DNA of 64,000 nt, from IMG/VR virus record IMGVR_UViG_3300028592_000004, positions 124,001 through 188,000 of that record. One strand, 5' to 3'. The position numbers were made by a program, and so were the translations under genes. A model generated the notes under the pieces. It made no database searches. It was not told the origin of the DNA and worked only from the letters and a program-made list of their open reading frames with translations. This document shows positions 1 to 64,000 of this stretch, one piece after another. Within the stretch, counting starts at the first letter, position 1. Every line of letters begins with the position of its first letter.

Positions 1-96
1 TGACACGCCTTCGATGGGAAGTCCCAGATCCAGGAGGTGCCGGTGAAGGTCCTGAAGGCGTCCACCCAGTTTTTCCAACTCAGCTGAGATGCTCAC
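1..96 (-). CDS. Hypothetical protein, N-terminal fragment running off the window
   Basis: GTG start overlaps the fibre gene stop (GTGA); reads [32 protein letters not shown], open to position 1. Confidence 0.5.
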
Positions 97-1967
97 ACCC
101 ACACCAGTCCTTTGACATCGTAGTAGTAGAAGGTCGAGTTATTCGTTCCGGTCGCAGACTCGCTGACGTAGTAGATTACATAACCCGTGCTGGGTGCGAG
201 TGGCAGCGCAAAGCCGTCTCCAACAGCGGCGGCAGCGCTATGGTCAATGACCAGGGCCGGCGTAGTCGACGTCGAGGTTCCGAGACCCAGACGAGCGCCC
301 TGAGTACCAGCACCGGACGGCAACATCGCGCCGACGAGCGACAACATTGGAGCTCGGGACGGGAAAGTGGATACCCACTCCAAAGTCGCTCCGCTGCCGT
401 TATTCCATCCGCGAATGGTCGTGGAGCTGTATGTGTGACTGTTCACATAGTCCGATCGAGCCAGCAACTTCGGCACAGGATTCAGCGCGTTCGACACGAA
501 CCGCTTTGTCACAGAGTCTTCGGTCGTGGTCGTGCTGGTCGTACGAATCGTACCGAGCAGGATGGCTTGATTCGCACTAACGACGTTTCCGCTGATCACG
601 CCGGTGATCTGGGACGCGTTGGTCTGTATACCGTGGAGCCATTCGATTGAAATGGCCCGGTCGGTATCGTTGGTCCACGCAACGTAGTCCAGGGTGAAGC
701 TACCGCTGTTCACGTAGCCGTAGACGTCGTAGTTCTTGCCGCTCGTCAGGCCGGTCAGCGTTCGGCCGATCTGCGAAAAGACGTATGGCACCCACATGGT
801 GCCGTTCCAGATGGTGACAAGGTTGCCGTTGTAGGGCGTGAAGAAGACGCTCGATGAGCCGGTGACGTCGCTCGTTGTGACGGGCACGCCGGTGGTCAGC
901 GTCAGCCGTCCGGACATCGGAACGTTGGCCGCGTATCCCGCCACGGTCGAGTTGTTGGCGAACAGCCAGCCGGTGAGATTCGTCGTTGTCGATGACGTCA
1001 CCTGGTTCGGACCAACGGCGCCCTGAGCACCCTGGTTTCCCTGGGTGCCTTGCGGACCTTGAGTTCCTTGCGGACCGGCAGCGCCTTGGGCTCCCTGGTT
1101 TCCCTGGGGACCCTGTGCTCCGGCTGCTCCCTGGTTGCCTTGCGGACCTTGTGCTCCAGCCGCACCCTGATTCCCCTGGGGACCCTGCGCCCCAGCGGCA
1201 CCCTGATTGCCCTGATTGCCTTGGGTGCCCTGATTCCCCTGCGGTCCCTGCGGGCCAGCGGGTCCCTGGGGACCGGTCGCACCTACGGCCCCGGGTTCAC
1301 CCTGTGGGCCAATATCGCCCTGGGGTCCGACATCACCCTGCGGGCCGGTGTTGCCGGTCGCACCGGTAGCACCTTGCGGTCCCTGCGGGCCGGCAGGTCC
1401 CTGTGGACCAACCATCGACACAACGACGGCGTCGTTCCAGTTGTAGTCGACCAGCTTGGGGCCGAACATTACGTTGAGGTCGGTCCGGATGTAGAAGTCG
1501 CCGGTCTTGCCGTACAACGCGTCGGGATCGCCTACGCCACTGAGAACCGTGTTGCCGTCAGCGCCGGCTGCCCCGTTGGATCCTGCAGCCCCCTGGGGTC
1601 CGGTCGCACCCTGCGGACCCTGAGCGCCCGTTCCGCCGGCCGCGCCGGCAGCTCCCTGAGGTCCCTGCGGACCCGTGGCCCCTTGCGGACCCGTGTCCCC
1701 ATCATCCCCGTCGTTGCCGGCCGGACCTTCCGGACCTTGTGCACCAGTGGCGCCCTGAGGACCCGCCCCGCCAGTAGCACCGGCGGCACCCTGGGCGCCT
1801 TGGGCTCCCTGCGCTCCCTGTGGCCCGGAGAGGCCTTCTGCGATCTTGGCTTCGATCGTGACCACCAGGTCACGCATCGACTGCGCCTTGATCCACTTTC
1901 GGGTGCCATCCTTGAAGATCCCGTCCGGACCCAGGAAGTCATCCCATTCGCGAATTGTGTCAGGCAT
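93..1967 (-). CDS. Collagen-like tail fibre / virion fibre protein
   Basis: Two long G-X-Y runs, then a Thr/Ser-rich beta-type C-terminal domain; lies distal to the baseplate genes. Confidence 0.8.
1005..1835 (-). repeat. Collagen (Gly-X-Y)n coding repeats
   Basis: [12 protein letters not shown] triplets incl. tandem [12 protein letters not shown] units; interrupted by a ~50-aa module (GNTVLSG...GDFYIRTD...FGPK). Confidence 0.9.
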
Positions 1968-1975
1968 CCTTGCCT
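1962..1975 (-). promoter_or_regulatory. CsrA/RsmA-type hairpin over the fibre start codon
   Basis: AGGC-AAGGAT-GCCT; loop overlaps the ATG. Confidence 0.55.
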
Positions 1976-1976
1976 C

Positions 1977-2924
1977 TCAACAGGAAACGCACCCCCGATC
2001 CCCGAGCGTGCTTGCCAAGATTGTATTCTCGAACTGAGAAACACGCCCACTTAGAGTGTTGACCAGGGTTTGTAGCGAGCGAGCCTGTTCGCCCAGCCTG
2101 TTGACGTCTTCAGTGATCTGTTCCAGGGTTGGACAGCCGCAGCACGGTTCCGCACAGCGATCTGTCAGTTTGAGCCCGTTCGTTGCAGGCTCCAGGTTGA
2201 GGCAGCCGACGCCGACGAGAGTGAACTCTCCTTCTGGTGTCGGCGGCACGTCATTGATGGTTCGAATCGGCGGTGCCTCGGCGTCGCTGTCGTCGCAGAT
2301 GCACTCGTTGTTGAGTCCCTCACCTTCGATTGCGTCCCACCGAATCCGGGTGGGCTGGTTCGTGACGACGATCGGCGTCAGTCGTGTGTTGTTGCCGGCG
2401 GCGAACTCCAAGTCCCCGTAGTACCGCGGCGATGTTTCGCTTCCATTCACCACGCGGAACGAGGAGATGCTCCGGATCATCGGCCGGATGCAGTCCTGGT
2501 CGAGGCAGGCTCCCTCAAAGGTGAACAGGTACTGCCCGGCCGGCAGCGCGTCGATCTCGTTCGTTTTCCCGATCGCGATCTTGCCGATCGTGTCTTCGAA
2601 GTCGCCGGTCCCGATAAGGGAGTAGCTGGCGTTCTCGGTGTGCGTGGAGCGTGGTACGGTGACCGAGGCAACAACCGGATTCGTCGCCCCGTCGTAGTAG
2701 GAGACCGTGATCCCATATCCGGTCCCGAAGAGCACGATCGAGCTGATGAAGAACTGATCTGGCTCGACGGCCAGTCCGGCGTGAACAGGCAGGTACAACG
2801 CCACGAGGAACGTGTTCGGGATCATGAAGTCCCCGGACGTGTCCAGACGCGTTGCGTGGCTGGCAATGGGATAGGGCCGGAGTCCATTGACGTCCGGCCA
2901 GCCAGCTCCCCAGTATCGGGCCAT
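1977..2924 (-). CDS. Putative baseplate/fibre-associated structural protein with Cys-rich C-terminus
   Basis: TAAGGAG RBS; position in tail module; CAEPCCGC motif followed by a predicted coiled coil. Confidence 0.55.
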   Translation of the reverse strand: MARYWGAGWPDVNGLRPYPIASHATRLDTSGDFMIPNTFLVALYLPVHAGLAVEPDQFFISSIVLFGTGYGITVSYYDGATNPVVASVTVPRSTHTENASYSLIGTGDFEDTIGKIAIGKTNEIDALPAGQYLFTFEGACLDQDCIRPMIRSISSFRVVNGSETSPRYYGDLEFAAGNNTRLTPIVVTNQPTRIRWDAIEGEGLNNECICDDSDAEAPPIRTINDVPPTPEGEFTLVGVGCLNLEPATNGLKLTDRCAEPCCGCPTLEQITEDVNRLGEQARSLQTLVNTLSGRVSQFENTILASTLGDRGCVSC

Positions 2925-2933
2925 GATGTCTCC

Positions 2934-4706
2934 TTACGAGCCCGAGATGATCAGGCGTCCGCGGATGATGCCGATCTCGCCCGCAAACGCGTCCAGCGAA
3001 GACCGCTCCACGGTGATGTAGACGGCATCGCCAGCCGCGACGGCGAAAGCCGCACTGTCTACGTCGAAGTAGGAATCGGCCGTGACGGCGATCTCGGTAT
3101 CGATCGTCATGGACGTGTCCGCGGTGGGCAGGGCGGTGGCCGTCGTTTCCCGAGGTAGCCGGCGATAGGCCGCAGCCAGCTCCGGGAACGTCCCTGCCGA
3201 CTTGGAAAGGCACGTCAGTCGCAGGATCGCCGTGGGCGTGTTGGGCAGCCCCGCACTCGGCACCGAGAACTGCATGCGGATGGCGGAGTCTCGCCCTGCG
3301 CGGAAGCCGATGAACGGAATGTCGTCGTCCGACCGTTCGACAGCGTCGCCCAACCGGGTGATCTGCGGATGCAGGTCCCGTGCGAAGGCGTCAAGATCGG
3401 CGTTGATCGTGACCGTCCCCTGATGCCCGCCGTTATTCGCGATCGGGTTCGTGGAGGAAAGGGTGATGTTGGCGCCGGCAACCAGCTTCTCAACGACCAA
3501 TCCGCGGCTGAACGTAACGCCGTCCAGGGACTTGAACACGGTAGCCCCGGACACGAGCGTGTTTGAGACCAGGAACTCCAGGTCCAGGTCGATGACCAGG
3601 GCACCCGTATCGGCCTCTTCACCGTCGCAGTTCAGGATCCGTAGCGGCGAGCCATCTGCCGCCTTCAGGCTCGTCACGACACTCCGACTCGTGGCGAAGG
3701 TCATGGTCGTGTAGACCAGGACCAACTTCATCTTCTCCGTTCGCGGGCATTCGATCGAGCCCAGGCTGCTCTCGGAGAGGCTTTCTCCACTGATGAAATC
3801 GGTCGGCCACGGTACATCCCCGTAGCAGTCGCTCATCCACCAGATTCCGTTCCGGTCCATAACGACCAGACCGTCGAGACCCTGGGGAACGAGCGTGCCG
3901 CCAACGCGGTCCGCGCCCTTGTCCCAGAAAAGGGCGGCACTTTCGACAGGGATCGGAGGCCAGATCCGGCTGAGCGCAGGGTGTGCGGCGAGGTTGTAGC
4001 CGAAGGCGGCTCCCGCCGGGGCGAGCCCGTTGAAGGAGTCGTCGCTGGCCGGCAGCCAGCCGGGGACCGCTTCGTCCGCGTTCGTGATTTCGTGCCGCTG
4101 CCCTTCGGCCGGCGGGGCGTGGTCGCCCGCGGGCTCCGCGACCAGCTCCACACGAAAGTGGATGTGGTCCTCCATGAAGTCCTTCAGCGTTGGAAGGACC
4201 GAGACCTGTCCGTTGCCCAGGTTGTAGGCGACAGGAACGGAAACCGCGGGTCGCTGCGGCGTCAGTTTCCCGGGCGTCTGCGTGGAGAGGTAGAGCCGGC
4301 CGGCAGTGTCCGGGTCATCGACCGTTGCTGAGAGATCGATGGCGCTGAGACCCAGCGCGACGATGTCCGCCAGCTGCGAATTGTGCTTTTTCCGGACGAT
4401 GCCGATCACGTCAGCGCTGGGGCTGATCACGAAGGCTCCGGTCTCTTCGTCCAGAACCGCCTGAGCCAACGCCAACTCGAACTGCTGCGTCTCGCTGTTG
4501 TAGTAGACCGCGGAGCCGATCAGTACGTCGGACTTGACCGTCTTCTCGTACAGAATGACGTTCTCGCCAAGCTCCGCAGCATCTTGCCGGTACCGCAAAT
4601 AGGCAGACCGGGACTCGTTATCCCGGTCCGGTCGACTGACAACGCTGGCATTGACCGCCTCGCCGTCCCGGACGTGGCGGACATTGCCCGGCCATGTGTT
4701 TGCCAT
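2934..4706 (-). CDS. Putative virion structural protein (baseplate periphery)
   Basis: 590-aa acidic, beta-rich ORF in the tail module; start taken at MANTW. Confidence 0.55.
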   Translation of the reverse strand: MANTWPGNVRHVRDGEAVNASVVSRPDRDNESRSAYLRYRQDAAELGENVILYEKTVKSDVLIGSAVYYNSETQQFELALAQAVLDEETGAFVISPSADVIGIVRKKHNSQLADIVALGLSAIDLSATVDDPDTAGRLYLSTQTPGKLTPQRPAVSVPVAYNLGNGQVSVLPTLKDFMEDHIHFRVELVAEPAGDHAPPAEGQRHEITNADEAVPGWLPASDDSFNGLAPAGAAFGYNLAAHPALSRIWPPIPVESAALFWDKGADRVGGTLVPQGLDGLVVMDRNGIWWMSDCYGDVPWPTDFISGESLSESSLGSIECPRTEKMKLVLVYTTMTFATSRSVVTSLKAADGSPLRILNCDGEEADTGALVIDLDLEFLVSNTLVSGATVFKSLDGVTFSRGLVVEKLVAGANITLSSTNPIANNGGHQGTVTINADLDAFARDLHPQITRLGDAVERSDDDIPFIGFRAGRDSAIRMQFSVPSAGLPNTPTAILRLTCLSKSAGTFPELAAAYRRLPRETTATALPTADTSMTIDTEIAVTADSYFDVDSAAFAVAAGDAVYITVERSSLDAFAGEIGIIRGRLIISGS

Positions 4707-4714
4707 CCTTGGCA
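4701..4714 (-). promoter_or_regulatory. CsrA/RsmA-type hairpin over a start codon
   Basis: TGCC-AAGGAT-GGCA; loop overlaps the ATG. Confidence 0.55.
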
Positions 4715-4722
4715 CCTCAGAG

Positions 4723-5316
4723 TTAGAGTTCGCGAGCGAACTTCAGGCGATAGGTGATCGTGTGCTGGGCGTTCGGTTGCTTCAGGGCCTGATCCGCAAC
4801 CTCGAAGTAGCTGCGGGCGAAGATCAGGTCCTGGGTCTGATCGGCCCAGACCGGCGCCGCGACGATGGCAACCCCGCAGATCTTGCTGTTGACGGCGTCG
4901 GAGAACTCCTTGCCGTGAACGCCGGTCGTGCCGGACGTCGTCGCGTACAGCAGGGCACCATTCCCGTGGTCTGCCGGCATCTCGAAGCCGTCCACGACAA
5001 ACAGGGAGGGTTCGACGTCCAGGGCGATCCGCAGGAAGTCGCGGTTCGGGCTGCCGGAGAGGTTGGCGAAGTACTCCAGGCCGCTCGTCTCGTCGAACTC
5101 CGGAACGGTAACTTCGTCCTCCGGAGCGTCGACGTTTTCGAATTCGATGTAGGCGGCATTGATGACGTAGTCGGTGTCACCAAGGCCCAGCACGCGGGCC
5201 GCGATGGCACCCCACGTGTCGAGCCAGATGTTCTTGCCGCTGAACAGGTAATCCCGTCGACCGGTGAGGTCGCATCGCCGGAAGACGTCGTAATCGCCCT
5301 GGCCGATCCGCTTCAT
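4723..5316 (-). CDS. Putative baseplate/tail-collar structural protein
   Basis: GAGGA RBS 5 nt before MKRIGQ; follows the baseplate wedge genes. Confidence 0.5.
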   Translation of the reverse strand: MKRIGQGDYDVFRRCDLTGRRDYLFSGKNIWLDTWGAIAARVLGLGDTDYVINAAYIEFENVDAPEDEVTVPEFDETSGLEYFANLSGSPNRDFLRIALDVEPSLFVVDGFEMPADHGNGALLYATTSGTTGVHGKEFSDAVNSKICGVAIVAAPVWADQTQDLIFARSYFEVADQALKQPNAQHTITYRLKFAREL

Positions 5317-5336
5317 TTCAATCCTCGGGTATTGAC

Positions 5337-6818
5337 CTACTGACACTCGATTCCGACCGTCCGGATGCCCACGATGTCGTCCGCAGCGAGAGCGGGAGCG
5401 GAATCCGCCAACGGCTCTTGTGCCGGCCCGATATCGAGCTCGTCGTTGTCAGCAATCGTAGCAGAGTCGCTGAGTTCGGGCATCTCGATGATCACGAGCA
5501 GGTAGTTGTGCGGTGGAACGATCCGTCGCAACGATTTCGTCCATTGCAGTCCCACCCCGGCGCCGAGGCTGCCACAGCGAACCTTCAGCAGCAGCGCGTT
5601 GTTGGTCAAGACGTTCTGGACCAGGAACTCCAGTGGATTGACCGTTGCCGGCAGCGTCAGGGCACTGGGCGGAGTCGTGGGTTCTTCCCGTGTATCGAGG
5701 AGGCCGGCCAGGGTGTAGCCGTAAGCGTCTTCCTTGGATTCCAGATGTCGCCAGAAGCGGTCCACATCCAGCGGGTGACCTCCCAGGTGGAACCTGACCC
5801 GCACGGTCTCCTCGGAGTCGTCGATGAGCAGCGGCACGTTCCGGTTGAAGAACAGCAGCGAGTCGTTGTAGCCGCCCGGTAGCAGATTCCTGTCCAGGCT
5901 GATGCAGGTGACGTCCGGAACGGCCTTTCGGTTCAGCTCGAACAGCTGGACCGTGTCAACCAGGAAGCTCCCCGCCGGCAGGACATCCCCGACCGAAACG
6001 GCGGGTGTCGCGTTTTTGGGGAGCCTGTAGGCATGTGCGGTTGTCGCGATCACGAGGTGATCCGTCATCACTTTGACGACTTCCACCGTCTCTTCCGGTT
6101 CCCGGGTGACCGGGACGCCCGTGATGGCGCTAACCGTCTCCCGCAGGGTCTGGCTGGAGGAGCCGCCGGTCAGGGAGTCCATCAGACCGTTCACGAGGCC
6201 CTTGTAGGCGTCGCTGGAGGGGGCCTGGACGCCCAAGACGTAGCCGTAGTGGCTGTAGAGCGTCTGGACGTCTTCCTGGGCCGCGTAAGCCCACAGGACG
6301 ATCTGCCAGTCGGTCTGCTCGCCGGCCTCGTTGTAGATCGGCAGCCGCGGGATCCGGTCGTCGTCGAAGGGGTCTGTACGGAAGGTCAGCAGGGACCCGT
6401 CGTAGGTGTAGTCCAGCCCGGAGGTCCAGAGGACGGTCGGATTGACCTGCTGGGTCGTCAGGAACGGAAGCGCGGCCCACCGTCCGACGCTGAACGTCAG
6501 TGGGTTGCCCGTGGTTGCTCCCAGGAGCCCGGGAGCGTTCCCTAGCTCTCCGGCCGCACCAAGGAGGTAGGGCACAGCTCCAGCGTCGCTCTGACGTAGC
6601 CGGATCGGAGTCCAGTTCTGACGCCGCAAGACCGGGCAGGTGAGCCGGCTCTGGGTGTCGAACATCTCCTTCGAAGCCTGGGCCGTCTGCAGGTAGGCTT
6701 CTGCGACAGCGGTGGCGTAGGCCAACACCTCGCCCCGACCTTGGAAGGTATGGGACCAGAAGCTGCCGATCAGGCCCGGGAGGATCTCCGGAGTCTGCAG
6801 TTGATTCTCGGGATACAC
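5337..6818 (-). CDS. Putative baseplate wedge subunit
   Basis: Directly follows the J-like gene; ends in LRRIVPPHNYL, resembling the wedge 'xxP(A/P)H' terminal motif. Confidence 0.6.
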   Translation of the reverse strand: MYPENQLQTPEILPGLIGSFWSHTFQGRGEVLAYATAVAEAYLQTAQASKEMFDTQSRLTCPVLRRQNWTPIRLRQSDAGAVPYLLGAAGELGNAPGLLGATTGNPLTFSVGRWAALPFLTTQQVNPTVLWTSGLDYTYDGSLLTFRTDPFDDDRIPRLPIYNEAGEQTDWQIVLWAYAAQEDVQTLYSHYGYVLGVQAPSSDAYKGLVNGLMDSLTGGSSSQTLRETVSAITGVPVTREPEETVEVVKVMTDHLVIATTAHAYRLPKNATPAVSVGDVLPAGSFLVDTVQLFELNRKAVPDVTCISLDRNLLPGGYNDSLLFFNRNVPLLIDDSEETVRVRFHLGGHPLDVDRFWRHLESKEDAYGYTLAGLLDTREEPTTPPSALTLPATVNPLEFLVQNVLTNNALLLKVRCGSLGAGVGLQWTKSLRRIVPPHNYLLVIIEMPELSDSATIADNDELDIGPAQEPLADSAPALAADDIVGIRTVGIECQ

Positions 6819-6819
6819 G

Positions 6820-8469
6820 TCAGTCTCCGATCAGGGCGACGTTCTTGACCGTGATGGCGATGTCCTGCGGATCGAGGAGGATCGCCGTCGTGCGGCCGGT
6901 GATGTACTCCGCAGGAAGATCCGGAATCCACATCTGGTCCCGGTTGCGGGTGAAGACCGTCCGCCCGATCGGCGAAAGGATCCGACCGAACATGTCCATG
7001 TTCGAAATCGCCATTTCGCCGGACAGGAACGGGGCCGCGGTGCTGACGATCGTTGATGCGTGCAGCACATTGACGAAGCCCAGGTTGTTCACCTTGTCGG
7101 CGATGGCGTTAGCGATCGCCGCGGTGTCCGGGGTCTCCTGAGTCGTCGACTTGCTGATGTCGAACTGGACGGTCAGCAGGCAAGGGATAGCGGCCTTCAC
7201 CAGTACGTCTCCGGCCGGTCCGCGGACTGCGCGGCCGCTGATGTACTCCTGCAGTTCCGCCACCAGCGGCATGTGCCGAACGATGACGATGTACTCGGCT
7301 GTGCTGCTGTTCACCGTCAGACTGTCGGTGTTGGTCACCGTGTCCGTGAACCGGACGACCGCGGTCTGGAAGGGGCTGAACGCCGCCTCGTAGTCCTGCT
7401 CGATGTCCGGCTGCCATCCTGATCCCAGCGCGAAGCCCCGCGTAACGCTGTCAGCGTCGAAGCGGTTGGTCTCGCTCACGTCGCTCTGCTGGGTGATCTG
7501 GACGACCTCATAGAAGCCAGGCGCATCGTCGACGTCGATCTCGAACTGCCAGACACCGCCGACTGCCTTCTTCTCGATGAGGGTGGCCATCTTCGTGATG
7601 GCCGTCAGTCGGGCAATGTTCTGCGAACGCATGTAGATGTCGCAGCGTCCGCCCAGCGAGGACGGCCAGATCGTGTGCCGGTCGCGATTCATCTCCGGGT
7701 CGCCCATGCCGATGATGGAGATCCCCTTGATGTCGGCGAACTCTTCCTGGGCGCGAATCATCGCCGACGTTGTGGTCCGGTTGGACCAGGCTTTGACGGC
7801 TGCTCCCTCGTTCAGGCGGGTCAGCAGGTCTGCGTTCGTTTCGGCATCGACGCCGTTGACGAAGTCCGACTCTGCGTACGCAGTGACGAAGTTCGGGATG
7901 TTGATCGCCGGAACGAGCGTGGCAGCCCGCCGCAGCATTCCCTCTTCTCCGACCGTCTGGGCCGTGATCGGGACACTGAAGGCGTACCGGCCGTTCCCGA
8001 GATCCGTCAGCGCCCGGTCAGTCGGAAGCGTGATCGCCGCCTCGGTCGTTCGGATGGCGTGGACAGCCTGGGTGGCGAACGAAATCCCGTTCGCGTTGAA
8101 GATCGCTCCGTTGGGGATCGTCAACGGCAGGAGCTTGCTGACGACGACGGTGACGTTTCCCGTGGCCTGCGAGCCGGTGTTCCGCGCAACACGGTAGTTG
8201 CTGAGGATCGCGTCGACCGTGTCTTCGTCCGCCAGGGACGGGTCTTCCGAGATCTTCAGCAAGCTGCCGGAGTCGGTGTATCGGCGGATATTCGTGTTGG
8301 CGACACCCTCATTGAGGATGCCGGCCATCAGGAGCACCGCGTCTCCGATGAAACCGCCGCGGGTGTGGATCTGCGGATACAGGTCCCCCAGCATCTGCGC
8401 CAGGAGATCCCGCGTGGCGAGGACGTCGTCGGTTGGAAGGGAGTTCAGATCCGAGACAGCAGTCGGCAT
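6820..8469 (-). CDS. Baseplate J-like (P2 gpJ / T4 gp6-type) wedge protein
   Basis: R..GSQATGNVTV...IPNG..F and F.NG.DAET..DL..R segments typical of Baseplate_J. Confidence 0.8.
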   Translation of the reverse strand: MPTAVSDLNSLPTDDVLATRDLLAQMLGDLYPQIHTRGGFIGDAVLLMAGILNEGVANTNIRRYTDSGSLLKISEDPSLADEDTVDAILSNYRVARNTGSQATGNVTVVVSKLLPLTIPNGAIFNANGISFATQAVHAIRTTEAAITLPTDRALTDLGNGRYAFSVPITAQTVGEEGMLRRAATLVPAINIPNFVTAYAESDFVNGVDAETNADLLTRLNEGAAVKAWSNRTTTSAMIRAQEEFADIKGISIIGMGDPEMNRDRHTIWPSSLGGRCDIYMRSQNIARLTAITKMATLIEKKAVGGVWQFEIDVDDAPGFYEVVQITQQSDVSETNRFDADSVTRGFALGSGWQPDIEQDYEAAFSPFQTAVVRFTDTVTNTDSLTVNSSTAEYIVIVRHMPLVAELQEYISGRAVRGPAGDVLVKAAIPCLLTVQFDISKSTTQETPDTAAIANAIADKVNNLGFVNVLHASTIVSTAAPFLSGEMAISNMDMFGRILSPIGRTVFTRNRDQMWIPDLPAEYITGRTTAILLDPQDIAITVKNVALIGD

Positions 8470-8472
8470 GGA

Positions 8473-8919
8473 TCACACCAGGGTCTGAATCGTCGGCTGC
8501 AGCTGGTAGCTGGACCCGGCGAGGGAAGTGACGTGGAAGAAAAGCTGAACGTATCCAGGCAGGATAGCGACCCGGTCGAGAACGATCTCGTCGAGGCGTT
8601 CGTCCAACTCGTCAGTATCAAGCTCGCGACCCTGCAACGTCTGCGTAGTCCGAGCGGCGGCGAAGCCGAAGGCCTGGAAGACATCCAGATCACTCTGGAC
8701 CTCTCCGCGGGCAAAAGCCCCGATCAGGTTCGTCCCACCCTCGACGTACGGCGAGGAGGCCTGCTCATTCAACAGGTCCGTCAGGACCAGCTGTGCGAGC
8801 TTCTGGATCCCTGTGCAGCCGAGCCCGCCGTCACCGGGCAAAGCAAGCGCCTGCACAGTCGGCTTCATCACGCCGGGTACGAGATCGCGCTGGAAGATGA
8901 GTAGATCGTAGGTTCTCAC
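8473..8919 (-). CDS. gp25/gpW-like sheath-initiator baseplate protein
   Basis: 148 aa, GIQKLAQ...LL...DERL signature, immediately before baseplate J. Confidence 0.65.
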   Translation of the reverse strand: MRTYDLLIFQRDLVPGVMKPTVQALALPGDGGLGCTGIQKLAQLVLTDLLNEQASSPYVEGGTNLIGAFARGEVQSDLDVFQAFGFAAARTTQTLQGRELDTDELDERLDEIVLDRVAILPGYVQLFFHVTSLAGSSYQLQPTIQTLV

Positions 8920-9356
8920 GAGGACCCCGCCTGAATTGTGTCTTCGACGTACTTGAGGACGCCGCCTTCAAAGATCCCCTTCGCATTGGCGTGCCCACGA
9001 CGGGCTGAGGCCGCGTGAGCCAGGGCTCGGACCGGCGTCAGCCGGCTGGCGCGAAAGGCACGCTCGGCGTGGGCCACGTAGCCGTTCTGCTCGGCCAAGG
9101 CGATCTCGTCACCAACCGTTCCCGGAGAGGCATCATCCGCGATGACCTCTTCGTAGTTGGCGCCAATCTCGGAGCGATCGAAGGGAGTCGTGATGCTGCC
9201 CAGGTCCAGCGGGTTGCCTTCCCACTCGCCCGGGTTCTGCCAGACCCGCTGCTCCTGATTGCGCAAGGCTCCCGAGATCTTGCCGGCCTGTTCAACCAGG
9301 TCGGTGATCAGGTTCGAGAAGACCTCGGAAACGCGTGCAACGCTCTTCGCTTTCAT
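8916..9356 (-). CDS. Hypothetical protein
   Basis: 146-aa ORF with 4-nt overlaps to both neighbours. Confidence 0.6.
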   Translation of the reverse strand: MKAKSVARVSEVFSNLITDLVEQAGKISGALRNQEQRVWQNPGEWEGNPLDLGSITTPFDRSEIGANYEEVIADDASPGTVGDEIALAEQNGYVAHAERAFRASRLTPVRALAHAASARRGHANAKGIFEGGVLKYVEDTIQAGSS

Positions 9357-10102
9357 ACGACCCCCAATCCGTCCAGTTCATCGACCTGAGCCTGGATGCG
9401 AGCCATACGCTGGCTGATCGCACCCGGAGAAAGATTCAGCTTTCGCGCCAGCTGCTTGCCGGACATCTTCTGCTGACCGTTCAGTCCGACCGAGTGCTCG
9501 ACCAGAACCTGATCGACCGGATCCAGATCGTCGTAGATGAACTGGATCCGATGCAAGAACGCGTCCGGCCCCATCACGCCAGGCTCGAAGCCGAAGCCTT
9601 CGTCGTCTTGTCCGGATTCGGAGATCTGCCCTTCTGTCACAGCGGGCCGGGTTGAACGGACGTAGGCGATCCGCTTCGGAGAGAAGCCGGTAAAGTCGGC
9701 CAGCTCCGAAATGGACGGCGAGCGGGAAAGCTGATCGAACAGCTCGTTCTCCGCTGCCGCTAGGGCTGCACCCTCCTGGGCGACTCGCTCTGGAACGTGA
9801 ATCAGTTGATTCTGCTGCGCAGCGTAGCGCTGAAGCCCCTGTAGCGAGGCCATGAGGTGCGTCCGGAGCGAGCCCCGGCCTGGATCGTAGGAGTCGACAG
9901 CGTTGGCGGCGATCAGACGCGCCCGCCCTTTGAGCTGAGGGCTGTTTGCACCACCGCCAAAGGTCCGCATGCCTGTCTGGATGATCGGGTCGACGGCCTT
10001 GACCATCGCTGTCCGCCTGGACGGGGACTGGTTCAGCTTGTAGGCCCGATACGGCTCACGGAACTCATCCTCCAGGTTCCCAAAGTCGAAGTTGCTCATC
10101 AC
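9353..10102 (-). CDS. Sigma-70 family RNA polymerase sigma factor (alternative/group 3-like)
   Basis: Region 2 (AVDSYDPGRGSLRTH..IHVP), region 3 (LSRSPSISELA) and region 4 HTH (MSGKQLARKLNLSPGAISQR). Confidence 0.85.
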   Translation of the reverse strand: MMSNFDFGNLEDEFREPYRAYKLNQSPSRRTAMVKAVDPIIQTGMRTFGGGANSPQLKGRARLIAANAVDSYDPGRGSLRTHLMASLQGLQRYAAQQNQLIHVPERVAQEGAALAAAENELFDQLSRSPSISELADFTGFSPKRIAYVRSTRPAVTEGQISESGQDDEGFGFEPGVMGPDAFLHRIQFIYDDLDPVDQVLVEHSVGLNGQQKMSGKQLARKLNLSPGAISQRMARIQAQVDELDGLGVV

Positions 10103-10107
10103 GCCTC

Positions 10108-11727
10108 CTACGTTTCTACGAGCTTGCAGCCTGAGAAGGTCTCATTGTACAGCGGATGCTTCTCGATTGAGGTCTCGTCGGAGGTGTTCTCCTCCTCATT
10201 CCGCATGTAGCCGATATGGTAGGCGGTGCCGGCCATACCGCTCTCGGCATCGAGATAGACGGACACCCGCAGCACCGTCCCGAAGTAGTTTGCACCGAGT
10301 GCGTCATTGGCGATGAACGCTTCCGACGAACCTTCGATCTTCACCGTTGAGCCTGGGGCGATGTCCAGGCGGAAGGGACAGCTGATGCTGGCCTGCCGGT
10401 CGCGGAGTGTCTCGATCGCATAGGCCGTCTTGGCGTACTCGTCCAGGAACCGCTTGACCAGCCTGACGCGGTCGTTTGCCTTGTCCCTCGGAAGATCGGC
10501 AGGAGCGGTGCCGGCGCCAGGACTGTCGGTCGTTCCACGGAGCTTCTGCTTGCCGCCGGACGACTCCCCGGCAAACCGCGAAGCGGACAGAAGGCTGCCC
10601 ATCCAGCGGGGACCCTGCCGGATCTGCACCATGCCCTTCTCCCGCGGCTCGAACCAGCCGCCGACACCCAGCAGGCCCATGTCGACGATCGCGTCCATGC
10701 TCTGGTCGACGACCCCAAGCCGAGAGCTGATCTGCGAGAGGATTCCCATCGCCCGGAACGGTCGCTCGGACAGGAGCTGAGACTGGTTGACGTTGTAGGT
10801 GCCGGCCGGGATGTAGTCGAACTCCTTCCGGTAGCCCGGCACGAACGGCACGATCAGTCCACCCTTCGTGCGGGTGACGACCGAGAACATGTAGTCCTGA
10901 GCGAACCGGCCGACGATCAAATCCCAGAACGTGAAGCTCCCGATGTCGTCCGGGCTGGCCACCGTCAGGCTGATGTCCTGCATGATCTTCGATGCCAGGT
11001 CGTTGTCGAAGTCGATCCCGACGCCCAGCTTCTTGTAGTCGTCTCCGGTCGGCGCCAGCAGTGCAAGGCCCGCCGCGGCTCCGTCGTTCTTGCCGCTGCC
11101 TTTGAGACCCACCTCGTCGACGAAGATGGCATCGACTTCTGTCAGGTTCTGGAAGAAGGGATAGAGGCAGGAGCCCCACAGGTCCTCTTTGAGTTTGCCT
11201 TGGTCCACGTACGGCGCGGCGAGCGTGGATCCCGTCCAGTGGCGGGCACCGGTCCGGGTGTCCGGCATCAGAGCCCCGTAGGAGTAATGGGTGGGGTTCC
11301 GCGGATGGGACGAGTCACTGAAACAGGACGAGTTGTTCAGCTCGGACAGCTTATGCGTCAACTGAAGCGTGAACTCGGCGTGCGAGGCTTCGATCGCCAT
11401 CGTGTCGCCGACGCCGGCCGTCAGACCGTCGAACAGAAGGAACTCTCCCTCCGGGATGCCCAGGTCGACCTTACCGCCCGGGGAGAATGCCAGCCGGTCG
11501 AGCCGAGCATAGACCTTCGCTGGCAGCTGATCCCGGAGAGCAGTCGCGATGAGATGGACTTCGGACGGCTTGAGGCTTTGAGTGTCTCGACCAAGCGGCA
11601 GAGACACCGACGCGACCGGGATCCCGTTAAGGTCCCAGGACGCACGGACTCCTACGATCGGCAGGCTCTTGCCGTCGATCTCCATCCGACATTCGACCTT
11701 GCGGTAGACCCAATCTGTACTAGGCAC
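10108..11727 (-). CDS. Putative baseplate hub protein (gp27/gpD-like)
   Basis: Position after tape measure; C-terminal ..PFRLDIAPGSTVKI..G.V..V barrel pattern; GTG start after GAGGAG. Confidence 0.6.
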   Translation of the reverse strand: MPSTDWVYRKVECRMEIDGKSLPIVGVRASWDLNGIPVASVSLPLGRDTQSLKPSEVHLIATALRDQLPAKVYARLDRLAFSPGGKVDLGIPEGEFLLFDGLTAGVGDTMAIEASHAEFTLQLTHKLSELNNSSCFSDSSHPRNPTHYSYGALMPDTRTGARHWTGSTLAAPYVDQGKLKEDLWGSCLYPFFQNLTEVDAIFVDEVGLKGSGKNDGAAAGLALLAPTGDDYKKLGVGIDFDNDLASKIMQDISLTVASPDDIGSFTFWDLIVGRFAQDYMFSVVTRTKGGLIVPFVPGYRKEFDYIPAGTYNVNQSQLLSERPFRAMGILSQISSRLGVVDQSMDAIVDMGLLGVGGWFEPREKGMVQIRQGPRWMGSLLSASRFAGESSGGKQKLRGTTDSPGAGTAPADLPRDKANDRVRLVKRFLDEYAKTAYAIETLRDRQASISCPFRLDIAPGSTVKIEGSSEAFIANDALGANYFGTVLRVSVYLDAESGMAGTAYHIGYMRNEEENTSDETSIEKHPLYNETFSGCKLVET

Positions 11728-12490
11728 GCGTGCGGCGCTCCTCAAGACGATAGGCGTACGCCAGGATGAATCCGCTCAGCGCCACGACATCCACAGGGGA
11801 CTGAGACGCGTTGCGGAGTGACTCCCAAGGCTCATCATGTCCGACTCCGAACAGCTCCAGCTGCACGGGCTCCGGCACCTGCCGCATGATGCGGGAGATC
11901 TCGGAAAGGTCCACTTCGGGCCGAACGAGCTGCGACAGGACCCAGCTATCCCCCGTTGAGGCATTCTCGCTGATCCGAATGAACGTGGGCGACAGTGGTA
12001 GCTGAACCGGAGTTGACCAGCCATCTGGCTGAATGACTGTCAGGGTGGAGTCTCCGTCGATCTCGATCTCGAACAGGCCGGGCGTATCGTCCAGCAGACG
12101 GACGATCCACTGAAAGTCCATCTTGCCGCCGGTCTGCGTGTACGTCGGCGGCTCTCCATAGACCGTCAGCTTGGTGGCGTCTCCAACGTCGACCGCGGGA
12201 AGCGGCGAATCCCAGGTAGTCGAGATCTGCGTCGGGTCGTACGACACCCGGCTGTCCAGCTCTGCGACCAGGTCTCGCAGCGGACTGTAGTGGAGCAGCG
12301 ACATGAACTGCTGCAGCCGATAGTTCCGTGCGGCGCGATCGGCCTGACGTCCGAACAGGATCGAATCGACCGTTCGGAGAGCCGAGGAGCGAGTCACCGG
12401 CCGGAAGTCGACCGGAACGTACTCCTCTCCGTAACGACTCTGAGTCGTTCCCGGCAGGTTCAGCAGCAGCGTGCGAATGTGGTTGATCAT
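11720..12490 (-). CDS. Hypothetical tail/baseplate protein
   Basis: Start taken at MINHIRTLLLN (ATGA overlap with upstream gene); 256 aa. Confidence 0.6.
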   Translation of the reverse strand: MINHIRTLLLNLPGTTQSRYGEEYVPVDFRPVTRSSALRTVDSILFGRQADRAARNYRLQQFMSLLHYSPLRDLVAELDSRVSYDPTQISTTWDSPLPAVDVGDATKLTVYGEPPTYTQTGGKMDFQWIVRLLDDTPGLFEIEIDGDSTLTVIQPDGWSTPVQLPLSPTFIRISENASTGDSWVLSQLVRPEVDLSEISRIMRQVPEPVQLELFGVGHDEPWESLRNASQSPVDVVALSGFILAYAYRLEERRTRA

Positions 12491-12987
12491 GTTCCGGTCC
12501 CGCCTCCCGACGAGCGACGCTGCGGCATCGCGCTGAATTCCAACCCGAACTGCGCGATCCGGCTCTCGGGCTGGATGATGTTCACGCTGAGTCGGGTCAG
12601 GAAGCTCACGAAGTTGCCAGACGGCGTGGTGCCAATCTGGATGTTGATCGGGGTCGGGCGGCGGGCAATCGAGTTCCGGTCGTAGTATTCTGCCACCCGC
12701 TCGATGCCGGTCTTCGTGCCGTTTCCGGGACAGATGTCCGAGAAGGAGAGGCCCGCCACCCGGATCCGGCCGATCTTCTCTCCGAAGACGTAGAGATGGA
12801 TCAGGTCCTTGAGGGTATGAACGAACTTGAAGTTCCCCTCGCGCTCGATGGCCATCTGGGTGATGATGCTCTTCTGGACGAAGAACTGCCGACCACTCCA
12901 GCCGTCGAACGAGACAGGAACGGGGATGTCGCCCTCCGTGCGGAAAGCGACAGCTACCCCGGGCTGCGTTTGAAAGATCATCGCCAT
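12487..12987 (-). CDS. Putative tail-tube initiator / tube-like baseplate protein
   Basis: 166-aa beta-rich ORF directly after the tape measure gene. Confidence 0.55.
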   Translation of the reverse strand: MAMIFQTQPGVAVAFRTEGDIPVPVSFDGWSGRQFFVQKSIITQMAIEREGNFKFVHTLKDLIHLYVFGEKIGRIRVAGLSFSDICPGNGTKTGIERVAEYYDRNSIARRPTPINIQIGTTPSGNFVSFLTRLSVNIIQPESRIAQFGLEFSAMPQRRSSGGGTGT

Positions 12988-12989
12988 AG

Positions 12990-15900
12990 TTACTTGATCG
13001 GCTCGTAGCCGACGCCTCCTGTGACCCGTCCTGGGTAACGCTGACCGTTGATCTCGACCGTGATCGTCGTACCTTGAGCCAGCCGCACCGTCTGCGGCCG
13101 GGCAGTCTGGGAGTCGACGTTTTCCTCGTCTTTCGGACGAAGCGATTTGACTGTCTCGGAGATGTAGGAGCTGACGACCTGCTCGCCAGTTCCTTCACCG
13201 CCCTTGCCGACTTCGCGGATGCGGAGGAGCCCGGAGGCTTTCCGCCGGAGCTCATCGGCTTCTCGTCCCTGGACTTTGTCGACGCTGACGCCCTGGTCCT
13301 TGGCCATCTTGTCGAGGCGTTCCTTTGCTTCGACCGCCTGGTCCAGTTCGCGACGGGCTGCAGCGGCGTCTTCTCCGGATCCCAGCGAGTCAGCCAGCCG
13401 CTTCGCTTCCTCGTCGCTCATTCGCGATCCGGTGGTCTTCACGACACGCTCGATCGCTTCCGCGTTCAAGTCGTCGTCCGATCGCCGGTTCTTCGACTGG
13501 TAGTCCTTGAAGCGATTCCGCTCCTCTTCGGTCATCTTCGGTCGGGCCGAGGGATCGAGCTTCATCTTTTCCTTGACGGCTCGCATTCCGCTCGTGATTC
13601 GCTCCTGGATCGCGAGTGCCTCCTTGTCGCCAGAGGCCAACAGATCCTGCACCGAGTTGAAGCCCTTCTTGCGGGCCATCAGTTCCAGCTCCGAGTAGCC
13701 CTCGTATGCCTTCTGAACGAGATCGAAGCCACCGGCACCAAGCTGCTCAATGGACGCCTCGTCGTTGAGCATCTGGCTGACGAGCTTCTTGCCGGACACG
13801 AACTGATCCGCGGACCGGGTGAAGATGTCCTTCCCCTCTTCTGTGTCCTTGGACCCGGAGCGGACCCCGTCGAGCGTCCGCTCGCTTGCCGCCATGATCT
13901 CTTCGATGTCCTGCTCTCCGACTTTGACCTTGGTGTTGTAGCCAAGATTGCCGGCGCGATCGTCGTACCCGCCTCCACCGGCGAGCTTGAGAGCCAACAG
14001 GCGGCTCTTGAGTTCGGGCGGCGTGGTGGGGTTGCGGAGCAGGTCGTCGATCGAGTCCGTTCGCTTGGAGCCGTTCGCGTTCGGGTTCGCGGCGAGGTAC
14101 TCCTCCCGGACTCGCTCCGCTTCGGTCTTGGCAGCCTCGCCGCCGGCCCGCAGCGCCGACACCGAGCGGGAGATCGACTCCTGACGCTGGGCTCGCTTGG
14201 CGGGATCCTTCTCGGTGGCCGCAATGTTCTCGTACTCCTTCTGCAGGGCCGTCATCTCGTAGGCCTGCAGAGCCAGAGCCTCCCGGTCGCCAACCTTGCC
14301 TAGCTCCTTCGGGTCGATCTTCGCGATCCGCTTCATGATCTCGACAGGGTCCTGGACGTTCAGGATCTCCGCGATCGCACTGCCGAAGTCCTCAGTTGGA
14401 TTCTGGATGACGTCCGACAGCCGACGAAGCGGACCGGACTGTCCGAGCCCGGCGAGCGCCTTGCGCATTGTTGCGTCGACGCGAGCCTGCTGTGTCTGCA
14501 CCTGCTGCCGCTTCATGACTTCTGGATCCATCAGGTCCAGCATGTTCTGAGCGGAGTCGGCCCACTTGTAGGCCGGATCCTGACGAATCCGCTGCTCGAA
14601 GTCGCCCCATCCAGTGATCGCCGCGTCGAGGGCCTGCTGGTCCGTGATGGTGATGCCACGTTCAGCGAAGGACGTCTTGATCTTGTCGGCAAGGATCTTG
14701 TTGCGGCGCCCGGCCACACGGCGGTCCTCGGCCGACATCTCCTGCAGCGTCTTGGCGACAAGCGGCGAGACAGCACCGGCAGCGTTCCGGGCATCCTCGG
14801 TCGAGGCTCCCGCAGCTGTCGCGGCTCCGACGAGCCCAGCGTTCATCTCCTGAGCAATCAGCCGCTGGATGTCGCGACCTTGGAGCTGCCGGACAATGTC
14901 CGAACCGCCGAACTTGAACGTGTACTCCTGGTTGGAGTACTTGTCCATCAGAACGGAGTTTGCCGTCCGCGGATCGAGGCCAGACTGCTCAGCCAGGGCC
15001 ATCCACTTGGCGTTGTCCATGTCGACGGACATCTTCTCGCCGGTGATCGGATTCACGAACTCCGTCTGACCGTTGCGGATGGCGTCGGCCAGAGCCGCCA
15101 GCGGGGAGCCTTCCTTGAAGCCGCGCTCCTCGGCGAGCCGCATCGTGGCTCCGATCTGGTTGCCGACTGTGGAGTTGGCCCCGCGCAGCCGTAGCTCCTG
15201 ATCACGCATGGTGATCTCTTCGAGTGACTTCCGGCCCCAGGCCGAGATGTCCCCACGGCCGACGTCGCGGAAGGCCGCACCGAAGGCCGCGGCGCCCTGG
15301 GTGGCCGTCACGGCGAAGACACGGTCCAGGCCGATCTGGCTGGCCAGGGCTGCACCCTGAGCGGTCAGGCCGGTCATCGCCTGAATACCCATTCCGGTCT
15401 GCGTCGCCAGCGACTGCGTGGTTCGAACGATTCGCTCCATCTCGCCCGGGGCCATCGTCGCCAGCCCGCCCTGGGTGAGCATGTTCAGCCCTTCAATGAT
15501 CTCCTTCATGGGGGCGTTCGGGCGTCCCATGTCGCCAAAGATGTCCCGCATAGCGGAAACGACGCCGGCCATGCTCTTGAGCCGGTCAGTGTTGCGGCGG
15601 ACGTCGAACATTCGGAGGTTCGCGTCGAACTCAGTGGGTGAATCCCGCCGCAGCTGCTCGATCGTCTCGATCGGCTTCTTTTCCGAATCGGCCATCAACC
15701 GATTCTGCTCTTCGTTCGAGTACGTGCCGATCGACCGGCCCATCAGTCCACGGGTTTGCATCTCGTCGTAGAGCTGACCAACCTGCCCGCCGCTAAGACC
15801 CCGCCAGCTTGTGATGTCGGCGCCCGGTCCAAAGAACCGGGACTGGATCTCGCGGGCCATGAAGCCGGCGGACTCACCCGACATCCCGATCCGTCCGGTG

Positions 15901-16406
15901 ACCGGATCGACCGCGTACCGCCCACCTTGGCTCAGGTAGTGGGCCATGACCATCGCCGAACCGCGGCTACCGTGGAGCTGATCGGCCAAGTCTGGGGCGA
16001 ACTGCACCATGAATGGCATCAGCCCGCCGATGTCGCGGGCGACACCGGACGCGAGCCGTTCCTCCTCCAGACCCATGCGGGTGCCCGTCATCTGGGCTAT
16101 CCCGCGGATCATCTGGATGTAGGTCTGCTCGTCCGCCCCGCGGGCCATCTGGACAGCCTGGTTCCGCTGATTCCAGAAGTCTTTGACCCGCCACTGGTCA
16201 AAGACGTTCTGCATCGGCATGAACTGCGTTGGCATTCCGCCGCCGGTGAACGGCGACGCCAGCATCTGGGCAAGAATGCCCAGCAGCGGGTTACTTTGGA
16301 GGGCCGGAATGTTGAGGTCGAACGGCATCCCGGGCGCGTTGACCCGACCGAACATTGGCCCGACCGCCGACCGCGCCATGATCTCCTGCAGGAGCTGCTC
16401 GTCCAT
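12990..16406 (-). CDS. Tail tape measure protein
   Basis: 1138 aa, Ala/Gly/Gln/Met-rich helical composition, no Cys, between chaperone and baseplate genes. Confidence 0.8.
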   Translation of the reverse strand: MDEQLLQEIMARSAVGPMFGRVNAPGMPFDLNIPALQSNPLLGILAQMLASPFTGGGMPTQFMPMQNVFDQWRVKDFWNQRNQAVQMARGADEQTYIQMIRGIAQMTGTRMGLEEERLASGVARDIGGLMPFMVQFAPDLADQLHGSRGSAMVMAHYLSQGGRYAVDPVTGRIGMSGESAGFMAREIQSRFFGPGADITSWRGLSGGQVGQLYDEMQTRGLMGRSIGTYSNEEQNRLMADSEKKPIETIEQLRRDSPTEFDANLRMFDVRRNTDRLKSMAGVVSAMRDIFGDMGRPNAPMKEIIEGLNMLTQGGLATMAPGEMERIVRTTQSLATQTGMGIQAMTGLTAQGAALASQIGLDRVFAVTATQGAAAFGAAFRDVGRGDISAWGRKSLEEITMRDQELRLRGANSTVGNQIGATMRLAEERGFKEGSPLAALADAIRNGQTEFVNPITGEKMSVDMDNAKWMALAEQSGLDPRTANSVLMDKYSNQEYTFKFGGSDIVRQLQGRDIQRLIAQEMNAGLVGAATAAGASTEDARNAAGAVSPLVAKTLQEMSAEDRRVAGRRNKILADKIKTSFAERGITITDQQALDAAITGWGDFEQRIRQDPAYKWADSAQNMLDLMDPEVMKRQQVQTQQARVDATMRKALAGLGQSGPLRRLSDVIQNPTEDFGSAIAEILNVQDPVEIMKRIAKIDPKELGKVGDREALALQAYEMTALQKEYENIAATEKDPAKRAQRQESISRSVSALRAGGEAAKTEAERVREEYLAANPNANGSKRTDSIDDLLRNPTTPPELKSRLLALKLAGGGGYDDRAGNLGYNTKVKVGEQDIEEIMAASERTLDGVRSGSKDTEEGKDIFTRSADQFVSGKKLVSQMLNDEASIEQLGAGGFDLVQKAYEGYSELELMARKKGFNSVQDLLASGDKEALAIQERITSGMRAVKEKMKLDPSARPKMTEEERNRFKDYQSKNRRSDDDLNAEAIERVVKTTGSRMSDEEAKRLADSLGSGEDAAAARRELDQAVEAKERLDKMAKDQGVSVDKVQGREADELRRKASGLLRIREVGKGGEGTGEQVVSSYISETVKSLRPKDEENVDSQTARPQTVRLAQGTTITVEINGQRYPGRVTGGVGYEPIK

Positions 16407-16863
16407 TCCTCTTCCTTCCTTGGTCGCGGGATGCGTCGTTGTCGACGAGCCACTGCGCCGTCTGCTCGATCTTTCGCTGGACCTCCGGATCTTCCGGGTC
16501 GCCCCAGGCGGCTACCCAGGCATCGTACAGCCGCTTGTTGGCGGATTCTTGAGCCTGATCCGGAGACTCGAATGTATTCCAAGGGAAAAGAAGCTGCAGT
16601 ATCTGCTGCAACAGACGGTAGGACTCCTGATTCAGCTTCTCGACCGATTCCTCGGTCAGATTGTCCCGGCTGAGCAGGTTTCCGTTGCGGCGATGCAACA
16701 GGTCGTACATGAAGAGTCGTTGAGCTCGGGACTTCTCCGAGATCATCAACGACACCCTCGTGTACCAGCGTCGGTCTTGGGGATCGGCTTTTGTGAAGTC
16801 CAGTGTGCCATCGGCGGCACACTGGCACATCAGAGCGGCTACACGATCCCCTGCCAAAAATCC
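16291..16863 (-). CDS. Tail assembly chaperone -1 frame extension (gpT-like)
   Basis: Open -1 frame entered at G GAT TTT near the end of the upstream gene; precedes tape measure. Confidence 0.6.
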   Translation of the reverse strand, partial: GFLAGDRVAALMCQCAADGTLDFTKADPQDRRWYTRVSLMISEKSRAQRLFMYDLLHRRNGNLLSRDNLTEESVEKLNQESYRLLQQILQLLFPWNTFESPDQAQESANKRLYDAWVAAWGDPEDPEVQRKIEQTAQWLVDNDASRDQGRKRNGRAAPAGDHGAVGGRANVRSGQRARDAVRPQHSGPPK

Positions 16864-18092
16864 GGATCCTCCATGCGAGCCTCCAGCTTCTCGCACAGCC
16901 GCTGGAACCGGTGGAAGCACGCCCCGACAGTCCGGCGGATCGACTCGGACGTGAGGTAGTGCTCGTACATCGCCTTCGCCTGCTGAGGAGCCTTCGTCTC
17001 CTTGCTGGGATCGATCTCGTCGAACTCGTTCTCAGCGATCGGTGGCAGCTTCTGCAGGCCGGTCCCGCGGAGCGAGATCGAGTCGAGCGCCATCGCCATC
17101 CGGTAGTCGGTGACCTTCTGCAGCCACTCGGCCTGGGTCGCGATCCGGCCCTGACGGGCGTCGAAGGCGATCTGCTGCAGTGCCATGTCAGATTCGGTCG
17201 ACATGAGCGTGCGGAAGGTGACCTTCACAGCCCCGCCGAGCAGCGTGAAGGTCTTGAAGAACCGGACGCCACCGAGGACCGTCTGCAGAAAGTCCCGCTT
17301 CTCGTCGACCGTGGGCTCCGTTTCGTCCGGACGGGTGCTGTCCCAGCCGCAGTGCGGACAGAGCGGATTCTTGATACCGGTGCGGTTGGCAGCGTCTTCC
17401 GCCTCCTTGAGAACAGCAACGTCCTCTTCGACCGCCACCTGGGCGTGGGCCTTCGCCGCAGCGACCTGCTGCTGTACCGGCTCTCGCACTTCCGCGACTT
17501 CAGGAACGGCTCGCGGCTTGGCCTGTGCCCGACGAACAGGTTGCGGCGGGGGCTCCTCTTCCTCGTCTTCGACGACAACGATCTCCTGGAGCTCCATGTC
17601 CAGTCCAGCCTGAATCGCTTCGTTGACCCCGGTGCCGGCCGCTTCGACGAACTTCGCACCGCGGATTGCGGCGTCCTGCTGTTTTGCGAGGTTGACGAAC
17701 TGACGAAGTTCCTTCTGCTTGTCCGGTGTCAGTCGGCGGATATCGACCGGTGCCAGTTCACTGAGGTCGTCTGCTTCAGCCGATTCCGCAGACAGGATCG
17801 GCGGCGTGTCCGGCGCAACCGGCAGATGCGAGTCGTCGTCAGCGTCGGCGATCGCTTCACTCTGCAGCTGCTGAATCATGCTGGGCAAGTTACCGGGAAC
17901 GATGTCCCCTTCCTTGATGCCCAGCTTGGCCAGCTGCTCCAGTTCAAAAGGTGTGCGGCTCTTAGCCCGCACAACCCGGCCGGGCTGCATAGGCAGGCCC
18001 TTAACCGGGCCGGGAGCCTTCTGCGTCCGGCGGATCTGACCGGCTTGAGGTGTGGTCGATTCGGGAGGTTTGCTCTTCCGGAAATCCATCAT
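16839..18092 (-). CDS. Tail assembly chaperone (gpG-like) with long low-complexity N-terminus
   Basis: C-terminal domain with VTFRTL...E; CPHC motif; slippery site near the 3' end; position before tape measure. Confidence 0.6.
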   Translation of the reverse strand: MMDFRKSKPPESTTPQAGQIRRTQKAPGPVKGLPMQPGRVVRAKSRTPFELEQLAKLGIKEGDIVPGNLPSMIQQLQSEAIADADDDSHLPVAPDTPPILSAESAEADDLSELAPVDIRRLTPDKQKELRQFVNLAKQQDAAIRGAKFVEAAGTGVNEAIQAGLDMELQEIVVVEDEEEEPPPQPVRRAQAKPRAVPEVAEVREPVQQQVAAAKAHAQVAVEEDVAVLKEAEDAANRTGIKNPLCPHCGWDSTRPDETEPTVDEKRDFLQTVLGGVRFFKTFTLLGGAVKVTFRTLMSTESDMALQQIAFDARQGRIATQAEWLQKVTDYRMAMALDSISLRGTGLQKLPPIAENEFDEIDPSKETKAPQQAKAMYEHYLTSESIRRTVGACFHRFQRLCEKLEARMEDPDFWQGIV

Positions 18093-18098
18093 GGTCTC

Positions 18099-20693
18099 CT
18101 AAGTCAAAACGCGGTAATTGGAATTGAGGGGCTGCGCGGTGGGCGCAGGGAACTTCGGTTCTTCGTACTGAGTCTGGTTCGATTCTCGGTCTTTGGACCG
18201 GCCGTTCTGCAGATCAAACAGTGTGATGTCCTGGGTGTAGAACACCGGTTTGCTCGTGAGATTCAGGGTCCCCGGGTACGGATACTCGCCGCCGGACGGC
18301 TTCTCTGTCCAGACTGTTCCGATGCCGTTCCCGAGCCGAGCCATCTGCTGCCAACGGGACTCGAACATGACGAAGTCGCTCGTCATGTACTGTTCGACGG
18401 TTCGGCAGGTGAACTTCGTTGCGGAGATCGCACCGTCGTTTCCGGCCTGATTGTCGCCGTACCACTTCTGGTCGAGGTCCTTCTGCCGAGCTGCGTTTCC
18501 GCTCGTGACCTGCTGCTGCTCGACTTGATCGACCTGCTGCAGGATGTCGCGAACCTGCTGCAGCCCCTGGTTCTTGAGGATCCCGACCGGCGGATCAACC
18601 TCGGCGCCGAAAGCCCCTTCGATCGTCGACATCCCGCCGCGGTTCGCTACCGGGCCGTCGAAGAAGGCTCCTCCGTCCACGTACATCAGACTGCCGATGA
18701 CAGTGGCCGCGGACGAATAGAAGTTGACCTTCTCGACCGAGCCAGACCCGAACCGGTCCTCCGCGCTGATCCCGATGTACCGGGTGAACGTGCCGGAGTG
18801 AGTGACGATCTGCCCGTCGCCCCGAGCGGCGTCCAGAACGATCGAGCCCGACTGAACGTCTCCTCCGCCCGTTCGCAGGTAGATGTCTCCGCCCAGGAAG
18901 ACGATCTGACTTGACTTGGCCTTGAAGTGGATCCCGCCGGCTGAAACGTCTTCACCAACACCCTGGTAGTTCATGCTTCCGGAGGCGTTGTTCTCGACAA
19001 GGAAGCTACCCGAGCCGCTCTGACCGCTGGCGACGTGCACATTCCTCCAGCCGCGGAGCCGGACGTCGTTCTCAGTCGAAGAGACGTCGACCGAGTACTT
19101 CGCTCGCTGGATGATGTCGTGGCCTGCCAGCAGGTTCACGTTCCGCCCGGCTTCGAGCGAGATGTCTCCCGGGCAGGACAGCCGGATGTTGCCGCCAACC
19201 ATGCGGATCTCAGCGCCGTAGCCGTCCGCGTAGACCTGCCCGCCGTCGTCGAAGAGGTTGATCGACGATTCGTTTGGGAAGAACTCAGCCTGCTGCTTAC
19301 GGTGGTCGAGCCGAACCTGGACTGGAGACGGCCGGCTGATGTAGCTCTTACCGAGGAGTTCGCTGAAGTCGATGCTCTCCGTGACCTTGTTGAACTCGCC
19401 GTTATCGCTCTCTTCCGGAATGAAGAAGTCTTTCCGGTGGTAGTAGACGCCGTTGAGGTTCAGCCAGTTGAACAGGTGTGCGTGGACATCGAACAACCCG
19501 GCTGCCTGCTGCAGGTGCGGGTAGTCCCCCTCGTTCGCAACCCGATTGGTAACCTTGTGGTCCGGTCCCTCACCGTTCTGACCTGCAGCCTTGTAGTTGG
19601 AGGCCGTATCGCCGCTCGGATCGTGCGGCAGCCGGAGCCGTTTTGGAGCCGGGATTGGCAGACGCTTCGAGAGGAAGATGCCGCCGGCCGCGCGGACGCT
19701 GTAGTGGCCGTAGAGCCCCTCCTGCACCTCCAGCAGACCAAGCGGTGCGGACCGCTCTTCGTACTTGAACAGATCCCCCTGCTGCGGAGGGGCCTGGACG
19801 AGATGCTTTTGACCCTGGCCGATGTAGCCCTTCAGCTCAACGTGCCGGTGGAACGGCTGTTGCTTCTGATCGACTGGCTCCACGGAGGCAAAGTGGCCGG
19901 GGTCGAGCTGAACCTCTCGATCGGTCTTCTCTGTGGTCGTGGCCGTCTCCGGACGCAGCGCACCCATCTGCTCCCAGGGATAGGGCGTCACCCCGTGGTA
20001 GTAGAGGATCTCACTCTCGTCGTCGAGCATCTCCCGCACGTGGCCGGCGGACCACTCCTGAGAGTTCACGCCGCCCCAGCGCACGAGCTGGTCGTGATAG
20101 AACAGGAAGAAACCGCTCGATTCGTCGATCGCGAGTTGACCCATGAAGGAGTCGACGGTCAGACGCAGGCCGGTCTCCGTCATGACGCCGTATTCGTTGC
20201 CAACGACGTCTACAGGCCGGTTCGAACCCCAGTCGACGATCGCGCCTTCCTGGGTGTCGAGGACTGCGTTGATGCTTCGGTCGACCTGCACGCCGCAGCG
20301 GGAAGCGCGGGTGACCCAGCCCGCGAGCGATCGCGTGGGATCTGTCGCCGCCTCGGGCTCGACGCACACGATGACCCCGTACGTGATCTGCGGGTGCACG
20401 ATGCACCACACCATCGAGTTCGGCGGGATCGTCGTGATTTCTTTCGCGCCGAAGGGGAGCAGCCCTGTCGAGGCTCCCAGCACGCAAGGACGAATGCCAC
20501 GGCCGTTTTCAAGTGCGACCCGGTAGCAGTAGAGGCCACCGACCGAGCCCAGCACACGGCCAAACAGAAGCTCGGCTGTCCCGCTTCGAGCGGACTGGCC
20601 GACATTGAGCGGGTCACGGGCGGACTTGCCAGCAGCGCTCGGCCGCGACAAAAGACCAGCCCACTCCATCTCCACGGAGTGCTTGTCAGACAT
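18099..20693 (-). CDS. Baseplate central spike (gp5/VgrG-like)
   Basis: N-terminal OB-fold-like region and beta-helix repeats (GNIRLSCPGDISLEAGRNVNLLAGHDI). Confidence 0.7.
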   Translation of the reverse strand: MSDKHSVEMEWAGLLSRPSAAGKSARDPLNVGQSARSGTAELLFGRVLGSVGGLYCYRVALENGRGIRPCVLGASTGLLPFGAKEITTIPPNSMVWCIVHPQITYGVIVCVEPEAATDPTRSLAGWVTRASRCGVQVDRSINAVLDTQEGAIVDWGSNRPVDVVGNEYGVMTETGLRLTVDSFMGQLAIDESSGFFLFYHDQLVRWGGVNSQEWSAGHVREMLDDESEILYYHGVTPYPWEQMGALRPETATTTEKTDREVQLDPGHFASVEPVDQKQQPFHRHVELKGYIGQGQKHLVQAPPQQGDLFKYEERSAPLGLLEVQEGLYGHYSVRAAGGIFLSKRLPIPAPKRLRLPHDPSGDTASNYKAAGQNGEGPDHKVTNRVANEGDYPHLQQAAGLFDVHAHLFNWLNLNGVYYHRKDFFIPEESDNGEFNKVTESIDFSELLGKSYISRPSPVQVRLDHRKQQAEFFPNESSINLFDDGGQVYADGYGAEIRMVGGNIRLSCPGDISLEAGRNVNLLAGHDIIQRAKYSVDVSSTENDVRLRGWRNVHVASGQSGSGSFLVENNASGSMNYQGVGEDVSAGGIHFKAKSSQIVFLGGDIYLRTGGGDVQSGSIVLDAARGDGQIVTHSGTFTRYIGISAEDRFGSGSVEKVNFYSSAATVIGSLMYVDGGAFFDGPVANRGGMSTIEGAFGAEVDPPVGILKNQGLQQVRDILQQVDQVEQQQVTSGNAARQKDLDQKWYGDNQAGNDGAISATKFTCRTVEQYMTSDFVMFESRWQQMARLGNGIGTVWTEKPSGGEYPYPGTLNLTSKPVFYTQDITLFDLQNGRSKDRESNQTQYEEPKFPAPTAQPLNSNYRVLT

Positions 20694-20742
20694 TGTCGAT
20701 CCATCCCACCCAGAGGGTGACTTTTAGAGGGCACAAAGGCCC

Positions 20743-20776
20743 CAGCCAGCGGGTCCGATAATGAACCCGCTGGCTG
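20743..20776 (-). terminator. Hairpin / probable terminator after the tube gene
   Basis: 12-bp perfect stem CAGCCAGCGGGT/ACCCGCTGGCTG; weak U-tract. Confidence 0.5.
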
Positions 20777-20806
20777 AAGATATCTCGTCGCTACCGCGAC
20801 GGCAAA

Positions 20807-21319
20807 CTAAGCACCGGCGCCGGCGCCACCAGCGATGTTCCCGGCCGCGGCTGCACCGTTCAGGTCGAGGCTGACGAACATCATGGTCAGCGTCTCGTTG
20901 ATGAGCATGTTCATGGCTTCGACCGTGACGGCGATCGAGGTGATCACCGCGTTCTTGATCGAGAACCGCATGCCCTGGAATTCACCCTGCGAGTTACAGC
21001 CGGCGTCCACCTCGAAGTTGAGGTTGTTCGTGGCAGCGTTACAGACATTGCCGAACTTCGTGTAGAACCCGACCTGGATGGCCCGGGGGCCGAGCACGCG
21101 TCCAAGCTGGATGTTCCCCTGCGTACGGCCGGCGACCAGATAGGTGAACTGGGTGCCGATTTCGTACAGCCGGGTGATGTTCTGCACGTAGTTGACGGAG
21201 ATCTGCTGGGTGAGCAGACCAACGCCGGTCACGTTGTTGTTGCCGCCGAAGACGACACGGGCCGCGTCCGCTGCGAACGAGCCCTTGTAGTCGTTCCCCT
21301 GACGACCGTAGATGTCCAT
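20807..21319 (-). CDS. Tail tube protein
   Basis: 170 aa directly after sheath; Q.I...Y.Q.I.RLYEIG....Y.V.GR..G pattern. Confidence 0.8.
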   Translation of the reverse strand: MDIYGRQGNDYKGSFAADAARVVFGGNNNVTGVGLLTQQISVNYVQNITRLYEIGTQFTYLVAGRTQGNIQLGRVLGPRAIQVGFYTKFGNVCNAATNNLNFEVDAGCNSQGEFQGMRFSIKNAVITSIAVTVEAMNMLINETLTMMFVSLDLNGAAAAGNIAGGAGAGA

Positions 21320-21326
21320 TGAGATC

Positions 21327-21340
21327 TGACCTCCGTGTCA
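21327..21340 (-). promoter_or_regulatory. CsrA/RsmA-type hairpin at the tube RBS
   Basis: TGAC-ACGGAG-GTCA. Confidence 0.6.
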
Positions 21341-21370
21341 AAACGCAAGTTGCCAGACTTGCGAAGGGTT

Positions 21371-21403
21371 AAGAGAGAAACCCGGCGGGATCTTCCCGCC
21401 GGG
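21371..21403 (-). terminator. Rho-independent terminator after the sheath gene
   Basis: CCCGGCGGGA-AGA-TCCCGCCGGG followed by TTTCTCTCTT. Confidence 0.75.
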
Positions 21404-21420
21404 CGGCTACCGGCACCGGA

Positions 21421-24207
21421 TCAGATGACCAGGTACGTTTCGATGTTGTTCAGCGGGTAACCGATCGTGAGGTTGATCACGATCACGACGCGGTCCGGAA
21501 GGATGTCGTGGGCTTCGAGCCGGACGATTTCCCCTTCGATCAACTGACCGCCGAGCCGCTCGACGAACCCGTTCGCCTTGAGGAACTCGATGCAGTTCAG
21601 GACTTCCACCCGCAGGAGGGACAGGGTCCCCGGAGTGACGTTGCTGATCCCGATGTACGGCGAGAGCCGACGCCGGAACAGGTAGGAGATCGAGTCGACG
21701 TTCGAGACGACCTGCTCTTCCCGGGTGTTGACGTCGGTGTTGTCCGTCGTCAGCGCGTGCCGGGTGTAGACCGTGCCGTCCCGGCCGGCGGTGACCACCC
21801 ACGTGCCGGCTTCCGCCATCGTGTTGAGCTGCGTGCTGTTGAAGTAGCTCGTCGACCGCGGAACCGAGTCGAATCCGGTCACGGGCAGGTTCGTCAGGCC
21901 CTGGTGCGGCACGACGCCCGACCGGAGGCCGGCGAGCGCGGCTGCCAGGTAGTACCCGGCGACTTCCAGGCCACCCGAGATGACCGTATCCGGCCAGACC
22001 ACCTTGACCCGGCGGTTGCCGAAGGAACCAGCCTGCTCGCCGACGTTGGCAGCAATCTCGTTCTTGGTCATGGGGTGCCAGATCTCGATCTTCTCCGGCG
22101 AGTTGATGGCCGAGGTGTGTCCGGAGACGAGCTTGATCGTCTCTTCGTTCGGGATCGAGTCGATCACGAACTCCTCGTACGTCTGCTCGCCGAACGACGT
22201 GCCGAACAGCATCCGGACGATGTCGCCCGGGCGGGCTCCCAGTTCGAGCACCGACGCGTTGCCGGAGCTGACCTGGAGGAGCGTGTACTGGGTGCCGTCC
22301 GAATCCGGGTCGTCCACCAGGGTCGCCAGGACCTCTTCTTCGTCGCTGGACGTCGCGGCGCTGACCTTGACGGTTTCCGTCACGGCGGCGACGTTGAAGA
22401 ACGCCGCCCGCCACCGGCCGGCTTCGGCCGACGACTGCGAGTTGACGTGCCCAGCGAACAGGTTCTGGACCGACCGCGACTGCGTCATCGGGGCGAGGTT
22501 GTAGACGTCTTCCCGGCCGACGAGCAGTTCCAGGGCTTCCGCCCAGCTGTCGTCTTCGTCCGGCTCGGCGATCCCGACGCCCTTGACGGCAGTGCCGTTG
22601 GCGTTGGCGAGGGCCTTGTACATCCCGTACTTGAGCGGGTTGTCCGGGTGGATCGGGCCGGAAACCTGATCGTTCAGCTCGTCTTCGTCGACGGCCGAAA
22701 CGACGTCGCTCGCAAGTTCCGAGCGCCAGGCCCGGTACTCGACGAACAGGTCCCCGGAGGTGATCACGACGGGGATCAGTTCCCCACCGTCCGTCCAGGT
22801 GGTGTCGTAAGCGACGATCCCCGAGTTGACGGTCAGCTGGCTCTGGGAGACTTCCCAGTTGACGAGCGGATCGTACCCGGCGCGGTTCTTGTCGATTTCC
22901 AGGTCCTTCAGCAGGTAGATCTGGAGGTCGAGGTCTTCCGCTTCATCCATTTCGCCCGGCAGGTTGTGGCCGAGGACGAGCGTGCTCATCCGGCCTTCCG
23001 CCTGCGCGGTGACGTCGATGAAGTAGATGTCCCCCTTACGGAGGCCGACGACCGGATCCAGGAGCTGGGTGTCTTCGTCGACGCTGGAGCTCTCGGCGCC
23101 GCCACCGTAGAAGGTGATCGTGACGCCCTTCGTTCCCACCGCCACAGCCACGTTGTCACCGGTGACGTTGACCGGACCGTTGCTGGCGTCGACACCGTGG
23201 ACCGTGCGGACCGTGACCTGGGGCCGCTTGTCTTCGTCTTCGTCGTCGAACTCGCCGCCGCGGGTGACTTCCACGATGTAGGTCGTGTCCCGCGCACCGC
23301 TGTAGGTCCCGCCGGAGACCGCGAGGGCCTGCTCGAAGGCGGACTGAACGACGACGCGGTAGACCGTCCCGACAACGAGGTCGGCGGCACCGGTGAAGCT
23401 GATCCGCAGACCGCGCTCACCGACGTCGAACAGCGAACCGTTCGTACCGGGGATCAGCTCGTCGTCTTCGTCCAGCCCACTGGCGGTCGTGACCTTCAGC
23501 TTGGCGGTCGTGTGGTCGTCATCGACCGAGCTGGCGGTGACCGTGATCGTGTAGGTGTCGTTGATGTATCCGTCGACAAGCCCGTTGTAGTTCGCGGCGT
23601 TCGCGGCGAACGTGACACCCGGCGAGCTGCCGGAGACCGTGCTCGTGGTAGCCGAAACGTTCTGGTCTTCGGGGTTGGCTTCCGCCAGCTCGACTTCACC
23701 GACCGTCGCCGCAACGGCTTCGCCGACGATGTCGAGGACGTAGGTGTTGAGTTCGAACTCGTCACCATCGGCCACGCCGCGGAGGTAGACCCGGTCACCA
23801 CGACGAACGTCGCGGTCGTAGAGCTCGGTGATACGGGCGTAGTCGCCGTTCTGGGCGAAACCACCCGACCCCGCCCGGCGGATCCGGTTGCGATAGCCTT
23901 CGACCGGCGCGACGATCTCGTCGGCGGCGATCAGGTCCTCGAACAGGACCAGCTTCGCGTCTTCCATGAAGAGCTTGACGTACGACTCGTCGATCGTGGA
24001 TCCCACCGGCTTTGTGGGCCAGGCGTAGGATTGGTCATCGTCAGCGTCGTACGCACCCAGCGCACCCAGGCCCTTTTCGTCGGCCTCGGCGTACCGAAGG
24101 AGATACGCGTGCGGCCCTGCGATGAGAGCGCGCAGCGGATCAGTGATTTCGGCCGGAACCAGGTTGAATTCCTGGAACACCAGGGCCTGCGGAACGATAT
24201 AGGGCAT
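21421..24207 (-). CDS. Contractile tail sheath protein
   Basis: 928 aa; C-terminal sheath core (YYLAAALAGL...LTN..G...RHALTT...YIG..N...PLNNI). Confidence 0.9.
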   Translation of the reverse strand: MPYIVPQALVFQEFNLVPAEITDPLRALIAGPHAYLLRYAEADEKGLGALGAYDADDDQSYAWPTKPVGSTIDESYVKLFMEDAKLVLFEDLIAADEIVAPVEGYRNRIRRAGSGGFAQNGDYARITELYDRDVRRGDRVYLRGVADGDEFELNTYVLDIVGEAVAATVGEVELAEANPEDQNVSATTSTVSGSSPGVTFAANAANYNGLVDGYINDTYTITVTASSVDDDHTTAKLKVTTASGLDEDDELIPGTNGSLFDVGERGLRISFTGAADLVVGTVYRVVVQSAFEQALAVSGGTYSGARDTTYIVEVTRGGEFDDEDEDKRPQVTVRTVHGVDASNGPVNVTGDNVAVAVGTKGVTITFYGGGAESSSVDEDTQLLDPVVGLRKGDIYFIDVTAQAEGRMSTLVLGHNLPGEMDEAEDLDLQIYLLKDLEIDKNRAGYDPLVNWEVSQSQLTVNSGIVAYDTTWTDGGELIPVVITSGDLFVEYRAWRSELASDVVSAVDEDELNDQVSGPIHPDNPLKYGMYKALANANGTAVKGVGIAEPDEDDSWAEALELLVGREDVYNLAPMTQSRSVQNLFAGHVNSQSSAEAGRWRAAFFNVAAVTETVKVSAATSSDEEEVLATLVDDPDSDGTQYTLLQVSSGNASVLELGARPGDIVRMLFGTSFGEQTYEEFVIDSIPNEETIKLVSGHTSAINSPEKIEIWHPMTKNEIAANVGEQAGSFGNRRVKVVWPDTVISGGLEVAGYYLAAALAGLRSGVVPHQGLTNLPVTGFDSVPRSTSYFNSTQLNTMAEAGTWVVTAGRDGTVYTRHALTTDNTDVNTREEQVVSNVDSISYLFRRRLSPYIGISNVTPGTLSLLRVEVLNCIEFLKANGFVERLGGQLIEGEIVRLEAHDILPDRVVIVINLTIGYPLNNIETYLVI

Positions 24208-24211
24208 CCCA

Positions 24212-24227
24212 AATGCCTCCGTGCATT
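24212..24227 (-). promoter_or_regulatory. CsrA/RsmA-type hairpin at the sheath RBS
   Basis: AATGC-ACGGAG-GCATT. Confidence 0.6.
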
Positions 24228-24261
24228 GAATGTGAGATCCGTCTCAGCGGCAGTCTGTAAT

Positions 24262-24948
24262 CTACGGCCTGAGCAGATTCGTGGAAATAGTTATCCGTCG
24301 CAGCCTCGGAACGTCCTGCGTCAGGACCCAGGCCACTTCATGAGCGTACGCGATCGAAACGGGCACAACGAACCGTTCCGTCGCCTCTTCGGCCATCAGC
24401 ATGACGGAGTCCACTTCCATCACCAGAAACTGGTGTAGGTCGAGGTTCCGCCGGATGACCGGTCCGAAGCTGATGAGGGTCGTGTAGACCTCCTGCGCCA
24501 GCAATTCCGCTTCGCCGGCTTCGTCGGCGACGCAAAAGATCGTGTGGGAGCCGGACATGAACGTGGCGTACCGGTCAAAACCGTCTGCCGCGAGCGTTCC
24601 CTGCATCATGTCGTTGATGCCGCGGCGCTGGACGGCCCACTTGTTTCGCTTGACGATCAGCGCCGGCGACCAGTTCGACTCCTTCGGGCGCCACTTGTTG
24701 ATCGACTCGATCTTGATCCCGGTCCGATCGGTCGGGCGCCAGCGGTAGCTGCTCCAGGGCGTGTCCGGGATGGCCTCGTAGGGGTTCTCCCGGAACGTAT
24801 CCTGCTCGAAGTTCCGCTCGTCAGCGAAATGCTGGCGAAGAATGTGAACCACTATCCCCGTCATCAACAGAGGCCGAAGGCCCAAACTGCAGAGGGAACT
24901 TGGTCGATGAATTCGACTTTCCGGCAGCAGCGGGTTTTTCATTGGCAT
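24262..24948 (-). CDS. Putative tail terminator / tail completion protein
   Basis: 228 aa immediately upstream of sheath; alpha/beta pattern (PALIVKR, EAELLA). Confidence 0.55.
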   Translation of the reverse strand: MPMKNPLLPESRIHRPSSLCSLGLRPLLMTGIVVHILRQHFADERNFEQDTFRENPYEAIPDTPWSSYRWRPTDRTGIKIESINKWRPKESNWSPALIVKRNKWAVQRRGINDMMQGTLAADGFDRYATFMSGSHTIFCVADEAGEAELLAQEVYTTLISFGPVIRRNLDLHQFLVMEVDSVMLMAEEATERFVVPVSIAYAHEVAWVLTQDVPRLRRITISTNLLRP

Positions 24949-25024
24949 CCATGCCTAGCGCTTGAAGCACGTCGCGCTGTGACGGGGCGTAGTCGAAAAG
25001 GCGGATCTTCCGCATCAGGAGCTT

Positions 25025-25053
25025 AGGATACGACATCGGATTCGAGACCTCAA
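25025..25053 (-). promoter_or_regulatory. Sigma70-like promoter
   Basis: TTGAGG-17 nt-TATCCT in the intergenic gap before the tail operon. Confidence 0.5.
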
Positions 25054-25054
25054 A

Positions 25055-25894
25055 TTACGGCATCGGGATCTGGTACACCGGGTCCGCGGTATCGACCTGC
25101 CGCAGCTCGACTTGCAGCAAAATGTCGACACCCCGCATGGCTGCCAGGGTTTTGACCGGACGGACGACGTACCGGCGGTCCGAGCCAGCATGGATGAACA
25201 CGTCTCCGTGCGTCAGGGGCGGAAAGGCGATCATAACGCCTTGCTGGACGTTCACGTCCTGCTGTCCGACCGGTTTGTCGCCCCGCTGCGGGTAGTGCGT
25301 CTGCTCGGTGAGCTGGATGAAGGCCGGGTGTGGGGCGAAGAACCCGCCCTTGAAGTCTGTGCCGGCCGTCTCAGGTCGTTTCGTGCTGATGACTTCACCC
25401 GTCAGGGGATCCCGGGCGCGGCGTCCCGCCGGAACGTTGATGTCGGCCTTGTCGCCAACCCGCTTCCGCTTGAGGATGAACCCCTCCCACCCGGTGAACT
25501 TATTGAGCAGGAGCCGGTTCTGCCGGACGGTTTCCCGGGCCTCCAGCCAGTCGGACCGGTTGAGAACGCCTGTCGCAGGGCATGGCTCGGAGTAATACGT
25601 GCCATCTGGGGTGACGAGCTTGATCCGGTAGTGGACCTCCCACTCCTTCCCGCCGTACCGTCGATTCGTGTCCGCAGCGGCAACAGCGTTGACCTGCGGT
25701 GCTCCGACATCGCGCCAGTCGTCAGCGAGATTGCTGCCGGTGAAGCCGACCTGCAGTTGCGTCGTGTACGGCTCCGGATCGACAAAGTTCGTGTGGTAGG
25801 ACCAGGCGATCTGTGTGTTGCCGGAGATGGCGAAGCTCACGACGACCCGGGAGAAGACCAGGTCGCGAGTCATCGTCTGGGTCGGATTGGTCAT
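25055..25894 (-). CDS. Putative neck / head-closure protein
   Basis: Start at MTNPTQ; GT.F.GG.F and C-terminal P.L..GD......RRY.V barrel pattern. Confidence 0.55.
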   Translation of the reverse strand: MTNPTQTMTRDLVFSRVVVSFAISGNTQIAWSYHTNFVDPEPYTTQLQVGFTGSNLADDWRDVGAPQVNAVAAADTNRRYGGKEWEVHYRIKLVTPDGTYYSEPCPATGVLNRSDWLEARETVRQNRLLLNKFTGWEGFILKRKRVGDKADINVPAGRRARDPLTGEVISTKRPETAGTDFKGGFFAPHPAFIQLTEQTHYPQRGDKPVGQQDVNVQQGVMIAFPPLTHGDVFIHAGSDRRYVVRPVKTLAAMRGVDILLQVELRQVDTADPVYQIPMP

Positions 25895-25971
25895 GAGTTC
25901 GTCCCTGATAGCTAAAGAAAGGGCAGGTCGCCGGCAGACCCTCCTGGCCTGCCGGCGTTCCCACACCAAAC

Positions 25972-26487
25972 TCAAATGATGATCGACTCTTCGCCGGCTT
26001 GCGCACACACGTTCTGGATGAAGGTCGACAGGTCACGCTGCATGAACCTGTGAGCCCTCATCATCATAGTGTGGATGTCCAGGTTCGACATTCTTTGAAC
26101 GTCGTTCGGAGAGTACCCCGCCCGGCCGCAGAAGTCGGCGTACCAGCGAATCGACCATTCATATATGGCCCTCCGCCCGAGGGGTCCTTCCGGACCGGTC
26201 AGGCGGGCAATGATTTCCTTTTGTGTGGGTGTCATCTCTTCCCCTCCGTTATCGAACGTGAGGGTGTATTCCACCTGGAAAACCGTGATCGGCAGCCTCT
26301 TGTGAAAGGAGTCGACCATCGCCTCTTTCAACTGCGCTTCGATTGGCTGACCTTCGGGGATCGGCTTGCCGCTCGGACCCGAGAATGCGGGTTGAAGCAT
26401 GAGAGCCCGATACTGAAGAATCCCGAGGGCCGCGAACATCGTAACCGTGATCAGATACGCCGCGATGAGTGTCCGAACTCGAAACAT
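25972..26487 (-). CDS. Hypothetical protein with N-terminal membrane anchor
   Basis: Hydrophobic LIAAYLITVTMFAALGIL segment. Confidence 0.6.
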   Translation of the reverse strand: MFRVRTLIAAYLITVTMFAALGILQYRALMLQPAFSGPSGKPIPEGQPIEAQLKEAMVDSFHKRLPITVFQVEYTLTFDNGGEEMTPTQKEIIARLTGPEGPLGRRAIYEWSIRWYADFCGRAGYSPNDVQRMSNLDIHTMMMRAHRFMQRDLSTFIQNVCAQAGEESIII

Positions 26488-26538
26488 AATGTCTCTCTCG
26501 TGGGTGGTGTGGGATGTCGCCCGGCGACCTTGCCGGGG

Positions 26539-26862
26539 CTACTTGCAACGCTGTTCCAGTTCCTTGATTTTTTCCGCGGACTGGATCATGAGCTCGGTGT
26601 GCTGAAACCGAAGTTCAACCAGTTGCGCGTGCGTGCTGGTATATCTTGCCAGCAGCTCTTCGTAATCTCGCTGAAACTTTTCCGTGCGAGACGTCATGAT
26701 CGCCTGAATGCTTCTGACCGACACATCGCCTTCCCCGCTGGCTTCTCTGCCGCCCATCACGTGGCCGAAAGCGAAGACAAGCGTGAGCAGAATAAGCAGC
26801 AGGCTGTATCGCACAAAGTTTGACATCGCAAGCAGCACGCGGGCTAACGCGAGACGTGACAT
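26539..26862 (-). CDS. Hypothetical membrane protein with coiled-coil tail
   Basis: GAGGA RBS; start MSRLAL; TM LLLILLTLVFAF; heptad C-terminus. Confidence 0.55.
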   Translation of the reverse strand: MSRLALARVLLAMSNFVRYSLLLILLTLVFAFGHVMGGREASGEGDVSVRSIQAIMTSRTEKFQRDYEELLARYTSTHAQLVELRFQHTELMIQSAEKIKELEQRCK

Positions 26863-26914
26863 GGACGGTTCCTCAAATAGGGGTGTGGAAAGAGATCGCG
26901 GCAGTCTTTGCCGC

Positions 26915-27322
26915 CTACAGAGACGTACTGACGTTGACAGGAAAGCCGAACTGCTCGGTGAACCAGACCGTACGAGCCCCGATGAGCGAGCTGTAGGGAG
27001 CCTCGCCCACGTGGCTGACAAAGACCAGGCGCTCACCGACCGCCAGTTTGCCGAGCCATTCGAAGGTCCGCCGGAGTTTCGCCCGGTTGTGGTTCCACTG
27101 GATCGACTTCAGATCCAGGCGAAGCAGCGCCCAGAGACGGCGCCGCAAGTGGCACTGATCGACCGCGTCCAGCCGCTCCATGTCGTAATAGAGAACGGCC
27201 GAGACCCATTTTCCCTCATTGATTCTGCGTTCGATCTCCTCCTTCGTCGGGCACTTCGCCTGCGGAAAGAGGGCTTCCACTTCAAACAGAAAACCTTCGA
27301 ACATCCGGGTCAGAAACTTCAT
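26915..27322 (-). CDS. Hypothetical protein
   Basis: GGAG RBS before MKFLTR; 135 aa. Confidence 0.55.
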   Translation of the reverse strand: MKFLTRMFEGFLFEVEALFPQAKCPTKEEIERRINEGKWVSAVLYYDMERLDAVDQCHLRRRLWALLRLDLKSIQWNHNRAKLRRTFEWLGKLAVGERLVFVSHVGEAPYSSLIGARTVWFTEQFGFPVNVSTSL

Positions 27323-27419
27323 GTTGTCTCCGTGCACTAAGGTTGCAACAAGCCCAGCCTGAGCTCTGCTGCCACTACTAGGAAGTAGCTACTGTTAGTG
27401 ACGCGAATCGGAGACGGAT

Positions 27420-28268
27420 TTAGTACCCGTAGGGCGATCCGAACGTGCTGTACCCCATCTGGATGTTGATCGACACCTTCTTGTTGGCGACCCACTTCTT
27501 GTACTCTTCCCACCGCCGCTGGCCCTCCAGCAAGTAGGGCTGCTCGCGGCCGAGATCGTTGACGACGATCCCGCCGGCTGCGCGGTTTTGCGTGTTCCGC
27601 CGGTAATGCTCCGCGGCCATGAAGCACAGGTTCGCGACGATCCCTTCCAGCCAGTGATAGCGGTACGGGAAGTTCGTCGTGTCGTAGGTGCCGATCGGCG
27701 GAAGCGATTCATTCCAGTACATGACCGGCCGGCCGATGGCCGCGCCGATTTCGGCCAGGTCGAAGTCCAGCTCGTCGATCAGATAGTTCTCGTCCGGCAT
27801 GCTGTCGCGCATGTGCAGCCGGATCTCCGCTTCAGTCGGCGGACCGGTCATGTCGCCAGAGCCAGGCGTCGGGTCGACGTGCAGGTAGAACTGATAGCCG
27901 GCGACCGTGTCCTCGTCGTTCTGGATGAGGATCTCACCCATGAAGACACCGGCGTCACGGGTGTGGGTGGCGTCCAGATCAAACTGAACGACGCCGTTCG
28001 CCGCATCCGTGACCCAGGCATCTAGGGTCGCGATGGTGCATTTGCCGACGCTCTCAACGATCGCGACCTGCAAGCTGGCGTACTCGGCGACCGAGATGGA
28101 CTCTTCCGACAGTCCGTACTCGGTCAGATCTTGGGGGTTCCCCTCGTCGTCGCGAACGACAACCTCGACGGTCACCTTGTGACGCTGACCGACCTTGATG
28201 GCCGGGATGCGGCCGACGAGAGGAACTCCGTGACGGGTGACGCTCGTCCGTGTGCGTCGAGTGGGCAT
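27420..28268 (-). CDS. Putative head-tail adaptor (neck) protein with N-terminal Ig/BppU-like domain
   Basis: DAANGVVQF.L....T...G.F.GEI then EIRLHMRD....NYL...WN...P; position between head and tail genes. Confidence 0.6.
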   Translation of the reverse strand: MPTRRTRTSVTRHGVPLVGRIPAIKVGQRHKVTVEVVVRDDEGNPQDLTEYGLSEESISVAEYASLQVAIVESVGKCTIATLDAWVTDAANGVVQFDLDATHTRDAGVFMGEILIQNDEDTVAGYQFYLHVDPTPGSGDMTGPPTEAEIRLHMRDSMPDENYLIDELDFDLAEIGAAIGRPVMYWNESLPPIGTYDTTNFPYRYHWLEGIVANLCFMAAEHYRRNTQNRAAGGIVVNDLGREQPYLLEGQRRWEEYKKWVANKKVSINIQMGYSTFGSPYGY

Positions 28269-28277
28269 GCTGGTCTC

Positions 28278-29531
28278 CTACCAGAAAGTCTTTCCGGGCT
28301 GCCGCTGGCCCTTCAGGGCACAGATGTCGGCGTAGGTGTGAATCATCCTGTTGTCGGAGTGCCACTTATCCAGGGCTTCGTCCCAGACCCGTGTGTCCTG
28401 GAAGCGACACACGATGTCCGGGATCTGCGCTGCCATTCCGCGGTTGCAGTAGTACTGGAACGACATCCGGTTCCACCGGCTTCGCACGCTGGGATCGGCA
28501 TCCGCCATCAGGCCGTCGCTGGATTGTAGCCGGGCGAGGAGAAAGCCGCCGGGAGCCAGGATGCGGTAGATCTCGTTCATGATCGTGACGCGGTGCATCT
28601 GATCGACCCGCGGGATCGAGTCAACAGCCCGGACTAGACCCACGGAGTCGTCGTCGACCGGCAGCACGTACCCGTTCGCCTCGAACTCCTTCAGGGTGAT
28701 GATCTCGTGACCCGGGAGTTCCTCCCCGCCGGCCCAGAACTGGATCTTCCGCAGGTTCTCCCGCCGCGCCCACTCGTCCATCAGCTTGTAGAAGTTCCGG
28801 TTCGAGAGCTTGATCGTCTCGGAGCTGATCTTCTCGCGATTCTTGGTGTAGGTATTGGCCGTATCCCCATCCTTGCCGTGCTCGCGGTAGAAGTAGAGCA
28901 CCTCGGGGATATGGACGAAGTGTCCGCCGGCCAGGTACGTCCGGATCAGAAGGTCGTGGTCATCGCAGAGCGACATCAGCGGGTCGTGGCCGCGGATCTT
29001 CTCGTAAAGCGCCCGGCGCCACACGCGAACGTGGTTCGGAGCGTACCAGACGTAGGCCAGCGAATGCGGACCCGGCGGGAAGGCCCGCACCGCGGTGTAG
29101 CCCTGCCCTTTATAGCTGAACGGGTAGTGCTCCCAGCCGTCCGTCTTCCAGTAGTTGCAGGTCTTGTCCGGGTAGAACTGGACGAAGTCGGAGTAGAGGA
29201 AGTCGGCATTCTCCCGATCGGCGGTTTCGCAGATAACGGCCAGGGCGTTTTCGACCAGGAAGTCGTCATGGTCCAGTTCGACCAGCAGCTCTCCCTTCGC
29301 ATGCTTGCAGGCGAAGCGCTTTAGGGCGCCGATTCCGGGGTTCAGCCGGCCCGGGAACGGCTTGACGACCACGCGGGTGTCTTTGAGGATCTCGTCCGGA
29401 ATGACCGCTCCGGCGTTCGGGACGATCACCCACTCGAAGTCGGGCATCGTCTGGTTCTTGAGAGACTCGTAAGCCTCCAGCAGGTAGACGGGGTTGTGAG
29501 TGGGAGTGAAGACACTGACCTTCGGGGACAT
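28278..29531 (-). CDS. GT2-family glycosyltransferase fused to a methyltransferase-like C-terminal domain
   Basis: VSVFTPTHN, ELDHDD (DxD), DDHDL..R; C-terminal MNEIYRILAPGG. Confidence 0.85.
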   Translation of the reverse strand: MSPKVSVFTPTHNPVYLLEAYESLKNQTMPDFEWVIVPNAGAVIPDEILKDTRVVVKPFPGRLNPGIGALKRFACKHAKGELLVELDHDDFLVENALAVICETADRENADFLYSDFVQFYPDKTCNYWKTDGWEHYPFSYKGQGYTAVRAFPPGPHSLAYVWYAPNHVRVWRRALYEKIRGHDPLMSLCDDHDLLIRTYLAGGHFVHIPEVLYFYREHGKDGDTANTYTKNREKISSETIKLSNRNFYKLMDEWARRENLRKIQFWAGGEELPGHEIITLKEFEANGYVLPVDDDSVGLVRAVDSIPRVDQMHRVTIMNEIYRILAPGGFLLARLQSSDGLMADADPSVRSRWNRMSFQYYCNRGMAAQIPDIVCRFQDTRVWDEALDKWHSDNRMIHTYADICALKGQRQPGKTFW

Positions 29532-29543
29532 CCGTAACCCTCC

Positions 29544-29587
29544 AAAAGAAAACGCCGCTACACCGGGCGGACCCAGTATAGCGGCGT
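29544..29587 (-). terminator. Rho-independent terminator
   Basis: 16-bp stem (with G-U pairs), TCCG loop, TTTCTTTT tail. Confidence 0.8.
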
Positions 29588-29611
29588 GGAAGATCAGTGC
29601 GACTCGAACTG

Positions 29612-29929
29612 CTACTCGCTGACGTAGGAGCCCCAGCAGGGATCCTGTGCGGACAGCGAGTTGTTGTTGAGTTCGAGCACCTTGGCAACGTCGAGGGTGT
29701 CGTCGTACAGGTGCACGGACGGCGTGCTCAGGATCGCGAGGCGACCTTCGTCGAGGTCCCGCTCCAGGGAGTGGAACTTCCGCAGGTTGTCGCGGAGCTT
29801 GTCGGGCAGGTGACCGGGTTCGGAGAACTGTTCACCGGCCGCGAGCCGCTTGCCGTGCTTACCGAGATAACCGATGGGGCGAGTGGCCCCCGTGTTGATC
29901 ACGGTCGTGTAGAGGCAAGAAACGGTCAT
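29612..29929 (-). CDS. Hypothetical (probable head-associated) protein
   Basis: TAAGGAG RBS; 105 aa; in capsid operon. Confidence 0.6.
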   Translation of the reverse strand: MTVSCLYTTVINTGATRPIGYLGKHGKRLAAGEQFSEPGHLPDKLRDNLRKFHSLERDLDEGRLAILSTPSVHLYDDTLDVAKVLELNNNSLSAQDPCWGSYVSE

Positions 29930-29945
29930 CGGGTCAGGCTACTCC

Positions 29946-30320
29946 TTACGCCGCGCCGTTCAGCAGGGCCTGCTGGATGGCGGCAGCGCTCTTGATGAGC
30001 TTCGGATCGGCCTTGATCGCCTGGGCGGCGAACTTTTCGGCCTCGTCGACCTGCGACTGCTGTCCGACCGCTTCGAACAGACCAGCGTAGGCTTCGTCCA
30101 GGAGGGATCCGCGAGCAGCCGCTTGCTTGGTCTGCTCGGTGACGTGCTGCTGGAACAGCATGTCGCCAATCTGGAGCAGCTTCCCACGGTCGGCACTGGA
30201 CATCTTCTCGACCGGAACACCGTGGCTGGCCAACTTCTGGAAGAAGGCCGGTTGGGCAACCGTTGCGAAGATATGGTCTCGTGCGGCCTGCTGCTCAGAT
30301 GCGGCGTTCGTATCGGCCAT
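29946..30320 (-). CDS. Small Ala-rich internal head protein with K-x-A motifs
   Basis: KLA, KQA, KFA, KSA in 124 aa; follows MCP. Confidence 0.55.
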   Translation of the reverse strand: MADTNAASEQQAARDHIFATVAQPAFFQKLASHGVPVEKMSSADRGKLLQIGDMLFQQHVTEQTKQAAARGSLLDEAYAGLFEAVGQQSQVDEAEKFAAQAIKADPKLIKSAAAIQQALLNGAA

Positions 30321-30351
30321 TGAAGACGTCTCCGATTGGAGGATTGAAACG

Positions 30352-30382
30352 GAAGAAAACCCGGCAGCCGAAGCTGCCGGGT
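30352..30382 (-). terminator. Rho-independent terminator after MCP
   Basis: ACCCGGCAGC-TTCG-GCTGCCGGGT (cUUCGg tetraloop) followed by TTTCTTC. Confidence 0.85.
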
Positions 30383-30399
30383 GTCTCGGGGAGAATCGC

Positions 30400-31326
30400 T
30401 TACGCGAAGTCGGCCCGGGCGAGACCGCCGGTGTGGCCGATCGTGGCCCCGCCGGTCTGGTAGCAGAAGAACTCGATCATCCAGTACTCACGCTTGACGT
30501 ACATGGCAACCGGTTCGAGTTCGAAGTGCTTCCCGATGAACTTCGGGTTGGCGAACATGTACATCGAGTCGTCGGGAACCAAATCCCGCTTGATCGTCAC
30601 GATGAAGTTCAGACCCATGAAGTTCCGCTCGGTCCAGCCGTTCTTCAGGATGTCCTGGGAGATATCACCCCCCATTTCATCCCGGCCCCACTTCTCCATC
30701 TCCTTCGCGGTGACCATGTTGATCAGAGCGGTCTCGGCTTCGAGCCGGGACGGCGTCCGATTCATGATCTTCTTCGCGTCCTGGACGGAGTCGCGGGTGA
30801 TACCGCCGCTGACGGTTTCCCACTGGGGGACGCCGGAAGCGTAGGTGTTCTGGTCGGCACCGACGAGCGCGGTGTTGACGGCCGCGAGGAACTTGGAGTC
30901 CTCCTCTGCCATCATGTCCTTGAGGGAGTTGTCACTCAGCACCTGCCGAATGTCCATCTCCCACGTGCGCAGTTCGTCGACGTCCTTCGAGAACCGCGGC
31001 GTCACGATACGCTGGAACGTGACCAGGTAGCGGGGACCGCGGATGTAGACGCCGATCGGGTTCGTGGCGAACGGCACGCTGATCGACATCGGCGAGCCGG
31101 GTTCCTTGTCGATGACCTTCGAGGGCTTGTCCGTGTAGACCTGCCGATCGAGCTCATCGTTGGTGATGGTGAGCGGCGGCATGATCTTGCGATAGAAGCC
31201 GTCTTCACGCATCGTCGTCCGGGTGAAGTCGTTGACCGCGTCAGCGGCCTGCTTCTCCATCCCAGGGGTCCGCAGGTGCTCGAAGAACCGTTCGTTGAGC
31301 AGCTGCGTTTCAGAACGAGTGGCCAT
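30400..31326 (-). CDS. Major capsid protein (HK97-fold, putative)
   Basis: 308 aa; protease-scaffold-decoration-MCP order; strong RBS; terminator after; short N-terminal segment ending EKQA. Confidence 0.8.
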   Translation of the reverse strand: MATRSETQLLNERFFEHLRTPGMEKQAADAVNDFTRTTMREDGFYRKIMPPLTITNDELDRQVYTDKPSKVIDKEPGSPMSISVPFATNPIGVYIRGPRYLVTFQRIVTPRFSKDVDELRTWEMDIRQVLSDNSLKDMMAEEDSKFLAAVNTALVGADQNTYASGVPQWETVSGGITRDSVQDAKKIMNRTPSRLEAETALINMVTAKEMEKWGRDEMGGDISQDILKNGWTERNFMGLNFIVTIKRDLVPDDSMYMFANPKFIGKHFELEPVAMYVKREYWMIEFFCYQTGGATIGHTGGLARADFA

Positions 31327-31333
31327 GTGGAAA

Positions 31334-31349
31334 CACACCTCCGTGTGTG
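31334..31349 (-). promoter_or_regulatory. CsrA/RsmA-type hairpin at the MCP RBS
   Basis: CACAC-ACGGAG-GTGTG. Confidence 0.6.
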
Positions 31350-31395
31350 ATTGTTGGGGATCAGGGTTTGCCCGATCGCTTATCCCGGGGCGGGA

Positions 31396-31980
31396 TTAGG
31401 CGATGGTCGGGAGCCAGGTGGGCCAGAAGCTGAGGACGCTGACGCCGTGGGCGTTCGTCGTCACAGCGCGGGAGACAACACCACAGATGTTGTCCGTGCC
31501 CGAGGCGATCGCGGCATTGCTGCCGCCGGTCCAGCTCTTCCGCTTGTACAGAAGACCGGCCTCGTCTTCGTTGCCGCCGCCGACTTCCGACTCGTCCGGC
31601 GAGTGCAGGAGGTCGTTCGGGGCATAGGCGTTGCCGCCCGATTCCGCCTTGAACTCGGTCGTCTGGAGCTCGTACGGCCCGAAGGCGACGAGACCGGACA
31701 TCTTCCCGTTCGGGGCGATCGGGAACCAGTTGTTCCCGCCCGGGTTGCTGACGTCGAAGTCGTCCGCCCGGTTGTGCAGGAAGATCGCGACCTGCTTACC
31801 GGTGGCGCCGGGCATGAACTTGCCGGCGGAGTCGAGGTGAACGACCGAGCCACCGTAGACATTTTCCTTGGTGACGTCGGCAGAGAGGAAAGCATCGAAG
31901 TCGAGCGCGGTCTCACTCGGCCACCCCTTGAGGTAGTCGAGTGCGTGCTCGTACATCTGCTCGTACATTTCGCGGGCCAT
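31396..31980 (-). CDS. Putative head decoration/cement protein
   Basis: Gly-rich beta-type 194-aa ORF directly upstream of MCP with a near-identical leader. Confidence 0.55.
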   Translation of the reverse strand: MAREMYEQMYEHALDYLKGWPSETALDFDAFLSADVTKENVYGGSVVHLDSAGKFMPGATGKQVAIFLHNRADDFDVSNPGGNNWFPIAPNGKMSGLVAFGPYELQTTEFKAESGGNAYAPNDLLHSPDESEVGGGNEDEAGLLYKRKSWTGGSNAAIASGTDNICGVVSRAVTTNAHGVSVLSFWPTWLPTIA

Positions 31981-32039
31981 GAGGAGAAACACCTCCGTGT
32001 GATGTTGTTGAACAGTCCGTGTTCGTTCTCAGCAGGGCC

Positions 32040-32441
32040 TTAGCCCATGATCGCCTGAGCGAACTTGTCCCAGTGAGCGGGAACGCCCGGGGTGCGACTG
32101 GGAGCACTCCCCTGGCTGGTTCCGAGGGCCGGCTTGTTGGGAGCCGAGGCCGTCTTTTCCTGCACGGTGCGATCCGCCATCCGCACCATGACTTCGAAGG
32201 CCCGCGTCGGATCTTCCTGAAAGACCCGCGTCATGGCCTGCTTTTCGTTTTCGGCGATGAACCCGCCGCGGGCCAGGGCGTCAACCGCCCGGGGGATCTC
32301 CGCGGCGACCTTCTTCTGGAAGGTCTCCAGGTTCTGTTCGGCCGCGAGGCCCTTGCCGATCGCCTCGCTGGCGATCTGGGCCATCTTCGTGACCTTCTGT
32401 GCCGGCGACAGGTCCGCCGGCTCGGTCTTCGTTGCGCTCAT
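32040..32441 (-). CDS. Putative scaffold-associated/internal head protein
   Basis: Helical, five K-x-A motifs in 133 aa. Confidence 0.55.
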   Translation of the reverse strand: MSATKTEPADLSPAQKVTKMAQIASEAIGKGLAAEQNLETFQKKVAAEIPRAVDALARGGFIAENEKQAMTRVFQEDPTRAFEVMVRMADRTVQEKTASAPNKPALGTSQGSAPSRTPGVPAHWDKFAQAIMG

Positions 32442-32504
32442 CGTGTCAGTCTCCGAGTACCGTCTGCAGTGCAGCGGGTTGGGTTGAGGTTGAGGACGGG
32501 AGGA

Positions 32505-33866
32505 TTAGGACAGTTCGGCCAGCATCCGCCGGCAGTCCGCCCGCATCTGGGCCTGCTTGTTGTTGGCCGGCGCCCGGAATTCGAACTTGCCCGCCTTCCG
32601 GAAGGCGTTGACCTGATCGGCGAGCGTGCGGAAGTCGATGCTGGCGTACTTCGTGCCAGCCGCCTTCTGCCCCATTGCACCGAGCTGATCAGCTCCCTGT
32701 CCGTTTTCCAGCAGCGCGGCGATGAGCTGCATCAGCAGTTCCTGCTGACCAGCCCCCGGACCGGCCGGAGCCATGTCGGCCAGCCCACCCATCGTGTCCG
32801 GAGCGCCGCCCATCGGGCCTCCGCCCATCCCGCCACCCATCGGAGCACCACCCATCGGGGCGCCTCCGCCAGCGGCCAGGGGATCCCCGCCACCACCGGC
32901 AGCCATCGGATCCATCGCCGGAGCGCCGCCACCAGCCATTGCCGCCAGCGGGTCACCTGCGGGGGCACCCGTTGCGGCCGGCGGGGCTCCGCTCGACGCG
33001 CCACCCTCGGCCGGGGCACCGGTTCCGCCCGAGGATCCCTTGTCCGAGCTGCCCGCTTCGCTGGCGCCCGAATCTTCATCGCCCGGCTTGTCGTGGTCTT
33101 CGCCTTCGCTCGCACCGTCGTCCGCAGCCTGCTTGGCCTTGGCGAACTCAGCGAGGTAGTTGGCGGTGAGATCCGCGGCCAGGTGAGCTTCCTTGATCGT
33201 CTGGGCGACGAACGCCTGTGCCAGGTCGTCTTCGCTCAGGTCGTTCTGCCCGAGCATCGCTGCCGCTTCGTAGCCGGCTTCAGCGGCCGACTTCGTCGAT
33301 GCGGGCGGCGACTTGCCGGGAGCCGCGGCTCCCGTGGACGTCGGGGCGGTCGAAGCCGCCTGCTTGTTGAGCCGACCGTTCGCAACGTCGGCCAGGACGT
33401 CGTTGGCGACTTCCTTGAAGGCCGAGGCGAGCTTGGTCAGCGTCCACGAGCCGTACTTTTCGCCGTCGTCGGTCTTGGCCGGATGCGAGGTGCCCGGGTC
33501 GTCCTTGTCGCCCTTGTAGTCGTCTTCGACGCTGGGGTCTTCGCCGGTGGAGGACTGGGAGGTCCCCTTGTTCGGCTGGACTTCGTCCTGACGGTCGCCG
33601 ACTTCCGGAACGCTGTCCGGCGACATGCTGCCCTGGGGCCGCTTCTTTTCGTCAGCGGAGTTCTCCGAGGAACGGAAGCCTTCCTTCGCGTCCTGGAGCC
33701 CGTCTTCCGCCTTCGCGGTCGGATGCGAGCTCTGTCCGGAGTGCTCGCCGGGTTCGCTGATCGGGTTGGCCGACTTGACCGCGGCCGACTTCGTCGTGCC
33801 GACCCGGATCTCTTCGAGCACGGCTTCGATGCCAGCGCTCAACGTACTCTTCTGGGTTTGAGCCAT
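32505..33866 (-). CDS. Putative capsid scaffolding / prohead core protein
   Basis: Acidic, low-complexity, many K-x-A motifs; between protease and MCP; AAGGAG RBS before MAQTQK. Confidence 0.65.
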   Translation of the reverse strand: MAQTQKSTLSAGIEAVLEEIRVGTTKSAAVKSANPISEPGEHSGQSSHPTAKAEDGLQDAKEGFRSSENSADEKKRPQGSMSPDSVPEVGDRQDEVQPNKGTSQSSTGEDPSVEDDYKGDKDDPGTSHPAKTDDGEKYGSWTLTKLASAFKEVANDVLADVANGRLNKQAASTAPTSTGAAAPGKSPPASTKSAAEAGYEAAAMLGQNDLSEDDLAQAFVAQTIKEAHLAADLTANYLAEFAKAKQAADDGASEGEDHDKPGDEDSGASEAGSSDKGSSGGTGAPAEGGASSGAPPAATGAPAGDPLAAMAGGGAPAMDPMAAGGGGDPLAAGGGAPMGGAPMGGGMGGGPMGGAPDTMGGLADMAPAGPGAGQQELLMQLIAALLENGQGADQLGAMGQKAAGTKYASIDFRTLADQVNAFRKAGKFEFRAPANNKQAQMRADCRRMLAELS

Positions 33867-33924
33867 CGCTCGTGTCACTCCTTGACTTGTGCTTGGTCAG
33901 CATCCTGCGCCAGACCCACAGCGA

Positions 33925-35367
33925 TCAGACTACATAATGCTGACGAATTGACGAAGTTGCAATACCCGCGAAATCGTGGGCTTCAGTTTTGATCACCGCA
34001 AGCGCGGCAATCTTGTAGAGAGCGTACTGCCGAGCCAGCATGTCATCCGTCTCGTTGGCAGCCGCTTCCTTCACCGTTGAGAGCGTATCGGGATTCACGC
34101 CGCGAATGGAAGCGCGGGTGGCGCGATCGCGCACAACGGAGGGCTCAACACCGAAGGCTTGCTTCATGCGCAGTGCCCAGCGATCCAGCTCCACGCCACA
34201 AGCGCGGGACGGGACGAAGGGATTCGAAGCGAGTTTTTCGGTGACGTCGTCCGACAGCAGCATCCGGCGGAAGATTCCGGGCAGACGCGACTGAACGGAC
34301 GAGGCGACCTCTGCAGCGATCTTCTCGTTTCCGGTGGCCAGGGTCAGGAATTCCTGAACCGGCAGCACAATCCGGTGGCGAGCGAGCGCACACAGGGCTT
34401 CTTTCATCAAGCTGCTCGAATTGCCGAGGTTCGGCATTTCGAACGGCAGGCGGACCGCGGCGGAGAATGCCAGGTCGGAACCGTGGCGCTGCCCGTTGTC
34501 GAGGTCCGCGAGGATCGAGGCAATCTTGATCTGGTCGACAGCAGCTTGCGGCGCGTCTTCCAGCAGAAGGGCCAGCGGGAGGGTCAGCCCCATCCGTTCG
34601 GCCAGCTCTGCTCCGCCAACGACGCGGCCTTCGGCAGCCTTTTCCAGGACACCGAAGGCGTAGGCGATGCGATCTGCCGGGCGCCACACGTGGCTGATGT
34701 CGAAGTGCCGGGGATTCGGGTTGTCGGCGTGGAGGATGTGACCGTCCGATGCCATCTTCGCGATGTTGTGCTGCAGCCCGCCGTACTTGCAGTTCGACTC
34801 GTCGCAGTAGTCTTCCCGGGTACGGGCCTTGTTGCCGCAGCCGGAACAGACGTCGTGATCGATCCGGCAGGCCATGCTCCAGGGGATCTCTTTCCCGCTG
34901 GCGATCTTCTCCAGCTCCTTGTCGGCAACAAGCCCGCCGTTGAGTGAAGCGACTTTCTCGTCCCCGTTCAGGCCGACCAACAGCTCGATGCGGTGCACCG
35001 GATCGTGGTAGGCCGACTTGATGACGCGGCCGTAGGACTTTTCCGGATCCTTGTTCTGGTGATCCCGGTACACCCGAGCGTACTTCTCGAAGGTGTTGTG
35101 CGTCGCCCGATTCGTGGCCTCCCGGAAGCCGTCGCCGTTGCGGTTCGGGCCGTAGTACTCCGTCGAGCCGATCGCCGCGAGATACAGCGGGATCTCGTTC
35201 TTGGCGAGCTTGACCGATCCGAGTGCGTCAACGATCTCGTGGCTCCCGAACTTTAGGAAGTCAGCGCGGTCGTTGCCGATCAGCCCGCGGCTCGACATCT
35301 TCACCATGCAGGTGACAGGCTTGCCTTGGAAGTCGAACGAATCGGGTCGAATGATCTTCAGGTGCAT
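33925..35367 (-). CDS. Prohead (maturation) protease with Zn-ribbon
   Basis: NRNGDGF..., YRDH (His), WSMAC (Ser), CSGC..YC..C, FDIS.V..PAD; directly upstream of scaffold and MCP. Confidence 0.75.
   Translation of the reverse strand: MHLKIIRPDSFDFQGKPVTCMVKMSSRGLIGNDRADFLKFGSHEIVDALGSVKLAKNEIPLYLAAIGSTEYYGPNRNGDGFREATNRATHNTFEKYARVYRDHQNKDPEKSYGRVIKSAYHDPVHRIELLVGLNGDEKVASLNGGLVADKELEKIASGKEIPWSMACRIDHDVCSGCGNKARTREDYCDESNCKYGGLQHNIAKMASDGHILHADNPNPRHFDISHVWRPADRIAYAFGVLEKAAEGRVVGGAELAERMGLTLPLALLLEDAPQAAVDQIKIASILADLDNGQRHGSDLAFSAAVRLPFEMPNLGNSSSLMKEALCALARHRIVLPVQEFLTLATGNEKIAAEVASSVQSRLPGIFRRMLLSDDVTEKLASNPFVPSRACGVELDRWALRMKQAFGVEPSVVRDRATRASIRGVNPDTLSTVKEAAANETDDMLARQYALYKIAALAVIKTEAHDFAGIATSSIRQHYVV
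33934..33962 (-). promoter_or_regulatory. Sigma70-like promoter for the scaffold-capsid genes
   Basis: TTGCAA-17 nt-CATTAT in an AT-rich patch at the 3' end of the protease gene. Confidence 0.55.
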
Positions 35368-35370
35368 GGG

Positions 35371-36336
35371 TTACTGTCCTGCGGGCATTACGACGTCGGA
35401 ACCGAACATGTTGGCGGGAAGCTGCTTTTGAGCCCAGTCCCCGGCCAGCATGCCGAGGATCCCCGCGGGGGCGTTTCGCATGAGGGATCCCATCAAGCCC
35501 CGCGCTGGCAGCTGCTTGAGAACACTGCCGGCCGTCGGCGCTCCGGAAAGGATCGCCGGGTTCTGGGCCATCCGGCCGAGCCGCGCGTTGCCGACGAACG
35601 GCATTCCCTTGCCCCGTCCGATATGGTCCGCCATTTCATCGTACAGACCCATCTGGGCTGTCGAGGGACCCGGTGAGCCAGTCGGATGGTACAGGTCGCG
35701 GATGATGTTCTGGACCGCAGTCGGAGCCTGGCCCGGAGCGACGGTCTGTTTTCCGGCGACGTACGTCGACAGGTTCTCTCCGACGCGGCGATTCACCAGC
35801 GGGTTGAAGCGGCCACCGACCGTGTTTGCGGCGTGCTGGGCGACAACGCCCGCGCCGGCGCCGAGCATCGGTCCGCCGTACGCCTTCAGTTGCTTCCCAA
35901 CGCTCGGCTGCGGAAGGTTCGGGTCGAAGGAGGTCGTGACCCCCAGGGCGTTCGTGACCGGGGCAGCGACAGTTTTTGCCGCAGAGACCATGTTGTCGAC
36001 CGGGGAGAAGTTGGCGCTCTCCTCGATCGCCTTGTTGTAGAGCTCGTTCTTGCCGGAGTCCGGAACGTTGTTGCCCATCAAGGACAGACCGCCGCCAATG
36101 GCACCGCCCGCCAGGGCTCCCGTGAGCGCCGAGGCGAGCGGATTCTTGCGACGTTTCCCGAACATCCCGAGACCGAGGCCACCCAACCCGCCGACGCCCG
36201 CGCCGATGAGTGCGTTCTGGAGGAGCTGGTCGCCCTTCTTGACGAAACTCCCGACGAAGCGACTGACGACGGCCGTCTTGACGAGGAACTCGGCGGCTTC
36301 CTGGGGCGTCTTCTCAAGCAGCGAAATCGGAACCAC
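35371..36336 (-). CDS. Glycine-zipper internal virion / ejection protein (putative)
   Basis: GAGVGGLGGLGLG and GALAGGAIGGG segments; no Cys. Confidence 0.55.
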   Translation of the reverse strand: MVPISLLEKTPQEAAEFLVKTAVVSRFVGSFVKKGDQLLQNALIGAGVGGLGGLGLGMFGKRRKNPLASALTGALAGGAIGGGLSLMGNNVPDSGKNELYNKAIEESANFSPVDNMVSAAKTVAAPVTNALGVTTSFDPNLPQPSVGKQLKAYGGPMLGAGAGVVAQHAANTVGGRFNPLVNRRVGENLSTYVAGKQTVAPGQAPTAVQNIIRDLYHPTGSPGPSTAQMGLYDEMADHIGRGKGMPFVGNARLGRMAQNPAILSGAPTAGSVLKQLPARGLMGSLMRNAPAGILGMLAGDWAQKQLPANMFGSDVVMPAGQ

Positions 36337-37603
36337 CGGAACCTCCGTTGAGCTTGCTCAGCTGACCTTCCATCTTGATCGCCTGCTCGACTTCGAAGGG
36401 GTCGAGGGAACCCTGGGAGAGCTGCTTTCGCAGCATCGCCTGGACGGCCAGCGGGTGCTGAGCGGTCCGAGGAGCGATCTGGCTGAGGTTGTTGTAGGCG
36501 TTCGTGACCTCGAACGGGTCGTAACCGCTGACGACTTCGTCATTGGCCAGCAGGTCGTGCAGCATCGACTGCGTCGAGATGTCCTGCATCTTCTGCTCGT
36601 GCTCCGGGGAGCCGATGGCCTGCATCTGCTTTTGGACGAGCTTGTCCTTGTCCGGCGGAGCGATGCCACGAGCGATCGAGCCCACGACGTCGCGGGCCAT
36701 GTTCGCTCCCATGAACGGGATGATGTTGGCGACCTTCTCCAGCGGATCGATCAGGCCGTGAGTCAGCGGAGCCTTCCCGGTCAGCGGGATCATCTCTTCA
36801 TCGGTCAGGATGACGTGCGTCTCCATCGCGAGCTTGACGGCCTCGTCCGCGGCGATGGCACTGTGTGCCGTATCGGCCAGCTTCTGGAGCGTGCGATACG
36901 GCTCACGCTTGGCGTCGAACTGCTGCCACTCCGGCAGTGCCGCAGCCTTTGCAAAGTGCGGGTGCGAGGCTGCCACACGCTTCAGCAGCAGCACCGGGGC
37001 GCCGGGCATCCGAGCCTCAGCCATTTTCACGGCCGTGGCGTAGGCCGCTGGATGAGCGCCAGCGAACCAGACTGCCAGGTCGTCCAGGCCGTGGGCGAGT
37101 GCGGTCTTGTAGCCGGACGCGTGGCGGCGGAGGAGCTCGATGTTCTGCTCCCGATTCCGGATTCGCTGCTGGGCTTGCTTGACGGTCATTCCCGTCGCCG
37201 CCGGCCGGGGCTGCAGCGGGATGTGCAGTTCGGCGGACTTTGTCATCGTCGGCGTGTCGAGCCAGGACGGGCTGCGACTGTACTCGGCGGAGACGAGGGT
37301 CTCGTACTCCCGAGCCGCGGCAGTCTTGATCTCGGGCGTCAGCCGGCGGACGATCTCTTCCGGATCGGCCATTGCGAAGACCGCGGCCTTTTCGAGAACC
37401 GAGTTCCCTTGCTGCCGGACGTAGGTCGATTCCGCGACGTTGTAGGCGTTCGCGAGGACCCGCGCATGACCGATCGGGAGCTGGAGCTCCTGAGCAATCT
37501 TCACGACAGCGTCGGTTGGGTCCGATCCCTCGCTGACGGCCGCAGTGACGCTCTGAACCGCGTCGAGAATGCGGTTCTCAGCTTCCTTGCTCATTCGCTC
37601 CAT
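36314..37603 (-). CDS. Internal head protein with K-x-A-rich propeptide (putative)
   Basis: 12 K-x-A motifs in the N-terminal ~70%; no Cys. Confidence 0.6.
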   Translation of the reverse strand: MERMSKEAENRILDAVQSVTAAVSEGSDPTDAVVKIAQELQLPIGHARVLANAYNVAESTYVRQQGNSVLEKAAVFAMADPEEIVRRLTPEIKTAAAREYETLVSAEYSRSPSWLDTPTMTKSAELHIPLQPRPAATGMTVKQAQQRIRNREQNIELLRRHASGYKTALAHGLDDLAVWFAGAHPAAYATAVKMAEARMPGAPVLLLKRVAASHPHFAKAAALPEWQQFDAKREPYRTLQKLADTAHSAIAADEAVKLAMETHVILTDEEMIPLTGKAPLTHGLIDPLEKVANIIPFMGANMARDVVGSIARGIAPPDKDKLVQKQMQAIGSPEHEQKMQDISTQSMLHDLLANDEVVSGYDPFEVTNAYNNLSQIAPRTAQHPLAVQAMLRKQLSQGSLDPFEVEQAIKMEGQLSKLNGGSGGSDFAA

Positions 37604-38582
37604 CGGTGAGTTCCTCGTCCGTGAGGTCAGGGAGAGTTGCTTTTGGCTCGGGATAGGACCAGTCCTCTTCGCCGAGGGTCAGGACCGGTTTGTTTCCCGC
37701 TTGAAGTTGCATGGCTTCGTTGCCGTGCAGTTCGAATCGTTTTGTATCGTACTGCTGAAGGAGCGTCGGTTCTACGCCCGGCGCCGATGGAAGACGAGGG
37801 CCGGCCAACCACCGGACAGCCTTGAGGCATGCCTCGACGTTATCGCCCAGGCTCGTCGCGGGTCCGCCACCCCCCGCACCAGCCGCCTTTTCGACCGCCA
37901 GCAGCTTGGTGAACTGCTCGATGATCTCGGGGCTGTTGAAGTCGTTGATGCCCATTGTGTGGGCTGCAACGGCTGCTTTCCGGGTGATCGCTTTCGCCGC
38001 CAGATCCTGTACGAACTTCGACAGTTCGGACGGGGAGTTCGGACGCTGCGGGTCGACCTGCTGGTCGATCATCATGTCCAGAACAACGGGACCGCCGAAG
38101 TAGCCGAACACTTTCCACAGGAGCGGCCAGTCCGAGGGTCGCAGGTTGTCGTGGATCTGGGGACCAAGCACGCGGTGGAGGATGTAGCCGCGATTCTCAA
38201 TCCGCTCCGAAACGTTGAAGAAGACGGTCTCGTAGGCGAGGACCGTCTCCAGGGTGGCACAGCAGCGTCGAGCTGTGTTTTCGGTTGTGTCCTGAGCAAG
38301 AATCCGGGCTTCCAGTTCGTGCTTCAGAGCTTCGTAGTACTCGTCTGTCTGGTGGAAGATCTGGTGAGCCCAGAACAACCCCTCGTCATACAGCTCCAGC
38401 GCTGCAATCTGGCTGGGGACGGTGGCCTCCTCCAGACGACGTCGAAATTCAATGGCCCTGCGAACGTGTTTGTCATCCCGTCGCCGCGAGAACGGGACAC
38501 CATCCTCCAACACGTTCCTGGCCCGGTCCCAGCGCCAACTTGGTGAGCGCACGGGGTTCCGCGGCGAGAACTCGATCGACAT
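37578..38582 (-). CDS. Hypothetical protein, possibly HTH-containing
   Basis: 334-aa ORF overlapping the next gene; LEARILA...TA......ETV.AYE..FFNV resembles a helix-turn-helix. Confidence 0.55.
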   Translation of the reverse strand: MSIEFSPRNPVRSPSWRWDRARNVLEDGVPFSRRRDDKHVRRAIEFRRRLEEATVPSQIAALELYDEGLFWAHQIFHQTDEYYEALKHELEARILAQDTTENTARRCCATLETVLAYETVFFNVSERIENRGYILHRVLGPQIHDNLRPSDWPLLWKVFGYFGGPVVLDMMIDQQVDPQRPNSPSELSKFVQDLAAKAITRKAAVAAHTMGINDFNSPEIIEQFTKLLAVEKAAGAGGGGPATSLGDNVEACLKAVRWLAGPRLPSAPGVEPTLLQQYDTKRFELHGNEAMQLQAGNKPVLTLGEEDWSYPEPKATLPDLTDEELTDGANEQGS

Positions 38583-38608
38583 TACGATTCCAATCCGCGG
38601 GTATTGGA

Positions 38609-39022
38609 TTACGGGTGCGTAATCGTCGTGGAGTATCCGAACGTCTTCGCGTCACCGGCTCCGGCGGGCTTGATGTACAGATACAGCTTCCGCTGGTTGT
38701 CGGATTGCTTGTCGCCGGTCAGGCACATGTAGGCGTGGCCATTGGCTTCCAGCAGGATGCCAACGGCATTCGTACTCGTCACCGTGACCTTCGCACCGAT
38801 CTCAAAGAGTTCGGCCTGAGCGAATTCAGTGCCCTGCGATCCATCGGCGTTGTAGATGGTGTCCTTCTTAAACACACGGAACTCGAAGCCGTCGAGGTTG
38901 CCACTGAGCTGCTTGACGGCAACACGGTGGACATACCCGCGGCTCGGGACGCCGAGTTCGATCACTTTCCCGGCAGCCGGCACAGTCACGACTGCGGGAC
39001 GAACGTCATAGGGAACAGACAT
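38609..39022 (-). CDS. Hypothetical beta-rich protein
   Basis: 137 aa, GGAAGG RBS, in the head operon. Confidence 0.6.
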   Translation of the reverse strand: MSVPYDVRPAVVTVPAAGKVIELGVPSRGYVHRVAVKQLSGNLDGFEFRVFKKDTIYNADGSQGTEFAQAELFEIGAKVTVTSTNAVGILLEANGHAYMCLTGDKQSDNQRKLYLYIKPAGAGDAKTFGYSTTITHP

Positions 39023-39024
39023 CG

Positions 39025-41484
39025 TTATCCTTCCGTGGACAGGCTCAGATCGATGCGCTGGTCGGGCACCGCCTGGATGGCCTTCTGCTTGAGGAACAGG
39101 ACCAGCTCACCCGTCTGGTCGAAGGTGCTGGAAAACGCATTCTCCAGCTCGTTCATTTCGTTTTCGCCGTACCGCTCCTGGAACTTTTCCGGGTTCCAGT
39201 AGAACACGAGCAGCAGCCGGCCAATCCGGTCCATCCCCTTCATAATCGGACCGATATGCCGGTCGACCAGCTGGTCGTCGCGGGTCGACTTGAGCAGCGT
39301 CGAGATGACGCTGGTGTCGAAGACTTCCCGCTGACCGCTCTGGGCAGCCTGCTGCACGTACTGCATCATGCCCGGTTCGGGACCCTGAAGCTGGTACGCG
39401 TCCCGCGAAGCCTGATGATTCGGCTCCATTGAGTCAACGGGAAGCATGTCGGCCTGGGAACCATAGGTCGGCATGTTGCCGCCCATGACCCCGTCGAACC
39501 GGGCGTCCATCGGCGGAATGGACGGGGCGGTGACCGTCTGCTCGACCCCGTACGGGTTGGCGTACTTGATGCGGAGGTTCAGACCGCGGTGATGCAGGTT
39601 GAAGGCGACATCGGCGCGCTTCACCAGCTCGCGGGCCGTCGCTTCGCGGAGGCCGTGGTTGACGATCAGGTCGAAGCAAGCCTGCTTGGCCGGCATTCGC
39701 TGGTTGTTGATGACCGCTTCGCAGCCATCGCACCAGATCTTGAGCTGACTGGCTTGCTTCATCATCTCGAACTGGACGTCGAGCAGGTTCCCCGGGCGGA
39801 TCGGCGGCGGATCGCTTTCGCCTGTGTCGGCGCCGGCCATGCACGGGCTACAGTCCTTGCCATACTGCTCTTCCCAGGACTTCCGGTGCCGGACCTTGAT
39901 GATCTTCGTGTCGTTGGGGACGGTGACATCGCCCTTGTTCGACCGGAAGGTGATTCCCTTCTTGTCCGACAGGTGCAGGCGTTCCCCATCGGTGTACTTG
40001 TCGTAGCCCTCATGATCGTCGTAGGGCATGCCGGAGTAGTTGCGGCCGAGATTGAAGGCCGGATCTTCCTTCGAGCAGTACGAGTCGAAGTTGACTTCCC
40101 ACGACTTGCCGGCATCGGACGTTCCGAGGGACCGATCAACGGTGAACGGGAGCGTGGCGCTCCCGGTTGCGTTGATGGCGATGTACTCGCTGCGATCGCT
40201 CGACTCAGGCGACGAATCGCTCTGCTCTTCGACCCACTTCTCGAATTCCGACTTCGGGTAGTACTTCGTCGTGTAGAGATAGGAGGCGTGGATGTTGAGC
40301 CAGTTACGCTCGCTGGCACCACTCCCCGCGCGGATCACGGTCGCGAACCGCTTCCGGCCGTTGCCACTCATCGGGTGGATGATGACGACGCACTTCTCGA
40401 CGGAGCCTGGCTTGACCAGGACGTCATACAGCCCGGTCTCGGTCGGGGTCTCGAACGTTTCCTTTTCGCGAACTTCGTAGACCTTGGAGATCTCGTCGTC
40501 GTCGCGGTCGTCCACGACGAGGGAGCCCTCCGCGGCCAACTTCTCCCGCTGCTCTTCGGTGAGCAGGAGGGACGGCTGGGCGAAGTTGTTGAAGCGGTGG
40601 ATCGAAACCGAGCCCCGCTTGACGAGCCCGTCCAGCAGCGACTTCGGGTTGCCGCTCTGGGATTCTGAGCGAACGACCTTCGGCGAGGGCGGCGCGGAGC
40701 CGGTGACCTTGTATTCGCAGCCGGCGGTCTTCATCGGCGACCGCGACTTCGCCTCTTCGAACATGTCGTAGAGGGAGTCGTGCGTGTACTTGTCCCGGAC
40801 CGGGAAGCGATCGACGGACTGCTTGATGTGCGCGAAGGCGTCAGCGAACTCCTCCGGCGCGTAGAACTTGTCGAGCTGGGACTGCAGATCCGGGAACTTG
40901 TCTGCCGCCATCTTCAGGAGATCAAGCATCTCCAGACCGCCATCCTTGAGCAGCTCGGGCAGATGGACCGTCCCGTCGAGCGGATTGGAGGTGGCGTGCT
41001 TGTAGAGGCAGCCCACGGCGTCGAGCGCCCAGGGCGGCATCGCCGAGCCGTACTTCGAGGGTGACTGGGTGAACTGCGACAGGGAGGGGCGCAGCGTCTG
41101 CCGCGAGGCCTCGCCCTTGTCGATCCCGTTGCCGAGGATGATCGGCTTCTTGTTCAGGATGTAGTTGATCCAGTTCTCTTTCAGCGGCACGAACATGTCC
41201 TGGTTCTTCAGGTACAGGAGTTCGTGCCCCTTCAGGTCCCCGTCGATGAAGAACACCGGAGCGTAGAGCCACTGGGAGCCGACCTTAAACGCGAAAATCC
41301 CGACAGCGCGGGTATCATCTTCGTTCCGGTCGATGAGCTGGAAGCCGACCTCGTAGTCGAGGAGCTTCGGGGCCTTGTCCGTCAAGTAGGAGTGGGCCAG
41401 CGACGAAAATGCCTGCTCGAACGGGACGTCGTTCCCGGCTTCCGAGGCCCGCTTGATGTTCCGAGGCGTCAAAGTTTGAGGCAT
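39025..41484 (-). CDS. Large head-module protein of unknown function
   Basis: 819 aa from MPQTLT; several K-x-A motifs between globular-looking blocks. Confidence 0.65.
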   Translation of the reverse strand: MPQTLTPRNIKRASEAGNDVPFEQAFSSLAHSYLTDKAPKLLDYEVGFQLIDRNEDDTRAVGIFAFKVGSQWLYAPVFFIDGDLKGHELLYLKNQDMFVPLKENWINYILNKKPIILGNGIDKGEASRQTLRPSLSQFTQSPSKYGSAMPPWALDAVGCLYKHATSNPLDGTVHLPELLKDGGLEMLDLLKMAADKFPDLQSQLDKFYAPEEFADAFAHIKQSVDRFPVRDKYTHDSLYDMFEEAKSRSPMKTAGCEYKVTGSAPPSPKVVRSESQSGNPKSLLDGLVKRGSVSIHRFNNFAQPSLLLTEEQREKLAAEGSLVVDDRDDDEISKVYEVREKETFETPTETGLYDVLVKPGSVEKCVVIIHPMSGNGRKRFATVIRAGSGASERNWLNIHASYLYTTKYYPKSEFEKWVEEQSDSSPESSDRSEYIAINATGSATLPFTVDRSLGTSDAGKSWEVNFDSYCSKEDPAFNLGRNYSGMPYDDHEGYDKYTDGERLHLSDKKGITFRSNKGDVTVPNDTKIIKVRHRKSWEEQYGKDCSPCMAGADTGESDPPPIRPGNLLDVQFEMMKQASQLKIWCDGCEAVINNQRMPAKQACFDLIVNHGLREATARELVKRADVAFNLHHRGLNLRIKYANPYGVEQTVTAPSIPPMDARFDGVMGGNMPTYGSQADMLPVDSMEPNHQASRDAYQLQGPEPGMMQYVQQAAQSGQREVFDTSVISTLLKSTRDDQLVDRHIGPIMKGMDRIGRLLLVFYWNPEKFQERYGENEMNELENAFSSTFDQTGELVLFLKQKAIQAVPDQRIDLSLSTEG

Positions 41485-41531
41485 TGCACCCATCCGTGGT
41501 GAATTGCGTGGCGGTCCGTGCCGTGAGGCCC

Positions 41532-41559
41532 ATCGTATCAGTTCGACAACGACGGGCAA
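41532..41559 (-). promoter_or_regulatory. Sigma70-like promoter with extended -10
   Basis: TTGCCC-16 nt-TACGAT with TG at -15/-14. Confidence 0.5.
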
Positions 41560-41566
41560 ACATTCG

Positions 41567-43483
41567 TTAGAGCCCGTCCAAAACGGACGGGAGGGACTTC
41601 TTCGGTTTGAGAGGGTCGGCCTCCCAGCCCTGCGTCAGACCCTCTCGACCGAAGTTGAGGGGGTTCATCGCCATCGCCGAGGGGTAGCTCGTCCCAAAGG
41701 GATCGATCGTGTCGCCGCGGTGGACAGCCTTGAGCGTGCTCTTTTCTAGGTTCGAGCCGAGGTGCCGCGAGACAACGTCCTCGTCCTGTTCCAGGTTCGC
41801 CATTCCGCGGATCATCACCGGCGTGAACGGCGGCGGGTCGTCGTTGACGTCGATGTTCTGGATGCCAAACTCCTGCAGCTCCTTCACAACCGAGGGCCGG
41901 ATCTTCGTTCCAATCGTGTAGTGCAGGACCGGCTTCTCCAGGTACTTTCCCTTGGCACTGCCCGGGTGCATCCGGATCGTACTTGCCCGGGGTTGCCAGT
42001 TCCGTTCCAACTGCTGGTACGAGACGATGTCGTTCGGCACCCGGTCATCCAGTTCGTCGTCGAGCCGGACGTGGTTGATCAGCCCGCGTGCAAGAAGCTC
42101 GACGTTCCGGCGATGGGCGCCCATGCCCGCCTCCCGGTACGCCTGAGCAAAGGCCTTGGTGTAGTACCGCCGGCCCTCCCCGATCCCCTTGTGCTCAATG
42201 ATCTCAGCCGGGTTCGGGATCCCGTCGCTGAGGACGTCGCCAGCTTCGACTTCGTCACCCGGCTTGACCTTCACCTCGTGGCCGTGGCCGACGTAGTGGC
42301 GGTCATTGCCCACGGTGACGAAGAATCCACCCTGGGGCGCCGGGGTGACTTCGTTCACGCGGCCGTCGAGCTTCGAGATCGAAGCCCCGGACTTGAACGT
42401 CTTCGGGACCTGAACGAACTGGTCAATCAGCTTGAAGCCGGAGACAGCCTTGTCGGCACCGGCGACACCGCCGGAGTGCTTTGAGGAGAGCTGCCCCTGT
42501 GTCAGCTTTTCCGACAGGGCCTGGGCAGCGGCGAGTCCAACGAAGTCTCCCCGCCGCGGAAGGAATCCGCGTTCCCGGACGCCGACGTCGCGGCTCCAGA
42601 CGCCATCCCCGGGACCGCCGACAGTCGGCGATCGGACAAGGATTCGCTTGAAGCCCTGGTCCTGGATGTCGCGCAGCACCTTCGGCGTCAGGATCGTGTT
42701 CCGGTCGTAACCCGCGACCGGTGAGGCCAGGAAGGCGCCTTCGTTGTCGGCATCCTCTGTGTCGACCGGCAGCCCGCGGTTCCCGTGGTCGTAGTCGTCC
42801 GGATCGTCTGTCCCGACCGTCACCAGCCGGTGGTTGACCTGGTTGAGCTGCTTGGCAAGGTAGCCGGAGTCTTGCGTGGACCCCTTCGTATCGAGCACCC
42901 CTTTCCGGGCGCCGAACGTACCGGCGAAATACTCCACCGGCGACAGCCCTTCGGAGTACGACCGCAGCACAGGAATCGGAATCGGCCGGCCCTTGTGGTC
43001 GACGTACAGCAGGTCGGAGCCGCGGAGCGACTTCAGGTTCCCGGCGTTACCGCGGGCACCGGAGGCGATCTGCTGCCAGAAGGGATTGTTCTCCTCCCTG
43101 CTCTCGTCGAAGATCTTCTTCTCCATCGGCTCCCGGAAACCCATCGCCGCATCGACGATCTGTTGGGCTCGGTCGTCATCGTTCAGATCGCCCTTGGCAA
43201 GGATCTGATTGAGCTTGCCCTGAAGCTGTTGACGCATCTGCATCGCAGACGGCGAGACGAGCATGTCCTTCAGCCGGAAGGAGAAGCTGCCGGTGCTGGT
43301 CGCGGCGTCCCGTCCGATGTCGGAGAGACGCTTCGTGACCTCGCGGTACTGGTCGGGATACTTCTCCGCGAGTTCCTGGAAGACAGCGTTGAGGCCCTTC
43401 TTGTCGAAGACGGCGTTCCGACCGCGCATCCCTTCCGGCAGGGCTTGATCGATGAGTAGTCGGCCTAGCGTCGTCTTGAGCAT
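41567..43483 (-). CDS. Phage multisubunit RNA polymerase, beta' C-terminal chain
   Basis: TTLGR, SGARG, EGLSPVEYF...GARKG..DT...T.DSGYL (bridge helix), AAAQALSE..TQ..L..KH.GG (trigger loop). Confidence 0.93.
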   Translation of the reverse strand: MLKTTLGRLLIDQALPEGMRGRNAVFDKKGLNAVFQELAEKYPDQYREVTKRLSDIGRDAATSTGSFSFRLKDMLVSPSAMQMRQQLQGKLNQILAKGDLNDDDRAQQIVDAAMGFREPMEKKIFDESREENNPFWQQIASGARGNAGNLKSLRGSDLLYVDHKGRPIPIPVLRSYSEGLSPVEYFAGTFGARKGVLDTKGSTQDSGYLAKQLNQVNHRLVTVGTDDPDDYDHGNRGLPVDTEDADNEGAFLASPVAGYDRNTILTPKVLRDIQDQGFKRILVRSPTVGGPGDGVWSRDVGVRERGFLPRRGDFVGLAAAQALSEKLTQGQLSSKHSGGVAGADKAVSGFKLIDQFVQVPKTFKSGASISKLDGRVNEVTPAPQGGFFVTVGNDRHYVGHGHEVKVKPGDEVEAGDVLSDGIPNPAEIIEHKGIGEGRRYYTKAFAQAYREAGMGAHRRNVELLARGLINHVRLDDELDDRVPNDIVSYQQLERNWQPRASTIRMHPGSAKGKYLEKPVLHYTIGTKIRPSVVKELQEFGIQNIDVNDDPPPFTPVMIRGMANLEQDEDVVSRHLGSNLEKSTLKAVHRGDTIDPFGTSYPSAMAMNPLNFGREGLTQGWEADPLKPKKSLPSVLDGL

Positions 43484-43725
43484 CAGAACCCTACGTCGGA
43501 CAGCGTGGGTGCGTCACGGTGACGGATTTGCACTTCCGATCGGTTGAGGCCCAGGTTACCCAGTACCTGCTCGAACCGAGGATCTTCAAAGGTGTAGGCC
43601 TGGACCAGGCCGTCTGCGAGTTCGATCGCAACCGCCACGATGGTTCCCTGGCGGTTGCGAATCACGACGCGACGAGCTTCTGCGACCTGGGGCTCAGCCA
43701 GCTTTTGGAAAAACTCGATCTGCAT
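43483..43725 (-). CDS. Hypothetical protein
   Basis: 80 aa, AAGGAG RBS, TGATG coupling to the beta'C gene. Confidence 0.6.
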   Translation of the reverse strand: MQIEFFQKLAEPQVAEARRVVIRNRQGTIVAVAIELADGLVQAYTFEDPRFEQVLGNLGLNRSEVQIRHRDAPTLSDVGF

Positions 43726-44494
43726 TACCGAGGCTCCTTGCGAGTGCCGCCAGGTTTGCCATCGACTGGGCCGGCGTCAAGGAGGACGCGGACTTGCTGA
43801 CCGAGGAACCGATTCCCTGGTAGTCGCTCGCCGTCTTGCCGGCAGCCATTCCAGGGGCGGCACCCTGGATCGGGTCGATGGGTGGAATCGCACTGGGCTG
43901 ACCGCCTGCGGCAGCCGCCGGGTCCATCCCCGCAGCGGCCGGATCACCGGCCGGAAGAGCTCCGGCCTGATCCTGATTGGCCATCTGCATCTGCATCGGA
44001 TCGGGCGGCGGGCCGAGGGCCACGTCCGCCGGGATCGGGATCTGCATGTGGTTCATGATCTCGGCGACCATCCGCATGATCTGCCAGAGCTTCGTGTCGA
44101 GGATGGCCGGGTCGACCTTCTTCGTGGCCGGCTTGCCCATGCCGGGCATCCCGCCGGTGCCGCCCGCTCCGCCTGCTCCGCCCATCATCTGCATGGCCTG
44201 AACGACGGCCTGGACCATCGCGGGATCCGCTTGGCCCCCTCCGCCGCCCATCGGAGGCCCGGCGAGGGGATCGGCCGGCATTCCACCGCCCGGAGGCATT
44301 CCAGGGGCTCCACCCGGCGCCGGCGCTCCACCCATCGCGGCCGGATCACCACCCGGCGGCATACCCGGGGCACCGCCCGGAGGGGCTCCACCGCCAGGCG
44401 GCACGACCGACGCCTTGAAGAACGGCTGTGCCTGACCGGGGTTGTTGGCTTCGTGCTGAGCCAGCTTGAGAATCGTCGGGTTGAGCAAGCTCAT
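43694..44494 (-). CDS. Pro/Gly/Ala/Met-rich low-complexity protein with K-x-A motifs
   Basis: 266 aa between the two RNAP genes; KLA, KTA, KSA. Confidence 0.6.
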   Translation of the reverse strand: MSLLNPTILKLAQHEANNPGQAQPFFKASVVPPGGGAPPGGAPGMPPGGDPAAMGGAPAPGGAPGMPPGGGMPADPLAGPPMGGGGGQADPAMVQAVVQAMQMMGGAGGAGGTGGMPGMGKPATKKVDPAILDTKLWQIMRMVAEIMNHMQIPIPADVALGPPPDPMQMQMANQDQAGALPAGDPAAAGMDPAAAAGGQPSAIPPIDPIQGAAPGMAAGKTASDYQGIGSSVSKSASSLTPAQSMANLAALARSLGNADRVFPKAG

Positions 44495-44517
44495 CTCGGC
44501 TTCCTTGCCAGAAGTAA

Positions 44518-47500
44518 TTACCGGGGATTGATAATCTCGACGTTGTCGTCCACGCCGATCTCGCCCCGGCGGTAGGCCTGTACTGCGTCTCTCACTGTAG
44601 CGAACGTCCTAGTCCGATTCGAGGTCGGCGAAGGCTTGGACGCCCGATAGAGGCCCCCAGCATACTCCTTCCCAGGCAGCTGGTGAGCGCGGAAGTTGGA
44701 GACCGCCAGCAAATTCCGGCTGGGCAGCATCTTCTCGTAGGCATCTGCGACAGCCTCGTCGCTCTGCGGAACATGGTACTGCATCGCGTCGCCGTCGAAG
44801 TCAGCGTTGAATCCGGTGACGATCGTCGGCGAGATGTGGATCGTGTCGTCCTGGATCAGTTTCGGCCGGAACGCCATCAGGTTGTACCGGTGAAGCGTCG
44901 GTGCCCGGTTGAGCACGACCGGCCGATCTTCCATCGTCCGGAGCAGCATCGTGCGGGCGCGATCGGACCGCGACGTGACAGCTCGGGCCGCGTCCATCCG
45001 ACTCATCCCGTTGCGAACCAGTCCGCGAACGATGTGCGGCTTGTAGACCTCCCACGCCTTATCTTCCGGGATCCCCACTTCGTCCATGTCGAGATCCGGG
45101 TCTGGAATGATTGTGCCGCGACCGACCGTGTCGACCACCGAGCCGATCAGCTTCTGCTGGACGAAGCCATACTTCGGCGAACCACCGAAGATCGTCTTCA
45201 GCAGTCCCTTTACCTTGCGTTCCTGGTTCTTCGGCTGAGTCGGATCCGCCAGACCCGTGAGGGCCTTGAACGAGTTGTAGACGGCCAGGCGCTCATCACC
45301 CAGGTCGTCGAACTTGCCGGCCGCATCCTTCAGGATTCCGTTCGAATCCATGATCTCCTTGTAGAGCGCGTTGGCGTCGGCCACCATCGGTAGCTTGGAG
45401 CCCTGCATGACAGACACCGGCCGGAACACCGGCGGAATGACCGGCACCTTCGTAAGCATCCAGTCCCGCGGGTGGATCCCGTGCTGCTCCGCGCTCTTGA
45501 GGTACTTCAGCTTCCGGATGGCCTCATCCCGCCGGGTCTTCTTGCCGGACGCGATATCCGCCCGAGCGTTCTCGATCATTCGCGGGAGGTTGATCGAGTC
45601 CAGGGCGTACTTGATGGCGCTCGGCCCGGTGCGGTCGTTCAGCTTCTCGCGGCCGGCGAGGATGTCGAGGAACTTGTTCTCGGTCAGGCCGAGGACGCGA
45701 CGGATCGGTTCCTCCATGACAGGCGACGGCATCGGCTCACTGAGCTTGATGAAGCTCCACCGGTTACCGCCGTGCCCGCCGGTCAACTCTGGATCGAACA
45801 GACCGCCCTTGACCGGGTTGAGCCCGCCCTTCCAGTCGACAGTGTCGGAATTGGTGATCTCGCGGTTGCCAGCGAACTCGTCGATGTCGGCGTCGCGGAG
45901 GGCCAGGGTGTTGAACCGTGTCCCGTTCCGCACCACGTTGATCCCGGAGCCGCGGAGCGTATCCACGAACTTCTTGTAGACCATCGGGACCTTCGGCATC
46001 GGCGGAGCGTGACCGCTCATGTACTGCGTCCAGTACTCCGGATGCTGCTGTCCGCGCACGACGGCAGCGTCACGCAGGAACTCCGTGGCTCCGTGGCTCA
46101 GGAGGGCGTTGGCATCCAGGAGACTCACCCGCTTGCTTCCGGTCTGACCACCCTTCGCCGGCAGCCCCTCGCTGGTGTAGCCGCCCATGCTCCGACCCTG
46201 GCCCTTCGACTCGGCCGTGTGGTGGAGCTTCATGAAGTAGCGGTTGCCGGTGAAGATCCCCGGGATCTTCCGGTTGTTCGAACTCGGGTCGATCAGGTCT
46301 TCGGTGTCGGACAGACCATTCTTCTGCAGCTCCTGCATAGCGTACTGCACAAGGTCCGGGATGTCCTTGAAGTCCTTGACGTTGTAGTGCTTGCCGGTCA
46401 TCGCGGCGATCTTGCCAAGCGTCGCCTCAACCACCTGGGCGGGGTTGGTGCGGGTGATGATCCCCAGCGGGTTGGCGAGCACTTCGTACGGCTTACCGTC
46501 TGCACCGACAGGCATCTGGCTGTCGGGGATGATCTTCGCGATGACGCCCTTGTCCCCGTAGCGGCCGGAGATCTTGTCGCCGGTCTGGGCCTGCATCACG
46601 CTCTTGACGGTGACCACGATCCCCTTGTCCGTCTTGGCGACGTCGACAACCTCTCCGGGAGAGTGGTGGTCCCAGGTCTCCGTCTGGTCAGAGAAGGACC
46701 GATCCCGGGCCTTGTGAAGTGAGTTCTTGGCCCGCTCCTTCTGCTTGGCGCCGAGGATGATCGGGTCATCCGGCTGCAGGATCGTTCCCGGCTTGACCAC
46801 GCCATCGTCATCGATCGAGTCCAGCACCTTCCGCGGGTACTTGCTCGGGAACATGCTGATGAAGTCCCGCTTCTTCGTCCGGATGTTGTCGTCCAGGTCC
46901 AGCCCGTGCTGGTACATGTGCTGACTGCTCAGCCGCTTGGCGAAGGACTCGCTGATGGCGAAGGCATCCTCAAAGTTGATCCCCTTCCAGGCGATGTAGG
47001 CCGTCCGGGCATTCCGGCCGAGGGCCACGACTCCGTTCTTGTCGGTGTAGTTCGAGTGGGCGAGGAGCTGTCCCTGACCAACGCGATCCCCGGGCTTCAC
47101 AACGGCGGTGTTGTGGAGGTAGGTCTTTCGGTTCGAGGGGTCGTGATTCCAGAGCTCGACGACTTCCTTCTTGCCGTCCGGCGTCTGAATCGTGATCTCG
47201 TCGTTGTCGACGTGGGTGACCGTCCCGTCGACCTTGCTGCGGGATGCCCCGAACATCTCGCCGTACCGGTTCTCAAAGCTGTCGTCGACGTCCTCCGGCA
47301 CGCCGGTGCGGACAAACGGAGCTTCCCCGTCGTCGAGCGAGAGGGCCTGCGTCAGCATTCGCTGGGCCATCGCCGCCCGCTGCCCCTTCATGGCCGACTT
47401 CATGGGGACCATCGTCACCATCGGAGAGAGTGTGCTCTCCATGTTCGGCACTTCGAAGTCAACCTTGTCGCGCGGCACGAACTTCATCTTGCCGCCGACG

Positions 47501-48978
47501 AGCGCCGGGACCTGGTCCTTGTAGGTCGCCATCGCGTTCGGGAAGGCGAGGACAGCCTTGGTGATCTCCTGCGGTGACTTGAAGACGGTCTGGCCGGTCC
47601 GCGCGTCCCGGAAGGGAGCGTACATACGGCCGTCCTTCCCCTTCTCCGCAGCGTAGGCGAAGCGGGAGTCGACACCGGCCTTGAGCGATTCAGGCGTGAC
47701 CAGGCTGTCGATGAAGCCGAACTGTCCAGGCTGGACGCTCCGCGCTTCGTCGGGCACCGAGTCGACGCTCGGGATCCCGCCCTCACCCAGCCGGCTGACG
47801 CGGTACATCTGCTCAATGAGCATCCCCGGGTTGATCTCTTCCCCGGGGTTCCCCAGACCGCTGTCGGTGATGGCGCTGAGCAGGCCGCTCGTCAGGATCC
47901 CGGACGGGATATGGTCCAGGTTCTTGCGGATGGTGCCCTTCCACAGCATCCGGCGGAGCATGTTCTTGTCTCGACCGAAACGCTCTGCGAGGAGATCTTC
48001 GGGGCCGAGGAGCGTCTGGAAGGCCGGGTTGTCGCGGTCGTCCGTCTCGTCTTCGCCCTTGTTGATCGCCAGCAGCTTGCGGGTGGCCGCGAGCCACGTC
48101 GGGGCGTCGACCTTGTCGAATGCCTCGCGAAGGGTCTCCTTGTTGACCTCCGGATCGAGCTTCATCTTCCGGAAGGCTTCAGCAACGGCCTGCCCGCGCA
48201 GTCCCTCGTCCGGTTCGTTGCCGCGGACCAGCCGCCGGTAGAGCTTGTCGACCGCGCCGCGATCGTTCTTCGCCATGTTGGCGGCAGCCAGCTCGGGTCC
48301 CCACGCTTCGTTCAGCTGGGACGGCGTGACACCCATTGCCCGCAGGACCGGCCACATGGGGATCTCACCTTGGGCGATCTTGAGTTTGAAGATCCCGGAC
48401 TCCGGATCCATCATCACCCGATGCGCGAGCCCCTGGCCGGGGAGCACGTTGATGTGGGACTCCAGCTCGCCGCTCTCCTTCTGGCGGGAGAACGCTCCGG
48501 ACATGAGGCGAAGCTGGTGGCCAAGCGAGTAGCGGTTCCCGCTGAGGATGAAGGCCCCGCGGTCCCCAAAGTAGGGGACGTTCGCGATTGTAGCCCGCCG
48601 TTCGGAGATCGGCTGCTGCGTGGCCAGGTCGACCAGGCGCCAGGTCCCTTTCAGCTTCCGGGACAGCGTCTTCCCGGTGAGGATGGCGTTCTTCTGGTCC
48701 TTCTTCGAGTACCGTTCCGGCCCCTCGTACGCCGGGTCGACCAGCTCCAGCCGGTGCGTCTTGCTCTCGACCGGCTGGAACTTCATCGCGGAGTTCAGCA
48801 CGTTGTCGAAGATCGACTGCCGGATGGCTGTGACGTCCCCGAAGCCTCGACGTCCGGTCGGCTGAGCGAGCGGCGGAGGAGACCAGGGAGCGGGCGCCGG
48901 AGGGGTGCCCATTTGTGAATCCAGCCCCTGCAGCAGAGGCGAGGGGCTGGGGAGAAGGCCGTCCATGAAGTCAGGCAT
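44518..48978 (-). CDS. Phage multisubunit RNA polymerase, beta + beta' N-terminal fusion (catalytic chain)
   Basis: beta motifs NFEDA, GDKISGRYGDKGVI, NPLG..TR.N..Q, YFMKLHH; beta' motifs GLFD, VPVIPP..RP, LNRAPTLHR, NADFDGD (44788-44808). Confidence 0.97.
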   Translation of the reverse strand: MPDFMDGLLPSPSPLLQGLDSQMGTPPAPAPWSPPPLAQPTGRRGFGDVTAIRQSIFDNVLNSAMKFQPVESKTHRLELVDPAYEGPERYSKKDQKNAILTGKTLSRKLKGTWRLVDLATQQPISERRATIANVPYFGDRGAFILSGNRYSLGHQLRLMSGAFSRQKESGELESHINVLPGQGLAHRVMMDPESGIFKLKIAQGEIPMWPVLRAMGVTPSQLNEAWGPELAAANMAKNDRGAVDKLYRRLVRGNEPDEGLRGQAVAEAFRKMKLDPEVNKETLREAFDKVDAPTWLAATRKLLAINKGEDETDDRDNPAFQTLLGPEDLLAERFGRDKNMLRRMLWKGTIRKNLDHIPSGILTSGLLSAITDSGLGNPGEEINPGMLIEQMYRVSRLGEGGIPSVDSVPDEARSVQPGQFGFIDSLVTPESLKAGVDSRFAYAAEKGKDGRMYAPFRDARTGQTVFKSPQEITKAVLAFPNAMATYKDQVPALVGGKMKFVPRDKVDFEVPNMESTLSPMVTMVPMKSAMKGQRAAMAQRMLTQALSLDDGEAPFVRTGVPEDVDDSFENRYGEMFGASRSKVDGTVTHVDNDEITIQTPDGKKEVVELWNHDPSNRKTYLHNTAVVKPGDRVGQGQLLAHSNYTDKNGVVALGRNARTAYIAWKGINFEDAFAISESFAKRLSSQHMYQHGLDLDDNIRTKKRDFISMFPSKYPRKVLDSIDDDGVVKPGTILQPDDPIILGAKQKERAKNSLHKARDRSFSDQTETWDHHSPGEVVDVAKTDKGIVVTVKSVMQAQTGDKISGRYGDKGVIAKIIPDSQMPVGADGKPYEVLANPLGIITRTNPAQVVEATLGKIAAMTGKHYNVKDFKDIPDLVQYAMQELQKNGLSDTEDLIDPSSNNRKIPGIFTGNRYFMKLHHTAESKGQGRSMGGYTSEGLPAKGGQTGSKRVSLLDANALLSHGATEFLRDAAVVRGQQHPEYWTQYMSGHAPPMPKVPMVYKKFVDTLRGSGINVVRNGTRFNTLALRDADIDEFAGNREITNSDTVDWKGGLNPVKGGLFDPELTGGHGGNRWSFIKLSEPMPSPVMEEPIRRVLGLTENKFLDILAGREKLNDRTGPSAIKYALDSINLPRMIENARADIASGKKTRRDEAIRKLKYLKSAEQHGIHPRDWMLTKVPVIPPVFRPVSVMQGSKLPMVADANALYKEIMDSNGILKDAAGKFDDLGDERLAVYNSFKALTGLADPTQPKNQERKVKGLLKTIFGGSPKYGFVQQKLIGSVVDTVGRGTIIPDPDLDMDEVGIPEDKAWEVYKPHIVRGLVRNGMSRMDAARAVTSRSDRARTMLLRTMEDRPVVLNRAPTLHRYNLMAFRPKLIQDDTIHISPTIVTGFNADFDGDAMQYHVPQSDEAVADAYEKMLPSRNLLAVSNFRAHQLPGKEYAGGLYRASKPSPTSNRTRTFATVRDAVQAYRRGEIGVDDNVEIINPR

Positions 48979-48979
48979 G

Positions 48980-50059
48980 TTACGTTGGCGTCGTCATTCC
49001 GGAGAGATCGGTCTGGGAGAACCCACCCTGGTTCTGCTGCAGCCGCATTTGCATCGACTGCTGCATCTGCATCTTCCGCTGGTTCATCCGCTGGAGAGCG
49101 GACGAAGCGGCTTGGCTCGCGGAGACTCCCTTCGGCCGCACATTCGACTTGGCCGAAGGGAGCGCGGCAATCTTCTCTTCTTCGGGCGGCATGAGCGTCG
49201 CCGTCGTCGGAATCGCGGGCTTCTTCGGGGCCGGCGGCATGTGGTAGGGGACCGGCATCGCGATCACCGGCCGCGGGCTGCTGTCGTACAGCTGACGGTT
49301 CCGGCGACGGACGGCCTCGTTCAGGGCATCCCCTTCGCTACGGCTCCGTGCCCAGTTGTAGGTCGCGAGCCCGGCCCCGCCGGCCAGCATCGCGTTCAGC
49401 AGGCCCAGCATGCCCAGACCCTTGTTGATGATCGCACGCTTCTCGTACACGAAGTCGAGATCATCACTGGCCTGCTTACCAAGGTGCTGGGCGTTGAGAG
49501 CCTGTTCGTACTCGTTCCGGGCCGCTGCCAGCTCGCTGTCGACTTCGTTCTTCCGTGCGGAATCGAACAGGGAGTCGGTCAGCTTGTAGCCGCCATAGAG
49601 CCCGCCGCCAAGGGCTGCGGCGCTTGCTGGCCAGGCCCAGGGAATGTCGGAGAACGTCGCGGCGTTGTCGCCCATAAGCCGGCCCATGAGCGGGCCTCGC
49701 ATCTGCTCGACGCCGTTCACGACGGGAGCGAAGACGCCGGACATGTGGCCGAGGTTCTCAGCGATCCCCGAGAGCAGGCCCGGCTTGGCCGGTGCCGCCG
49801 GGGCAGCGGCGAGCTTCTCTTCCTCGGGCTGCCGGCGGACCGGCATACGAATCGGAAGAACAACCGTGCGGTTCGGAATCTTCGGCGGAGAGGTTGTGTT
49901 CCGGTCGAAGAGGTTGAGAGCTCCGCTGGCTCCGCGGAGAGCCATCCCCGCGCCGGCGCTCAGCAAACCCATCTGGAGGAGCTGCTCAATCGATCGAGCT
50001 TTCAGCTGGTTCGTCGCCCCCGGGACGGAGTAGGGGGTCGGCATCATATTCGTCGGCAT
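48980..50059 (-). CDS. Glycine-zipper internal virion / ejection protein (putative)
   Basis: Three Gly/Ala hydrophobic segments separated by KLA, KQA, KRA, KIA; no Cys. Confidence 0.55.
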   Translation of the reverse strand: MPTNMMPTPYSVPGATNQLKARSIEQLLQMGLLSAGAGMALRGASGALNLFDRNTTSPPKIPNRTVVLPIRMPVRRQPEEEKLAAAPAAPAKPGLLSGIAENLGHMSGVFAPVVNGVEQMRGPLMGRLMGDNAATFSDIPWAWPASAAALGGGLYGGYKLTDSLFDSARKNEVDSELAAARNEYEQALNAQHLGKQASDDLDFVYEKRAIINKGLGMLGLLNAMLAGGAGLATYNWARSRSEGDALNEAVRRRNRQLYDSSPRPVIAMPVPYHMPPAPKKPAIPTTATLMPPEEEKIAALPSAKSNVRPKGVSASQAASSALQRMNQRKMQMQQSMQMRLQQNQGGFSQTDLSGMTTPT

Positions 50060-50068
50060 CCATGCACC

Positions 50069-50422
50069 CTATGTGACGTCGTGGTAGTTCTGGCTCCACT
50101 CCACGTACCATACCATTTCTCCCGTTACCGGGTTGGGCATGGGGTGCCGGCTGTAGCAGGTGAACCACCCCGCCAGGACACGATCCATGATCCAGTGGTA
50201 ACGCTTCGCATCCTCCGGATTGCTCATCCGAAACGTGCCGCTGTTGAAGTCCTGCGACAGCGGCAAGGAATCAACTTCATCGTCCCGAAGCAAAGGCGCC
50301 GGCTCACTGGAGCCGGTCGGCATTCGCATCGGGATTCCGTCCGTGCCCGGTCCCCAAACAAGCCGACCGCCGTGAGCTTCCCCACCGCGGTCCTTGCGGA
50401 ACTTTGCGAGAATCGGATGCAC
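50069..50422 (-). CDS. Hypothetical protein
   Basis: 117-aa ORF filling the operon gap. Confidence 0.55.
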   Translation of the reverse strand: MHPILAKFRKDRGGEAHGGRLVWGPGTDGIPMRMPTGSSEPAPLLRDDEVDSLPLSQDFNSGTFRMSNPEDAKRYHWIMDRVLAGWFTCYSRHPMPNPVTGEMVWYVEWSQNYHDVT

Positions 50423-50432
50423 GAGGTGCCTT

Positions 50433-50816
50433 TCAGAACTGGAAGGACGGCTTGCGGCCCTTCAGCATCTGCTGTCGGAGCTGCCGCAGCGCGTTCCGCT
50501 GCTTGATCTGCGAGGTGTACATGTTGTACGCGGAGATCTCTTCCTGAGCACGGATCTCTTCGGGGTTGACGTCCGGCTCACGAAGTTTCGCGAGCGACAG
50601 ACCGCCCAAAGCTCCCGCACCCGCGGAGAGAGCCGCGGTGCCCGCGACGCCGGCCGTCCCGAGCGTCGTGAGGGCGTTCCACGCGGTCTGTAGCGGGTTG
50701 GCCTGCTTAACGAAGGCGACAGCCTGCTTGATACGAGCCCGAGTCTCTTCGACAGTCAGGCCCTCCTCCGCGCAGCGATAGAGGAATCCGAACTTGTAGG
50801 CTTGGGCGTCGGTCAT
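50433..50816 (-). CDS. Small glycine-zipper virion protein with KQA motifs
   Basis: Start MTDAQA; IKQA and VKQA followed by GTAGVAG...GAGALGG. Confidence 0.55.
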   Translation of the reverse strand: MTDAQAYKFGFLYRCAEEGLTVEETRARIKQAVAFVKQANPLQTAWNALTTLGTAGVAGTAALSAGAGALGGLSLAKLREPDVNPEEIRAQEEISAYNMYTSQIKQRNALRQLRQQMLKGRKPSFQF

Positions 50817-50817
50817 C

Positions 50818-51216
50818 TCAGCTCCCGGGGGTCCAAATCGGGCTCCTCGGTACGAGGCCACCCATGTAACGATTATGGTGTTTCATCTGCCTCATGACAC
50901 CAGGTTTGAACGGATCTCCCTGTGCGTCGGCCTGCTGACAGGTTAGGATCATATCCTCGACGCACTTCTGCATCTCTGCCTTTTCTTTCGGGCAGGTGGA
51001 GCGATCCCGGCTCTGCCGGATGGCGTCCGCTCGCAGCAGGAACTCAGCGCGGGACGCAGTCTTGAACTCCCCGTCCCGTTCGTCGAGTGTTCGCAGCAGG
51101 CCGCGCTCCGCGAAGAACGTGATCCACTTGTACCGGAAGATCTTTCGGTTGGCTCCGCCTCGAATCTGAAACGGAGCTGCAGCCAAAGCACGTGACAGGC
51201 GACCGCGATGGGCCAT
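50818..51216 (-). CDS. Hypothetical protein
   Basis: AAGGA RBS before MAHRG; 132 aa. Confidence 0.55.
   Translation of the reverse strand: MAHRGRLSRALAAAPFQIRGGANRKIFRYKWITFFAERGLLRTLDERDGEFKTASRAEFLLRADAIRQSRDRSTCPKEKAEMQKCVEDMILTCQQADAQGDPFKPGVMRQMKHHNRYMGGLVPRSPIWTPGS
50872..50900 (-). promoter_or_regulatory. Sigma70-like promoter upstream of the RNAP/head operon
   Basis: GTGTCA-17 nt-CATAAT. Confidence 0.4.
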
Positions 51217-51232
51217 GACAGCAATCCTTTGC

Positions 51233-52135
51233 TTACCGAACGTGGAAGCGGCCTTTCCGGGACCGCTGATAAGTCGGAGGAGGGGAGTAACGTGGAGCCG
51301 CCTGGAGCTGGGGAGCCTGCGGCGGCAGTACGAACTGCGTCTGTTCGACCGGACGTGGCGCCGGCATCGGAGCCTTCTCAACCTGGGCGGGTGCAGTCTG
51401 CCCGTCCCGGATGATGACATCGGCAACTGCCCGTTCGGCCTGCCGTGTCCGGTGGCTCTTGTACTTCGCCATCGCCAGGAACTCGTTGAGCTTCGTGACC
51501 CGGGAGTACATGCCGTACTTCGGATTGGCGGGCGGCTCGCGACCGATGCAGATCCCGATCAGCGTGCCGGTCGGACTGAACAACCCGCCGCCGGACTCTC
51601 CGGACGTCGGGATGTGGTCGACGATAATCGCCGTGTCGTCCGTGACGATCTTGCCTTCGTTGTCCAGCCAGAGTGCCTTCCGGGCAAGCCATTCTTTCGG
51701 CTGGACGCCGAGCGGCGATCCAACCGCATGAACGACGTCACCGACACGGGGAACCCACTCCCGGTCGTCGACGTGGTCGACTGCTTTCAGACCGAGGTTG
51801 CCAGGCCCCGTGAGAAGCTGGGTGTCGTACTGGCTACTCTGCCCGATCACCGACATCTGTGCCTGGTTGGCGAAGTCCTTACCCCACTGGATGGTGTAGC
51901 GGGTGTCGTCCGAGGGGAGCTTCGCGGACTCGAAGTGAAAACAGGTCGAAACCAGGGTTCGCTCTGGGCTCGATTCGAGCACAGTTCCGGACCCGTAGTG
52001 CTCGTGATTCTGAGTGAGGTTCTGGTACTTCACTCGAACTGCAGCCTCGATCGGCTTGACGTCCGGAGCGATGTAGACCTGCCCACCGCAGACGGCCCCG
52101 AAGATCGACAGAATGATTGGCGCGATATGAAGCAT
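51233..52135 (-). CDS. Exported trypsin-like serine protease (S1/PA clan)
   Basis: Signal-like N-terminus MLHIAPIILSIFGAVCG; GSGT, TCFH (His), YD (Asp), GESGGGLF (Ser). Confidence 0.85.
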   Translation of the reverse strand: MLHIAPIILSIFGAVCGGQVYIAPDVKPIEAAVRVKYQNLTQNHEHYGSGTVLESSPERTLVSTCFHFESAKLPSDDTRYTIQWGKDFANQAQMSVIGQSSQYDTQLLTGPGNLGLKAVDHVDDREWVPRVGDVVHAVGSPLGVQPKEWLARKALWLDNEGKIVTDDTAIIVDHIPTSGESGGGLFSPTGTLIGICIGREPPANPKYGMYSRVTKLNEFLAMAKYKSHRTRQAERAVADVIIRDGQTAPAQVEKAPMPAPRPVEQTQFVLPPQAPQLQAAPRYSPPPTYQRSRKGRFHVR

Positions 52136-52139
52136 CGCA

Positions 52140-52153
52140 AGTCCTCCGTGACT
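52140..52153 (-). promoter_or_regulatory. CsrA/RsmA-type hairpin at RBS
   Basis: AGTC-ACGGAG-GACT. Confidence 0.6.
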
Positions 52154-52190
52154 GAGAAACATCCCTGTGGTCGCACTGTATCGACCGAGA

Positions 52191-53360
52191 TCAGTTGCCG
52201 ACAAGCGGGAACGTCGGTTCCAGCATCTTCGGCACGTTTGCCAAATGCACGCGGGCTTCGCGGCTGGTGACCGTGAAGCCGTCGATCGAAGTCGTGATGT
52301 TGATGAACTTCTTGACCGTGACCTTTGGCTTCGGGTCGAGGAAGCTCACCGAGAGCGTGTCGCCCTGCCGCCGAACGGAGATCCGGACCTCGGCATTCGA
52401 CGTGGCCGTGATCCCATCAGACAGCTGGATCGTCTGACCGCCCAGCAGGCTGAGCATCGTGCCGACGAAGTCCTTCTTGTTCATCGGGACCGGGTTGCCG
52501 GCCCGCGGCACGGGCTTGTTGTTGGCCTTCGCCAGACTGACGGCCACAGCCTCCCAGACCCGGGCGTCTTCGGGAGGTGGCTCGGCCGTTGGAGGTGGCC
52601 CGGACATCGCTGCCGGCGGCGCCACCTTCCAACGGTTCTTGTTCAGCTCGTCGACCATCGCGACCCGCGACTTCCATTCGGTCTTGAACGCGTCCTTGGC
52701 GATCGCGCCAATGACCGGCTCGCCGATCTGGGCTACCTGACCGTCCCGGAGCCGATACCAGAACGTGAACCGCGGCAGCCGGAAGTCGGGCTCGGAGGAA
52801 CCGTGATCGACTATTCGGATGTGGGCGGTGCCGTCCATTTGCTTTCCGGTCGTGTAGACCGGCGCAAGCGACGGGGCCGTCTGGGTGATCCAGCTCTTGC
52901 AGAAGCCACACCAGTCCGCCGTGTCGATTTCGGCCCAGAACTCAAGTCCACTGGGAGCGTGGAGGCTTTCGATCTTGATTGCTTCTTCGGGGGCGTACTG
53001 GGGGACTCGCCGGTCTTCTTCGAACGTTCCTTGGATCGGAGGGTCTTCAACCGCAGCTTGCGGAGGCGGCGGAGGCTGGACCGCTGGACCTGCTTGCACG
53101 GCGGGACCAGGTCCCACCGAATGATTCGGCACTTGAGGGTAGCCAGCTGCTCCAGCGCGGCCAGTATCTGCTGTCGTTTGTGCGGCGTCATTGACCACCT
53201 CCCGAACGTCGACGAATTCCCCGTCCGTACGGGCCAGAGCGAAACGCGCTCGGGCCAGCGAGAGATCGGCGTAGGAGGGAGCCCAATTCGACTTGTAGGA
53301 CAGGTCCAAGCCTGTGCACCCGCAGAACGCGAGGAGCACGAGCAACAGAAACTGGATCAT
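52191..53360 (-). CDS. Lipoprotein with thioredoxin-like CxxC domain
   Basis: MIQFLLLVLLAFCG-C lipobox; TADWCGFCK; cis-Pro-like LPRF; Pro-rich linkers. Confidence 0.7.
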   Translation of the reverse strand: MIQFLLLVLLAFCGCTGLDLSYKSNWAPSYADLSLARARFALARTDGEFVDVREVVNDAAQTTADTGRAGAAGYPQVPNHSVGPGPAVQAGPAVQPPPPPQAAVEDPPIQGTFEEDRRVPQYAPEEAIKIESLHAPSGLEFWAEIDTADWCGFCKSWITQTAPSLAPVYTTGKQMDGTAHIRIVDHGSSEPDFRLPRFTFWYRLRDGQVAQIGEPVIGAIAKDAFKTEWKSRVAMVDELNKNRWKVAPPAAMSGPPPTAEPPPEDARVWEAVAVSLAKANNKPVPRAGNPVPMNKKDFVGTMLSLLGGQTIQLSDGITATSNAEVRISVRRQGDTLSVSFLDPKPKVTVKKFINITTSIDGFTVTSREARVHLANVPKMLEPTFPLVGN

Positions 53361-54343
53361 GCGGCGAGACTCCATTTGAGGTGCTGCAGGGTGAAGCCCT
53401 TCGCGCCAGCACCGGTGTACGAATCGTTCTGCTTGAGCATGCGATCGACGGTCGCAAAGTCGACCGCGAAGCATCCTTCAGGCAGCTCCACTTCCTCTCC
53501 GCTTTCGCAGAAGATCTTGTTCGGGCCGATCGGCTGATTGCCCCAAGACTGCTGACAGACGAAAGCAGGCCGGTTTCCGCGGGCCAGGAAGTAACCCCGG
53601 AAGTACATGCAGTGATTCCACGTCCCGTTCGCATAGTCGAAGCCGTCGCGGTCCCGGAAGTTCCGGAAGCCGACGTTCGAGCAGACGGGGATACCACGCC
53701 AGTTGCAGATCGAGGCTCGCGCCTCCTCGGCTGAGCGAACCGGCGCGATGTAGGTGATCGGATGCTGCCGGGACTCTGTTTCCAGCTCCGCCGGAACACC
53801 GTTACGGCTCGTGCCCCAGGTCTGAGCGATGTTGTCGTCCGGCGTCCGCAGGTCGTACTGACCGTACTTCAGGCGGAAGACGACGCCCCACTGTCGGACC
53901 CACTCCGCCATCCAGGCCCCGTAGGAGCCCTGGTTCCCGCCGAGCCGGCCTTTCCCGATCTCGATCCGAGAGCCGGCGTAGAGCGGTTCGGTGGCCACAG
54001 GGGCAACCCAGCGCTCCAGGGAGCCGAACATGATCTGGATCAGGAACAGGTCCTGAGCGAAGCGGCCCCAGCCCTGCGAAACGCAGGTCCCCAGGGTCTG
54101 CTTGAAGGCCCGGAGCATTCGCCCCAGGACCTTCAGCTCAGCTCGCCACAGGAAGGTGTCCGGAAACGAAGCCGCCGCCATCATGGCGGGTGCAGCCTCG
54201 CGGAGGGACGGGAACCAGTTTGTGGCAGCGGCAGCAGTACGCCTGACCTCGCTCTGGTTGTTGATCCAGCCGAGGTTATCCGCCGTAAAGCCACGTGGGA
54301 GGGCGCGTGTTTGCTCACGCTTACCTCGACTACGAGCAGACAT
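53357..54343 (-). CDS. Papain-like (C1) cysteine peptidase
   Basis: Q..GTCVS (Cys), NHCM (His), QQSWG (canonical NSWG); no signal peptide. Confidence 0.8.
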   Translation of the reverse strand: MSARSRGKREQTRALPRGFTADNLGWINNQSEVRRTAAAATNWFPSLREAAPAMMAAASFPDTFLWRAELKVLGRMLRAFKQTLGTCVSQGWGRFAQDLFLIQIMFGSLERWVAPVATEPLYAGSRIEIGKGRLGGNQGSYGAWMAEWVRQWGVVFRLKYGQYDLRTPDDNIAQTWGTSRNGVPAELETESRQHPITYIAPVRSAEEARASICNWRGIPVCSNVGFRNFRDRDGFDYANGTWNHCMYFRGYFLARGNRPAFVCQQSWGNQPIGPNKIFCESGEEVELPEGCFAVDFATVDRMLKQNDSYTGAGAKGFTLQHLKWSLAA

Positions 54344-54356
54344 CCATGTCCTCCCG

Positions 54357-54833
54357 TTAGCCGGCAACGGCCTGACAGGCCGCAGCAAGCTGACGCAGTT
54401 TGAGAACGAACGCAGCCCGGCCGGCGTCATCCAAATCGCCAACAGGGAGCGTACGGAGCCAGGCGTCGACGACGACTGGCAATTTGACGATCAGACCCGT
54501 CTTCAGTCCGATCCGTTCGCGGGCAGTGGCCAGCGCGGAGAGCGCGGCGGCACCGGTCTGGATCGACTTATCCAGTTCGACCGCATCGGCCGCTGCCGTG
54601 TACAGCGAGCAATAGTCGCGGGCCTTAATCTGGTAGTCGGTGAATCCGCTGGTCTGGAAGGCATCGGCGACCTGGGCGTTGAGCGTCGGGTCCGCCGGCA
54701 CAGCCGGATTGACGGGGTTCACCGGGTTGACCGGGTTGACGGGGTTCGGAACAGGCTGCGGACCGGGGACCGGCGGGGCACACCCCACCAGCATCCCGAG
54801 GAGCAGCGCACTACCGAGCAGCTTTCGCGACAT
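54357..54833 (-). CDS. Lipoprotein with Pro-rich (NPV)n linker
   Basis: LLLGMLVG-C lipobox; PNPVNPVNPVNPVNP 9-nt tandem repeat near 54705-54750. Confidence 0.75.
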   Translation of the reverse strand: MSRKLLGSALLLGMLVGCAPPVPGPQPVPNPVNPVNPVNPVNPAVPADPTLNAQVADAFQTSGFTDYQIKARDYCSLYTAAADAVELDKSIQTGAAALSALATARERIGLKTGLIVKLPVVVDAWLRTLPVGDLDDAGRAAFVLKLRQLAAACQAVAG

Positions 54834-55179
54834 TCGACCCCTCCTTGGGTTCGTCGGTCGTTTGGCCCAGGGTCGTCACGACCACCTGGGTCACGGCCTG
54901 CGCGAAGGCAGGCGTGGATTCGCCGGACAGCACCAGGTCAACCTTACGGTCGCCGACCTGGAAGCTGAGCTTCGACTGCGGAACGCCACTCGATCCGCGG
55001 AGAAAGAGCTCCCGCGAGCCAAGGGCGCCGGCGCCGAGAAGCCCGGCAACGATCTGGGCAATGCTGTACCCGGACGTGAGGGGCACACCAGCGTTGGCCG
55101 CAGCGGTGAGGCCGTACGTGGCCTGGGCGGTGAGAGCCGTTCCCACGAGCGTGAGAACAGGCGCGAGGAATTTGAGCAT
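54811..55179 (-). CDS. Small membrane protein (holin-like candidate)
   Basis: Two hydrophobic segments and a hydrophilic C-terminus; 122 aa. Confidence 0.5.
   Translation of the reverse strand: MLKFLAPVLTLVGTALTAQATYGLTAAANAGVPLTSGYSIAQIVAGLLGAGALGSRELFLRGSSGVPQSKLSFQVGDRKVDLVLSGESTPAFAQAVTQVVVTTLGQTTDEPKEGSNVAKAAR
54837..54850 (-). promoter_or_regulatory. CsrA/RsmA-type hairpin at RBS
   Basis: ACCC-AAGGAG-GGGT. Confidence 0.6.
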
Positions 55180-55220
55180 GAGAGGCTCCGAGAACAGTCC
55201 GTTGTCGTCGGGTTGCTGGC

Positions 55221-55718
55221 TCAGACCGCCTGAGTCAGCTTGCCGCTACGGAAGAGGTTGATCAGCTCGATCACGAGCTGGACGGCGGTGAGAACCGTCG
55301 TCGGGTTGAAGAGAAGCGAGCGCGGCCGGGCTTCCGAGTCCGGAGCGTTCGGGTCGTTCTGCAGCTCCGCCTTGACGGCGTCGACCAGGCTCTCGACGTC
55401 AGCGGCGGAGACCTGATGGTTGTCCGACCGGCGGCGGAATACGCCGTACACGACGGCCGCGGCGGCACTGACGAGCAGCGTCCGCTCCGCGACGAACTGG
55501 GCAAGCGGGCAAACCCGATCGTCCAGCGTCGTCTTGGTCATCGCCGTGAAGGGGCAGACGAGGTTCAGGGCGAGCTGAACCGCAACCTGCGTCCCTTCAT
55601 AGGAGCTGAGGTCCGCGTTGAGCAGCGGAGCCCCGGCGCTGAGGAACGCCGGGAGCTGCGACAGGTCGAGGAAGTTCTGAAGAGTGCCGACAGACTTGAT
55701 CTGTGCGAAGACGTCCAT
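55221..55718 (-). CDS. Hypothetical protein, amphipathic
   Basis: Start MDVFAQ after AAGGA; first gene of the envelope/protease cassette. Confidence 0.55.
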   Translation of the reverse strand: MDVFAQIKSVGTLQNFLDLSQLPAFLSAGAPLLNADLSSYEGTQVAVQLALNLVCPFTAMTKTTLDDRVCPLAQFVAERTLLVSAAAAVVYGVFRRRSDNHQVSAADVESLVDAVKAELQNDPNAPDSEARPRSLLFNPTTVLTAVQLVIELINLFRSGKLTQAV

Positions 55719-55785
55719 GTTGGGTCTCATTCCTTGAGTGGGAGAATCCAATTCCTTGCGGCGCTAAGCATGCCGCGACTCCCCT

Positions 55786-55814
55786 GTTGTACCCCGAATG
55801 GACCGGCCACGGAA
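55786..55814 (-). promoter_or_regulatory. Sigma70-like promoter for the envelope/protease cassette
   Basis: TTCCGT-17 nt-TACAAC in an intergenic gap. Confidence 0.4.
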
Positions 55815-55825
55815 GCCTCATTCCC

Positions 55826-56824
55826 TCAGCTACTTCTGATCCTCCCGTTGGACCCGATCCGGAGGTTGTCGATGTTGAATTCGCCGTCCGCGAGGACTTC
55901 CACGAAGGCGAAGCCGTGGTTCCACTTATTGATCCGCGCGTACTCCGGGTAGAGCTCGCACAGGCAGCCTGTCGACCAGGTCGCAACCTCTTGGTGCTTC
56001 CAGTTTGGCTCGGAGTGCTGACTCGACCGGTGGCCGTGACCAACCAGGACCGTGTCGTTCATCCGGAGGAACGCTCCGCGGGCCATGTTGACGGGGTTCG
56101 TCAGACCCTTCGGCAGTTCGTGCCCGTGGAAGATCGGCAGGTTGCCGGCCATGATCGGCCGCTGGTCGCCGACGATCTCGATACCGTGCTTGTCCGCGTG
56201 CAGCCAGGTTTCCAGGTCCAGCAGCGGATCATCCGCTACCTCGGCGAAGTAGTTCCAGATGTAGTGGTCCCACCGCTCGTCATGGTTCCCCTTCTTCAGG
56301 ATGATCCGCGCCTTCGGGAACTCGCTGCGGAGCCACGCCAGCCCCTGACGCTGGCAGGCGATCTCTTCCTTCAGGTTCCGATCCTTGGGGTTCTTCTGGA
56401 AGCGGGAGACCGAGTACCAGTCGCCATAGTCTCCGTTGATCAGGAGGATGTCTGGCTTCCGGTCTTTGCAGTACTTCACCGCGGCGCCGAGCGCCATCTC
56501 CGAGTGGAAGGGAAAGTGGATGTCCGACAGGACGGCCAACTGGATCCCAGTCGGGAGCACGACCGGCTCCCAGGCTTCAGCCTTGCTCGGCGGCATGGTC
56601 GGCTTCGTGCCGGCCTTTCCGTTCGGCCGTGGACTCGTTGCCTCGTCACGATGCTCCTTGCCCTTGTTGCCGCGGATGGTGCGAACGTAGTCACGGCCCT
56701 GTTCGATTGAGATGCCGTACTCCTTTGCGAGGCGCCTGGCGAGCGTTCGCGAGGCTGCATCGGGATACTCTCTACACAGCTGCTCTGCAGCCAGTCGGAT
56801 TGGCCCTTTCGGTGGTTTGCTCAT
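55826..56824 (-). CDS. Calcineurin-like metallophosphoesterase with N-terminal HTH-like segment
   Basis: SDIH, GDYGD, GNHD, HGH, GHGH motifs. Confidence 0.9.
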   Translation of the reverse strand: MSKPPKGPIRLAAEQLCREYPDAASRTLARRLAKEYGISIEQGRDYVRTIRGNKGKEHRDEATSPRPNGKAGTKPTMPPSKAEAWEPVVLPTGIQLAVLSDIHFPFHSEMALGAAVKYCKDRKPDILLINGDYGDWYSVSRFQKNPKDRNLKEEIACQRQGLAWLRSEFPKARIILKKGNHDERWDHYIWNYFAEVADDPLLDLETWLHADKHGIEIVGDQRPIMAGNLPIFHGHELPKGLTNPVNMARGAFLRMNDTVLVGHGHRSSQHSEPNWKHQEVATWSTGCLCELYPEYARINKWNHGFAFVEVLADGEFNIDNLRIGSNGRIRSS

Positions 56825-57135
56825 TCGGAATCCCTCCTGTATCCGAGTCGGTACAAAATACGGGCCAGGTCGGTCGCCACAGTGGCGCACCATTCCTCCG
56901 ACCTGTGCCAGTCTGCGGCGTGCAGGACCTCATGGATGATGACGTCCAGCTCTCGCTCGCCCGAGATGGCGGTCGAGATCACGATCTCACGCTTCTTGAG
57001 ATCGGAAGAAGAGAATGGGTGCTGGGTCTTGGCCTCACCCGTCGTGAACCCATCGAGATTACGGAGATACTTGCGGACGAACCGCCAGCGCTTCCCAAAA
57101 ATGATGACCTGCTTCAGCACTCGTCCACAATCCAT
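56821..57135 (-). CDS. Small HExxH (minimal zincin-like) protein
   Basis: IIHEVLHA...SEE; ATGA coupling to the phosphoesterase. Confidence 0.65.
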   Translation of the reverse strand: MDCGRVLKQVIIFGKRWRFVRKYLRNLDGFTTGEAKTQHPFSSSDLKKREIVISTAISGERELDVIIHEVLHAADWHRSEEWCATVATDLARILYRLGYRRDSE

Positions 57136-57157
57136 GTGTTGGAGGCAGTCGGATCGG

Positions 57158-59512
57158 TCAGTCGAAGGCGGCGCTGATGGCACCGGTCAACAACCCGCCC
57201 CAGAGGCCCGCTTGCTGCAGGCCCACCTGGGCCTCGGGATTGAGGCCCGCTAGGGCTCCCATTGTTTTACCCAGAAGCAACCCACCGAGAAATCCCCCAG
57301 CCCCGCTGAAGGCAACGGTCTTGGCGATGTCGAAAGGCGAAACGGAGGGCTTTCCACCGCTCCCCAGCGAGGCGGCGACGAGCGTACCGCTCGCGGCTGC
57401 AGCGACTTGCGCTGGCGTGCCACCGAAGTTCGAGCCGGGCCGTGCGGCGTCATTCCAGATCACACTCCCGAAGGCGTCGACGGGGATATTCGACAGGAAC
57501 ATTGTCCCCGTCATGTCCTCCGCGGCGTTGGTTTTCGTCCGACCGGACCAGCCGAAGTCGTCGGCCGGCATCTCGGAACCCATCCCAGACAGGTTCGAGT
57601 TCCACCCGTGCGGCGTCTTGAGACCCCAGTACAAACCCGGAGCAGCGCCCAGGCCGGCGCCCAGGAGCCCCAGCGTGCGTCGCATCCGCTTGCCGGAGAA
57701 GTACTGCTCCGGAAGCATGTTGTCCATCAGATAGCCGGCACCGTAGCCCAGGCCGGCTCCCAGAGCTCCACCAACCAGCGTGCTGGAGAGCGGGCTCGGC
57801 CCACCGAGCGGCTTGTTGACCTTCGACCACATGTCCGAAATCCCCTCGAACATCGCGCCCTGCTTGAACATCGTCCAGCCCGGCTCGTCGGCCGGGATCG
57901 TACTGACCAGGCCCTTCTCCGGATGGACGAACCAGCAGCCCTCTGCCTCCGCATACTTCACGACCAGCGGCGCCGCCTGCTCGTACAGAGCTCGCACCCG
58001 GGCGGGGACTTCCCGCCAACTGAGGTGTTCCAGCTCGTCGATCGCGCTCGCTTCCTTCTGGTTGCGCTGTCCGATCTCCTTCAACAGATCCCGGAACTTC
58101 ATGTTGATCTCTTCCTTCTGCTCGGCCAGACGCCGCAGGTGATAGTCCGCTCCAGACCGATCATCGGTCAGGCCGAGGAACCGTTCCAGAGAGGATGGCT
58201 CCCGAGGGCGGGACAGGAAGTTCTGGATGAGGACGTTCCGCTGGTCTGTCGGAAGGTAGCCGTGACTATCGTGACGGATCCCGCGGCCTTTGACCTGAGT
58301 ATCGCGAGCCTCGTTCCAGTGCGGATCCAGGATCTGCATCAGCCGAGTGCCACGGAGCGAGATCCCTTCCGAGCCGGCGGGACCGGCGAGCAGCACCGGA
58401 GCCAACCCGTTGTTGTAGCTCTCAATAATCCGCTTCCGCTCCAGGTCGGCGATACCGCCGTGGAAGAGGCCGTAGGGGATCTTGTCTCGCTCCAGGGCCG
58501 CGGCGTAGGGACGGAGGCCGGCGTCAATGAAGTTCGAGTAGACGAGCGCTCGGCTCTTCGGGTTCTTCGCCATCTGCTCCTTGAGGAGCTTATAGGCCAG
58601 CTGCAGCTTGGGCGAGGAATCGAACGCGGCCAACGGGTCCGGGTTCGACATGAACGGGAACATCGACAGCCCGATCTGTCGCGGTCCGGTCAGGAAGGAC
58701 GTCATCCGCTTCCGTTCGAGGGCGGAGAGCGGGAAGTTGTTCTGCAGCTTGTAGCGCAGGACCCAGGGGATCGAGTTCCAGAACGACCGATACGCGGTCG
58801 TCTGCTCGTCCGACATGTCAACTTCGTGCATCTCGTCTGTGCGATCCACGAGCGGCTTATCGGGAGCGTGGTAGTCGACGTGGCCCGCCAGCAGATCTTC
58901 CAGCCGGCCGACGTTCTTCGGCTCCATCACCTGGCCGGGCGTGACACCGAACAACGAGGCGAAGAAACCCGGGCGAACCGTCTTCTGCTTGATGAACTGG
59001 TGTGTGAACGCGTCCGGCGTGATCCGCTCGCCGGTCAGGATCGACATCGGCGCCGCGAGATCGGACGGGTGATTGACGATCGGCGAGCCCGAGAGGAGGT
59101 AAACGTGCTTGGCCTTGTTCGCCAGGTCCGTCACTGCCTGCGTCCGCTGAGACTCAGGGTTCCGGATCCGGTGAGCCTCATCGACGATCAGAGTGTCCGC
59201 GGCCGGGGCCTTGCCCGCCGTCGCGCCCTCGTAGGACACAACGTTGCCCATCAGCGAGCCGTCAGTGAACTTGGCCTGCTCCTTCGCAAAGTTGGGACGC
59301 AGTGCCGCTGGCACGATAGCCGTGTACGGCTTGCCGGCGTTCTCTGCCGCAGCGATCGAGGCCAGAGTCTTCCCGCTCCCCACGTCGTGGAAGAGGAGCA
59401 TGCGGGACTCTTCGTCCTTCCCGGTCTGGGCGATCCGCTTCTGTTGAGGCTGCAGCTCGACGCCCGGCAGGAGGGCCGCGATCTTCAACTGGTCAACGAA
59501 GTCGGCGTCCAT
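57158..59512 (-). CDS. SF2 (SNF2-like) helicase/translocase fused to a C-terminal glycine-zipper region
   Basis: GSGKT, DEAH, SGSP, EGISL, Q..GRGIR; C-terminal GGALGAGLGYGAG and similar segments. Confidence 0.85.
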   Translation of the reverse strand: MDADFVDQLKIAALLPGVELQPQQKRIAQTGKDEESRMLLFHDVGSGKTLASIAAAENAGKPYTAIVPAALRPNFAKEQAKFTDGSLMGNVVSYEGATAGKAPAADTLIVDEAHRIRNPESQRTQAVTDLANKAKHVYLLSGSPIVNHPSDLAAPMSILTGERITPDAFTHQFIKQKTVRPGFFASLFGVTPGQVMEPKNVGRLEDLLAGHVDYHAPDKPLVDRTDEMHEVDMSDEQTTAYRSFWNSIPWVLRYKLQNNFPLSALERKRMTSFLTGPRQIGLSMFPFMSNPDPLAAFDSSPKLQLAYKLLKEQMAKNPKSRALVYSNFIDAGLRPYAAALERDKIPYGLFHGGIADLERKRIIESYNNGLAPVLLAGPAGSEGISLRGTRLMQILDPHWNEARDTQVKGRGIRHDSHGYLPTDQRNVLIQNFLSRPREPSSLERFLGLTDDRSGADYHLRRLAEQKEEINMKFRDLLKEIGQRNQKEASAIDELEHLSWREVPARVRALYEQAAPLVVKYAEAEGCWFVHPEKGLVSTIPADEPGWTMFKQGAMFEGISDMWSKVNKPLGGPSPLSSTLVGGALGAGLGYGAGYLMDNMLPEQYFSGKRMRRTLGLLGAGLGAAPGLYWGLKTPHGWNSNLSGMGSEMPADDFGWSGRTKTNAAEDMTGTMFLSNIPVDAFGSVIWNDAARPGSNFGGTPAQVAAAASGTLVAASLGSGGKPSVSPFDIAKTVAFSGAGGFLGGLLLGKTMGALAGLNPEAQVGLQQAGLWGGLLTGAISAAFD

Positions 59513-60189
59513 GCCAGCACCCTCTCCAGCTCCATCAGAGGCTTGGCCGAGGACGTTTTCTCCGCGGCCCAAATGCAACTCGGACAGTCGTGGTCGACGA
59601 CGTGCCGCTCATTGTGGGAGCAGCGACACCGGGTCTCGTGCCCGCACTTATGTTGAAAGATCCCGTGCGCTGACGCTGCCTTCGCGACGTCGCTGTTCTC
59701 CTGCAGGATCTTCTTCTTCCGGACCGCGCAGGTGATGTGGAAATCGTACTCGTTGTTCTTGGGGCGTGCTGACAGCCCGTATGACTTGCGAAGTTTCTCC
59801 AGATCCGGAGACTTCACTTTCAGGAACCAGACCCGCGACATTTCCTTCCAGCTCGTTGGCGCGACCTCTTGCAGCGCCCCAAGCTGGTAGTGGAACTCCC
59901 TTCCCCGCTCGACGATGACGTCGATGCCGCCAATCTGCTCGATCTCTTCCGGACGCATGACGCTGATATGCGCATTCAGCGGTTCATTGTTGTGTGGCCC
60001 GGGCAATTCTGCGCCAAGGACCCGCATCGCCGAGAAGACACCCCTGACTAGATCATTCGGGACTGTCAGCAACAGCCATCCACTCTGAGACGCAATCAGC
60101 CGGCCCGCCAAAACGGGGGCATCGACCGCGTCACCCGCGGACTTCAAGAGGTAGCCGGACGCTTCGCCTAGTTGAAAGTCTGACGTCAC
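59485..60189 (-). CDS. 2H phosphoesterase family protein with C-terminal Cys/His cluster
   Basis: Two HxS/T motifs (AHISV, FHITC) about 80 aa apart; GTG start after GAGGA. Confidence 0.75.
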   Translation of the reverse strand: MTSDFQLGEASGYLLKSAGDAVDAPVLAGRLIASQSGWLLLTVPNDLVRGVFSAMRVLGAELPGPHNNEPLNAHISVMRPEEIEQIGGIDVIVERGREFHYQLGALQEVAPTSWKEMSRVWFLKVKSPDLEKLRKSYGLSARPKNNEYDFHITCAVRKKKILQENSDVAKAASAHGIFQHKCGHETRCRCSHNERHVVDHDCPSCIWAAEKTSSAKPLMELERVLAWTPTSLTS

Positions 60190-60430
60190 GGACCTTTCCT
60201 CGTAGAAGTCCAGGTCACGTCTCCCCGGATCCCCTCCCGGGGTCCTGACGGAAAATGAATTTCCGCCTCGCAACGGCATCGCAGGCACATCCGTTGCTCC
60301 TCCATAGTCTCCGCAGTTTCCCATGAGACCGTTCCTGGGAGCCCTCGCAATCCTCGCGTGAAGCTCCCTCCTAACCGGGCAGTGCCATGCCCAGACGTGA
60401 CGCGTCTCACCTTAACCGAAATCCGTACTG
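60190..60430 (-). ncRNA. Candidate structured GGA-rich RNA (CsrB/RsmZ-like sponge or structured leader)
   Basis: Largest intergenic gap; eight consecutive hairpins; 17 GGA triplets by manual count. Confidence 0.55.
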
Positions 60431-60434
60431 GTCA

Positions 60435-60809
60435 CTACTCATCTTCATTGAGATTGGGGACTTCCAGGAAAACACGGCTGACGGATTCAAATGTGATCCG
60501 GATCCAGGTTGGGGTCAGATCTTCGAGGACTTGTGTTCGGTGTTCGACCAACCTGTACACGCAGCGCTCAACTGCGTTGTACAGGTTGTCCTCGGACCGA
60601 ATTGCCTGCAGTCGGTTGACAACTGGGCTCAAACGTCGCATCAATCCCAGAAAGATCTTCTGCAGACGCCTGCCTTCGAGGTCCGACTCGATGGCAAGGC
60701 GGGACAGAGGCTCTCCGCGCTCAACGCATTCCATCACCGCCGCGGTGATGGACATTGCCAACGTTTGCCAGATCAGCCATTCCTGGGTGATCGGCAGCTT
60801 CCTAGCCAT
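60435..60809 (-). CDS. Hypothetical protein
   Basis: Start MARKLP overlaps the caspase stop; 124 aa. Confidence 0.5.
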   Translation of the reverse strand: MARKLPITQEWLIWQTLAMSITAAVMECVERGEPLSRLAIESDLEGRRLQKIFLGLMRRLSPVVNRLQAIRSEDNLYNAVERCVYRLVEHRTQVLEDLTPTWIRITFESVSRVFLEVPNLNEDE

Positions 60810-61605
60810 TGGAGAAGACTTCCCACAGCTGTGCGTACTTCGGTCCCGAGAGGACCGGAGTCTGCGGGCACTCATCACTCGGCAGGTGATTTCGGACGAG
60901 ACGGAACAGATCCCGGTAGGTCGCCTGCGGAGGCAGCTTCGGGATCAGCTGCTGCAGGTAGTACGAGAAGGCACCCTTCGGGCGCCCGTCGAACTCCGTG
61001 TCGAAGGCGAACTCCTTGTCGCTGCAAGCGGACATGCAGACGACCCCCTGCGTCATCCACGCCAGGGGCATGTGCTCTTGCTTGAGGGCGGTATCGATCG
61101 ACTTCTGCAGCCCCTTGAACTGCGGCAGATCGTACGGAGGCAGGAAGCGTTTCTTCACCCGCTTGCCGGGCTTCTTCTTCGGAGCGGACCGCATGACCGT
61201 TCCGGAGTGGCAGCTGTCGGCGATCAGAGCTACCCGAGCTTCCGGCTTGCGGTTCTGGTCGAACAGGAGGTACAGCTCATCGTCCAGAATCAGCTCGTTG
61301 TCGAGGTCGTAGGGGCACCAGGCTTCGTCTCGACCGTCGATCTCATCGCCATCCAAGTCGGGCACCCAGGTCCCGTGGCCGGCGAAGGTGATGATGGCCA
61401 ACTCGTTCGGCCCGGTGGCCTGCAGGAGTTCCGTCAGACCCTTCAGGATGTTGGCGCGGGTGGCCTCCTTTTCGAGCAGAACGTTCTGAACCTGGACACC
61501 TCGCTCGACAAGCAGGGTGGCCCAGTCCTGAGCGTCGTTGACAGCCCCGTAGAGCTCCATCTCCGAGTTGGCGTAGTTGATGCCGATGCACAGTGCACGC
61601 TTCAT
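60802..61605 (-). CDS. Metacaspase / caspase-family (C14) peptidase
   Basis: KRALCIGINY, L.G.VND, FAGHG (His), DSCHSG (Cys), GAFS, QTP. Confidence 0.92.
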   Translation of the reverse strand: MKRALCIGINYANSEMELYGAVNDAQDWATLLVERGVQVQNVLLEKEATRANILKGLTELLQATGPNELAIITFAGHGTWVPDLDGDEIDGRDEAWCPYDLDNELILDDELYLLFDQNRKPEARVALIADSCHSGTVMRSAPKKKPGKRVKKRFLPPYDLPQFKGLQKSIDTALKQEHMPLAWMTQGVVCMSACSDKEFAFDTEFDGRPKGAFSYYLQQLIPKLPPQATYRDLFRLVRNHLPSDECPQTPVLSGPKYAQLWEVFSNG

Positions 61606-61606
61606 G

Positions 61607-61624
61607 ACGTTCCTCCTTGAACGT
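61607..61624 (-). promoter_or_regulatory. CsrA/RsmA-type hairpin at the caspase RBS
   Basis: ACGTTC-AAGGAG-GAACGT. Confidence 0.65.
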
Positions 61625-62487
61625 TAGCGGACGGCCGTCAGCTGATCCGGGCTGACATAGAACCGTCCAAGGCCCCGTCGTCGCTGATCTTCGTGAAACA
61701 GGGCGTGTTCGCAGTCACCGCCACGATAGGCCGAGACTGAGAACGCGTCCATCGTGTAGACGGCCATTCCTCCGAACGCCGACAACACCGGGATCAGCGG
61801 GGCGCCACGGTGGATCCGGTAGCCGCGGACAGCCGGGTCTCCCGGCTTGTGCGGTTCTGGATGCTTGAGGCTCCGCCAGGCCCACACGTCGAAGTTGGCG
61901 AATCCTGTCGGGCTCGTCCAGCTGGGTTCTGCCTGCAGTCCAAACGAGGCACAGGCATCCCAGTCCGACTCCGCGAAGGTCCGGCAAACCCCCGGCAGTG
62001 AAAAGGCCAGGGTGTCGAAGTCGAGCACGATGACGTAGTCGAACTCGGAGAAGTGGCTGAGCACGTATTCGCGGTAGACGTTCCGGCAGGAGGCCAGGCC
62101 GCAGGAACGGGCCACGCTTCGCTTCGACGGGAACCGATGCTGACCGAGCTTGTGACACATCGTGTGCCACCGGTCATCCTCAAAGGATTCGGCCTGCAGC
62201 AGGTCCACCGTGTTGTCGTGGGAGTCGTTCTCGTAGACAACGACCGTTCCTTCCCGGAAGCATTCCAGCAGGGCCGTCACCTGCGGGATCAGCGTCGGAA
62301 GAATGTGGCCCACGTCACGAGCCAGGCCGCAGATAGCGACCCGGCTACTCCGCATCTTGTGCAGTCCGATCTGGACCCGTTCCACCAGAGAGTGCTGAAC
62401 CGGGAAGTTTCGATCCAAGATCAGACCGAACCGTTCCGCCGTCAGCGGTGCCTGCTCTGCAGGCGCAGTCTCGCTGTCCATAGCCAC
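61624..62487 (-). CDS. GT-A fold glycosyltransferase (CAP59/GT69-like)
   Basis: ICGLARD, YENDS.DNT, LA.CRN, VLDFD (DxD), SAFGG..VY, CEH. Confidence 0.75.
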   Translation of the reverse strand: MAMDSETAPAEQAPLTAERFGLILDRNFPVQHSLVERVQIGLHKMRSSRVAICGLARDVGHILPTLIPQVTALLECFREGTVVVYENDSHDNTVDLLQAESFEDDRWHTMCHKLGQHRFPSKRSVARSCGLASCRNVYREYVLSHFSEFDYVIVLDFDTLAFSLPGVCRTFAESDWDACASFGLQAEPSWTSPTGFANFDVWAWRSLKHPEPHKPGDPAVRGYRIHRGAPLIPVLSAFGGMAVYTMDAFSVSAYRGGDCEHALFHEDQRRRGLGRFYVSPDQLTAVR

Positions 62488-62517
62488 CTCCGCAGCAGGT
62501 ATTCAATACCCGCGGAT

Positions 62518-63225
62518 TCAATTCCGCTCGCCGACCTTCTGGAAGACATACGTCTCGATGTCTTCGCGGCCGGCCGCAGCCTCCAGGCGATGATGCACGC
62601 GGCACACCAGATCGTACCGCCGGAGCCAGGACCGCAGGCCATCGTCGGTGAAGTAGTAGTAGTGCTCGTTCGGCCGGTAGTGCTTGGACTCGCGAATCCG
62701 ATCGAGGTTCTTGAAGATCGGGATCGAGGTGACGAGATAGTCCCCGGGGCGGATCCGATCGAAGAGGAGGTGCGGCTCGGGGATGTGCTCCAGAACGTCC
62801 CACAGAGTCCAGGCGACGACGCCCTTTGGCGGCAGATGGGTGTAGATGTCGAGCCACATCCGCCGCTCTTCAAGCCATGCCTTGGCCTTGGCGTTCACGT
62901 CGTAGCCATAGAGCACAAGACCGGGGACCTTCGTGGCCTCGAACTGAGCGTGGCGCCGCTGATCCAGCGCTTCGAGGAAGGCCCCGTCGCCAATGCCGAT
63001 GTCGATCACCGTGTAGGGATTGAGACGCTCGACGGTGTTGATCCGGGCTTCCTGCAGCTTGGTGAAGATCTCCAGGTCACGGTAGACGGTGTACTTGTCG
63101 AAGTAGGCGTCGTCGTAAGGGACGCTCTTCCGCATGTCCGTCTGGTAGGCAAGGCCCGGGTAATCGCAGATCGAGAGGTCTGCACCCGACAGCCGTGCCG
63201 GGTAGTGAGCAATCACGCGATCCAT
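62518..63225 (-). CDS. Class I SAM-dependent methyltransferase
   Basis: IDIGIGDG (motif I), GYDVN, WDVLEHI..P; start MDRVIA. Confidence 0.85.
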   Translation of the reverse strand: MDRVIAHYPARLSGADLSICDYPGLAYQTDMRKSVPYDDAYFDKYTVYRDLEIFTKLQEARINTVERLNPYTVIDIGIGDGAFLEALDQRRHAQFEATKVPGLVLYGYDVNAKAKAWLEERRMWLDIYTHLPPKGVVAWTLWDVLEHIPEPHLLFDRIRPGDYLVTSIPIFKNLDRIRESKHYRPNEHYYYFTDDGLRSWLRRYDLVCRVHHRLEAAAGREDIETYVFQKVGERN

Positions 63226-64000
63226 CACGTCATCCTGTTGAGAAGTCTGGCCAGGTGCTCTCCGACGAAGTCGAAGGATTGGTGAGGAGCGTAATACACG
63301 TCCTGCCACTTGTACAGATGCGTGTTCACGGATCGTATGGCCATCTGATCCGGTCGCAGGACTTTCGCCGCGGACACCGACAGCGAACTGTCGATGCCGA
63401 TGTAGTAGGAAGCCTTCCGCAAGAGCTTGATCCCCTGCAGCAAGGTTGTCTGACCGCTCAGGTCGACGAAGTTCGGATAGGGTGGGATCGCCTCGGACTT
63501 GTCATTCAGGACGTAGCCCGTGACCCCTTTGAAGTTGAGCCAGGAGGAAAGGCAGGCCCAGTCGTCCTTCGAAAAGTCACGACGACGATCGCGCTTATCT
63601 GAGGAGTAGGGGCAGATGATGGCATAGCGCTCGTGGTTGACCAGACCCTTCGTCTCAATCGAGCGGAGGCCGATCTGACTGCCAATGTACTGACGGAAGC
63701 CGCGACGAATCGCGTGAAACTGGACGAGGATGCTCCAGTCGTCTGCCGCCATGACCTCCTGCGGCACCTTGTGGCCTTGGAGACGCTGCTCAGCAACGAA
63801 GTCCGGGAGCGAGTGGTAGCACCAACGCTCGTCCCAGTTCTCCCACACGGAGCGGTGTTCGAGGACCCGCGGCAGTGCGAGCTTGAGGATCTCGCGGACT
63901 GGTTCTTCCTTGCGGGTGCAGTAGAAGACGCGACGGATTCGCTCGCGTTCGGGGTCCGTCATGAAGGCGTCGAGCGCCAGGACATCGCCGATTCCGCCGG
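63225..64000 (-). CDS. GT9 (heptosyltransferase-like, GT-B) glycosyltransferase, 5' end outside the window
   Basis: GGIGDVL at the window edge; VDLSGQTTL...ASYYIGIDS. Confidence 0.75.
   Translation of the reverse strand, partial: GGIGDVLALDAFMTDPERERIRRVFYCTRKEEPVREILKLALPRVLEHRSVWENWDERWCYHSLPDFVAEQRLQGHKVPQEVMAADDWSILVQFHAIRRGFRQYIGSQIGLRSIETKGLVNHERYAIICPYSSDKRDRRRDFSKDDWACLSSWLNFKGVTGYVLNDKSEAIPPYPNFVDLSGQTTLLQGIKLLRKASYYIGIDSSLSVSAAKVLRPDQMAIRSVNTHLYKWQDVYYAPHQSFDFVGEHLARLLNRMT

What the first reader, a model, noticed from the sequence alone, without database searches (positions are those of the whole stretch)
1962..61624. Window-wide regulon of CsrA/RsmA-type hairpins on late-gene translation starts
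Seen: many start regions (minus strand) fold into a stem closed by C-G around an ANGGAN hexaloop. Stem sequences differ from gene to gene yet stay paired. Fibre AGGC-AAGGAT-GCCT (1962); TGCC-AAGGAT-GGCA (4701); tape measure CC-AAGGAA-GG (16414); tube TGAC-ACGGAG-GTCA (21327); sheath AATGC-ACGGAG-GCATT (24212); GGC-ATGGAT-GCC (24944); neck TC-AGGGAC-GA (25899); MCP CACAC-ACGGAG-GTGTG (31334); decoration CAC-ACGGAG-GTG (31990); TGTCC-ACGGAA-GGATA (39026); CC-ACGGAT-GG (41490); GGC-AAGGAA-GCC (44498); GC-ATGGAT-GC (50056); trypsin AGTC-ACGGAG-GACT (52140); papain GGAC-ATGGAT-GTCT (54338); ACCC-AAGGAG-GGGT (54837); AC-ATGGAC-GT (55711); helicase GGC-ATGGAC-GCC (59504); caspase ACGTTC-AAGGAG-GAACGT (61607). 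Penta/tetraloop variants: GTCA-AGGAG-TGAC (33874), CTCA-AGGAA-TGAG (55726), AGCAA-AGGA-TTGCT (51220). Established: (A/U)CANGGANG(U/A) in a hexaloop over the RBS is the CsrA/RsmA/RsmE repression site. Several loops (ATGGAT, AAGGAT, ATGGAC) sit on the AUG itself, so they are not merely Shine-Dalgarno sequences. Inference: virion and lysis genes are held translationally silent by a host or phage CsrA until released, acting as a post-transcriptional late switch. No csrA gene is visible in this window.
Basis: partly seen in the sequence, partly recalled or inferred. Interest (0 to 1): 0.92.

Follow-up and report, generated by a model that had tools for sequence, protein, structure and literature searches.

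The report
Phage start-site GGA hairpins plus phage CsrA
About a third of the genes in this stretch of a 229-kb soil phage start with a small RNA hairpin showing the sequence A-N-G-G-A-N in its loop, the known docking site of the CsrA translation regulator. The same phage carries its own csrA gene 33 kb away, so it may use CsrA to control translation of its own virion proteins, which has not been described for any phage.

Summary
All 22 quoted strings are on the minus (sense) strand at the stated places. Among GGA triplets within -22..+4 of gene starts, 17 of 74 (17 of 55 genes) sit in an NN-GGA-N hexaloop closed by at least 3 Watson-Crick pairs. The rate is 2.4% for 1,415 interior GGAs (P=4e-11), and a flank-swap null expects 1.7. 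No other loop register stands out independently. Selecting only on GGA and stem gives loop base 1 = A in 17/17 and a C-G closing pair in 15/17, which is CANGGANG, the RsmE/CsrA site. Orthologous major capsid, decoration, sheath and tube leaders in relatives (56-82% identity) keep the hairpin with different stems (covariation 0.65 against 0.19 shuffled). Controls show no enrichment: 747 genes of the probable host clade (Planctomycetaceae), 75 other csrA-carrying viral contigs, and Pseudomonas phage F116. Walking the source contig (229 kb) found a 63-aa CsrA homologue (PF02599, E=2e-15; best solved match RsmE) about 33 kb from the window. The best reading is binding sites for a CsrA-family protein, probably the phage's own, that occlude the Shine-Dalgarno sequence or AUG. 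Binding, the direction of regulation and the "late switch" are untested. Sites also occur on non-virion genes.

The parts
31334..31349 (-). Major capsid protein leader hairpin CACAC-ACGGAG-GTGTG; GGA at -16 from the ATG at 31326
   Evidence: Capsid assignment. Kept in L005; stem changed with compensation in L006 (AAGCAC/GTGCTT) and L306 (ATC/GAT).
31990..32001 (-). A second hairpin, AACA-CGGAC-TGTT, lies upstream at 32011-32023.
   Evidence: Orthologues: L005 AACAC/GTGTT, L306 TCAC/GTGA.
24212..24227 (-). Tail sheath leader hairpin AATGC-ACGGAG-GCATT; GGA at -13 from the ATG at 24207
   Evidence: PHROG tail sheath. Orthologues: L305 TCGC-AAGGAG-GCGA, L306 AGC-ATGGAG-GCT.
24233..24246 (-). Second hexaloop hairpin on the sheath leader, TGAG-ACGGAT-CTCA, 20 nt upstream of the first
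   Evidence: Tandem pairs: 9 observed against 3.7 expected (P=0.013).
21327..21340 (-). Leader hairpin TGAC-ACGGAG-GTCA of the 170-aa gene after the sheath (tube, assigned by position only)
   Evidence: Orthologues: L305 GCC-AAGGAG-GGC, L306 GGTGAC-ACGGAG-GTCACC.
61607..61624 (-). Caspase-like (Peptidase_C14) gene leader hairpin ACGTTC-AAGGAG-GAACGT, the longest stem at 6 bp. A second hairpin, GAG-ATGGAG-CTC, lies at 61552-61563.
52140..52153 (-). Trypsin-like peptidase gene leader hairpin AGTC-ACGGAG-GACT
54837..54850 (-). Leader hairpin ACCC-AAGGAG-GGGT of a 158-aa gene
37613..37626 (-). A second hairpin, AGC-AAGGAA-GCT, lies at 37580-37591, just inside the gene.
39028..39039 (-). Hairpin TCC-ACGGAA-GGA (5 pairs if G-U is allowed, 39026-41) on the 137-aa gene leader
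44498..44509 (-). Hairpin GGC-AAGGAA-GCC on the 266-aa gene leader
55194..55205 (-).
1962..1975 (-). Hairpin AGGC-AAGGAT-GCCT on a tail-fibre-like gene. The start codon is formed by loop bases 5-6 plus the closing G.
4701..4714 (-). Hairpin TGCC-AAGGAT-GGCA on a tail-fibre-like gene. The start codon is formed by loop bases 5-6 plus the closing G, and the 5' arm overlaps the GAGGTG Shine-Dalgarno sequence.
24944..24955 (-). Hairpin GGC-ATGGAT-GCC. It lies on my start (24948), but the pipeline gene call starts at 24864, so the start is ambiguous.
54339..54350 (-). Hairpin GAC-ATGGAT-GTC on the start of the 328-aa gene.
59504..59515 (-). Hairpin GGC-ATGGAC-GCC with the AUG of the SNF2 helicase as loop bases 1-3
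62473..62484 (-).
16414..16423 (-). Weak candidate with a 2-bp stem only (CC-AAGGAA-GG). The sites at 25899-25908, 41490-41499, 50056-50065 and 55711-55720 are of the same class.
   Evidence: A 2-bp stem is near chance: 9.5% near starts against 4.8% interior.
33874..33886 (-). Pentaloop variant GTCA-AGGAG-TGAC. Similar variants lie at 55726-55738 (CTCA-AGGAA-TGAG) and 51220-51233 (AGCAA-AGGA-TTGCT).
   Evidence: These registers are not clearly enriched.

Best explanation
The hairpins are RNA operators for a CsrA-family protein. The most likely ligand is the 63-aa CsrA encoded by the same phage genome, about 33 kb beyond the low-coordinate end of the window, among DNA-metabolism genes.

Each operator shows A-N-G-G-A-N in a hexaloop on a 3-6 bp stem, usually closed by C-G. 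The loop lies in one of three places:
- on the Shine-Dalgarno GGAG, with GGA at -10..-17;
- on GGAUG, where the start codon is loop bases 5-6 plus the closing G;
- on AUGGAY, where the start codon is loop bases 1-3.

A bound CsrA dimer would cover the ribosome-binding site and set the rate or timing of translation of about 25 phage genes. These are concentrated on virion genes: capsid, the gene before it, sheath, tube and two fibre-like genes.

Shown here: the hairpins, their register and consensus, their selective maintenance in relatives, and the csrA gene with RNA-contact positions matching RsmE.

Inferred: binding, repression as the direction of the effect, and a timing role (CsrA made early or middle, then titrated as late mRNAs accumulate).
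For: - Register-specific enrichment at starts: 17/74 against 2.4%, P=4e-11. The flank-swap null gives 1.7 against 17 observed.
- Consensus found without using CsrA knowledge: loop base 1 = A in 17/17 against 25/57 non-hairpin near-start GGAs (P=1e-5). The closing pair is C-G in 15/17 against 9/34 chance hairpins (P=5e-5). Loop positions 2 and 6 are free. This is CANGGANG.
- Loops that lie on the AUG cannot be Shine-Dalgarno sequences, yet they are enriched too (6 against 1.2, P=4e-4).
- Orthologous leaders in relatives keep the pairing with different stem sequences: 5 of 6 pairs show double changes, and the covariation score is 0.652 against 0.194 shuffled (0/500) and 0.04-0.13 for slid registers.
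- The same genome has csrA: PF02599 E=1.9e-15, 57 bits against a cut-off of 27. The best solved match is RsmE (2jpp), with MLVLSRK, RIGVNAP and the R44-equivalent arginine aligned. It lies on contig IMGVR_UViG_3300028592_000004.
- The hairpin is not a general feature. Host-clade genes give 2.4% against 1.9%, 75 other csrA+ viral contigs give 2.0% against 1.8%, and csrA+ phage F116 at the same GC content gives 2/56.
- Many stems are marginal alone (-0.3 to -3 kcal/mol). That fits a protein-clamped hairpin better than a self-standing structure.
- Five leaders carry two hexaloop hairpins 15-58 nt apart. Tandem pairs number 9 against 3.7 expected (P=0.013).
Against: - There is no binding or expression data of any kind.
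- A broader second-site test was negative or ambiguous.
- No CsrB/Rsm-type sponge RNA or FliW was found in 67% of the genome, so nothing is known that would relieve repression.
- Some relatives (L007/L008 at 68% capsid identity, L002 at 54%) lack the hairpins. I could not test whether they also lack csrA.
- The csrA neighbourhood itself has no such hairpins, and the csrA leader has GGA motifs but no canonical hairpin.
- Constitutive repression of the most needed virion proteins is not obviously useful.
- In local folding, 8 of 23 hairpins have a closing-pair probability below 0.4. For the capsid leader a shifted tetraloop register competes.
Confidence: 0.6

Rival explanations
1. The sites are CsrA sites, but the working ligand is the host's CsrA (Planctomycetaceae carry csrA genes). 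The phage's own CsrA acts mainly on host mRNAs or competes with the host protein. The phage leaders then either sense host physiology or soak up host CsrA.
For: - The probable host clade has PF02599 genes; two turned up in 1.1 Mb of sampled host loci.
- The published view is that phage csrA genes manipulate the host (PMC11879866, PMC7366521).
Against: - Host-clade genes show no matching hairpin class at their starts.
- The host assignment rests on one host-like gene.
- A phage that carries both the sites and the protein is most simply read as a closed circuit.
Confidence: 0.15
2. The hairpins act in cis without any protein. They hold the Shine-Dalgarno sequence or the AUG in an open loop, so that GC-rich polycistronic mRNA cannot bury it. 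They would raise translation or protect the mRNA.
For: - The strongest stems sit on the genes expected to be most expressed: capsid, sheath and tube.
- GGA is predicted unpaired with high probability in most leaders.
Against: - This does not explain the invariant A at loop position 1, the C-G closing pair, or ACGGAG (the commonest loop, where C does not match the anti-Shine-Dalgarno sequence).
- It does not explain why only one register is used.
- 3-bp stems near 0 kcal/mol would present little.
- Other phages at 63% GC, and the host clade, do not do this.
Confidence: 0.15
3. The hairpins are targets of a different phage RNA-binding protein or nuclease. Examples are a RegB-like endoribonuclease that cuts GGAG in Shine-Dalgarno sequences, or a RegA- or coat-protein-like translational repressor.
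For: Phages are known to use such operators (T4 RegA and RegB, gp32, gp43; the MS2 coat-protein operator; review PMC3014915). Most proteins of this phage have no assigned function.
Against: - Only about 40% of the loops (7 of 17) end in GGAG; the rest are GGAU, GGAC or GGAA, so a GGAG cutter does not fit.
- The consensus matches CsrA position by position, and a CsrA gene is present.
Confidence: 0.07
4. The pattern is chance or a by-product of strong Shine-Dalgarno sequences in a GC-rich genome.
For: GGA is expected at starts, and 2-bp 'stems' are common by chance.
Against: The flank-swap null, the interior and antisense controls, the register specificity, covariation in relatives and three outside control sets all reject it.
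Confidence: 0.01

Closest known systems
RsmE/CsrA binding site (A/U)CANGGANG(U/A), as in the RsmE-hcnA complex (PDB 2jpp) and the stem-loops of RsmZ and CsrB
   Same: GGA in an A-N-G-G-A-N hexaloop, a C-G closing pair, a short stem, and overlap with the Shine-Dalgarno sequence. hcnA has loop ACGGAU; here ACGGAG is the commonest loop.
   Different: The sites sit on a phage's own genes, many of them virion genes. About a third lie on the start codon itself. No binding data exist.
csrA genes carried by phages and plasmids (about 1.2% of phage genomes, PMC7366521; csrA homologue PTXU04_00028 of phage PTXU04, where knockdown gives small plaques, PMC11879866; two CsrA-like genes in Pseudomonas phage F116)
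   Same: A small PF02599 protein encoded by a phage.
   Different: No target set on the phage's own mRNAs is reported in the papers I searched. F116 and 75 other csrA+ viral contigs show no such hairpins. This CsrA has almost no close relatives: 2 hits at 56-58% identity among 5.8 billion proteins.
B. subtilis CsrA on the hag mRNA (two sites, one over the Shine-Dalgarno sequence; relieved by FliW)
   Same: Repression of a highly expressed structural-protein gene through GGA hairpins at the ribosome-binding site. The N-terminus MLVLSRK is the same as in the Bacillus-type protein.
   Different: No FliW was seen in the 67% of the genome read. There are many targets rather than one.
Phage translational operators: T4 RegA, gp32 and gp43, RegB cleavage at GGAG, and the MS2 coat-protein hairpin on the replicase start
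   Same: A phage-encoded protein acting on start-site RNA elements of phage genes to order expression.
   Different: The protein family and the RNA motif are different. RegB needs GGAG, and MS2 has a single operator.

Membership tests
CsrA/RsmA/RsmE RNA binding site | GGA core exposed in the loop of a short hairpin | tested here: met
   17 window sites with GGA at loop positions 3-5 and stems of 3-6 bp. Only this register is independently enriched.
CsrA/RsmA/RsmE RNA binding site | A at loop position 1 and a C-G closing pair (CANGGANG), with positions 2 and 6 free | tested here: met
   A in 17/17 and C-G in 15/17, against 44% and 26% in controls. Positions 2 and 6 vary. In relatives the closing pair is C-G in 14/15.
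CsrA/RsmA/RsmE RNA binding site | The site overlaps the Shine-Dalgarno sequence or the start codon of the regulated gene | tested here: met
   GGA lies at -10..-17 or -21 (11 sites), at -2 (4 sites) or at +2 (2 sites) from starts.
CsrA/RsmA/RsmE RNA binding site | Two or more GGA sites per target, spaced so that one dimer can bridge them | tested here: inconclusive
   Tandem hexaloop pairs number 9 against 3.7 expected (P=0.013), five of them at starts. GGA counts and a broader hairpin test show no excess.
CsrA/RsmA/RsmE RNA binding site | A CsrA-family protein is present in the same system | tested here: met
   Phage csrA at L223 15592-15783, on the same contig as the window. The probable host clade also has csrA.
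CsrA/RsmA/RsmE RNA binding site | Direct, GGA-dependent binding and an effect on translation | not testable with these tools
   Needs gel-shift or toeprint assays and reporters.
Csr/Rsm system | An antagonist: a multi-GGA sponge RNA (CsrB/RsmY/RsmZ type) or FliW | tested here: not met
   No Rfam hit and no GGA-dense non-coding stretch in 148-154 kb, and no FliW among the listed Pfam hits (gene tables). One third of the genome was not read.
CsrA protein family (PF02599) | Pfam score above the gathering threshold, with the beta1 and beta5 RNA-contact positions kept (L2, L4, R6, R44 in E. coli numbering) | tested here: met
   57 bits against 27. The alignment to RsmE 2jpp shows MLVLSRK, RIGVNAP and W-R-D-E-L in place of H-R-E-E-I.
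T4 RegB target | GGAG tetranucleotide at the cleavage site | tested here: not met
   Only about 40% of the loops (7 of 17) contain GGAG; the rest are GGAU, GGAC or GGAA.

The most novel reading that the evidence does not exclude
A jumbo phage, probably of Planctomycetes, runs a self-contained Csr circuit. Its own divergent CsrA binds about 25 hexaloop operators on its own mRNAs. That gates or meters translation of the capsid, sheath, tube and fibre proteins as a post-transcriptional layer of the phage developmental programme. This would be the first defined function and target set for a phage-encoded CsrA.
Probability: 0.4. Interest if true: 0.85.

Novelty: new variant of a known kind. Interest (0 to 1): 0.78.

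Why it matters
csrA genes are scattered through phages and plasmids, but what they do for the element is unknown. The only functional datum I found is a small-plaque knockdown phenotype (PMC11879866). Here a phage carries both the protein and a statistically clear, evolutionarily maintained set of matching RNA sites on its own structural genes. That turns "what is phage CsrA for?" into a directly testable question: one 63-aa protein, short RNA oligos and reporter fusions. If confirmed, it adds a CsrA-based translational tier to phage gene timing. It would also show that the CANGGANG recognition code holds in a very divergent CsrA from a phage of a poorly studied phylum.

Tried and rejected
- Near-DNA search of the phage collection found no match.
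- Rfam on the window and on 125 kb of flanks found only tRNAs.
- Scans for csrA in viral contigs with E. coli CsrA and with Planctomycete CsrA queries did not list this contig. The peptide patterns of the second did not fit this protein. Gene-by-gene walking found the gene.
- I tried to test whether the hairpin-free 188-kb relative lacks csrA, using its neighbours (a 408-aa protein and ThyX). Only the phage itself was returned.
- A search for close CsrA orthologues found only two fragments at 56-58% identity.
- A search for a GGA-rich sponge in non-coding gaps found none.
- Second-site tests by GGA count and by a broad hairpin definition showed no clear excess.
- The idea that the hairpin is a general trait of GC-rich starts, of the host clade or of csrA+ phages was rejected.
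- An operator for a DNA-binding dimer was considered and rejected by inference. The arms vary while the asymmetric spacer is conserved, the motif is always on the sense strand, and some stems use G-U pairs.
- The 'in MFE' flag was unreliable, so I used pair probabilities instead.
- One repeat finder failed on strand syntax and was not repeated.

Full report
**1. What the window is**

The window is 63% GC, and all ~55 genes I called lie on the minus strand. It has no near-DNA match among deposited phages.

Gene content:
- The 308-aa protein at 30403-31326 is a distant major capsid protein (29% identity to Salmonella phage Arash; PHROG major head protein).
- The 928-aa protein at 21424-24207 is a tail sheath.
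- Pfam and PHROG also find pieces of a multisubunit RNA polymerase, baseplate and fibre proteins, an SNF2 helicase, a caspase-like peptidase and a trypsin-like peptidase.
- There is no CsrA in the window.

The window is positions 124001-188000 of a 229,210-bp viral contig, IMGVR_UViG_3300028592_000004. The same genome is also assembled as ENA ERZ27256794 k141_4608642. It is a jumbo phage from a metagenome.

**2. Check of the observation**

All 22 quoted strings are on the minus strand at the stated coordinates.

I chose starts by Shine-Dalgarno match, start codon and distance to the upstream stop, without looking at hairpins. These starts agree with the pipeline gene calls attached to the public contigs for 15 of the 16 hairpin genes those calls cover. 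The exception is 24948 against 24864.

Counts for GGA triplets with an NN-GGA-N hexaloop closed by at least 3 Watson-Crick pairs:

| Set | With hairpin | Total | Share |
|---|---|---|---|
| Near starts (-22..+4) | 17 | 74 | 23% |
| Interior, sense strand | 34 | 1415 | 2.4% |
| Antisense strand | – | – | 2.6% |

- Fisher P is 4e-11 for stems of at least 3 bp. For stems of at least 4 bp it is 9/74 against 6/1415 (4e-9).
- In a scan of 28 loop registers, only this one is independently raised. Two others are raised because they re-read the same hairpins one pair in or out.
- Swapping 3' flanks among start sites keeps the composition of start regions. It gives a mean of 1.7 such hairpins, with a maximum of 8 in 20,000 shuffles.
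- The subset lying on the start codon is enriched on its own: 6 against 1.2, P=4e-4.
- CANGGANG occurs 51 times on the sense strand and 14 times on the antisense strand. The 20 copies near starts carry stems of up to 6 bp. The 31 others almost all have only the closing pair.

- 14 of the 19 hexaloop sites are solid.
- Five have 2-bp stems and are weak.
- Three real sites were missed.
- The three penta- and tetraloop variants are not individually supported.

**3. Anatomy**

I selected sites on GGA plus stem only:
- Loop base 1 is A in 17/17, against 25/57 for near-start GGAs without a stem (P=1e-5).
- The closing pair is C-G in 15/17, against 9/34 for chance hairpins inside genes (P=5e-5).
- Loop position 2 is C, A or U, and position 6 is any base.
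- The consensus is therefore C-A-N-G-G-A-N-G flanked by complementary arms that differ from gene to gene.

There are three placements:
- GGA at -10..-17, where the loop carries the Shine-Dalgarno GGAG. This covers capsid, the gene before it, sheath, tube, the caspase-like and trypsin-like genes and others.
- GGAUG, where the AUG is loop bases 5-6 plus the closing G (1962, 4701, 24944, 54339).
- AUGGAY, where the AUG is loop bases 1-3 (59504, 62473).

Stabilities of the isolated hairpins run from +1.1 to -5.6 kcal/mol. In a 90-nt context the closing pair has probability of at least 0.4 in 15 of 23 genome-wide sites.

Five leaders carry two hexaloop hairpins 15-58 nt apart. The sheath leader is one example: TGAG-ACGGAT-CTCA, then AATGC-ACGGAG-GCATT. 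Tandem pairs number 9 against 3.7 expected (P=0.013). Broader second-site tests were not significant.

**4. Relatives**

Capsid and tube homologues led to related contigs.

Relatives that keep the hairpins:

| Relative | Identity to window | Hairpins seen |
|---|---|---|
| L005 | 82% (capsid) | Capsid hairpin kept; the upstream gene has AACAC/GTGTT |
| L006 | 70% (capsid) | AAGCAC-ACGGAG-GTGCTT, two compensatory pairs |
| L305 | 62% (tube) | Sheath TCGC-AAGGAG-GCGA, tube GCC-AAGGAG-GGC, and two more |
| L306 | 56% (tube) | 5 of 15 genes: TCAC/GTGA, ATC/GAT, GGTC/GACC, AGC/GCT, GGTGAC/GTCACC |

I aligned 15 orthologous leaders on the loop:
- 76.7% of cells pair, against 51.9% in shuffles.
- 5 of 6 pairs show changes on both sides.
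- The covariation score is 0.652, against 0.194 in shuffles (0 of 500 reach it) and 0.04-0.13 for slid registers.

Other relatives have plain Shine-Dalgarno sequences: L007/L008 (68%), L002/L011 (54%, a 188-kb contig) and more distant ones. The feature therefore belongs to part of this phage group.

**5. Controls outside the phage**

| Control set | Near starts | Interior |
|---|---|---|
| 747 genes from 77 loci of the probable host clade | 2.4% | 1.9% |
| 75 other csrA-carrying viral contigs, 1,775 genes | 2.0% | 1.8% |
| Pseudomonas phage F116 (63% GC, csrA+), deposited annotation | 2/56 (3.6%), neither canonical | 2.1% |

The window differs from each control at P between 2e-3 and 3e-12.

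**6. The rest of the genome**

Gene-by-gene walking recovered 154 kb (67%) of the genome.
- The 46 kb upstream, made of small, early-looking genes, has 6 hairpin genes of 61.
- The 38 kb downstream has 2 of 39.
- The window has 17 of 55 (window against the rest, P=4e-4).

At L223 15592-15783 lies a 63-aa gene that matches PF02599 CsrA at 57 bits (cut-off 27, E=1.9e-15). JGI names it "carbon storage regulator CsrA". A scan with it returns the window's own contig at about 91040-91228, which is ~33 kb from the window.

Its best solved relative is RsmE (2jpp), the protein whose RNA complex defines the CANGGANG site. MLVLSRK, RIGVNAP and the arginine equivalent to R44 are aligned.

It sits among ligase, ThyX, dCTP deaminase, RNase H and sugar-kinase genes, which suggests early or middle expression. 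That last point is inference.

No Rfam Csr/Rsm RNA, GGA-dense non-coding stretch or FliW was seen in what I could read.

**7. Host**

A phage gene with a prepilin N-methyl motif plus DUF1559 finds relatives at 40-59% identity in genome contigs, nearly all of them Planctomycetota and mostly Planctomycetaceae such as Schlesneria and Planctomicrobium. Two of those host loci carry PF02599 genes. The probable host phylum therefore has CsrA too. The host assignment rests on this one gene.

**8. Interpretation**

The variable arms, the conserved asymmetric loop, the fixed sense-strand orientation, some G-U pairs and the covariation together indicate a selected RNA structure.

Its consensus matches the CsrA/RsmE site position by position. 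That includes features a ribosome-binding site does not need: A at loop position 1, C at position 2, the C-G closing pair, and loops on the AUG.

With a csrA gene in the same genome, the best-supported reading is a phage Csr circuit acting on phage translation starts (confidence about 0.6 for binding by a CsrA-family protein).

Repression is the default expectation because the site covers the Shine-Dalgarno sequence or the AUG. However, the direction, the timing and the release mechanism are inferred only.

Rivals, weighed in the report sections, are host CsrA as the ligand, protein-free presentation hairpins, another RNA-binding protein or nuclease, and chance.

**9. Novelty**

Reviews and screens report csrA in about 1.2% of phages with no known role for the phage (PMC7366521). 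One knockdown phenotype has been reported (PMC11879866). I found no report of CsrA sites on a phage's own structural genes. This is a new variant of a known system. It is not yet a demonstrated mechanism.

Noticed in passing
L099 1659-3284 (= L100 11325-12950); L100 11045-11182: The phage encodes a Ro60/TROVE + vWA protein. Just upstream lies a 138-nt stretch with a weak tRNA-like Rfam hit (31.9 bits), possibly a YrlA-type Y RNA partner.
   Followed up: no
L099 7929-9400; L102 5994-6068: A cluster of 7 tRNA genes (Phe, Trp, Tyr, Leu-CAG, Ser-GCT, Glu, Gln). There is also a separate 75-nt tRNA with anticodon TCA (ARAGORN labels it 'SeC'), possibly an opal suppressor.
   Followed up: no
L101 5676-6845: A phage gene with a prepilin N-methyl motif and DUF1559 (SBP_bac_10), a family typical of Planctomycetes. 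Its relatives are nearly all in Planctomycetota genome bins, and it was used here as the host hint.
   Followed up: partly
window 39028-48966 (minus strand): Large proteins with Rpb1- and Rpb2-type domains: the phage has its own multisubunit RNA polymerase. One window protein has a weak Sigma70 region 3 hit.
   Followed up: no
window 31350-31362 and 32002-32012; L005 and L306 capsid and upstream-gene leaders: A C/A-rich stretch (CAACAA-like) directly precedes the hairpin on the capsid leader and on the leader of the gene before it. It is kept in relatives. It could be a promoter or start element, or an unstructured translation enhancer.
   Followed up: no
window 21381-21403 and 21344-21363 (minus strand): Between sheath and tube lie a terminator-like hairpin CCCGGCGGG-AAGAT-CCCGCCGGG followed by TTT, and then a 7-bp hairpin CGCAAGT/ACTTGCG just before the tube hairpin.
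   Followed up: no
L305 positions 5, 5250, 5314, 10483, 18884, 18917: The related phage contig carries six copies of the perfect 18-nt palindrome TTCAATAACGTTATTGAA in intergenic spaces. It is absent from the window and may be an operator or terminator motif of that relative.
   Followed up: no
L308 (Pseudomonas phage F116) 16229-16600 and 33363-33569: F116 has two CsrA-like genes, one of them inside its structural gene cluster, yet shows no GGA-hexaloop enrichment at its starts.
   Followed up: partly
L156 10001-12223: In one Planctomycetaceae bin a csrA gene lies about 1 kb from a DUF1559 gene. Two csrA genes in 1.1 Mb of sampled loci hints at several csrA copies per genome in this clade.
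   Followed up: no
window 20810-21319: Homologues of the tube protein are 10-18 residues shorter at the N-terminus and align to only ~89% of it. The true start may therefore lie downstream of 21319, which would lengthen the spacing between the hairpin and the start.
   Followed up: no

What the first reader, a model, noticed from the sequence alone, without database searches (positions are those of the whole stretch)
9353..59512. Cysteine exclusion marks a putative injected transcription kit
Seen (manual scan): no Cys in the RNAP chains (1486 and 638 aa), sigma (249 aa), the helicase domain (~480 aa), tape measure (1138 aa) or the 321/429/359/266-aa head proteins. The spike, hub, protease and GTs do contain Cys. 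Established: N4 virion RNAP lacks Cys, which is attributed to passage through the periplasm. Inference: RNAP, sigma and the SNF2-like ATPase are co-injected.
Basis: partly seen in the sequence, partly recalled or inferred. Interest (0 to 1): 0.7.

Follow-up and report, generated by a model that had tools for sequence, protein, structure and literature searches.

The report
Cysteine-free phage RNA polymerase kit
A 229-kb phage encodes its own bacterial-type RNA polymerase and sigma factor. Evolution has kept both free of cysteine in more than 70 related genomes, a pattern that, together with virion proteomics from a cultured relative, suggests the enzyme travels in the virus particle and is injected to start infection.

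Summary
The window lies in a 229,210-bp phage genome whose proteome is 1.19% Cys.

Comparison with relatives separates real signal from noise.
- The beta-beta'N fusion has 7 Cys in 109,964 aligned residues across 78 loci.
- beta'C has 1 Cys in 42,162 residues.
- The sigma-like protein has 0 in 6,457, and the 1138-aa protein has 3 in 44,059.
- The two proteins flanking the RNAP genes have 0.05-0.08% Cys.
- Neighbouring virion proteins, including the portal and the 822- and 480-aa proteins, keep normal or high Cys.
- The collagen-like fibre and the 256-aa protein are Cys-free in this genome only.

Methionine is not depleted, and TGY triplets are common out of frame, so selection acts on the mature protein.

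In the cultured relative Salmonella phage Arash, virion mass spectrometry found the orthologous RNAP chains, sigma and helicase among the best-detected proteins.

The injected-kit reading is therefore well supported for RNAP and sigma. It is weaker for the SNF2 ATPase, which is absent from three of four complete relatives.

Cys exclusion is not universal. The injected vRNAP of phiKZ has 16 Cys.

This is a known principle (N4) and a known type of packaging, extended to a large uncultured clade.

The parts
44518..48978 (-). RNAP large chain, 1486 aa: complete beta fused to the N-terminal part of beta', with the catalytic ADFDGD motif at residues 1392-1397. It has 0 Cys.
   Evidence: Pfam Rpb2_6 at 4.7e-49 and Rpb1_2 at 3.5e-27. 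Residues 1087-1486 align to bacterial beta' 157-542. Invariant D1393/D1395/D1397. 103 of 120 homologues have 0 Cys. 7 Cys in 109,964 aa across 78 loci.
41567..43483 (-). RNAP beta' C-terminal chain, 638 aa, 0 Cys. The second Zn-site cysteines of bacterial beta' are replaced.
   Evidence: Pfam Rpb1_5 at 1.3e-18. 1 Cys in 42,162 aa across 68 loci. Arash and D69 orthologues keep only a C-x51-C-x6-C-x2-C cluster, where this family has P/G/W/D.
48980..50059 (-). 359-aa protein of long helices and disordered linkers, immediately upstream of the RNAP large chain. Conserved and almost Cys-free. Function unknown; candidate packaging partner or ejection protein.
   Evidence: jackhmmer family in 82 sources with 11 Cys in 22,751 aa. 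AF2 pLDDT 63, all-helical. No PDB or Pfam match.
43694..44494 (-). 266-aa Pro/Ala/Met-rich, low-complexity protein lying between the two RNAP genes. Almost Cys-free across the family.
   Evidence: Family in 80 sources with 14 Cys in 18,718 aa. Consensus in alignment A4. Met 8.3%.
43483..43725 (-). 80-aa protein lying between the RNAP genes. Conserved in position, with a lower than average Cys content.
   Evidence: 78 sources, 23 Cys in 5,846 aa.
9353..10099 (-). Sigma-70-family factor, 248 aa, 0 Cys, encoded between the 1138-aa protein and the baseplate wedge gene.
   Evidence: Profile against PDB SigA at E 1.1e-15 over regions 2.4-4. AF2 pLDDT 88, and all Foldseek top hits are sigma factors. 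26 homologues have 0 Cys in 6,457 aa. Homologous and syntenic to Arash Gp10. Predicted docking on the beta' clamp helices has ipSAE 0.65 against a best control of 0.00.
12990..16406 (-). 1138-aa hydrophilic, Met-rich, His-poor protein encoded downstream of the sheath, tube and VgrG-like genes. Candidate tape measure or ejection protein. 0 Cys.
   Evidence: 34 homologues have 3 Cys in 44,059 aa. RBH set has 0 Cys in 6,508 aa, P 6e-36. No Pfam or PHROG match. No hydrophobic segments.
57158..59512 (-). SNF2-family ATPase (residues about 10-490) with a C-terminal extension. One Cys, at residue 526.
   Evidence: Pfam SNF2-rel_dom and Helicase_C. 33% identity at E 6e-76 to the full length of Arash Gp217. 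72 of 150 family representatives have 0 Cys. Absent from G003, G004 and G005.
36314..37603 (-). 429-aa head-module protein with near Cys-free orthologues. Homologous to Arash Gp220, which was detected in virions.
   Evidence: 5 Cys in 2,300 aa, P 7e-8. 33 Cys in 21,897 aa across 49 sources. jackhmmer to Arash 145213-146136.
35371..36336 (-). 321-aa fast-evolving protein. The proteins at the same position in relatives are also Cys-free.
   Evidence: Positional equivalents of 321, 387, 517 and 584 aa carry 0, 0, 1 and 0 Cys.
32505..33866 (-). 453-aa head-module protein with 1 Cys. Its orthologues are nearly Cys-free.
   Evidence: 2 Cys in 1,742 aa, P 6e-8.
39025..41493 (-). 822-aa virion-module protein with normal Cys content (9 Cys). 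Serves as a contrast.
   Evidence: 0.99% Cys in 63 orthologues. Homologous to Arash Gp218, a virion protein with 36 unique peptides.
33925..35367 (-). 480-aa Cys-rich protein (8 Cys) sitting between Cys-free neighbours. Serves as a contrast.
   Evidence: 2.35-2.4% Cys in orthologues. Homologous to Arash Gp222, which was detected in virions.
21421..24207 (-). Tail sheath, 928 aa, 1 Cys. Shows moderate family-wide Cys depletion.
   Evidence: PHROG tail sheath at 5e-11. 27 Cys observed against 66 expected.
30400..31326 (-). Major capsid protein candidate, 308 aa, 1 Cys.
   Evidence: PHROG major head protein at 1e-5. jackhmmer at 8e-145 to Arash Gp226, annotated as major capsid protein.

Best explanation
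The window holds the virion-gene block of a contractile-tailed jumbo phage. This phage carries a single bacterial-type RNA polymerase, made of a beta-beta'N fusion plus beta'C, and one sigma-70-family factor.

Proposed mechanism:
1. These proteins are made together with the structural proteins.
2. They are loaded into the particle, probably with two helical or disordered partner proteins that flank the RNAP genes and with the 1138-aa tail-lumen or ejection protein.
3. They are expelled through the tail at infection.
4. They reassemble in the cytoplasm into a holoenzyme that transcribes early phage genes without needing new protein synthesis.

Selection removes every free cysteine from this cargo, including both Zn-binding clusters of beta'. 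The likely reason is that no disulfide may form while the particle sits in an oxidising environment or during transit, because a crosslink would block unfolding and threading through the narrow channel.

Shown here: the RNAP and sigma identities, the conserved Cys exclusion, the synteny, and the contrast with Cys-containing shell proteins. Shown in a relative: presence in virions. Inferred: packaging in this phage, ejection, early transcription, and the reason for the exclusion.
For: 1. Exclusion is specific and conserved. Among 61 orthologue groups ranked without prior choice, the four strongest Cys depletions are beta-beta'N (1 Cys in 8,961 aa, P 3e-44), the 1138-aa protein (0 in 6,508), beta'C (5 in 4,811) and sigma (0 in 1,505). 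Larger sets agree. The genomes span GC 0.43-0.70.

2. It is not composition, sulfur economy or DNA-motif avoidance. Met is 3.5% in the RNAP against 2.6% in the proteome. His and Trp are normal in the RNAP. There are 81 out-of-frame TGY triplets in the large gene and none in frame.

3. Inteins in about 10% of homologues are Cys-rich, but all use Ser at the +1 position, so the spliced enzyme stays Cys-free.

4. Residence in the virion shell does not require exclusion. The portal has 9 Cys, the 822-aa protein 9 and the 480-aa protein 8.

5. Gene order is conserved in four complete relatives: RNAP, head genes, MCP, sheath, tube, VgrG-like gene, 1138-aa gene, sigma, wedge.

6. Arash virion mass spectrometry: Gp206 (beta fusion) had the most spectra, with 128 unique peptides. 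Gp216 (beta') had 40, Gp217 (helicase) 38 and Gp10 (sigma) 24. Arash's second sigma, Gp196, has 3 Cys and was not detected.

7. In Arash, the only Cys in beta'C are four in a Zn-site pattern.

8. Only one RNAP and one sigma are detectable in this genome.

9. Sigma is predicted to dock on the phage beta' clamp helices, with ipSAE 0.65 against a best control of 0.00. That mark was reached by 58 of 80 solved complexes and 2 of 110 mismatched pairs. Partner pLDDT was at least 72 and the runs agreed in at least 65% of contacts. The result may reflect memory of known sigma complexes.

10. Precedent: N4 gp50, DEV gp71 and the Schitoviridae ejection operon.
Against: - There is no virion proteome, expression data or isolate for this phage.
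- The Arash preparation listed 116 'virion' proteins, including obvious contaminants, and its authors allowed for carry-over.
- phiKZ's injected vRNAP has 16 Cys in 2,614 aa, only about half the density of its non-virion RNAP. Injection therefore does not require exclusion.
- A contractile tail should shield cargo from the periplasm, which weakens the stated cause.
- No phage-specific promoter motif was found.
- If this one RNAP is also needed late in infection, packaging is not its only role.
Confidence: 0.68

Rival explanations
1. Cys depletion only reflects life outside the cell. All virion proteins avoid cysteine because particles persist in oxidising water. The RNAP is in the particle, or is merely abundant late in infection, but the pattern says nothing about ejection.
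For: The structural block, with the strict set removed, has 0.75% Cys against 1.1-1.5% elsewhere. Sheath, wedge and MCP families are about 2- to 3-fold depleted.
Against: The depletion in the shell, tail and baseplate is partial. Portal, 822-aa and 480-aa virion proteins have normal or high Cys, whereas the RNAP, sigma and 1138-aa sets are 100- to 1000-fold depleted. An RNAP inside a particle has no evident use unless it is delivered.
Confidence: 0.12
2. The RNAP is not packaged. It is Cys-free because it must work in an infected cell under oxidative or thiol-reactive stress, or must escape a host factor that targets cysteines or Zn sites of RNAP.
For: The loss of both Zn clusters and of every thiol would make the enzyme insensitive to oxidants (inference). 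Only one RNAP set exists, so it probably also works during infection.
Against: This does not explain why the same exclusion applies to the 1138-aa tail-module protein and to the helical proteins of the head module. It also does not explain why replication enzymes of the same phage carry many Cys; for example, a 1362-aa protein has 26. The Arash orthologues dominate the virion proteome.
Confidence: 0.1
3. The SNF2 ATPase is delivered cargo but not a transcription factor. It belongs to the helicase family of phage 'polyvalent' proteins and acts on the incoming DNA or against host defence, as DarB does, rather than with the RNAP.
For: Its closest family members (39-54% identity) sit in proteins of up to 2,913 aa alongside LigD phosphoesterase, 2H phosphoesterase, GNAT and ligase domains. 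72 of 150 have no Cys. Such proteins are proposed to be injected with the DNA (PMC5512222). The gene is missing from three of four complete relatives that keep the RNAP and sigma.
Against: In Arash the helicase gene starts at the stop codon of the beta' gene (141261), which suggests coupled expression. RapA-type SNF2 proteins are known to recycle RNAP (established knowledge, cited in PMC5512222).
Confidence: 0.45

Closest known systems
Salmonella phage Arash: Gp206, Gp216, Gp10 and Gp217 (PMC10585845)
   Same: - The same architecture, with a beta-beta'N fusion of 1525 aa plus a beta'C of 606 aa.
- The sigma gene lies next to the baseplate genes.
- It has an SNF2-type helicase.
- All four proteins were detected in purified virions.
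- The large chain has 1 Cys, and sigma and the helicase have 0.
   Different: - Identity is only 25-33%.
- Its beta'C keeps a four-Cys Zn-type cluster.
- The helicase gene is adjacent to beta'.
- It has a second, Cys-containing sigma.
- Its authors did not note the Cys pattern and left carry-over open as an explanation.
N4-like phages (Schitoviridae): virion RNAP gp50/gp71 and the ejection operon
   Same: - A virion-packaged RNAP is ejected to transcribe early genes.
- Cys suppression is conserved across the ejected proteins, at 0.00075% against a proteome value of 0.865% (PMC11445570).
   Different: - The N4 enzyme is a single-subunit T7-like polymerase inside a 3,400-3,500-aa polypeptide.
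- These phages are short-tailed and have no sigma factor.
- The enzyme is unrelated in sequence to the one here.
phiKZ/AR9 virion RNAP (PMC7598289)
   Same: A multisubunit beta/beta'-like enzyme is packaged in the head and injected by a contractile-tailed jumbo phage. Its early transcription is independent of host RNAP and of protein synthesis.
   Different: - It is split into four or more chains and has no sigma.
- A second, non-virion RNAP set exists.
- It is not Cys-free: 16 Cys in 2,614 aa.
- It is much more diverged from bacterial RNAP.
mReC lineage of Caudovirales with deep-branching RNAP (Weinheimer and Aylward 2020, PMC7481178)
   Same: These are metagenomic tailed phages, some above 200 kb, that encode bacterial-like beta and beta'. 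They come from IMG/VR, the same source as the relatives found here.
   Different: Overlap with this clade could not be shown. That paper mentions neither virion, packaging, sigma nor cysteine.
Polyvalent proteins, P1 DarB-type SNF2 helicases, and RapA
   Same: An SNF2-family ATPase of a phage, in a family that is largely Cys-poor and often part of giant delivered proteins.
   Different: Here it is an 784-aa protein with no methylase domain. Neither an anti-restriction nor an RNAP-recycling activity has been tested.

Membership tests
Multisubunit (two double-psi beta-barrel) RNA polymerase, bacterial beta/beta' type | Beta catalytic-core domain (Rpb2 domain 6) | tested here: met
   PF00562 at 4.7e-49, residues 581-935 of the 1486-aa chain.
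Multisubunit (two double-psi beta-barrel) RNA polymerase, bacterial beta/beta' type | Beta' active site with the Mg-binding DFDGD motif | tested here: met
   PF00623 at 3.5e-27. D1393, D1395 and D1397 are invariant in 22 sequences. Alignment to bacterial beta' 157-542.
Multisubunit (two double-psi beta-barrel) RNA polymerase, bacterial beta/beta' type | Beta' C-terminal half (Rpb1 domain 5: trigger loop and jaw region) | tested here: met
   PF04998 at 1.3e-18 in the 638-aa chain.
Multisubunit (two double-psi beta-barrel) RNA polymerase, bacterial beta/beta' type | Two Cys4 zinc sites of bacterial beta' | tested here: not met
   Neither chain has any Cys. The positions of the second cluster, which Arash and D69 retain, are P, G, W and D here. 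This feature is typical of the family but not essential to it.
Sigma-70 family | Regions 2-4 (helical domains sigma2, sigma3 and sigma4 with the C-terminal HTH) | tested here: met
   Profile against PDB SigA at E 1.1e-15 over query residues 67-241, and a full-length match to S. aureus SigB. Foldseek probability is 1.00 to many sigma chains. Pfam Sigma70_r2 alone was not detected.
Sigma-70 family | Binds the beta' clamp helices of its RNAP | tested here: inconclusive
   The model places sigma residues 25-65 on large-chain residues 1197-1250. ipSAE is 0.65 against a best control of 0.00. The mark was reached by 58 of 80 solved complexes and 2 of 110 mismatched pairs. The score may come from memory of solved complexes.
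Virion-packaged, injected RNA polymerase | Protein present in purified virions | not testable with these tools
   Shown only for the orthologues in phage Arash (PMC10585845).
Virion-packaged, injected RNA polymerase | Early transcription independent of new protein synthesis and of host RNAP | not testable with these tools
   No isolate or expression data exist for this clade.
Virion-packaged, injected RNA polymerase | Genes embedded in the structural (late) gene block | tested here: met
   The RNAP genes lie between head-module genes and sigma lies between tail and baseplate genes. The order is conserved in four complete relatives and in Arash.
Virion-packaged, injected RNA polymerase | Cys suppression, as in the Schitoviridae ejection proteins | tested here: met
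   This is not a universal feature of the class, since phiKZ vRNAP has 0.61% Cys.
SNF2 family ATPase | SNF2-related N-lobe plus Helicase_C lobe | tested here: met
   PF00176 at 5.3e-13 and PF00271 at 6.4e-14.
Tail tape measure protein | Homology to a known tape-measure family | tested here: not met
   No Pfam or PHROG hit for the 1138-aa protein.
Tail tape measure protein | Long gene between the tube and baseplate genes, with variable length among relatives | tested here: inconclusive
   The gene lies downstream of the sheath, tube, VgrG-like and 416-aa genes and upstream of the baseplate wedge. Homologues range from 734 to 1,844 aa. No hydrophobic segments.

The most novel reading that the evidence does not exclude
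In this large, mostly uncultured phage clade, a complete bacterial-type holoenzyme (beta-beta'N, beta'C and sigma) is stored in the particle, threaded unfolded through a contractile tail, and reassembled in the host without alpha or omega subunits and without zinc. In some members it carries extra enzymatic domains fused to beta'C. If so, strict cysteine absence can be used as a sequence-only rule to read out the whole set of ejected proteins (the 'ejectome') of uncultured phages.
Probability: 0.45. Interest if true: 0.75.

Novelty: new variant of a known kind. Interest (0 to 1): 0.6.

Why it matters
If correct, the clade has a life style not described for its RNAP in the metagenomic literature. 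It would be host-RNAP-independent from the first minute, using a sigma-dependent, bacterial-type enzyme delivered as protein.

It would also turn a simple sequence statistic into a predictor of which proteins of an uncultured phage are delivered into the host.

Finally, it points to a natural zinc-free, thiol-free multisubunit RNAP that must be able to unfold and refold. That is of interest for RNAP assembly and for protein engineering.

Tried and rejected
- megablast of the RNAP region against the phage collection found no match.
- phmmer and Pfam searches of the genome found no second RNAP set and no second sigma.
- The 'sulfur sparing' idea was rejected because Met is enriched.
- DNA-level avoidance of TGY was rejected.
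- A base-composition cause was rejected, because relatives span GC 0.43-0.70.
- The 359-aa protein is not an alpha-like RNAP subunit. It has no PDB profile hit, a low-confidence all-helical model and no informative Atlas neighbours. I did not run a fold search on that model because its confidence was too low.
- k-mer searches of 102 intergenic regions for a phage promoter found nothing above a coding-region control.
- Linking the clade to the mReC contig list through supplementary tables was inconclusive.
- My first gene calls for the 69%-GC relative G004 picked the wrong strand. I redid them with a codon model trained on this genome.
- I did not fetch N4 gp50 itself. Its lack of Cys is taken from the literature.

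Full report
**Context.** The window is bases 124,001-188,000 of a single 229,210-bp virus record with GC 0.61. Nearly all genes are on the minus strand. My own codon-usage gene calls give 287 genes, 67,069 residues and 797 Cys, or 1.19%. The window carries the virion-gene block:
- a collagen-like fibre at 93-1967;
- a baseplate wedge at 6820-8469;
- a VgrG-like protein at 18099-20693, with a weak DUF2345 match;
- a tube candidate at 20807-21319;
- the sheath at 21421-24207;
- a major-capsid candidate at 30400-31326.

The portal and large-terminase homologues lie outside the window.

**The observation.** The 1486-aa ORF is a complete beta fused to the N-terminal part of beta'. It has Rpb2_6 and Rpb1_2 domains, invariant DFDGD aspartates, and an alignment to bacterial beta' 157-542. 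The 638-aa ORF is the rest of beta' (Rpb1_5).

The 248-aa ORF is a true sigma-70-family protein. A profile of 24 homologues matches SigA structures at E 1e-15 over regions 2.4-4. An AlphaFold model with pLDDT 88 finds only sigma factors as its top structural matches.

The 784-aa ORF has SNF2 and Helicase_C domains, and its single Cys is at residue 526.

Within this genome alone, P(0 Cys) is 1.9e-8 for the 1486-aa chain, 1.2e-6 for the 1138-aa protein and 4.9e-4 for the 638-aa chain. It is only 0.01-0.05 for each of the 248-359-aa proteins. Twelve proteins of at least 200 aa are Cys-free against 3.3 expected.

**Conservation.** This is the decisive evidence.
- The large RNAP chain has hundreds of metagenomic homologues at about 54% identity, from contigs of about 200 kb. 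Of the best 120, 103 have no Cys.
- In 80 IMG/VR loci, the orthologous large chain has 7 Cys in 109,964 aligned residues and beta'C has 1 in 42,162. The adjacent 822-aa protein has 0.99% Cys and the 480-aa protein 2.35%.
- I fetched four complete relatives (GC 0.47-0.69) and phage Arash, called their genes, and ranked all 61 reciprocal-best-hit groups by Poisson depletion with no prior selection. The top four were the large chain (P 3e-44), the 1138-aa protein (6e-36), beta'C (1.6e-18) and sigma (2e-8). The sheath, the 453-aa protein and the 429-aa protein followed.
- Independent homologue sets give 0 Cys in 6,457 aa for sigma and 3 Cys in 44,059 aa for the 1138-aa protein.
- Iterated searches show that the 359-aa and 266-aa proteins flanking the RNAP genes form families present in about 80 loci, with 0.05% and 0.08% Cys.
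- The rapidly diverging protein at the position of the 321-aa ORF is also Cys-free in relatives.
- By contrast, the collagen-like fibre and the 256-aa protein are Cys-free only in this genome.

**What the signal is not.**
- Methionine is enriched, not depleted: 3.5% in the large chain, 4.7% in the 1138-aa protein and 8.3% in the 266-aa protein, against 2.6% in the proteome.
- His and Trp are normal in the RNAP.
- The large gene has 81 TGY triplets out of frame and none in frame.
- The pattern holds from GC 0.43 to 0.70.

About one in ten large-chain homologues carries an intein, at three or more different sites. These inteins hold 6-15 Cys, including the catalytic Cys1, but the +1 extein residue is Ser in the cases inspected, so the spliced enzyme again lacks Cys. 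Selection therefore acts on the mature protein.

**Which proteins are spared.** Residence in the particle does not by itself demand exclusion. The portal homologue has 9 Cys. The 822-aa and 480-aa proteins, whose Arash homologues were detected in virions, have 9 and 8. The rest of the structural block is only about two-fold depleted, at 0.75% against 1.1-1.5%. The strict class is the RNAP, sigma, the 1138-aa tail-module protein, and several helical or disordered proteins of the head module.

**Experimental anchor.** The closest cultured relatives are Salmonella phage Arash and Vibrio phages D69, D148 and D181, at about 32% identity over 92-95% of the large chain. Arash has the same beta-beta'N and beta'C split. 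It also has a sigma (Gp10), homologous to the one here and likewise next to the baseplate genes, and a helicase (Gp217) that is 33% identical over its whole length to the SNF2 half of the window's protein.

In the published Arash virion proteome, Gp206 (the large chain) had the most spectra of all proteins, with 128 unique peptides. Gp216 had 40, Gp217 had 38 and Gp10 had 24 unique peptides at 100% coverage. The authors suggested early transcription but allowed for carry-over of abundant proteins. Their list of 116 proteins does include evident contaminants with 2-3 peptides (PMC10585845).

In Arash, the Cys counts are:
- large chain: 1 Cys in 1,525 aa;
- Gp10 and Gp217: none;
- second sigma, Gp196, not detected in virions: 3;
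- other helicases: 5-9.

The four Cys of Arash beta'C sit at the same positions in Vibrio phage D69 (232, 284, 291 and 294; C-x51-C-x6-C-x2-C). That is the pattern of the second zinc site of bacterial beta', as I recall it from established knowledge of E. coli RpoC. The window's family has P/D/S, G, W/Y and D at those positions. So free thiols are also absent from the Arash enzyme, and the present clade has gone further and lost the zinc site.

**Published precedent and limits.** N4 gp50 and DEV gp71 lack Cys, and across 191 Schitoviridae the ejection operon has about 0.001-0.006% Cys against 0.865% in proteomes. This has been attributed to passage through the periplasm (PMC11445570, and PMC2784036 citing Kazmierczak 2002).

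The rule is not general. In phiKZ, the injected vRNAP (gp80, gp149, gp178, gp180) has 16 Cys in 2,614 aa (0.61%). The non-virion RNAP has 33 in 2,850 aa (1.16%), and the background is about 0.8%. A contractile tail should also shield cargo from the periplasm. Storage in an oxidising environment, together with the need to unfold through the tube, may be the better rationale. This remains unexplained.

**The kit.** Only one RNAP set and one sigma are detectable in the genome. A structure model docks sigma residues 25-65 onto large-chain residues 1197-1250, the clamp-helix region. ipSAE is 0.65 against a best control of 0.00. That mark was reached by 58 of 80 solved complexes and 2 of 110 mismatched pairs. 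Partner pLDDT was at least 72 and the runs agreed in at least 65% of contacts. The score may reflect memory of known sigma-beta' complexes.

The SNF2 ATPase is a variable member. It is present in this genome, in G001, in Arash and in 5 of 80 loci. It is absent from three complete relatives. Its nearest 150 family representatives are 0.25% Cys, 72 have none, and many are giant multidomain proteins with LigD phosphoesterase, 2H, GNAT or ligase domains. That is the 'polyvalent protein' class proposed to be injected with phage DNA (PMC5512222). It is therefore plausibly cargo, but whether it serves transcription (like RapA) or counter-defence (like DarB) is open.

In some relatives beta'C itself is extended by acylphosphatase-like and P-loop kinase-like domains and remains Cys-free.

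**Comparison and novelty.** The pieces are known. Virion RNAPs are known from N4, phiKZ and crAss-like phages. Cys suppression in ejected proteins is known from N4 and DEV. Virion detection of this type of RNAP with sigma and helicase is known from Arash. The metagenomic paper on deep-branching phage RNAPs mentions neither virions, sigma nor cysteine, and I could not show that its contigs are this clade.

What is new:
- the near-absolute, clade-wide exclusion in a bacterial-type multisubunit enzyme and its sigma;
- the loss of the zinc sites;
- the intein and Ser+1 control;
- the delimitation of a candidate ejected set by an unbiased statistic.

I rate it a new variant of a known kind. My confidence is about 0.68 for packaging and ejection of RNAP plus sigma, and about 0.5 for the ATPase being part of the same functional unit.

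Noticed in passing
window 60802-61605 (-): A caspase-like Peptidase_C14 protein (E 1.3e-24, 6 Cys) lies next to a glycosyltransferase-like gene at 61624-62481. This is unusual in a phage late region.
   Followed up: no
L032:18720-22799, L063:17033-19789, L069:16067-19999: In some relatives the beta'C chain is 918-1369 aa long. In L032 the extension carries acylphosphatase-like, P-loop kinase-like (AAA_18/AAA_33) and DUF5661 domains, with only 1 Cys in 1,359 aa. The RNAP chain behaves there like a multidomain delivered protein.
   Followed up: partly
homologues P0006, P0007, P0010, P0023, P0082, P0088, P0098, P0100, P0103, P0104 and P0107 of window 44518-48978: Inteins of 320-370 aa, some with LAGLIDADG domains, interrupt the large RNAP chain at three or more different conserved sites. 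Where the junctions could be read, the intein starts with Cys and the +1 extein residue is Ser.
   Followed up: partly
L130 (Arash gp216) and L141:14154-15983 (Vibrio phage D69): Exactly four Cys sit at identical positions (232, 284, 291 and 294) in a Zn-site-like pattern. The window's family has replaced all four.
   Followed up: yes
window 93-1967 (-): A collagen-like (Gly-X-Y) tail fibre of 624 aa is Cys-free here, but its orthologues carry 12 and 71 Cys. This is an example of a non-conserved, composition-driven absence of Cys.
   Followed up: yes
window 33925-35367 (-): A 480-aa protein with consistently high Cys (8-16 per protein, about 2.4%) sits between Cys-free head-module genes. Its Arash homologue, Gp222, was detected in virions. 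Function unknown.
   Followed up: no
phiKZ, L140:11335-18048: The 2237-aa tail-associated lysin or tape-measure-like protein gp181 of phiKZ has a single Cys, although the phiKZ vRNAP is not Cys-free.
   Followed up: no

Follow-up and report, generated by a model that had tools for sequence, protein, structure and literature searches.

A divergent sigma factor gene fixed among the baseplate genes of a soil phage that encodes its own bacterial-type RNA polymerase, with indirect evidence that the sigma is packaged with the polymerase

We first examined the gene content around a sigma-like open reading frame in a 64,000-nt stretch of DNA (here the window), which comprises bases 124001–188000 of IMG/VR virus record IMGVR_UViG_3300028592_000004, a genome of 229,210 bp that is rated 100% complete by CheckV. 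The DNA has 63% G+C, 284 of 291 genes lie on the minus strand according to our codon-model gene call, no alternative genetic code was needed, and a search of sequencing runs found this DNA only in soil DNA runs and in no RNA run. The features discussed below are collected in Table 1. The ORF spans 9353–10102 if the GTG at 10102 is taken as the start, as in the first-pass annotation, but the likely start is the ATG at 10099, which gives the length of the collection's own record of the protein (P0002). The stop codon (TAG) of the upstream gene occupies 10110–10108, so that the gap is 8 nt to the ATG and 5 nt to the GTG. At the other end, the sigma stop codon (TGA, 9355–9353) overlaps the start codon of the next gene (9356–9354) as ATGA. 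In our gene call, the block running from 16406 down to 93 contains no non-coding gap of 150 nt or more, and gene ends nearly abut.

Table 1. Features of the window, with positions counted from its first letter
Position	Strand	Feature	Basis
6820–8469	−	Baseplate J / gp6-like wedge protein (549 aa)	Pfam PF04865, E 1.7e-10; PHROG 6; BLASTP to Arash gp13, E 6e-11
8473–8919	−	gp25-like baseplate wedge protein (148 aa)	Family profile hits PDB 9euf_L 'baseplate wedge subunit' through the gp25 motif, E 0.011; hhalign to Arash gp12, probability 94%
8916–9356	−	146-aa protein of unknown function, predicted all-helical, not gp25-like; start overlaps the sigma stop	Sequence, predicted structure; syntenic in relatives
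9353–10099	−	Sigma70-family gene (248 aa), Cys-free, sigma2-sigma3-sigma4 by predicted fold, group-3-like and highly divergent; single copy in the genome	Profiles, pairwise alignment, predicted fold
10104–10109	−	AGGAGG ribosome-binding site for sigma, overlapping the stop codon of the hub gene	Read directly from the sequence
10108–11745	−	Baseplate hub-like protein (545 aa), VgrG / Phage_GPD / Mu gp44-like	Predicted structure, TM about 0.5–0.58
11720–16406	−	Three upstream genes of the same gap-free block: 1138 aa (12990–16406, Cys-free), 166 aa (12487–12987), 256 aa (11720–12490, Cys-free)	No family match
16407–16838		432-nt non-coding gap, the only sizeable gap upstream of the block; inferred likely place for a promoter of the block; terminator-like hairpin at 16612–16593 on the minus strand	Gene call; inference
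21421–24207	−	Tail sheath (928 aa), placing the block in a contractile-tail module	PHROG 279 and 2839
41567–43483	−	RNA polymerase beta' C-terminal half, beta'C (638 aa), Cys-free	Pfam Rpb1_5, E 1.3e-18; PHROG 25354
44518–48978	−	RNA polymerase beta fused to the N-terminal half of beta', beta-beta'N (1486 aa); catalytic ADFDGD motif intact; no Zn-finger Cys, whole protein Cys-free; only copy in the genome	Pfam Rpb2_6, E 5e-49, and Rpb1_2, E 4e-27; PHROGs

The protein is a sigma70-family factor, but a divergent one. It matches PHROG 351 'RNA polymerase sigma factor' with an E-value of 6e-7, and phmmer against PDB sequences aligned residues 59–205 with regions 2.2 through 3 and beyond of SigA, SigB and RpoS, residues 59–110 corresponding to regions 2.2–2.4 of SigA. 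An AlphaFold2 model built on 27 homologs (pLDDT 87.8) shows three helical domains and a disordered acidic linker at 158–171, and its 50 best Foldseek matches in the PDB are all sigma70-family factors aligned over nearly the full length (about 225–280 columns). A C-terminal helix-turn-helix (PF13412, 22.8 bits against a cut-off of 21.9) was found at residues 211–234, and the recognition helix of region 4.2 (SPGAISQR) is highly conserved. In contrast, Pfam Sigma70_r3 (PF04539) scored 21.2 bits (E 3e-4), below its cut-off of 25.3, although this domain is recorded for 18 of the 27 listed proteins and the predicted fold agrees with it. Sigma70_r2 (PF04542) gave no hit at E ≤ 1 anywhere in the genome, and curated NCBIfam thresholds were not reached, since the best match, SigB/F/G, scored 36.9 bits against 234 and the general sigma70 model TIGR02937 scored 20.6 bits against 42.9. 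Hence the assignment of regions 2–4 rests on fold and pairwise alignment and not on curated models. Moreover, the region 2.3 aromatic residues with which sigma70 melts the −10 element (Y430, W433 and W434) are replaced by H81, A84 and S85, and the family consensus THLMxQLQGLxR has no aromatic pair; some ECF and phage sigmas also lack these residues, so this does not exclude membership of the family.

The observation made in the first-pass annotation, that a Cys-free sigma70-family gene is embedded in the baseplate operon directly after the hub gene and overlaps the next start, is therefore confirmed, with one correction. That annotation had placed the sigma gene next to the gp25-like gene, whereas the gene overlapping the sigma stop codon encodes an all-helical 146-aa protein, for which the ESM Atlas, Pfam, a PDB profile search and a Foldseek search with an AlphaFold2 model gave no match. 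The gp25 motif is in the following gene, which precedes the Baseplate J gene.

To see whether this arrangement recurs, we compared it with related genomes. Five metagenome contigs whose sigma is 36–47% identical show the same order of about 200 aa, about 260 aa, an approximately 550-aa hub, sigma, about 150 aa, about 150 aa and an approximately 550-aa Baseplate J protein, with tiny or no gaps. All 17 near-complete IMG/VR genomes that were chosen only for carrying the RNAP fusion have exactly one sigma homolog, the hub homolog lies directly upstream of it in all 17, and the gp25-like homolog was detected downstream in 14. The same is seen in Vibrio phage D69. The arrangement is thus not due to chance. 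Phage-database searches with the sigma protein and with 12 kb of DNA found nothing at default sensitivity, and searches for related loci seeded with the sigma alignment or the single protein gave no result; only the family profile reached Salmonella phage Arash and phage D69. It matched Arash gp10 (hhalign probability 99.3%, E 8e-21 over 216 columns; HMM E 1e-25) and an unannotated D69 ORF at the same genome position (E 7e-22), but not the other sigma of Arash, gp196. In Arash, gp10 is followed by the small gene gp11, the gp25-like gp12 and the Baseplate J-like gp13. The hub protein showed no similarity to Arash gp8, nor the 1138-aa protein to Arash gp4.

The phage encodes one detectable RNA polymerase, consisting of the beta-beta'N fusion and the beta'C subunit, whose genes lie among head and tail genes. 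A second polymerase was sought in the genome with PF00562, PF00623 and an alignment profile (A4), and none was found; a search with PF00940 was uninformative because its controls gave no signal anywhere. Similarly, no second sigma was found with PF04542, a further alignment profile (A1) or Arash Gp196, although a divergent one could have been missed. A search seeded on residues 936–1486 of the fusion returned more than 7,500 metagenome proteins, some of which may be cellular beta or beta', and at least 519 IMG/VR contigs carry a relative, many of them about 200 kb long. The closest isolates by RNAP are Arash (32% identity over 95% of the fusion) and Vibrio phages D69, D148 and D181.

Published virion data for Arash bear on packaging of the sigma (PMC10585845). 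In that work, LC-MS of virions purified on a sucrose gradient detected Gp10 with 100% coverage, 24 unique peptides and 467 spectra, alongside Gp206 (beta), which was the most detected protein with 3516 spectra, and Gp216 (beta') with 1210 spectra, while the second sigma, Gp196, is absent from the table. The table lists 116 of 272 proteins, including ribonucleotide reductase, ligase and primase, and its authors themselves allow for carry-over of abundant proteins. However, primase, ligase and one ribonucleotide reductase appear with only 2 unique peptides each, evident contaminants giving 2–3, whereas the peptide count of Gp10 is in the range of portal and baseplate proteins.

The absence of cysteine links the sigma to the polymerase. 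At the proteome Cys frequency of 1.2%, 3.4 Cys-free proteins of 200 aa or more are expected, and 14 were observed, including the RNAP fusion (P about 1.6e-8), beta'C (P 4.5e-4), the 1138-aa protein at the head of the baseplate block (P 1e-6) and sigma (P about 0.05). For sigma alone this is weak, as many small sigmas are Cys-poor. However, the sigma is Cys-free in 27 of 27 relatives and in Arash and D69, and the fusion is Cys-free in 33 of 35 relatives that are about 55% identical. Arash gp206 has 1 Cys in 1525 aa and Arash gp196 has 3, and the 146-aa neighbour is not consistently Cys-free in relatives. The giant virion RNAP of N4-like phages was reported to be 'devoid of cysteine', which was proposed as a requirement for passage through the tail and the disulfide-forming periplasm (PMC3715699).

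Structure prediction with the phage RNAP, a check proposed in advance, was carried out for sigma with residues 1015–1482 of the fusion (the beta'N part). The score was 0.80 in three runs against a best control of 0.00, a mark that was reached by 58 of 80 solved complexes and 2 of 110 mismatched pairs, although these counts hold only roughly because our own alignments were used. The runs share at least 71% of contacts and partner pLDDT is at least 75. The predicted interface joins beta' 1192–1232 (clamp helices) with sigma 25–33 and 50–65 (regions 2.1/2.2), and the best-defined contacts join beta' 1204–1228 of the clamp-helix coiled coil with sigma 26–33 and 55–65. This is the canonical sigma-core interface, but the score may come from the model's memory of solved holoenzymes, and it indicates that the surfaces are retained, not that the pair binds.

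We also searched for promoters that such an enzyme might read. Searches of 97 intergenic regions with exact k-mers, 5-mer dyads with 10–21 nt spacers, and a Gibbs sampler of width 12 and 30 found no shared promoter motif and returned only hairpins followed by T-runs, resembling terminators, and a four-copy TTTCTTT(T)AGCTAT motif. These methods were crude, so that this is weak negative evidence against a distinct class of early promoters. A sigma70-consensus promoter scan and a terminator scan of window positions 1–18000 were at chance level.

The most economical account of these observations, which we hold with moderate confidence as somewhat more likely than not, is that the gene encodes the promoter-specificity subunit of the phage's own two-chain RNA polymerase. 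In this view, the sigma would be co-translated with baseplate proteins late in infection, loaded into the virion with the polymerase core and delivered with it into the next cell, the cysteine-free composition suiting passage through the tail and periplasm, and the holoenzyme would there start phage transcription without the host polymerase. The predicted sigma70-family fold, the fixed position in the baseplate block, the single polymerase and sigma detected in the genome, their co-occurrence across the clade and the shared cysteine avoidance come from the present analysis, and presence in purified virions was shown by others for an ortholog of 20% identity. Packaging in the present phage, late expression, ejection into the host, promoter-specific initiation and a role at early promoters are inferred, and binding to the phage core rests on the in silico model only. 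The model does not explain why the sigma gene sits in the tail module while the RNAP genes sit by the head genes.

The interpretation in the first-pass annotation, that the sigma is made with late structural proteins, too late to act as a conventional late sigma, and may be packaged as the specificity subunit of the phage RNAP for early transcription in the next host, is thus only partly supported. A phage-encoded RNAP does exist in the window, and packaging is plausible on the indirect evidence above. In contrast, late synthesis is inferred only from gene packing in a genome where nearly all genes share one strand, and 'too late to be a late sigma' does not follow, because only one RNAP and one sigma were found, so that the same sigma probably also serves newly made polymerase later in infection.

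Other explanations remain possible to different degrees. The sigma may belong to the phage polymerase but act only inside the infected cell, as a general or late factor for newly made core, with early genes read by host RNAP or by sigma-free injected core and any presence in virions incidental. Some later use of the single sigma is likely anyway, its gene sits in a structural block that would be self-activating if late promoters use it, and the Arash proteome includes probable carry-over proteins. We nevertheless consider this reading less likely, as the peptide count of Gp10 exceeds that of evident contaminants, an intracellular-only factor would not need the conserved cysteine avoidance, and the other sigma of Arash has Cys and is not listed in virions. 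It is unlikely, but not excluded, that the protein, whether made after infection or injected, redirects the host core RNAP to phage promoters, the phage RNAP then using another, unrecognised initiation factor. Characterised phage sigma70-family factors (T4 gp55 and SPO1 gp28) bind host core, reviews state that sigma homologs in jumbo phages act on host RNAP (PMC7598289, PMC7824862), and known phage multisubunit RNAPs use non-sigma70 subunits such as phiKZ gp68 and AR9 gp226. However, the strict co-occurrence of sigma with the phage RNAP across the clade, the interface predicted with the phage beta' clamp helices (the phage chain alone being modelled, as the host is unknown), the shared Cys-free composition and the co-detection in Arash virions point to the phage core.

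A sigma-derived protein exapted as a structural or assembly part of the baseplate, with no role in transcription, seems very unlikely. Its position between hub and wedge genes is fixed across very divergent phages, curated sigma models are not reached and the −10 melting aromatics are lost, but the three sigma domains of the predicted fold, the acidic 3.2 linker and the strongly conserved region 4.2 helix are kept, and the core-binding helix is predicted to dock on the beta' clamp helices.

Reviews from 2020, 2021 and 2026 divide large phages into those with their own multisubunit RNAP and no sigma homolog, and those with sigmas that borrow host RNAP. The present clade has both. More tentatively, and with a probability slightly below even, a very large, mostly uncultured clade of phages of roughly 180–230 kb, including Arash and the Vibrio D69 group, may run a self-contained bacterial-type transcription system in which a two-chain core and a bona fide sigma70-family subunit, all cysteine-free, are injected as a holoenzyme. 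This would be the first sigma70-type factor dedicated to a viral polymerase and the first shown to travel in a virion, and would contradict the stated rule that RNAP-encoding phages lack sigma. The clade offers a minimal, sequence-recognisable sigma-core pair (no alpha, no omega, no zinc sites, no cysteines) for studying how sigma-core recognition and promoter melting can be rebuilt, and bears on how whole holoenzymes are delivered through a contractile tail. Arash and the Vibrio D69-group phages were isolated in culture, so that the idea is open to bench tests, and the cysteine-free signature may be a simple sequence marker for injected phage proteins.

The closest known counterpart is Arash Gp10 ('RNA polymerase sigma factor RpoS', OQ632216.1), which the Arash paper lists in passing without drawing a conclusion about it. 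This ortholog of about 234 aa is Cys-free and sits in the same place, ahead of the small gene and the gp25-like and Baseplate J genes, and Arash has the same RNAP layout of a beta-beta'N fusion plus beta'C. However, Gp10 is only about 20% identical, Arash is 181 kb, has mixed-strand genes, infects Salmonella and has a second RpoS-like sigma (Gp196) for which no counterpart was found here, and the gene upstream of its sigma is a 96-aa ORF after a 1165-aa cell-wall hydrolase instead of a 545-aa hub. The phiKZ/AR9-type jumbo-phage enzymes (virion and non-virion) are likewise phage-encoded beta/beta'-type RNAPs without alpha or omega, a virion-packaged enzyme is proposed for early genes, and a separate specificity subunit is needed for initiation (gp68 and gp226 as fifth subunits), whereas here there is one RNAP set, beta is fused to beta'N and the factor is recognisable as sigma70-family by sequence. 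The N4-like virion RNAP (gp50) is packaged in the virion, ejected to transcribe early genes and, like the enzyme here, devoid of cysteine, but it is a single-subunit, T7-like giant protein that recognises hairpin promoters and has no sigma. Phage sigmas for host RNAP (T4 gp55, SPO1 gp28 and gp34, and the sigma factors of RNAP-less jumbo phages) are phage-encoded sigma70-family proteins that re-programme promoter choice, but they act on host core, are not known as virion components and occur in phages without their own RNAP. Bacterial group-3 sigma factors (SigB/F/G, FliA/WhiG) have the domain plan of sigma2-sigma3-sigma4 without region 1.1 that the predicted fold shows here and are the best NCBIfam, PDB and fold matches, whereas the present protein scores far below their family cut-offs, lacks the region 2.3 aromatics, is phage-encoded and has a phage core as its predicted partner.

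We first considered the proteins without cysteine. Of the proteins with a length of 200 aa or more, 14 are cysteine-free against 3.4 expected, and this class is concentrated in the head of the tail block and around the RNAP genes, which may mark the set of proteins that are ejected into the host. Moreover, the β′ N-terminus of the RNAP fusion lacks the four-Cys zinc-binding domain of bacterial β′, with the consensus TGGHxGNRW in its place around residues 1055–1075 of the protein record P0029, and the whole enzyme has no zinc-site cysteines. Some relatives of the RNAP fusion, such as the protein records P0047 and P0069 (2148–2161 aa), are several hundred residues longer and carry a LAGLIDADG-type domain (PF14528), and in Vibrio phages D181 and D148 the gene is interrupted by an annotated homing endonuclease, thus inteins or homing elements appear to target this polymerase gene.

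The G+C-rich hairpin was found in four copies, each of which is followed by TTTCTTT(T)AGCTAT and lies 19–48 nt upstream of a gene start. All 10 TTTCTTT words on the minus strand of the genome are intergenic, and the element could be a terminator tail or a terminator–promoter unit. In the tail module, the 864-aa protein gave a faint DUF2345 (VgrG C-terminal) hit, and it may be a second hub or spike-like protein in addition to the 545-aa hub next to sigma. The tight coupling of sigma to its neighbours showed a single break, which was seen in one relative, a 49-kb Logan contig (L020), where a stretch without a called gene separates sigma from the next gene.

Features noted in and around the window, with their positions
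Coordinates	Strand	Feature
window 93-1967, 11720-12490, 12990-16406, 35371-37603, 41567-50059 (several genes)		Cysteine-free proteins (624, 256, 1138, 321, 429, 638, 266, 1486 and 359 aa)
window 25913 (genome 149913); genome 198346, 112635, 52675	minus	G+C-rich hairpin copies
window 44518-48978		RNAP fusion
window 18099-20693	minus	864-aa protein with faint DUF2345 hit
window 57158-59578	minus	SNF2-family helicase (806 aa)
window 51233-52204	minus	Trypsin-like peptidase (323 aa), possibly a prohead protease
window 39025-41559		844-aa protein
L006:1058-5146, genome 71058-75146, outside the window	minus	1362-aa fusion of a uracil-DNA glycosylase-superfamily domain, a 3′-5′ exonuclease and a family A DNA polymerase
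L020:10735-11249		513-nt stretch without a called gene

The SNF2-family helicase and the trypsin-like peptidase lie near the RNAP and head region. Arash has a helicase detected in virions (Gp217) right after β′C, but the 844-aa protein in that position here has no family match. Rhizobium, Cobetia and other Vibrio phages of 150–207 kb (loci L121, which is Rhizobium phage RHph_TM30 of the Kleczkowskaviridae, L122 and L123) have a related β′ but gave no hit to this sigma profile. Hence, unless their sigma is too divergent to detect, the combination of sigma and fusion seems to be limited to the Arash / D69 / soil clade.
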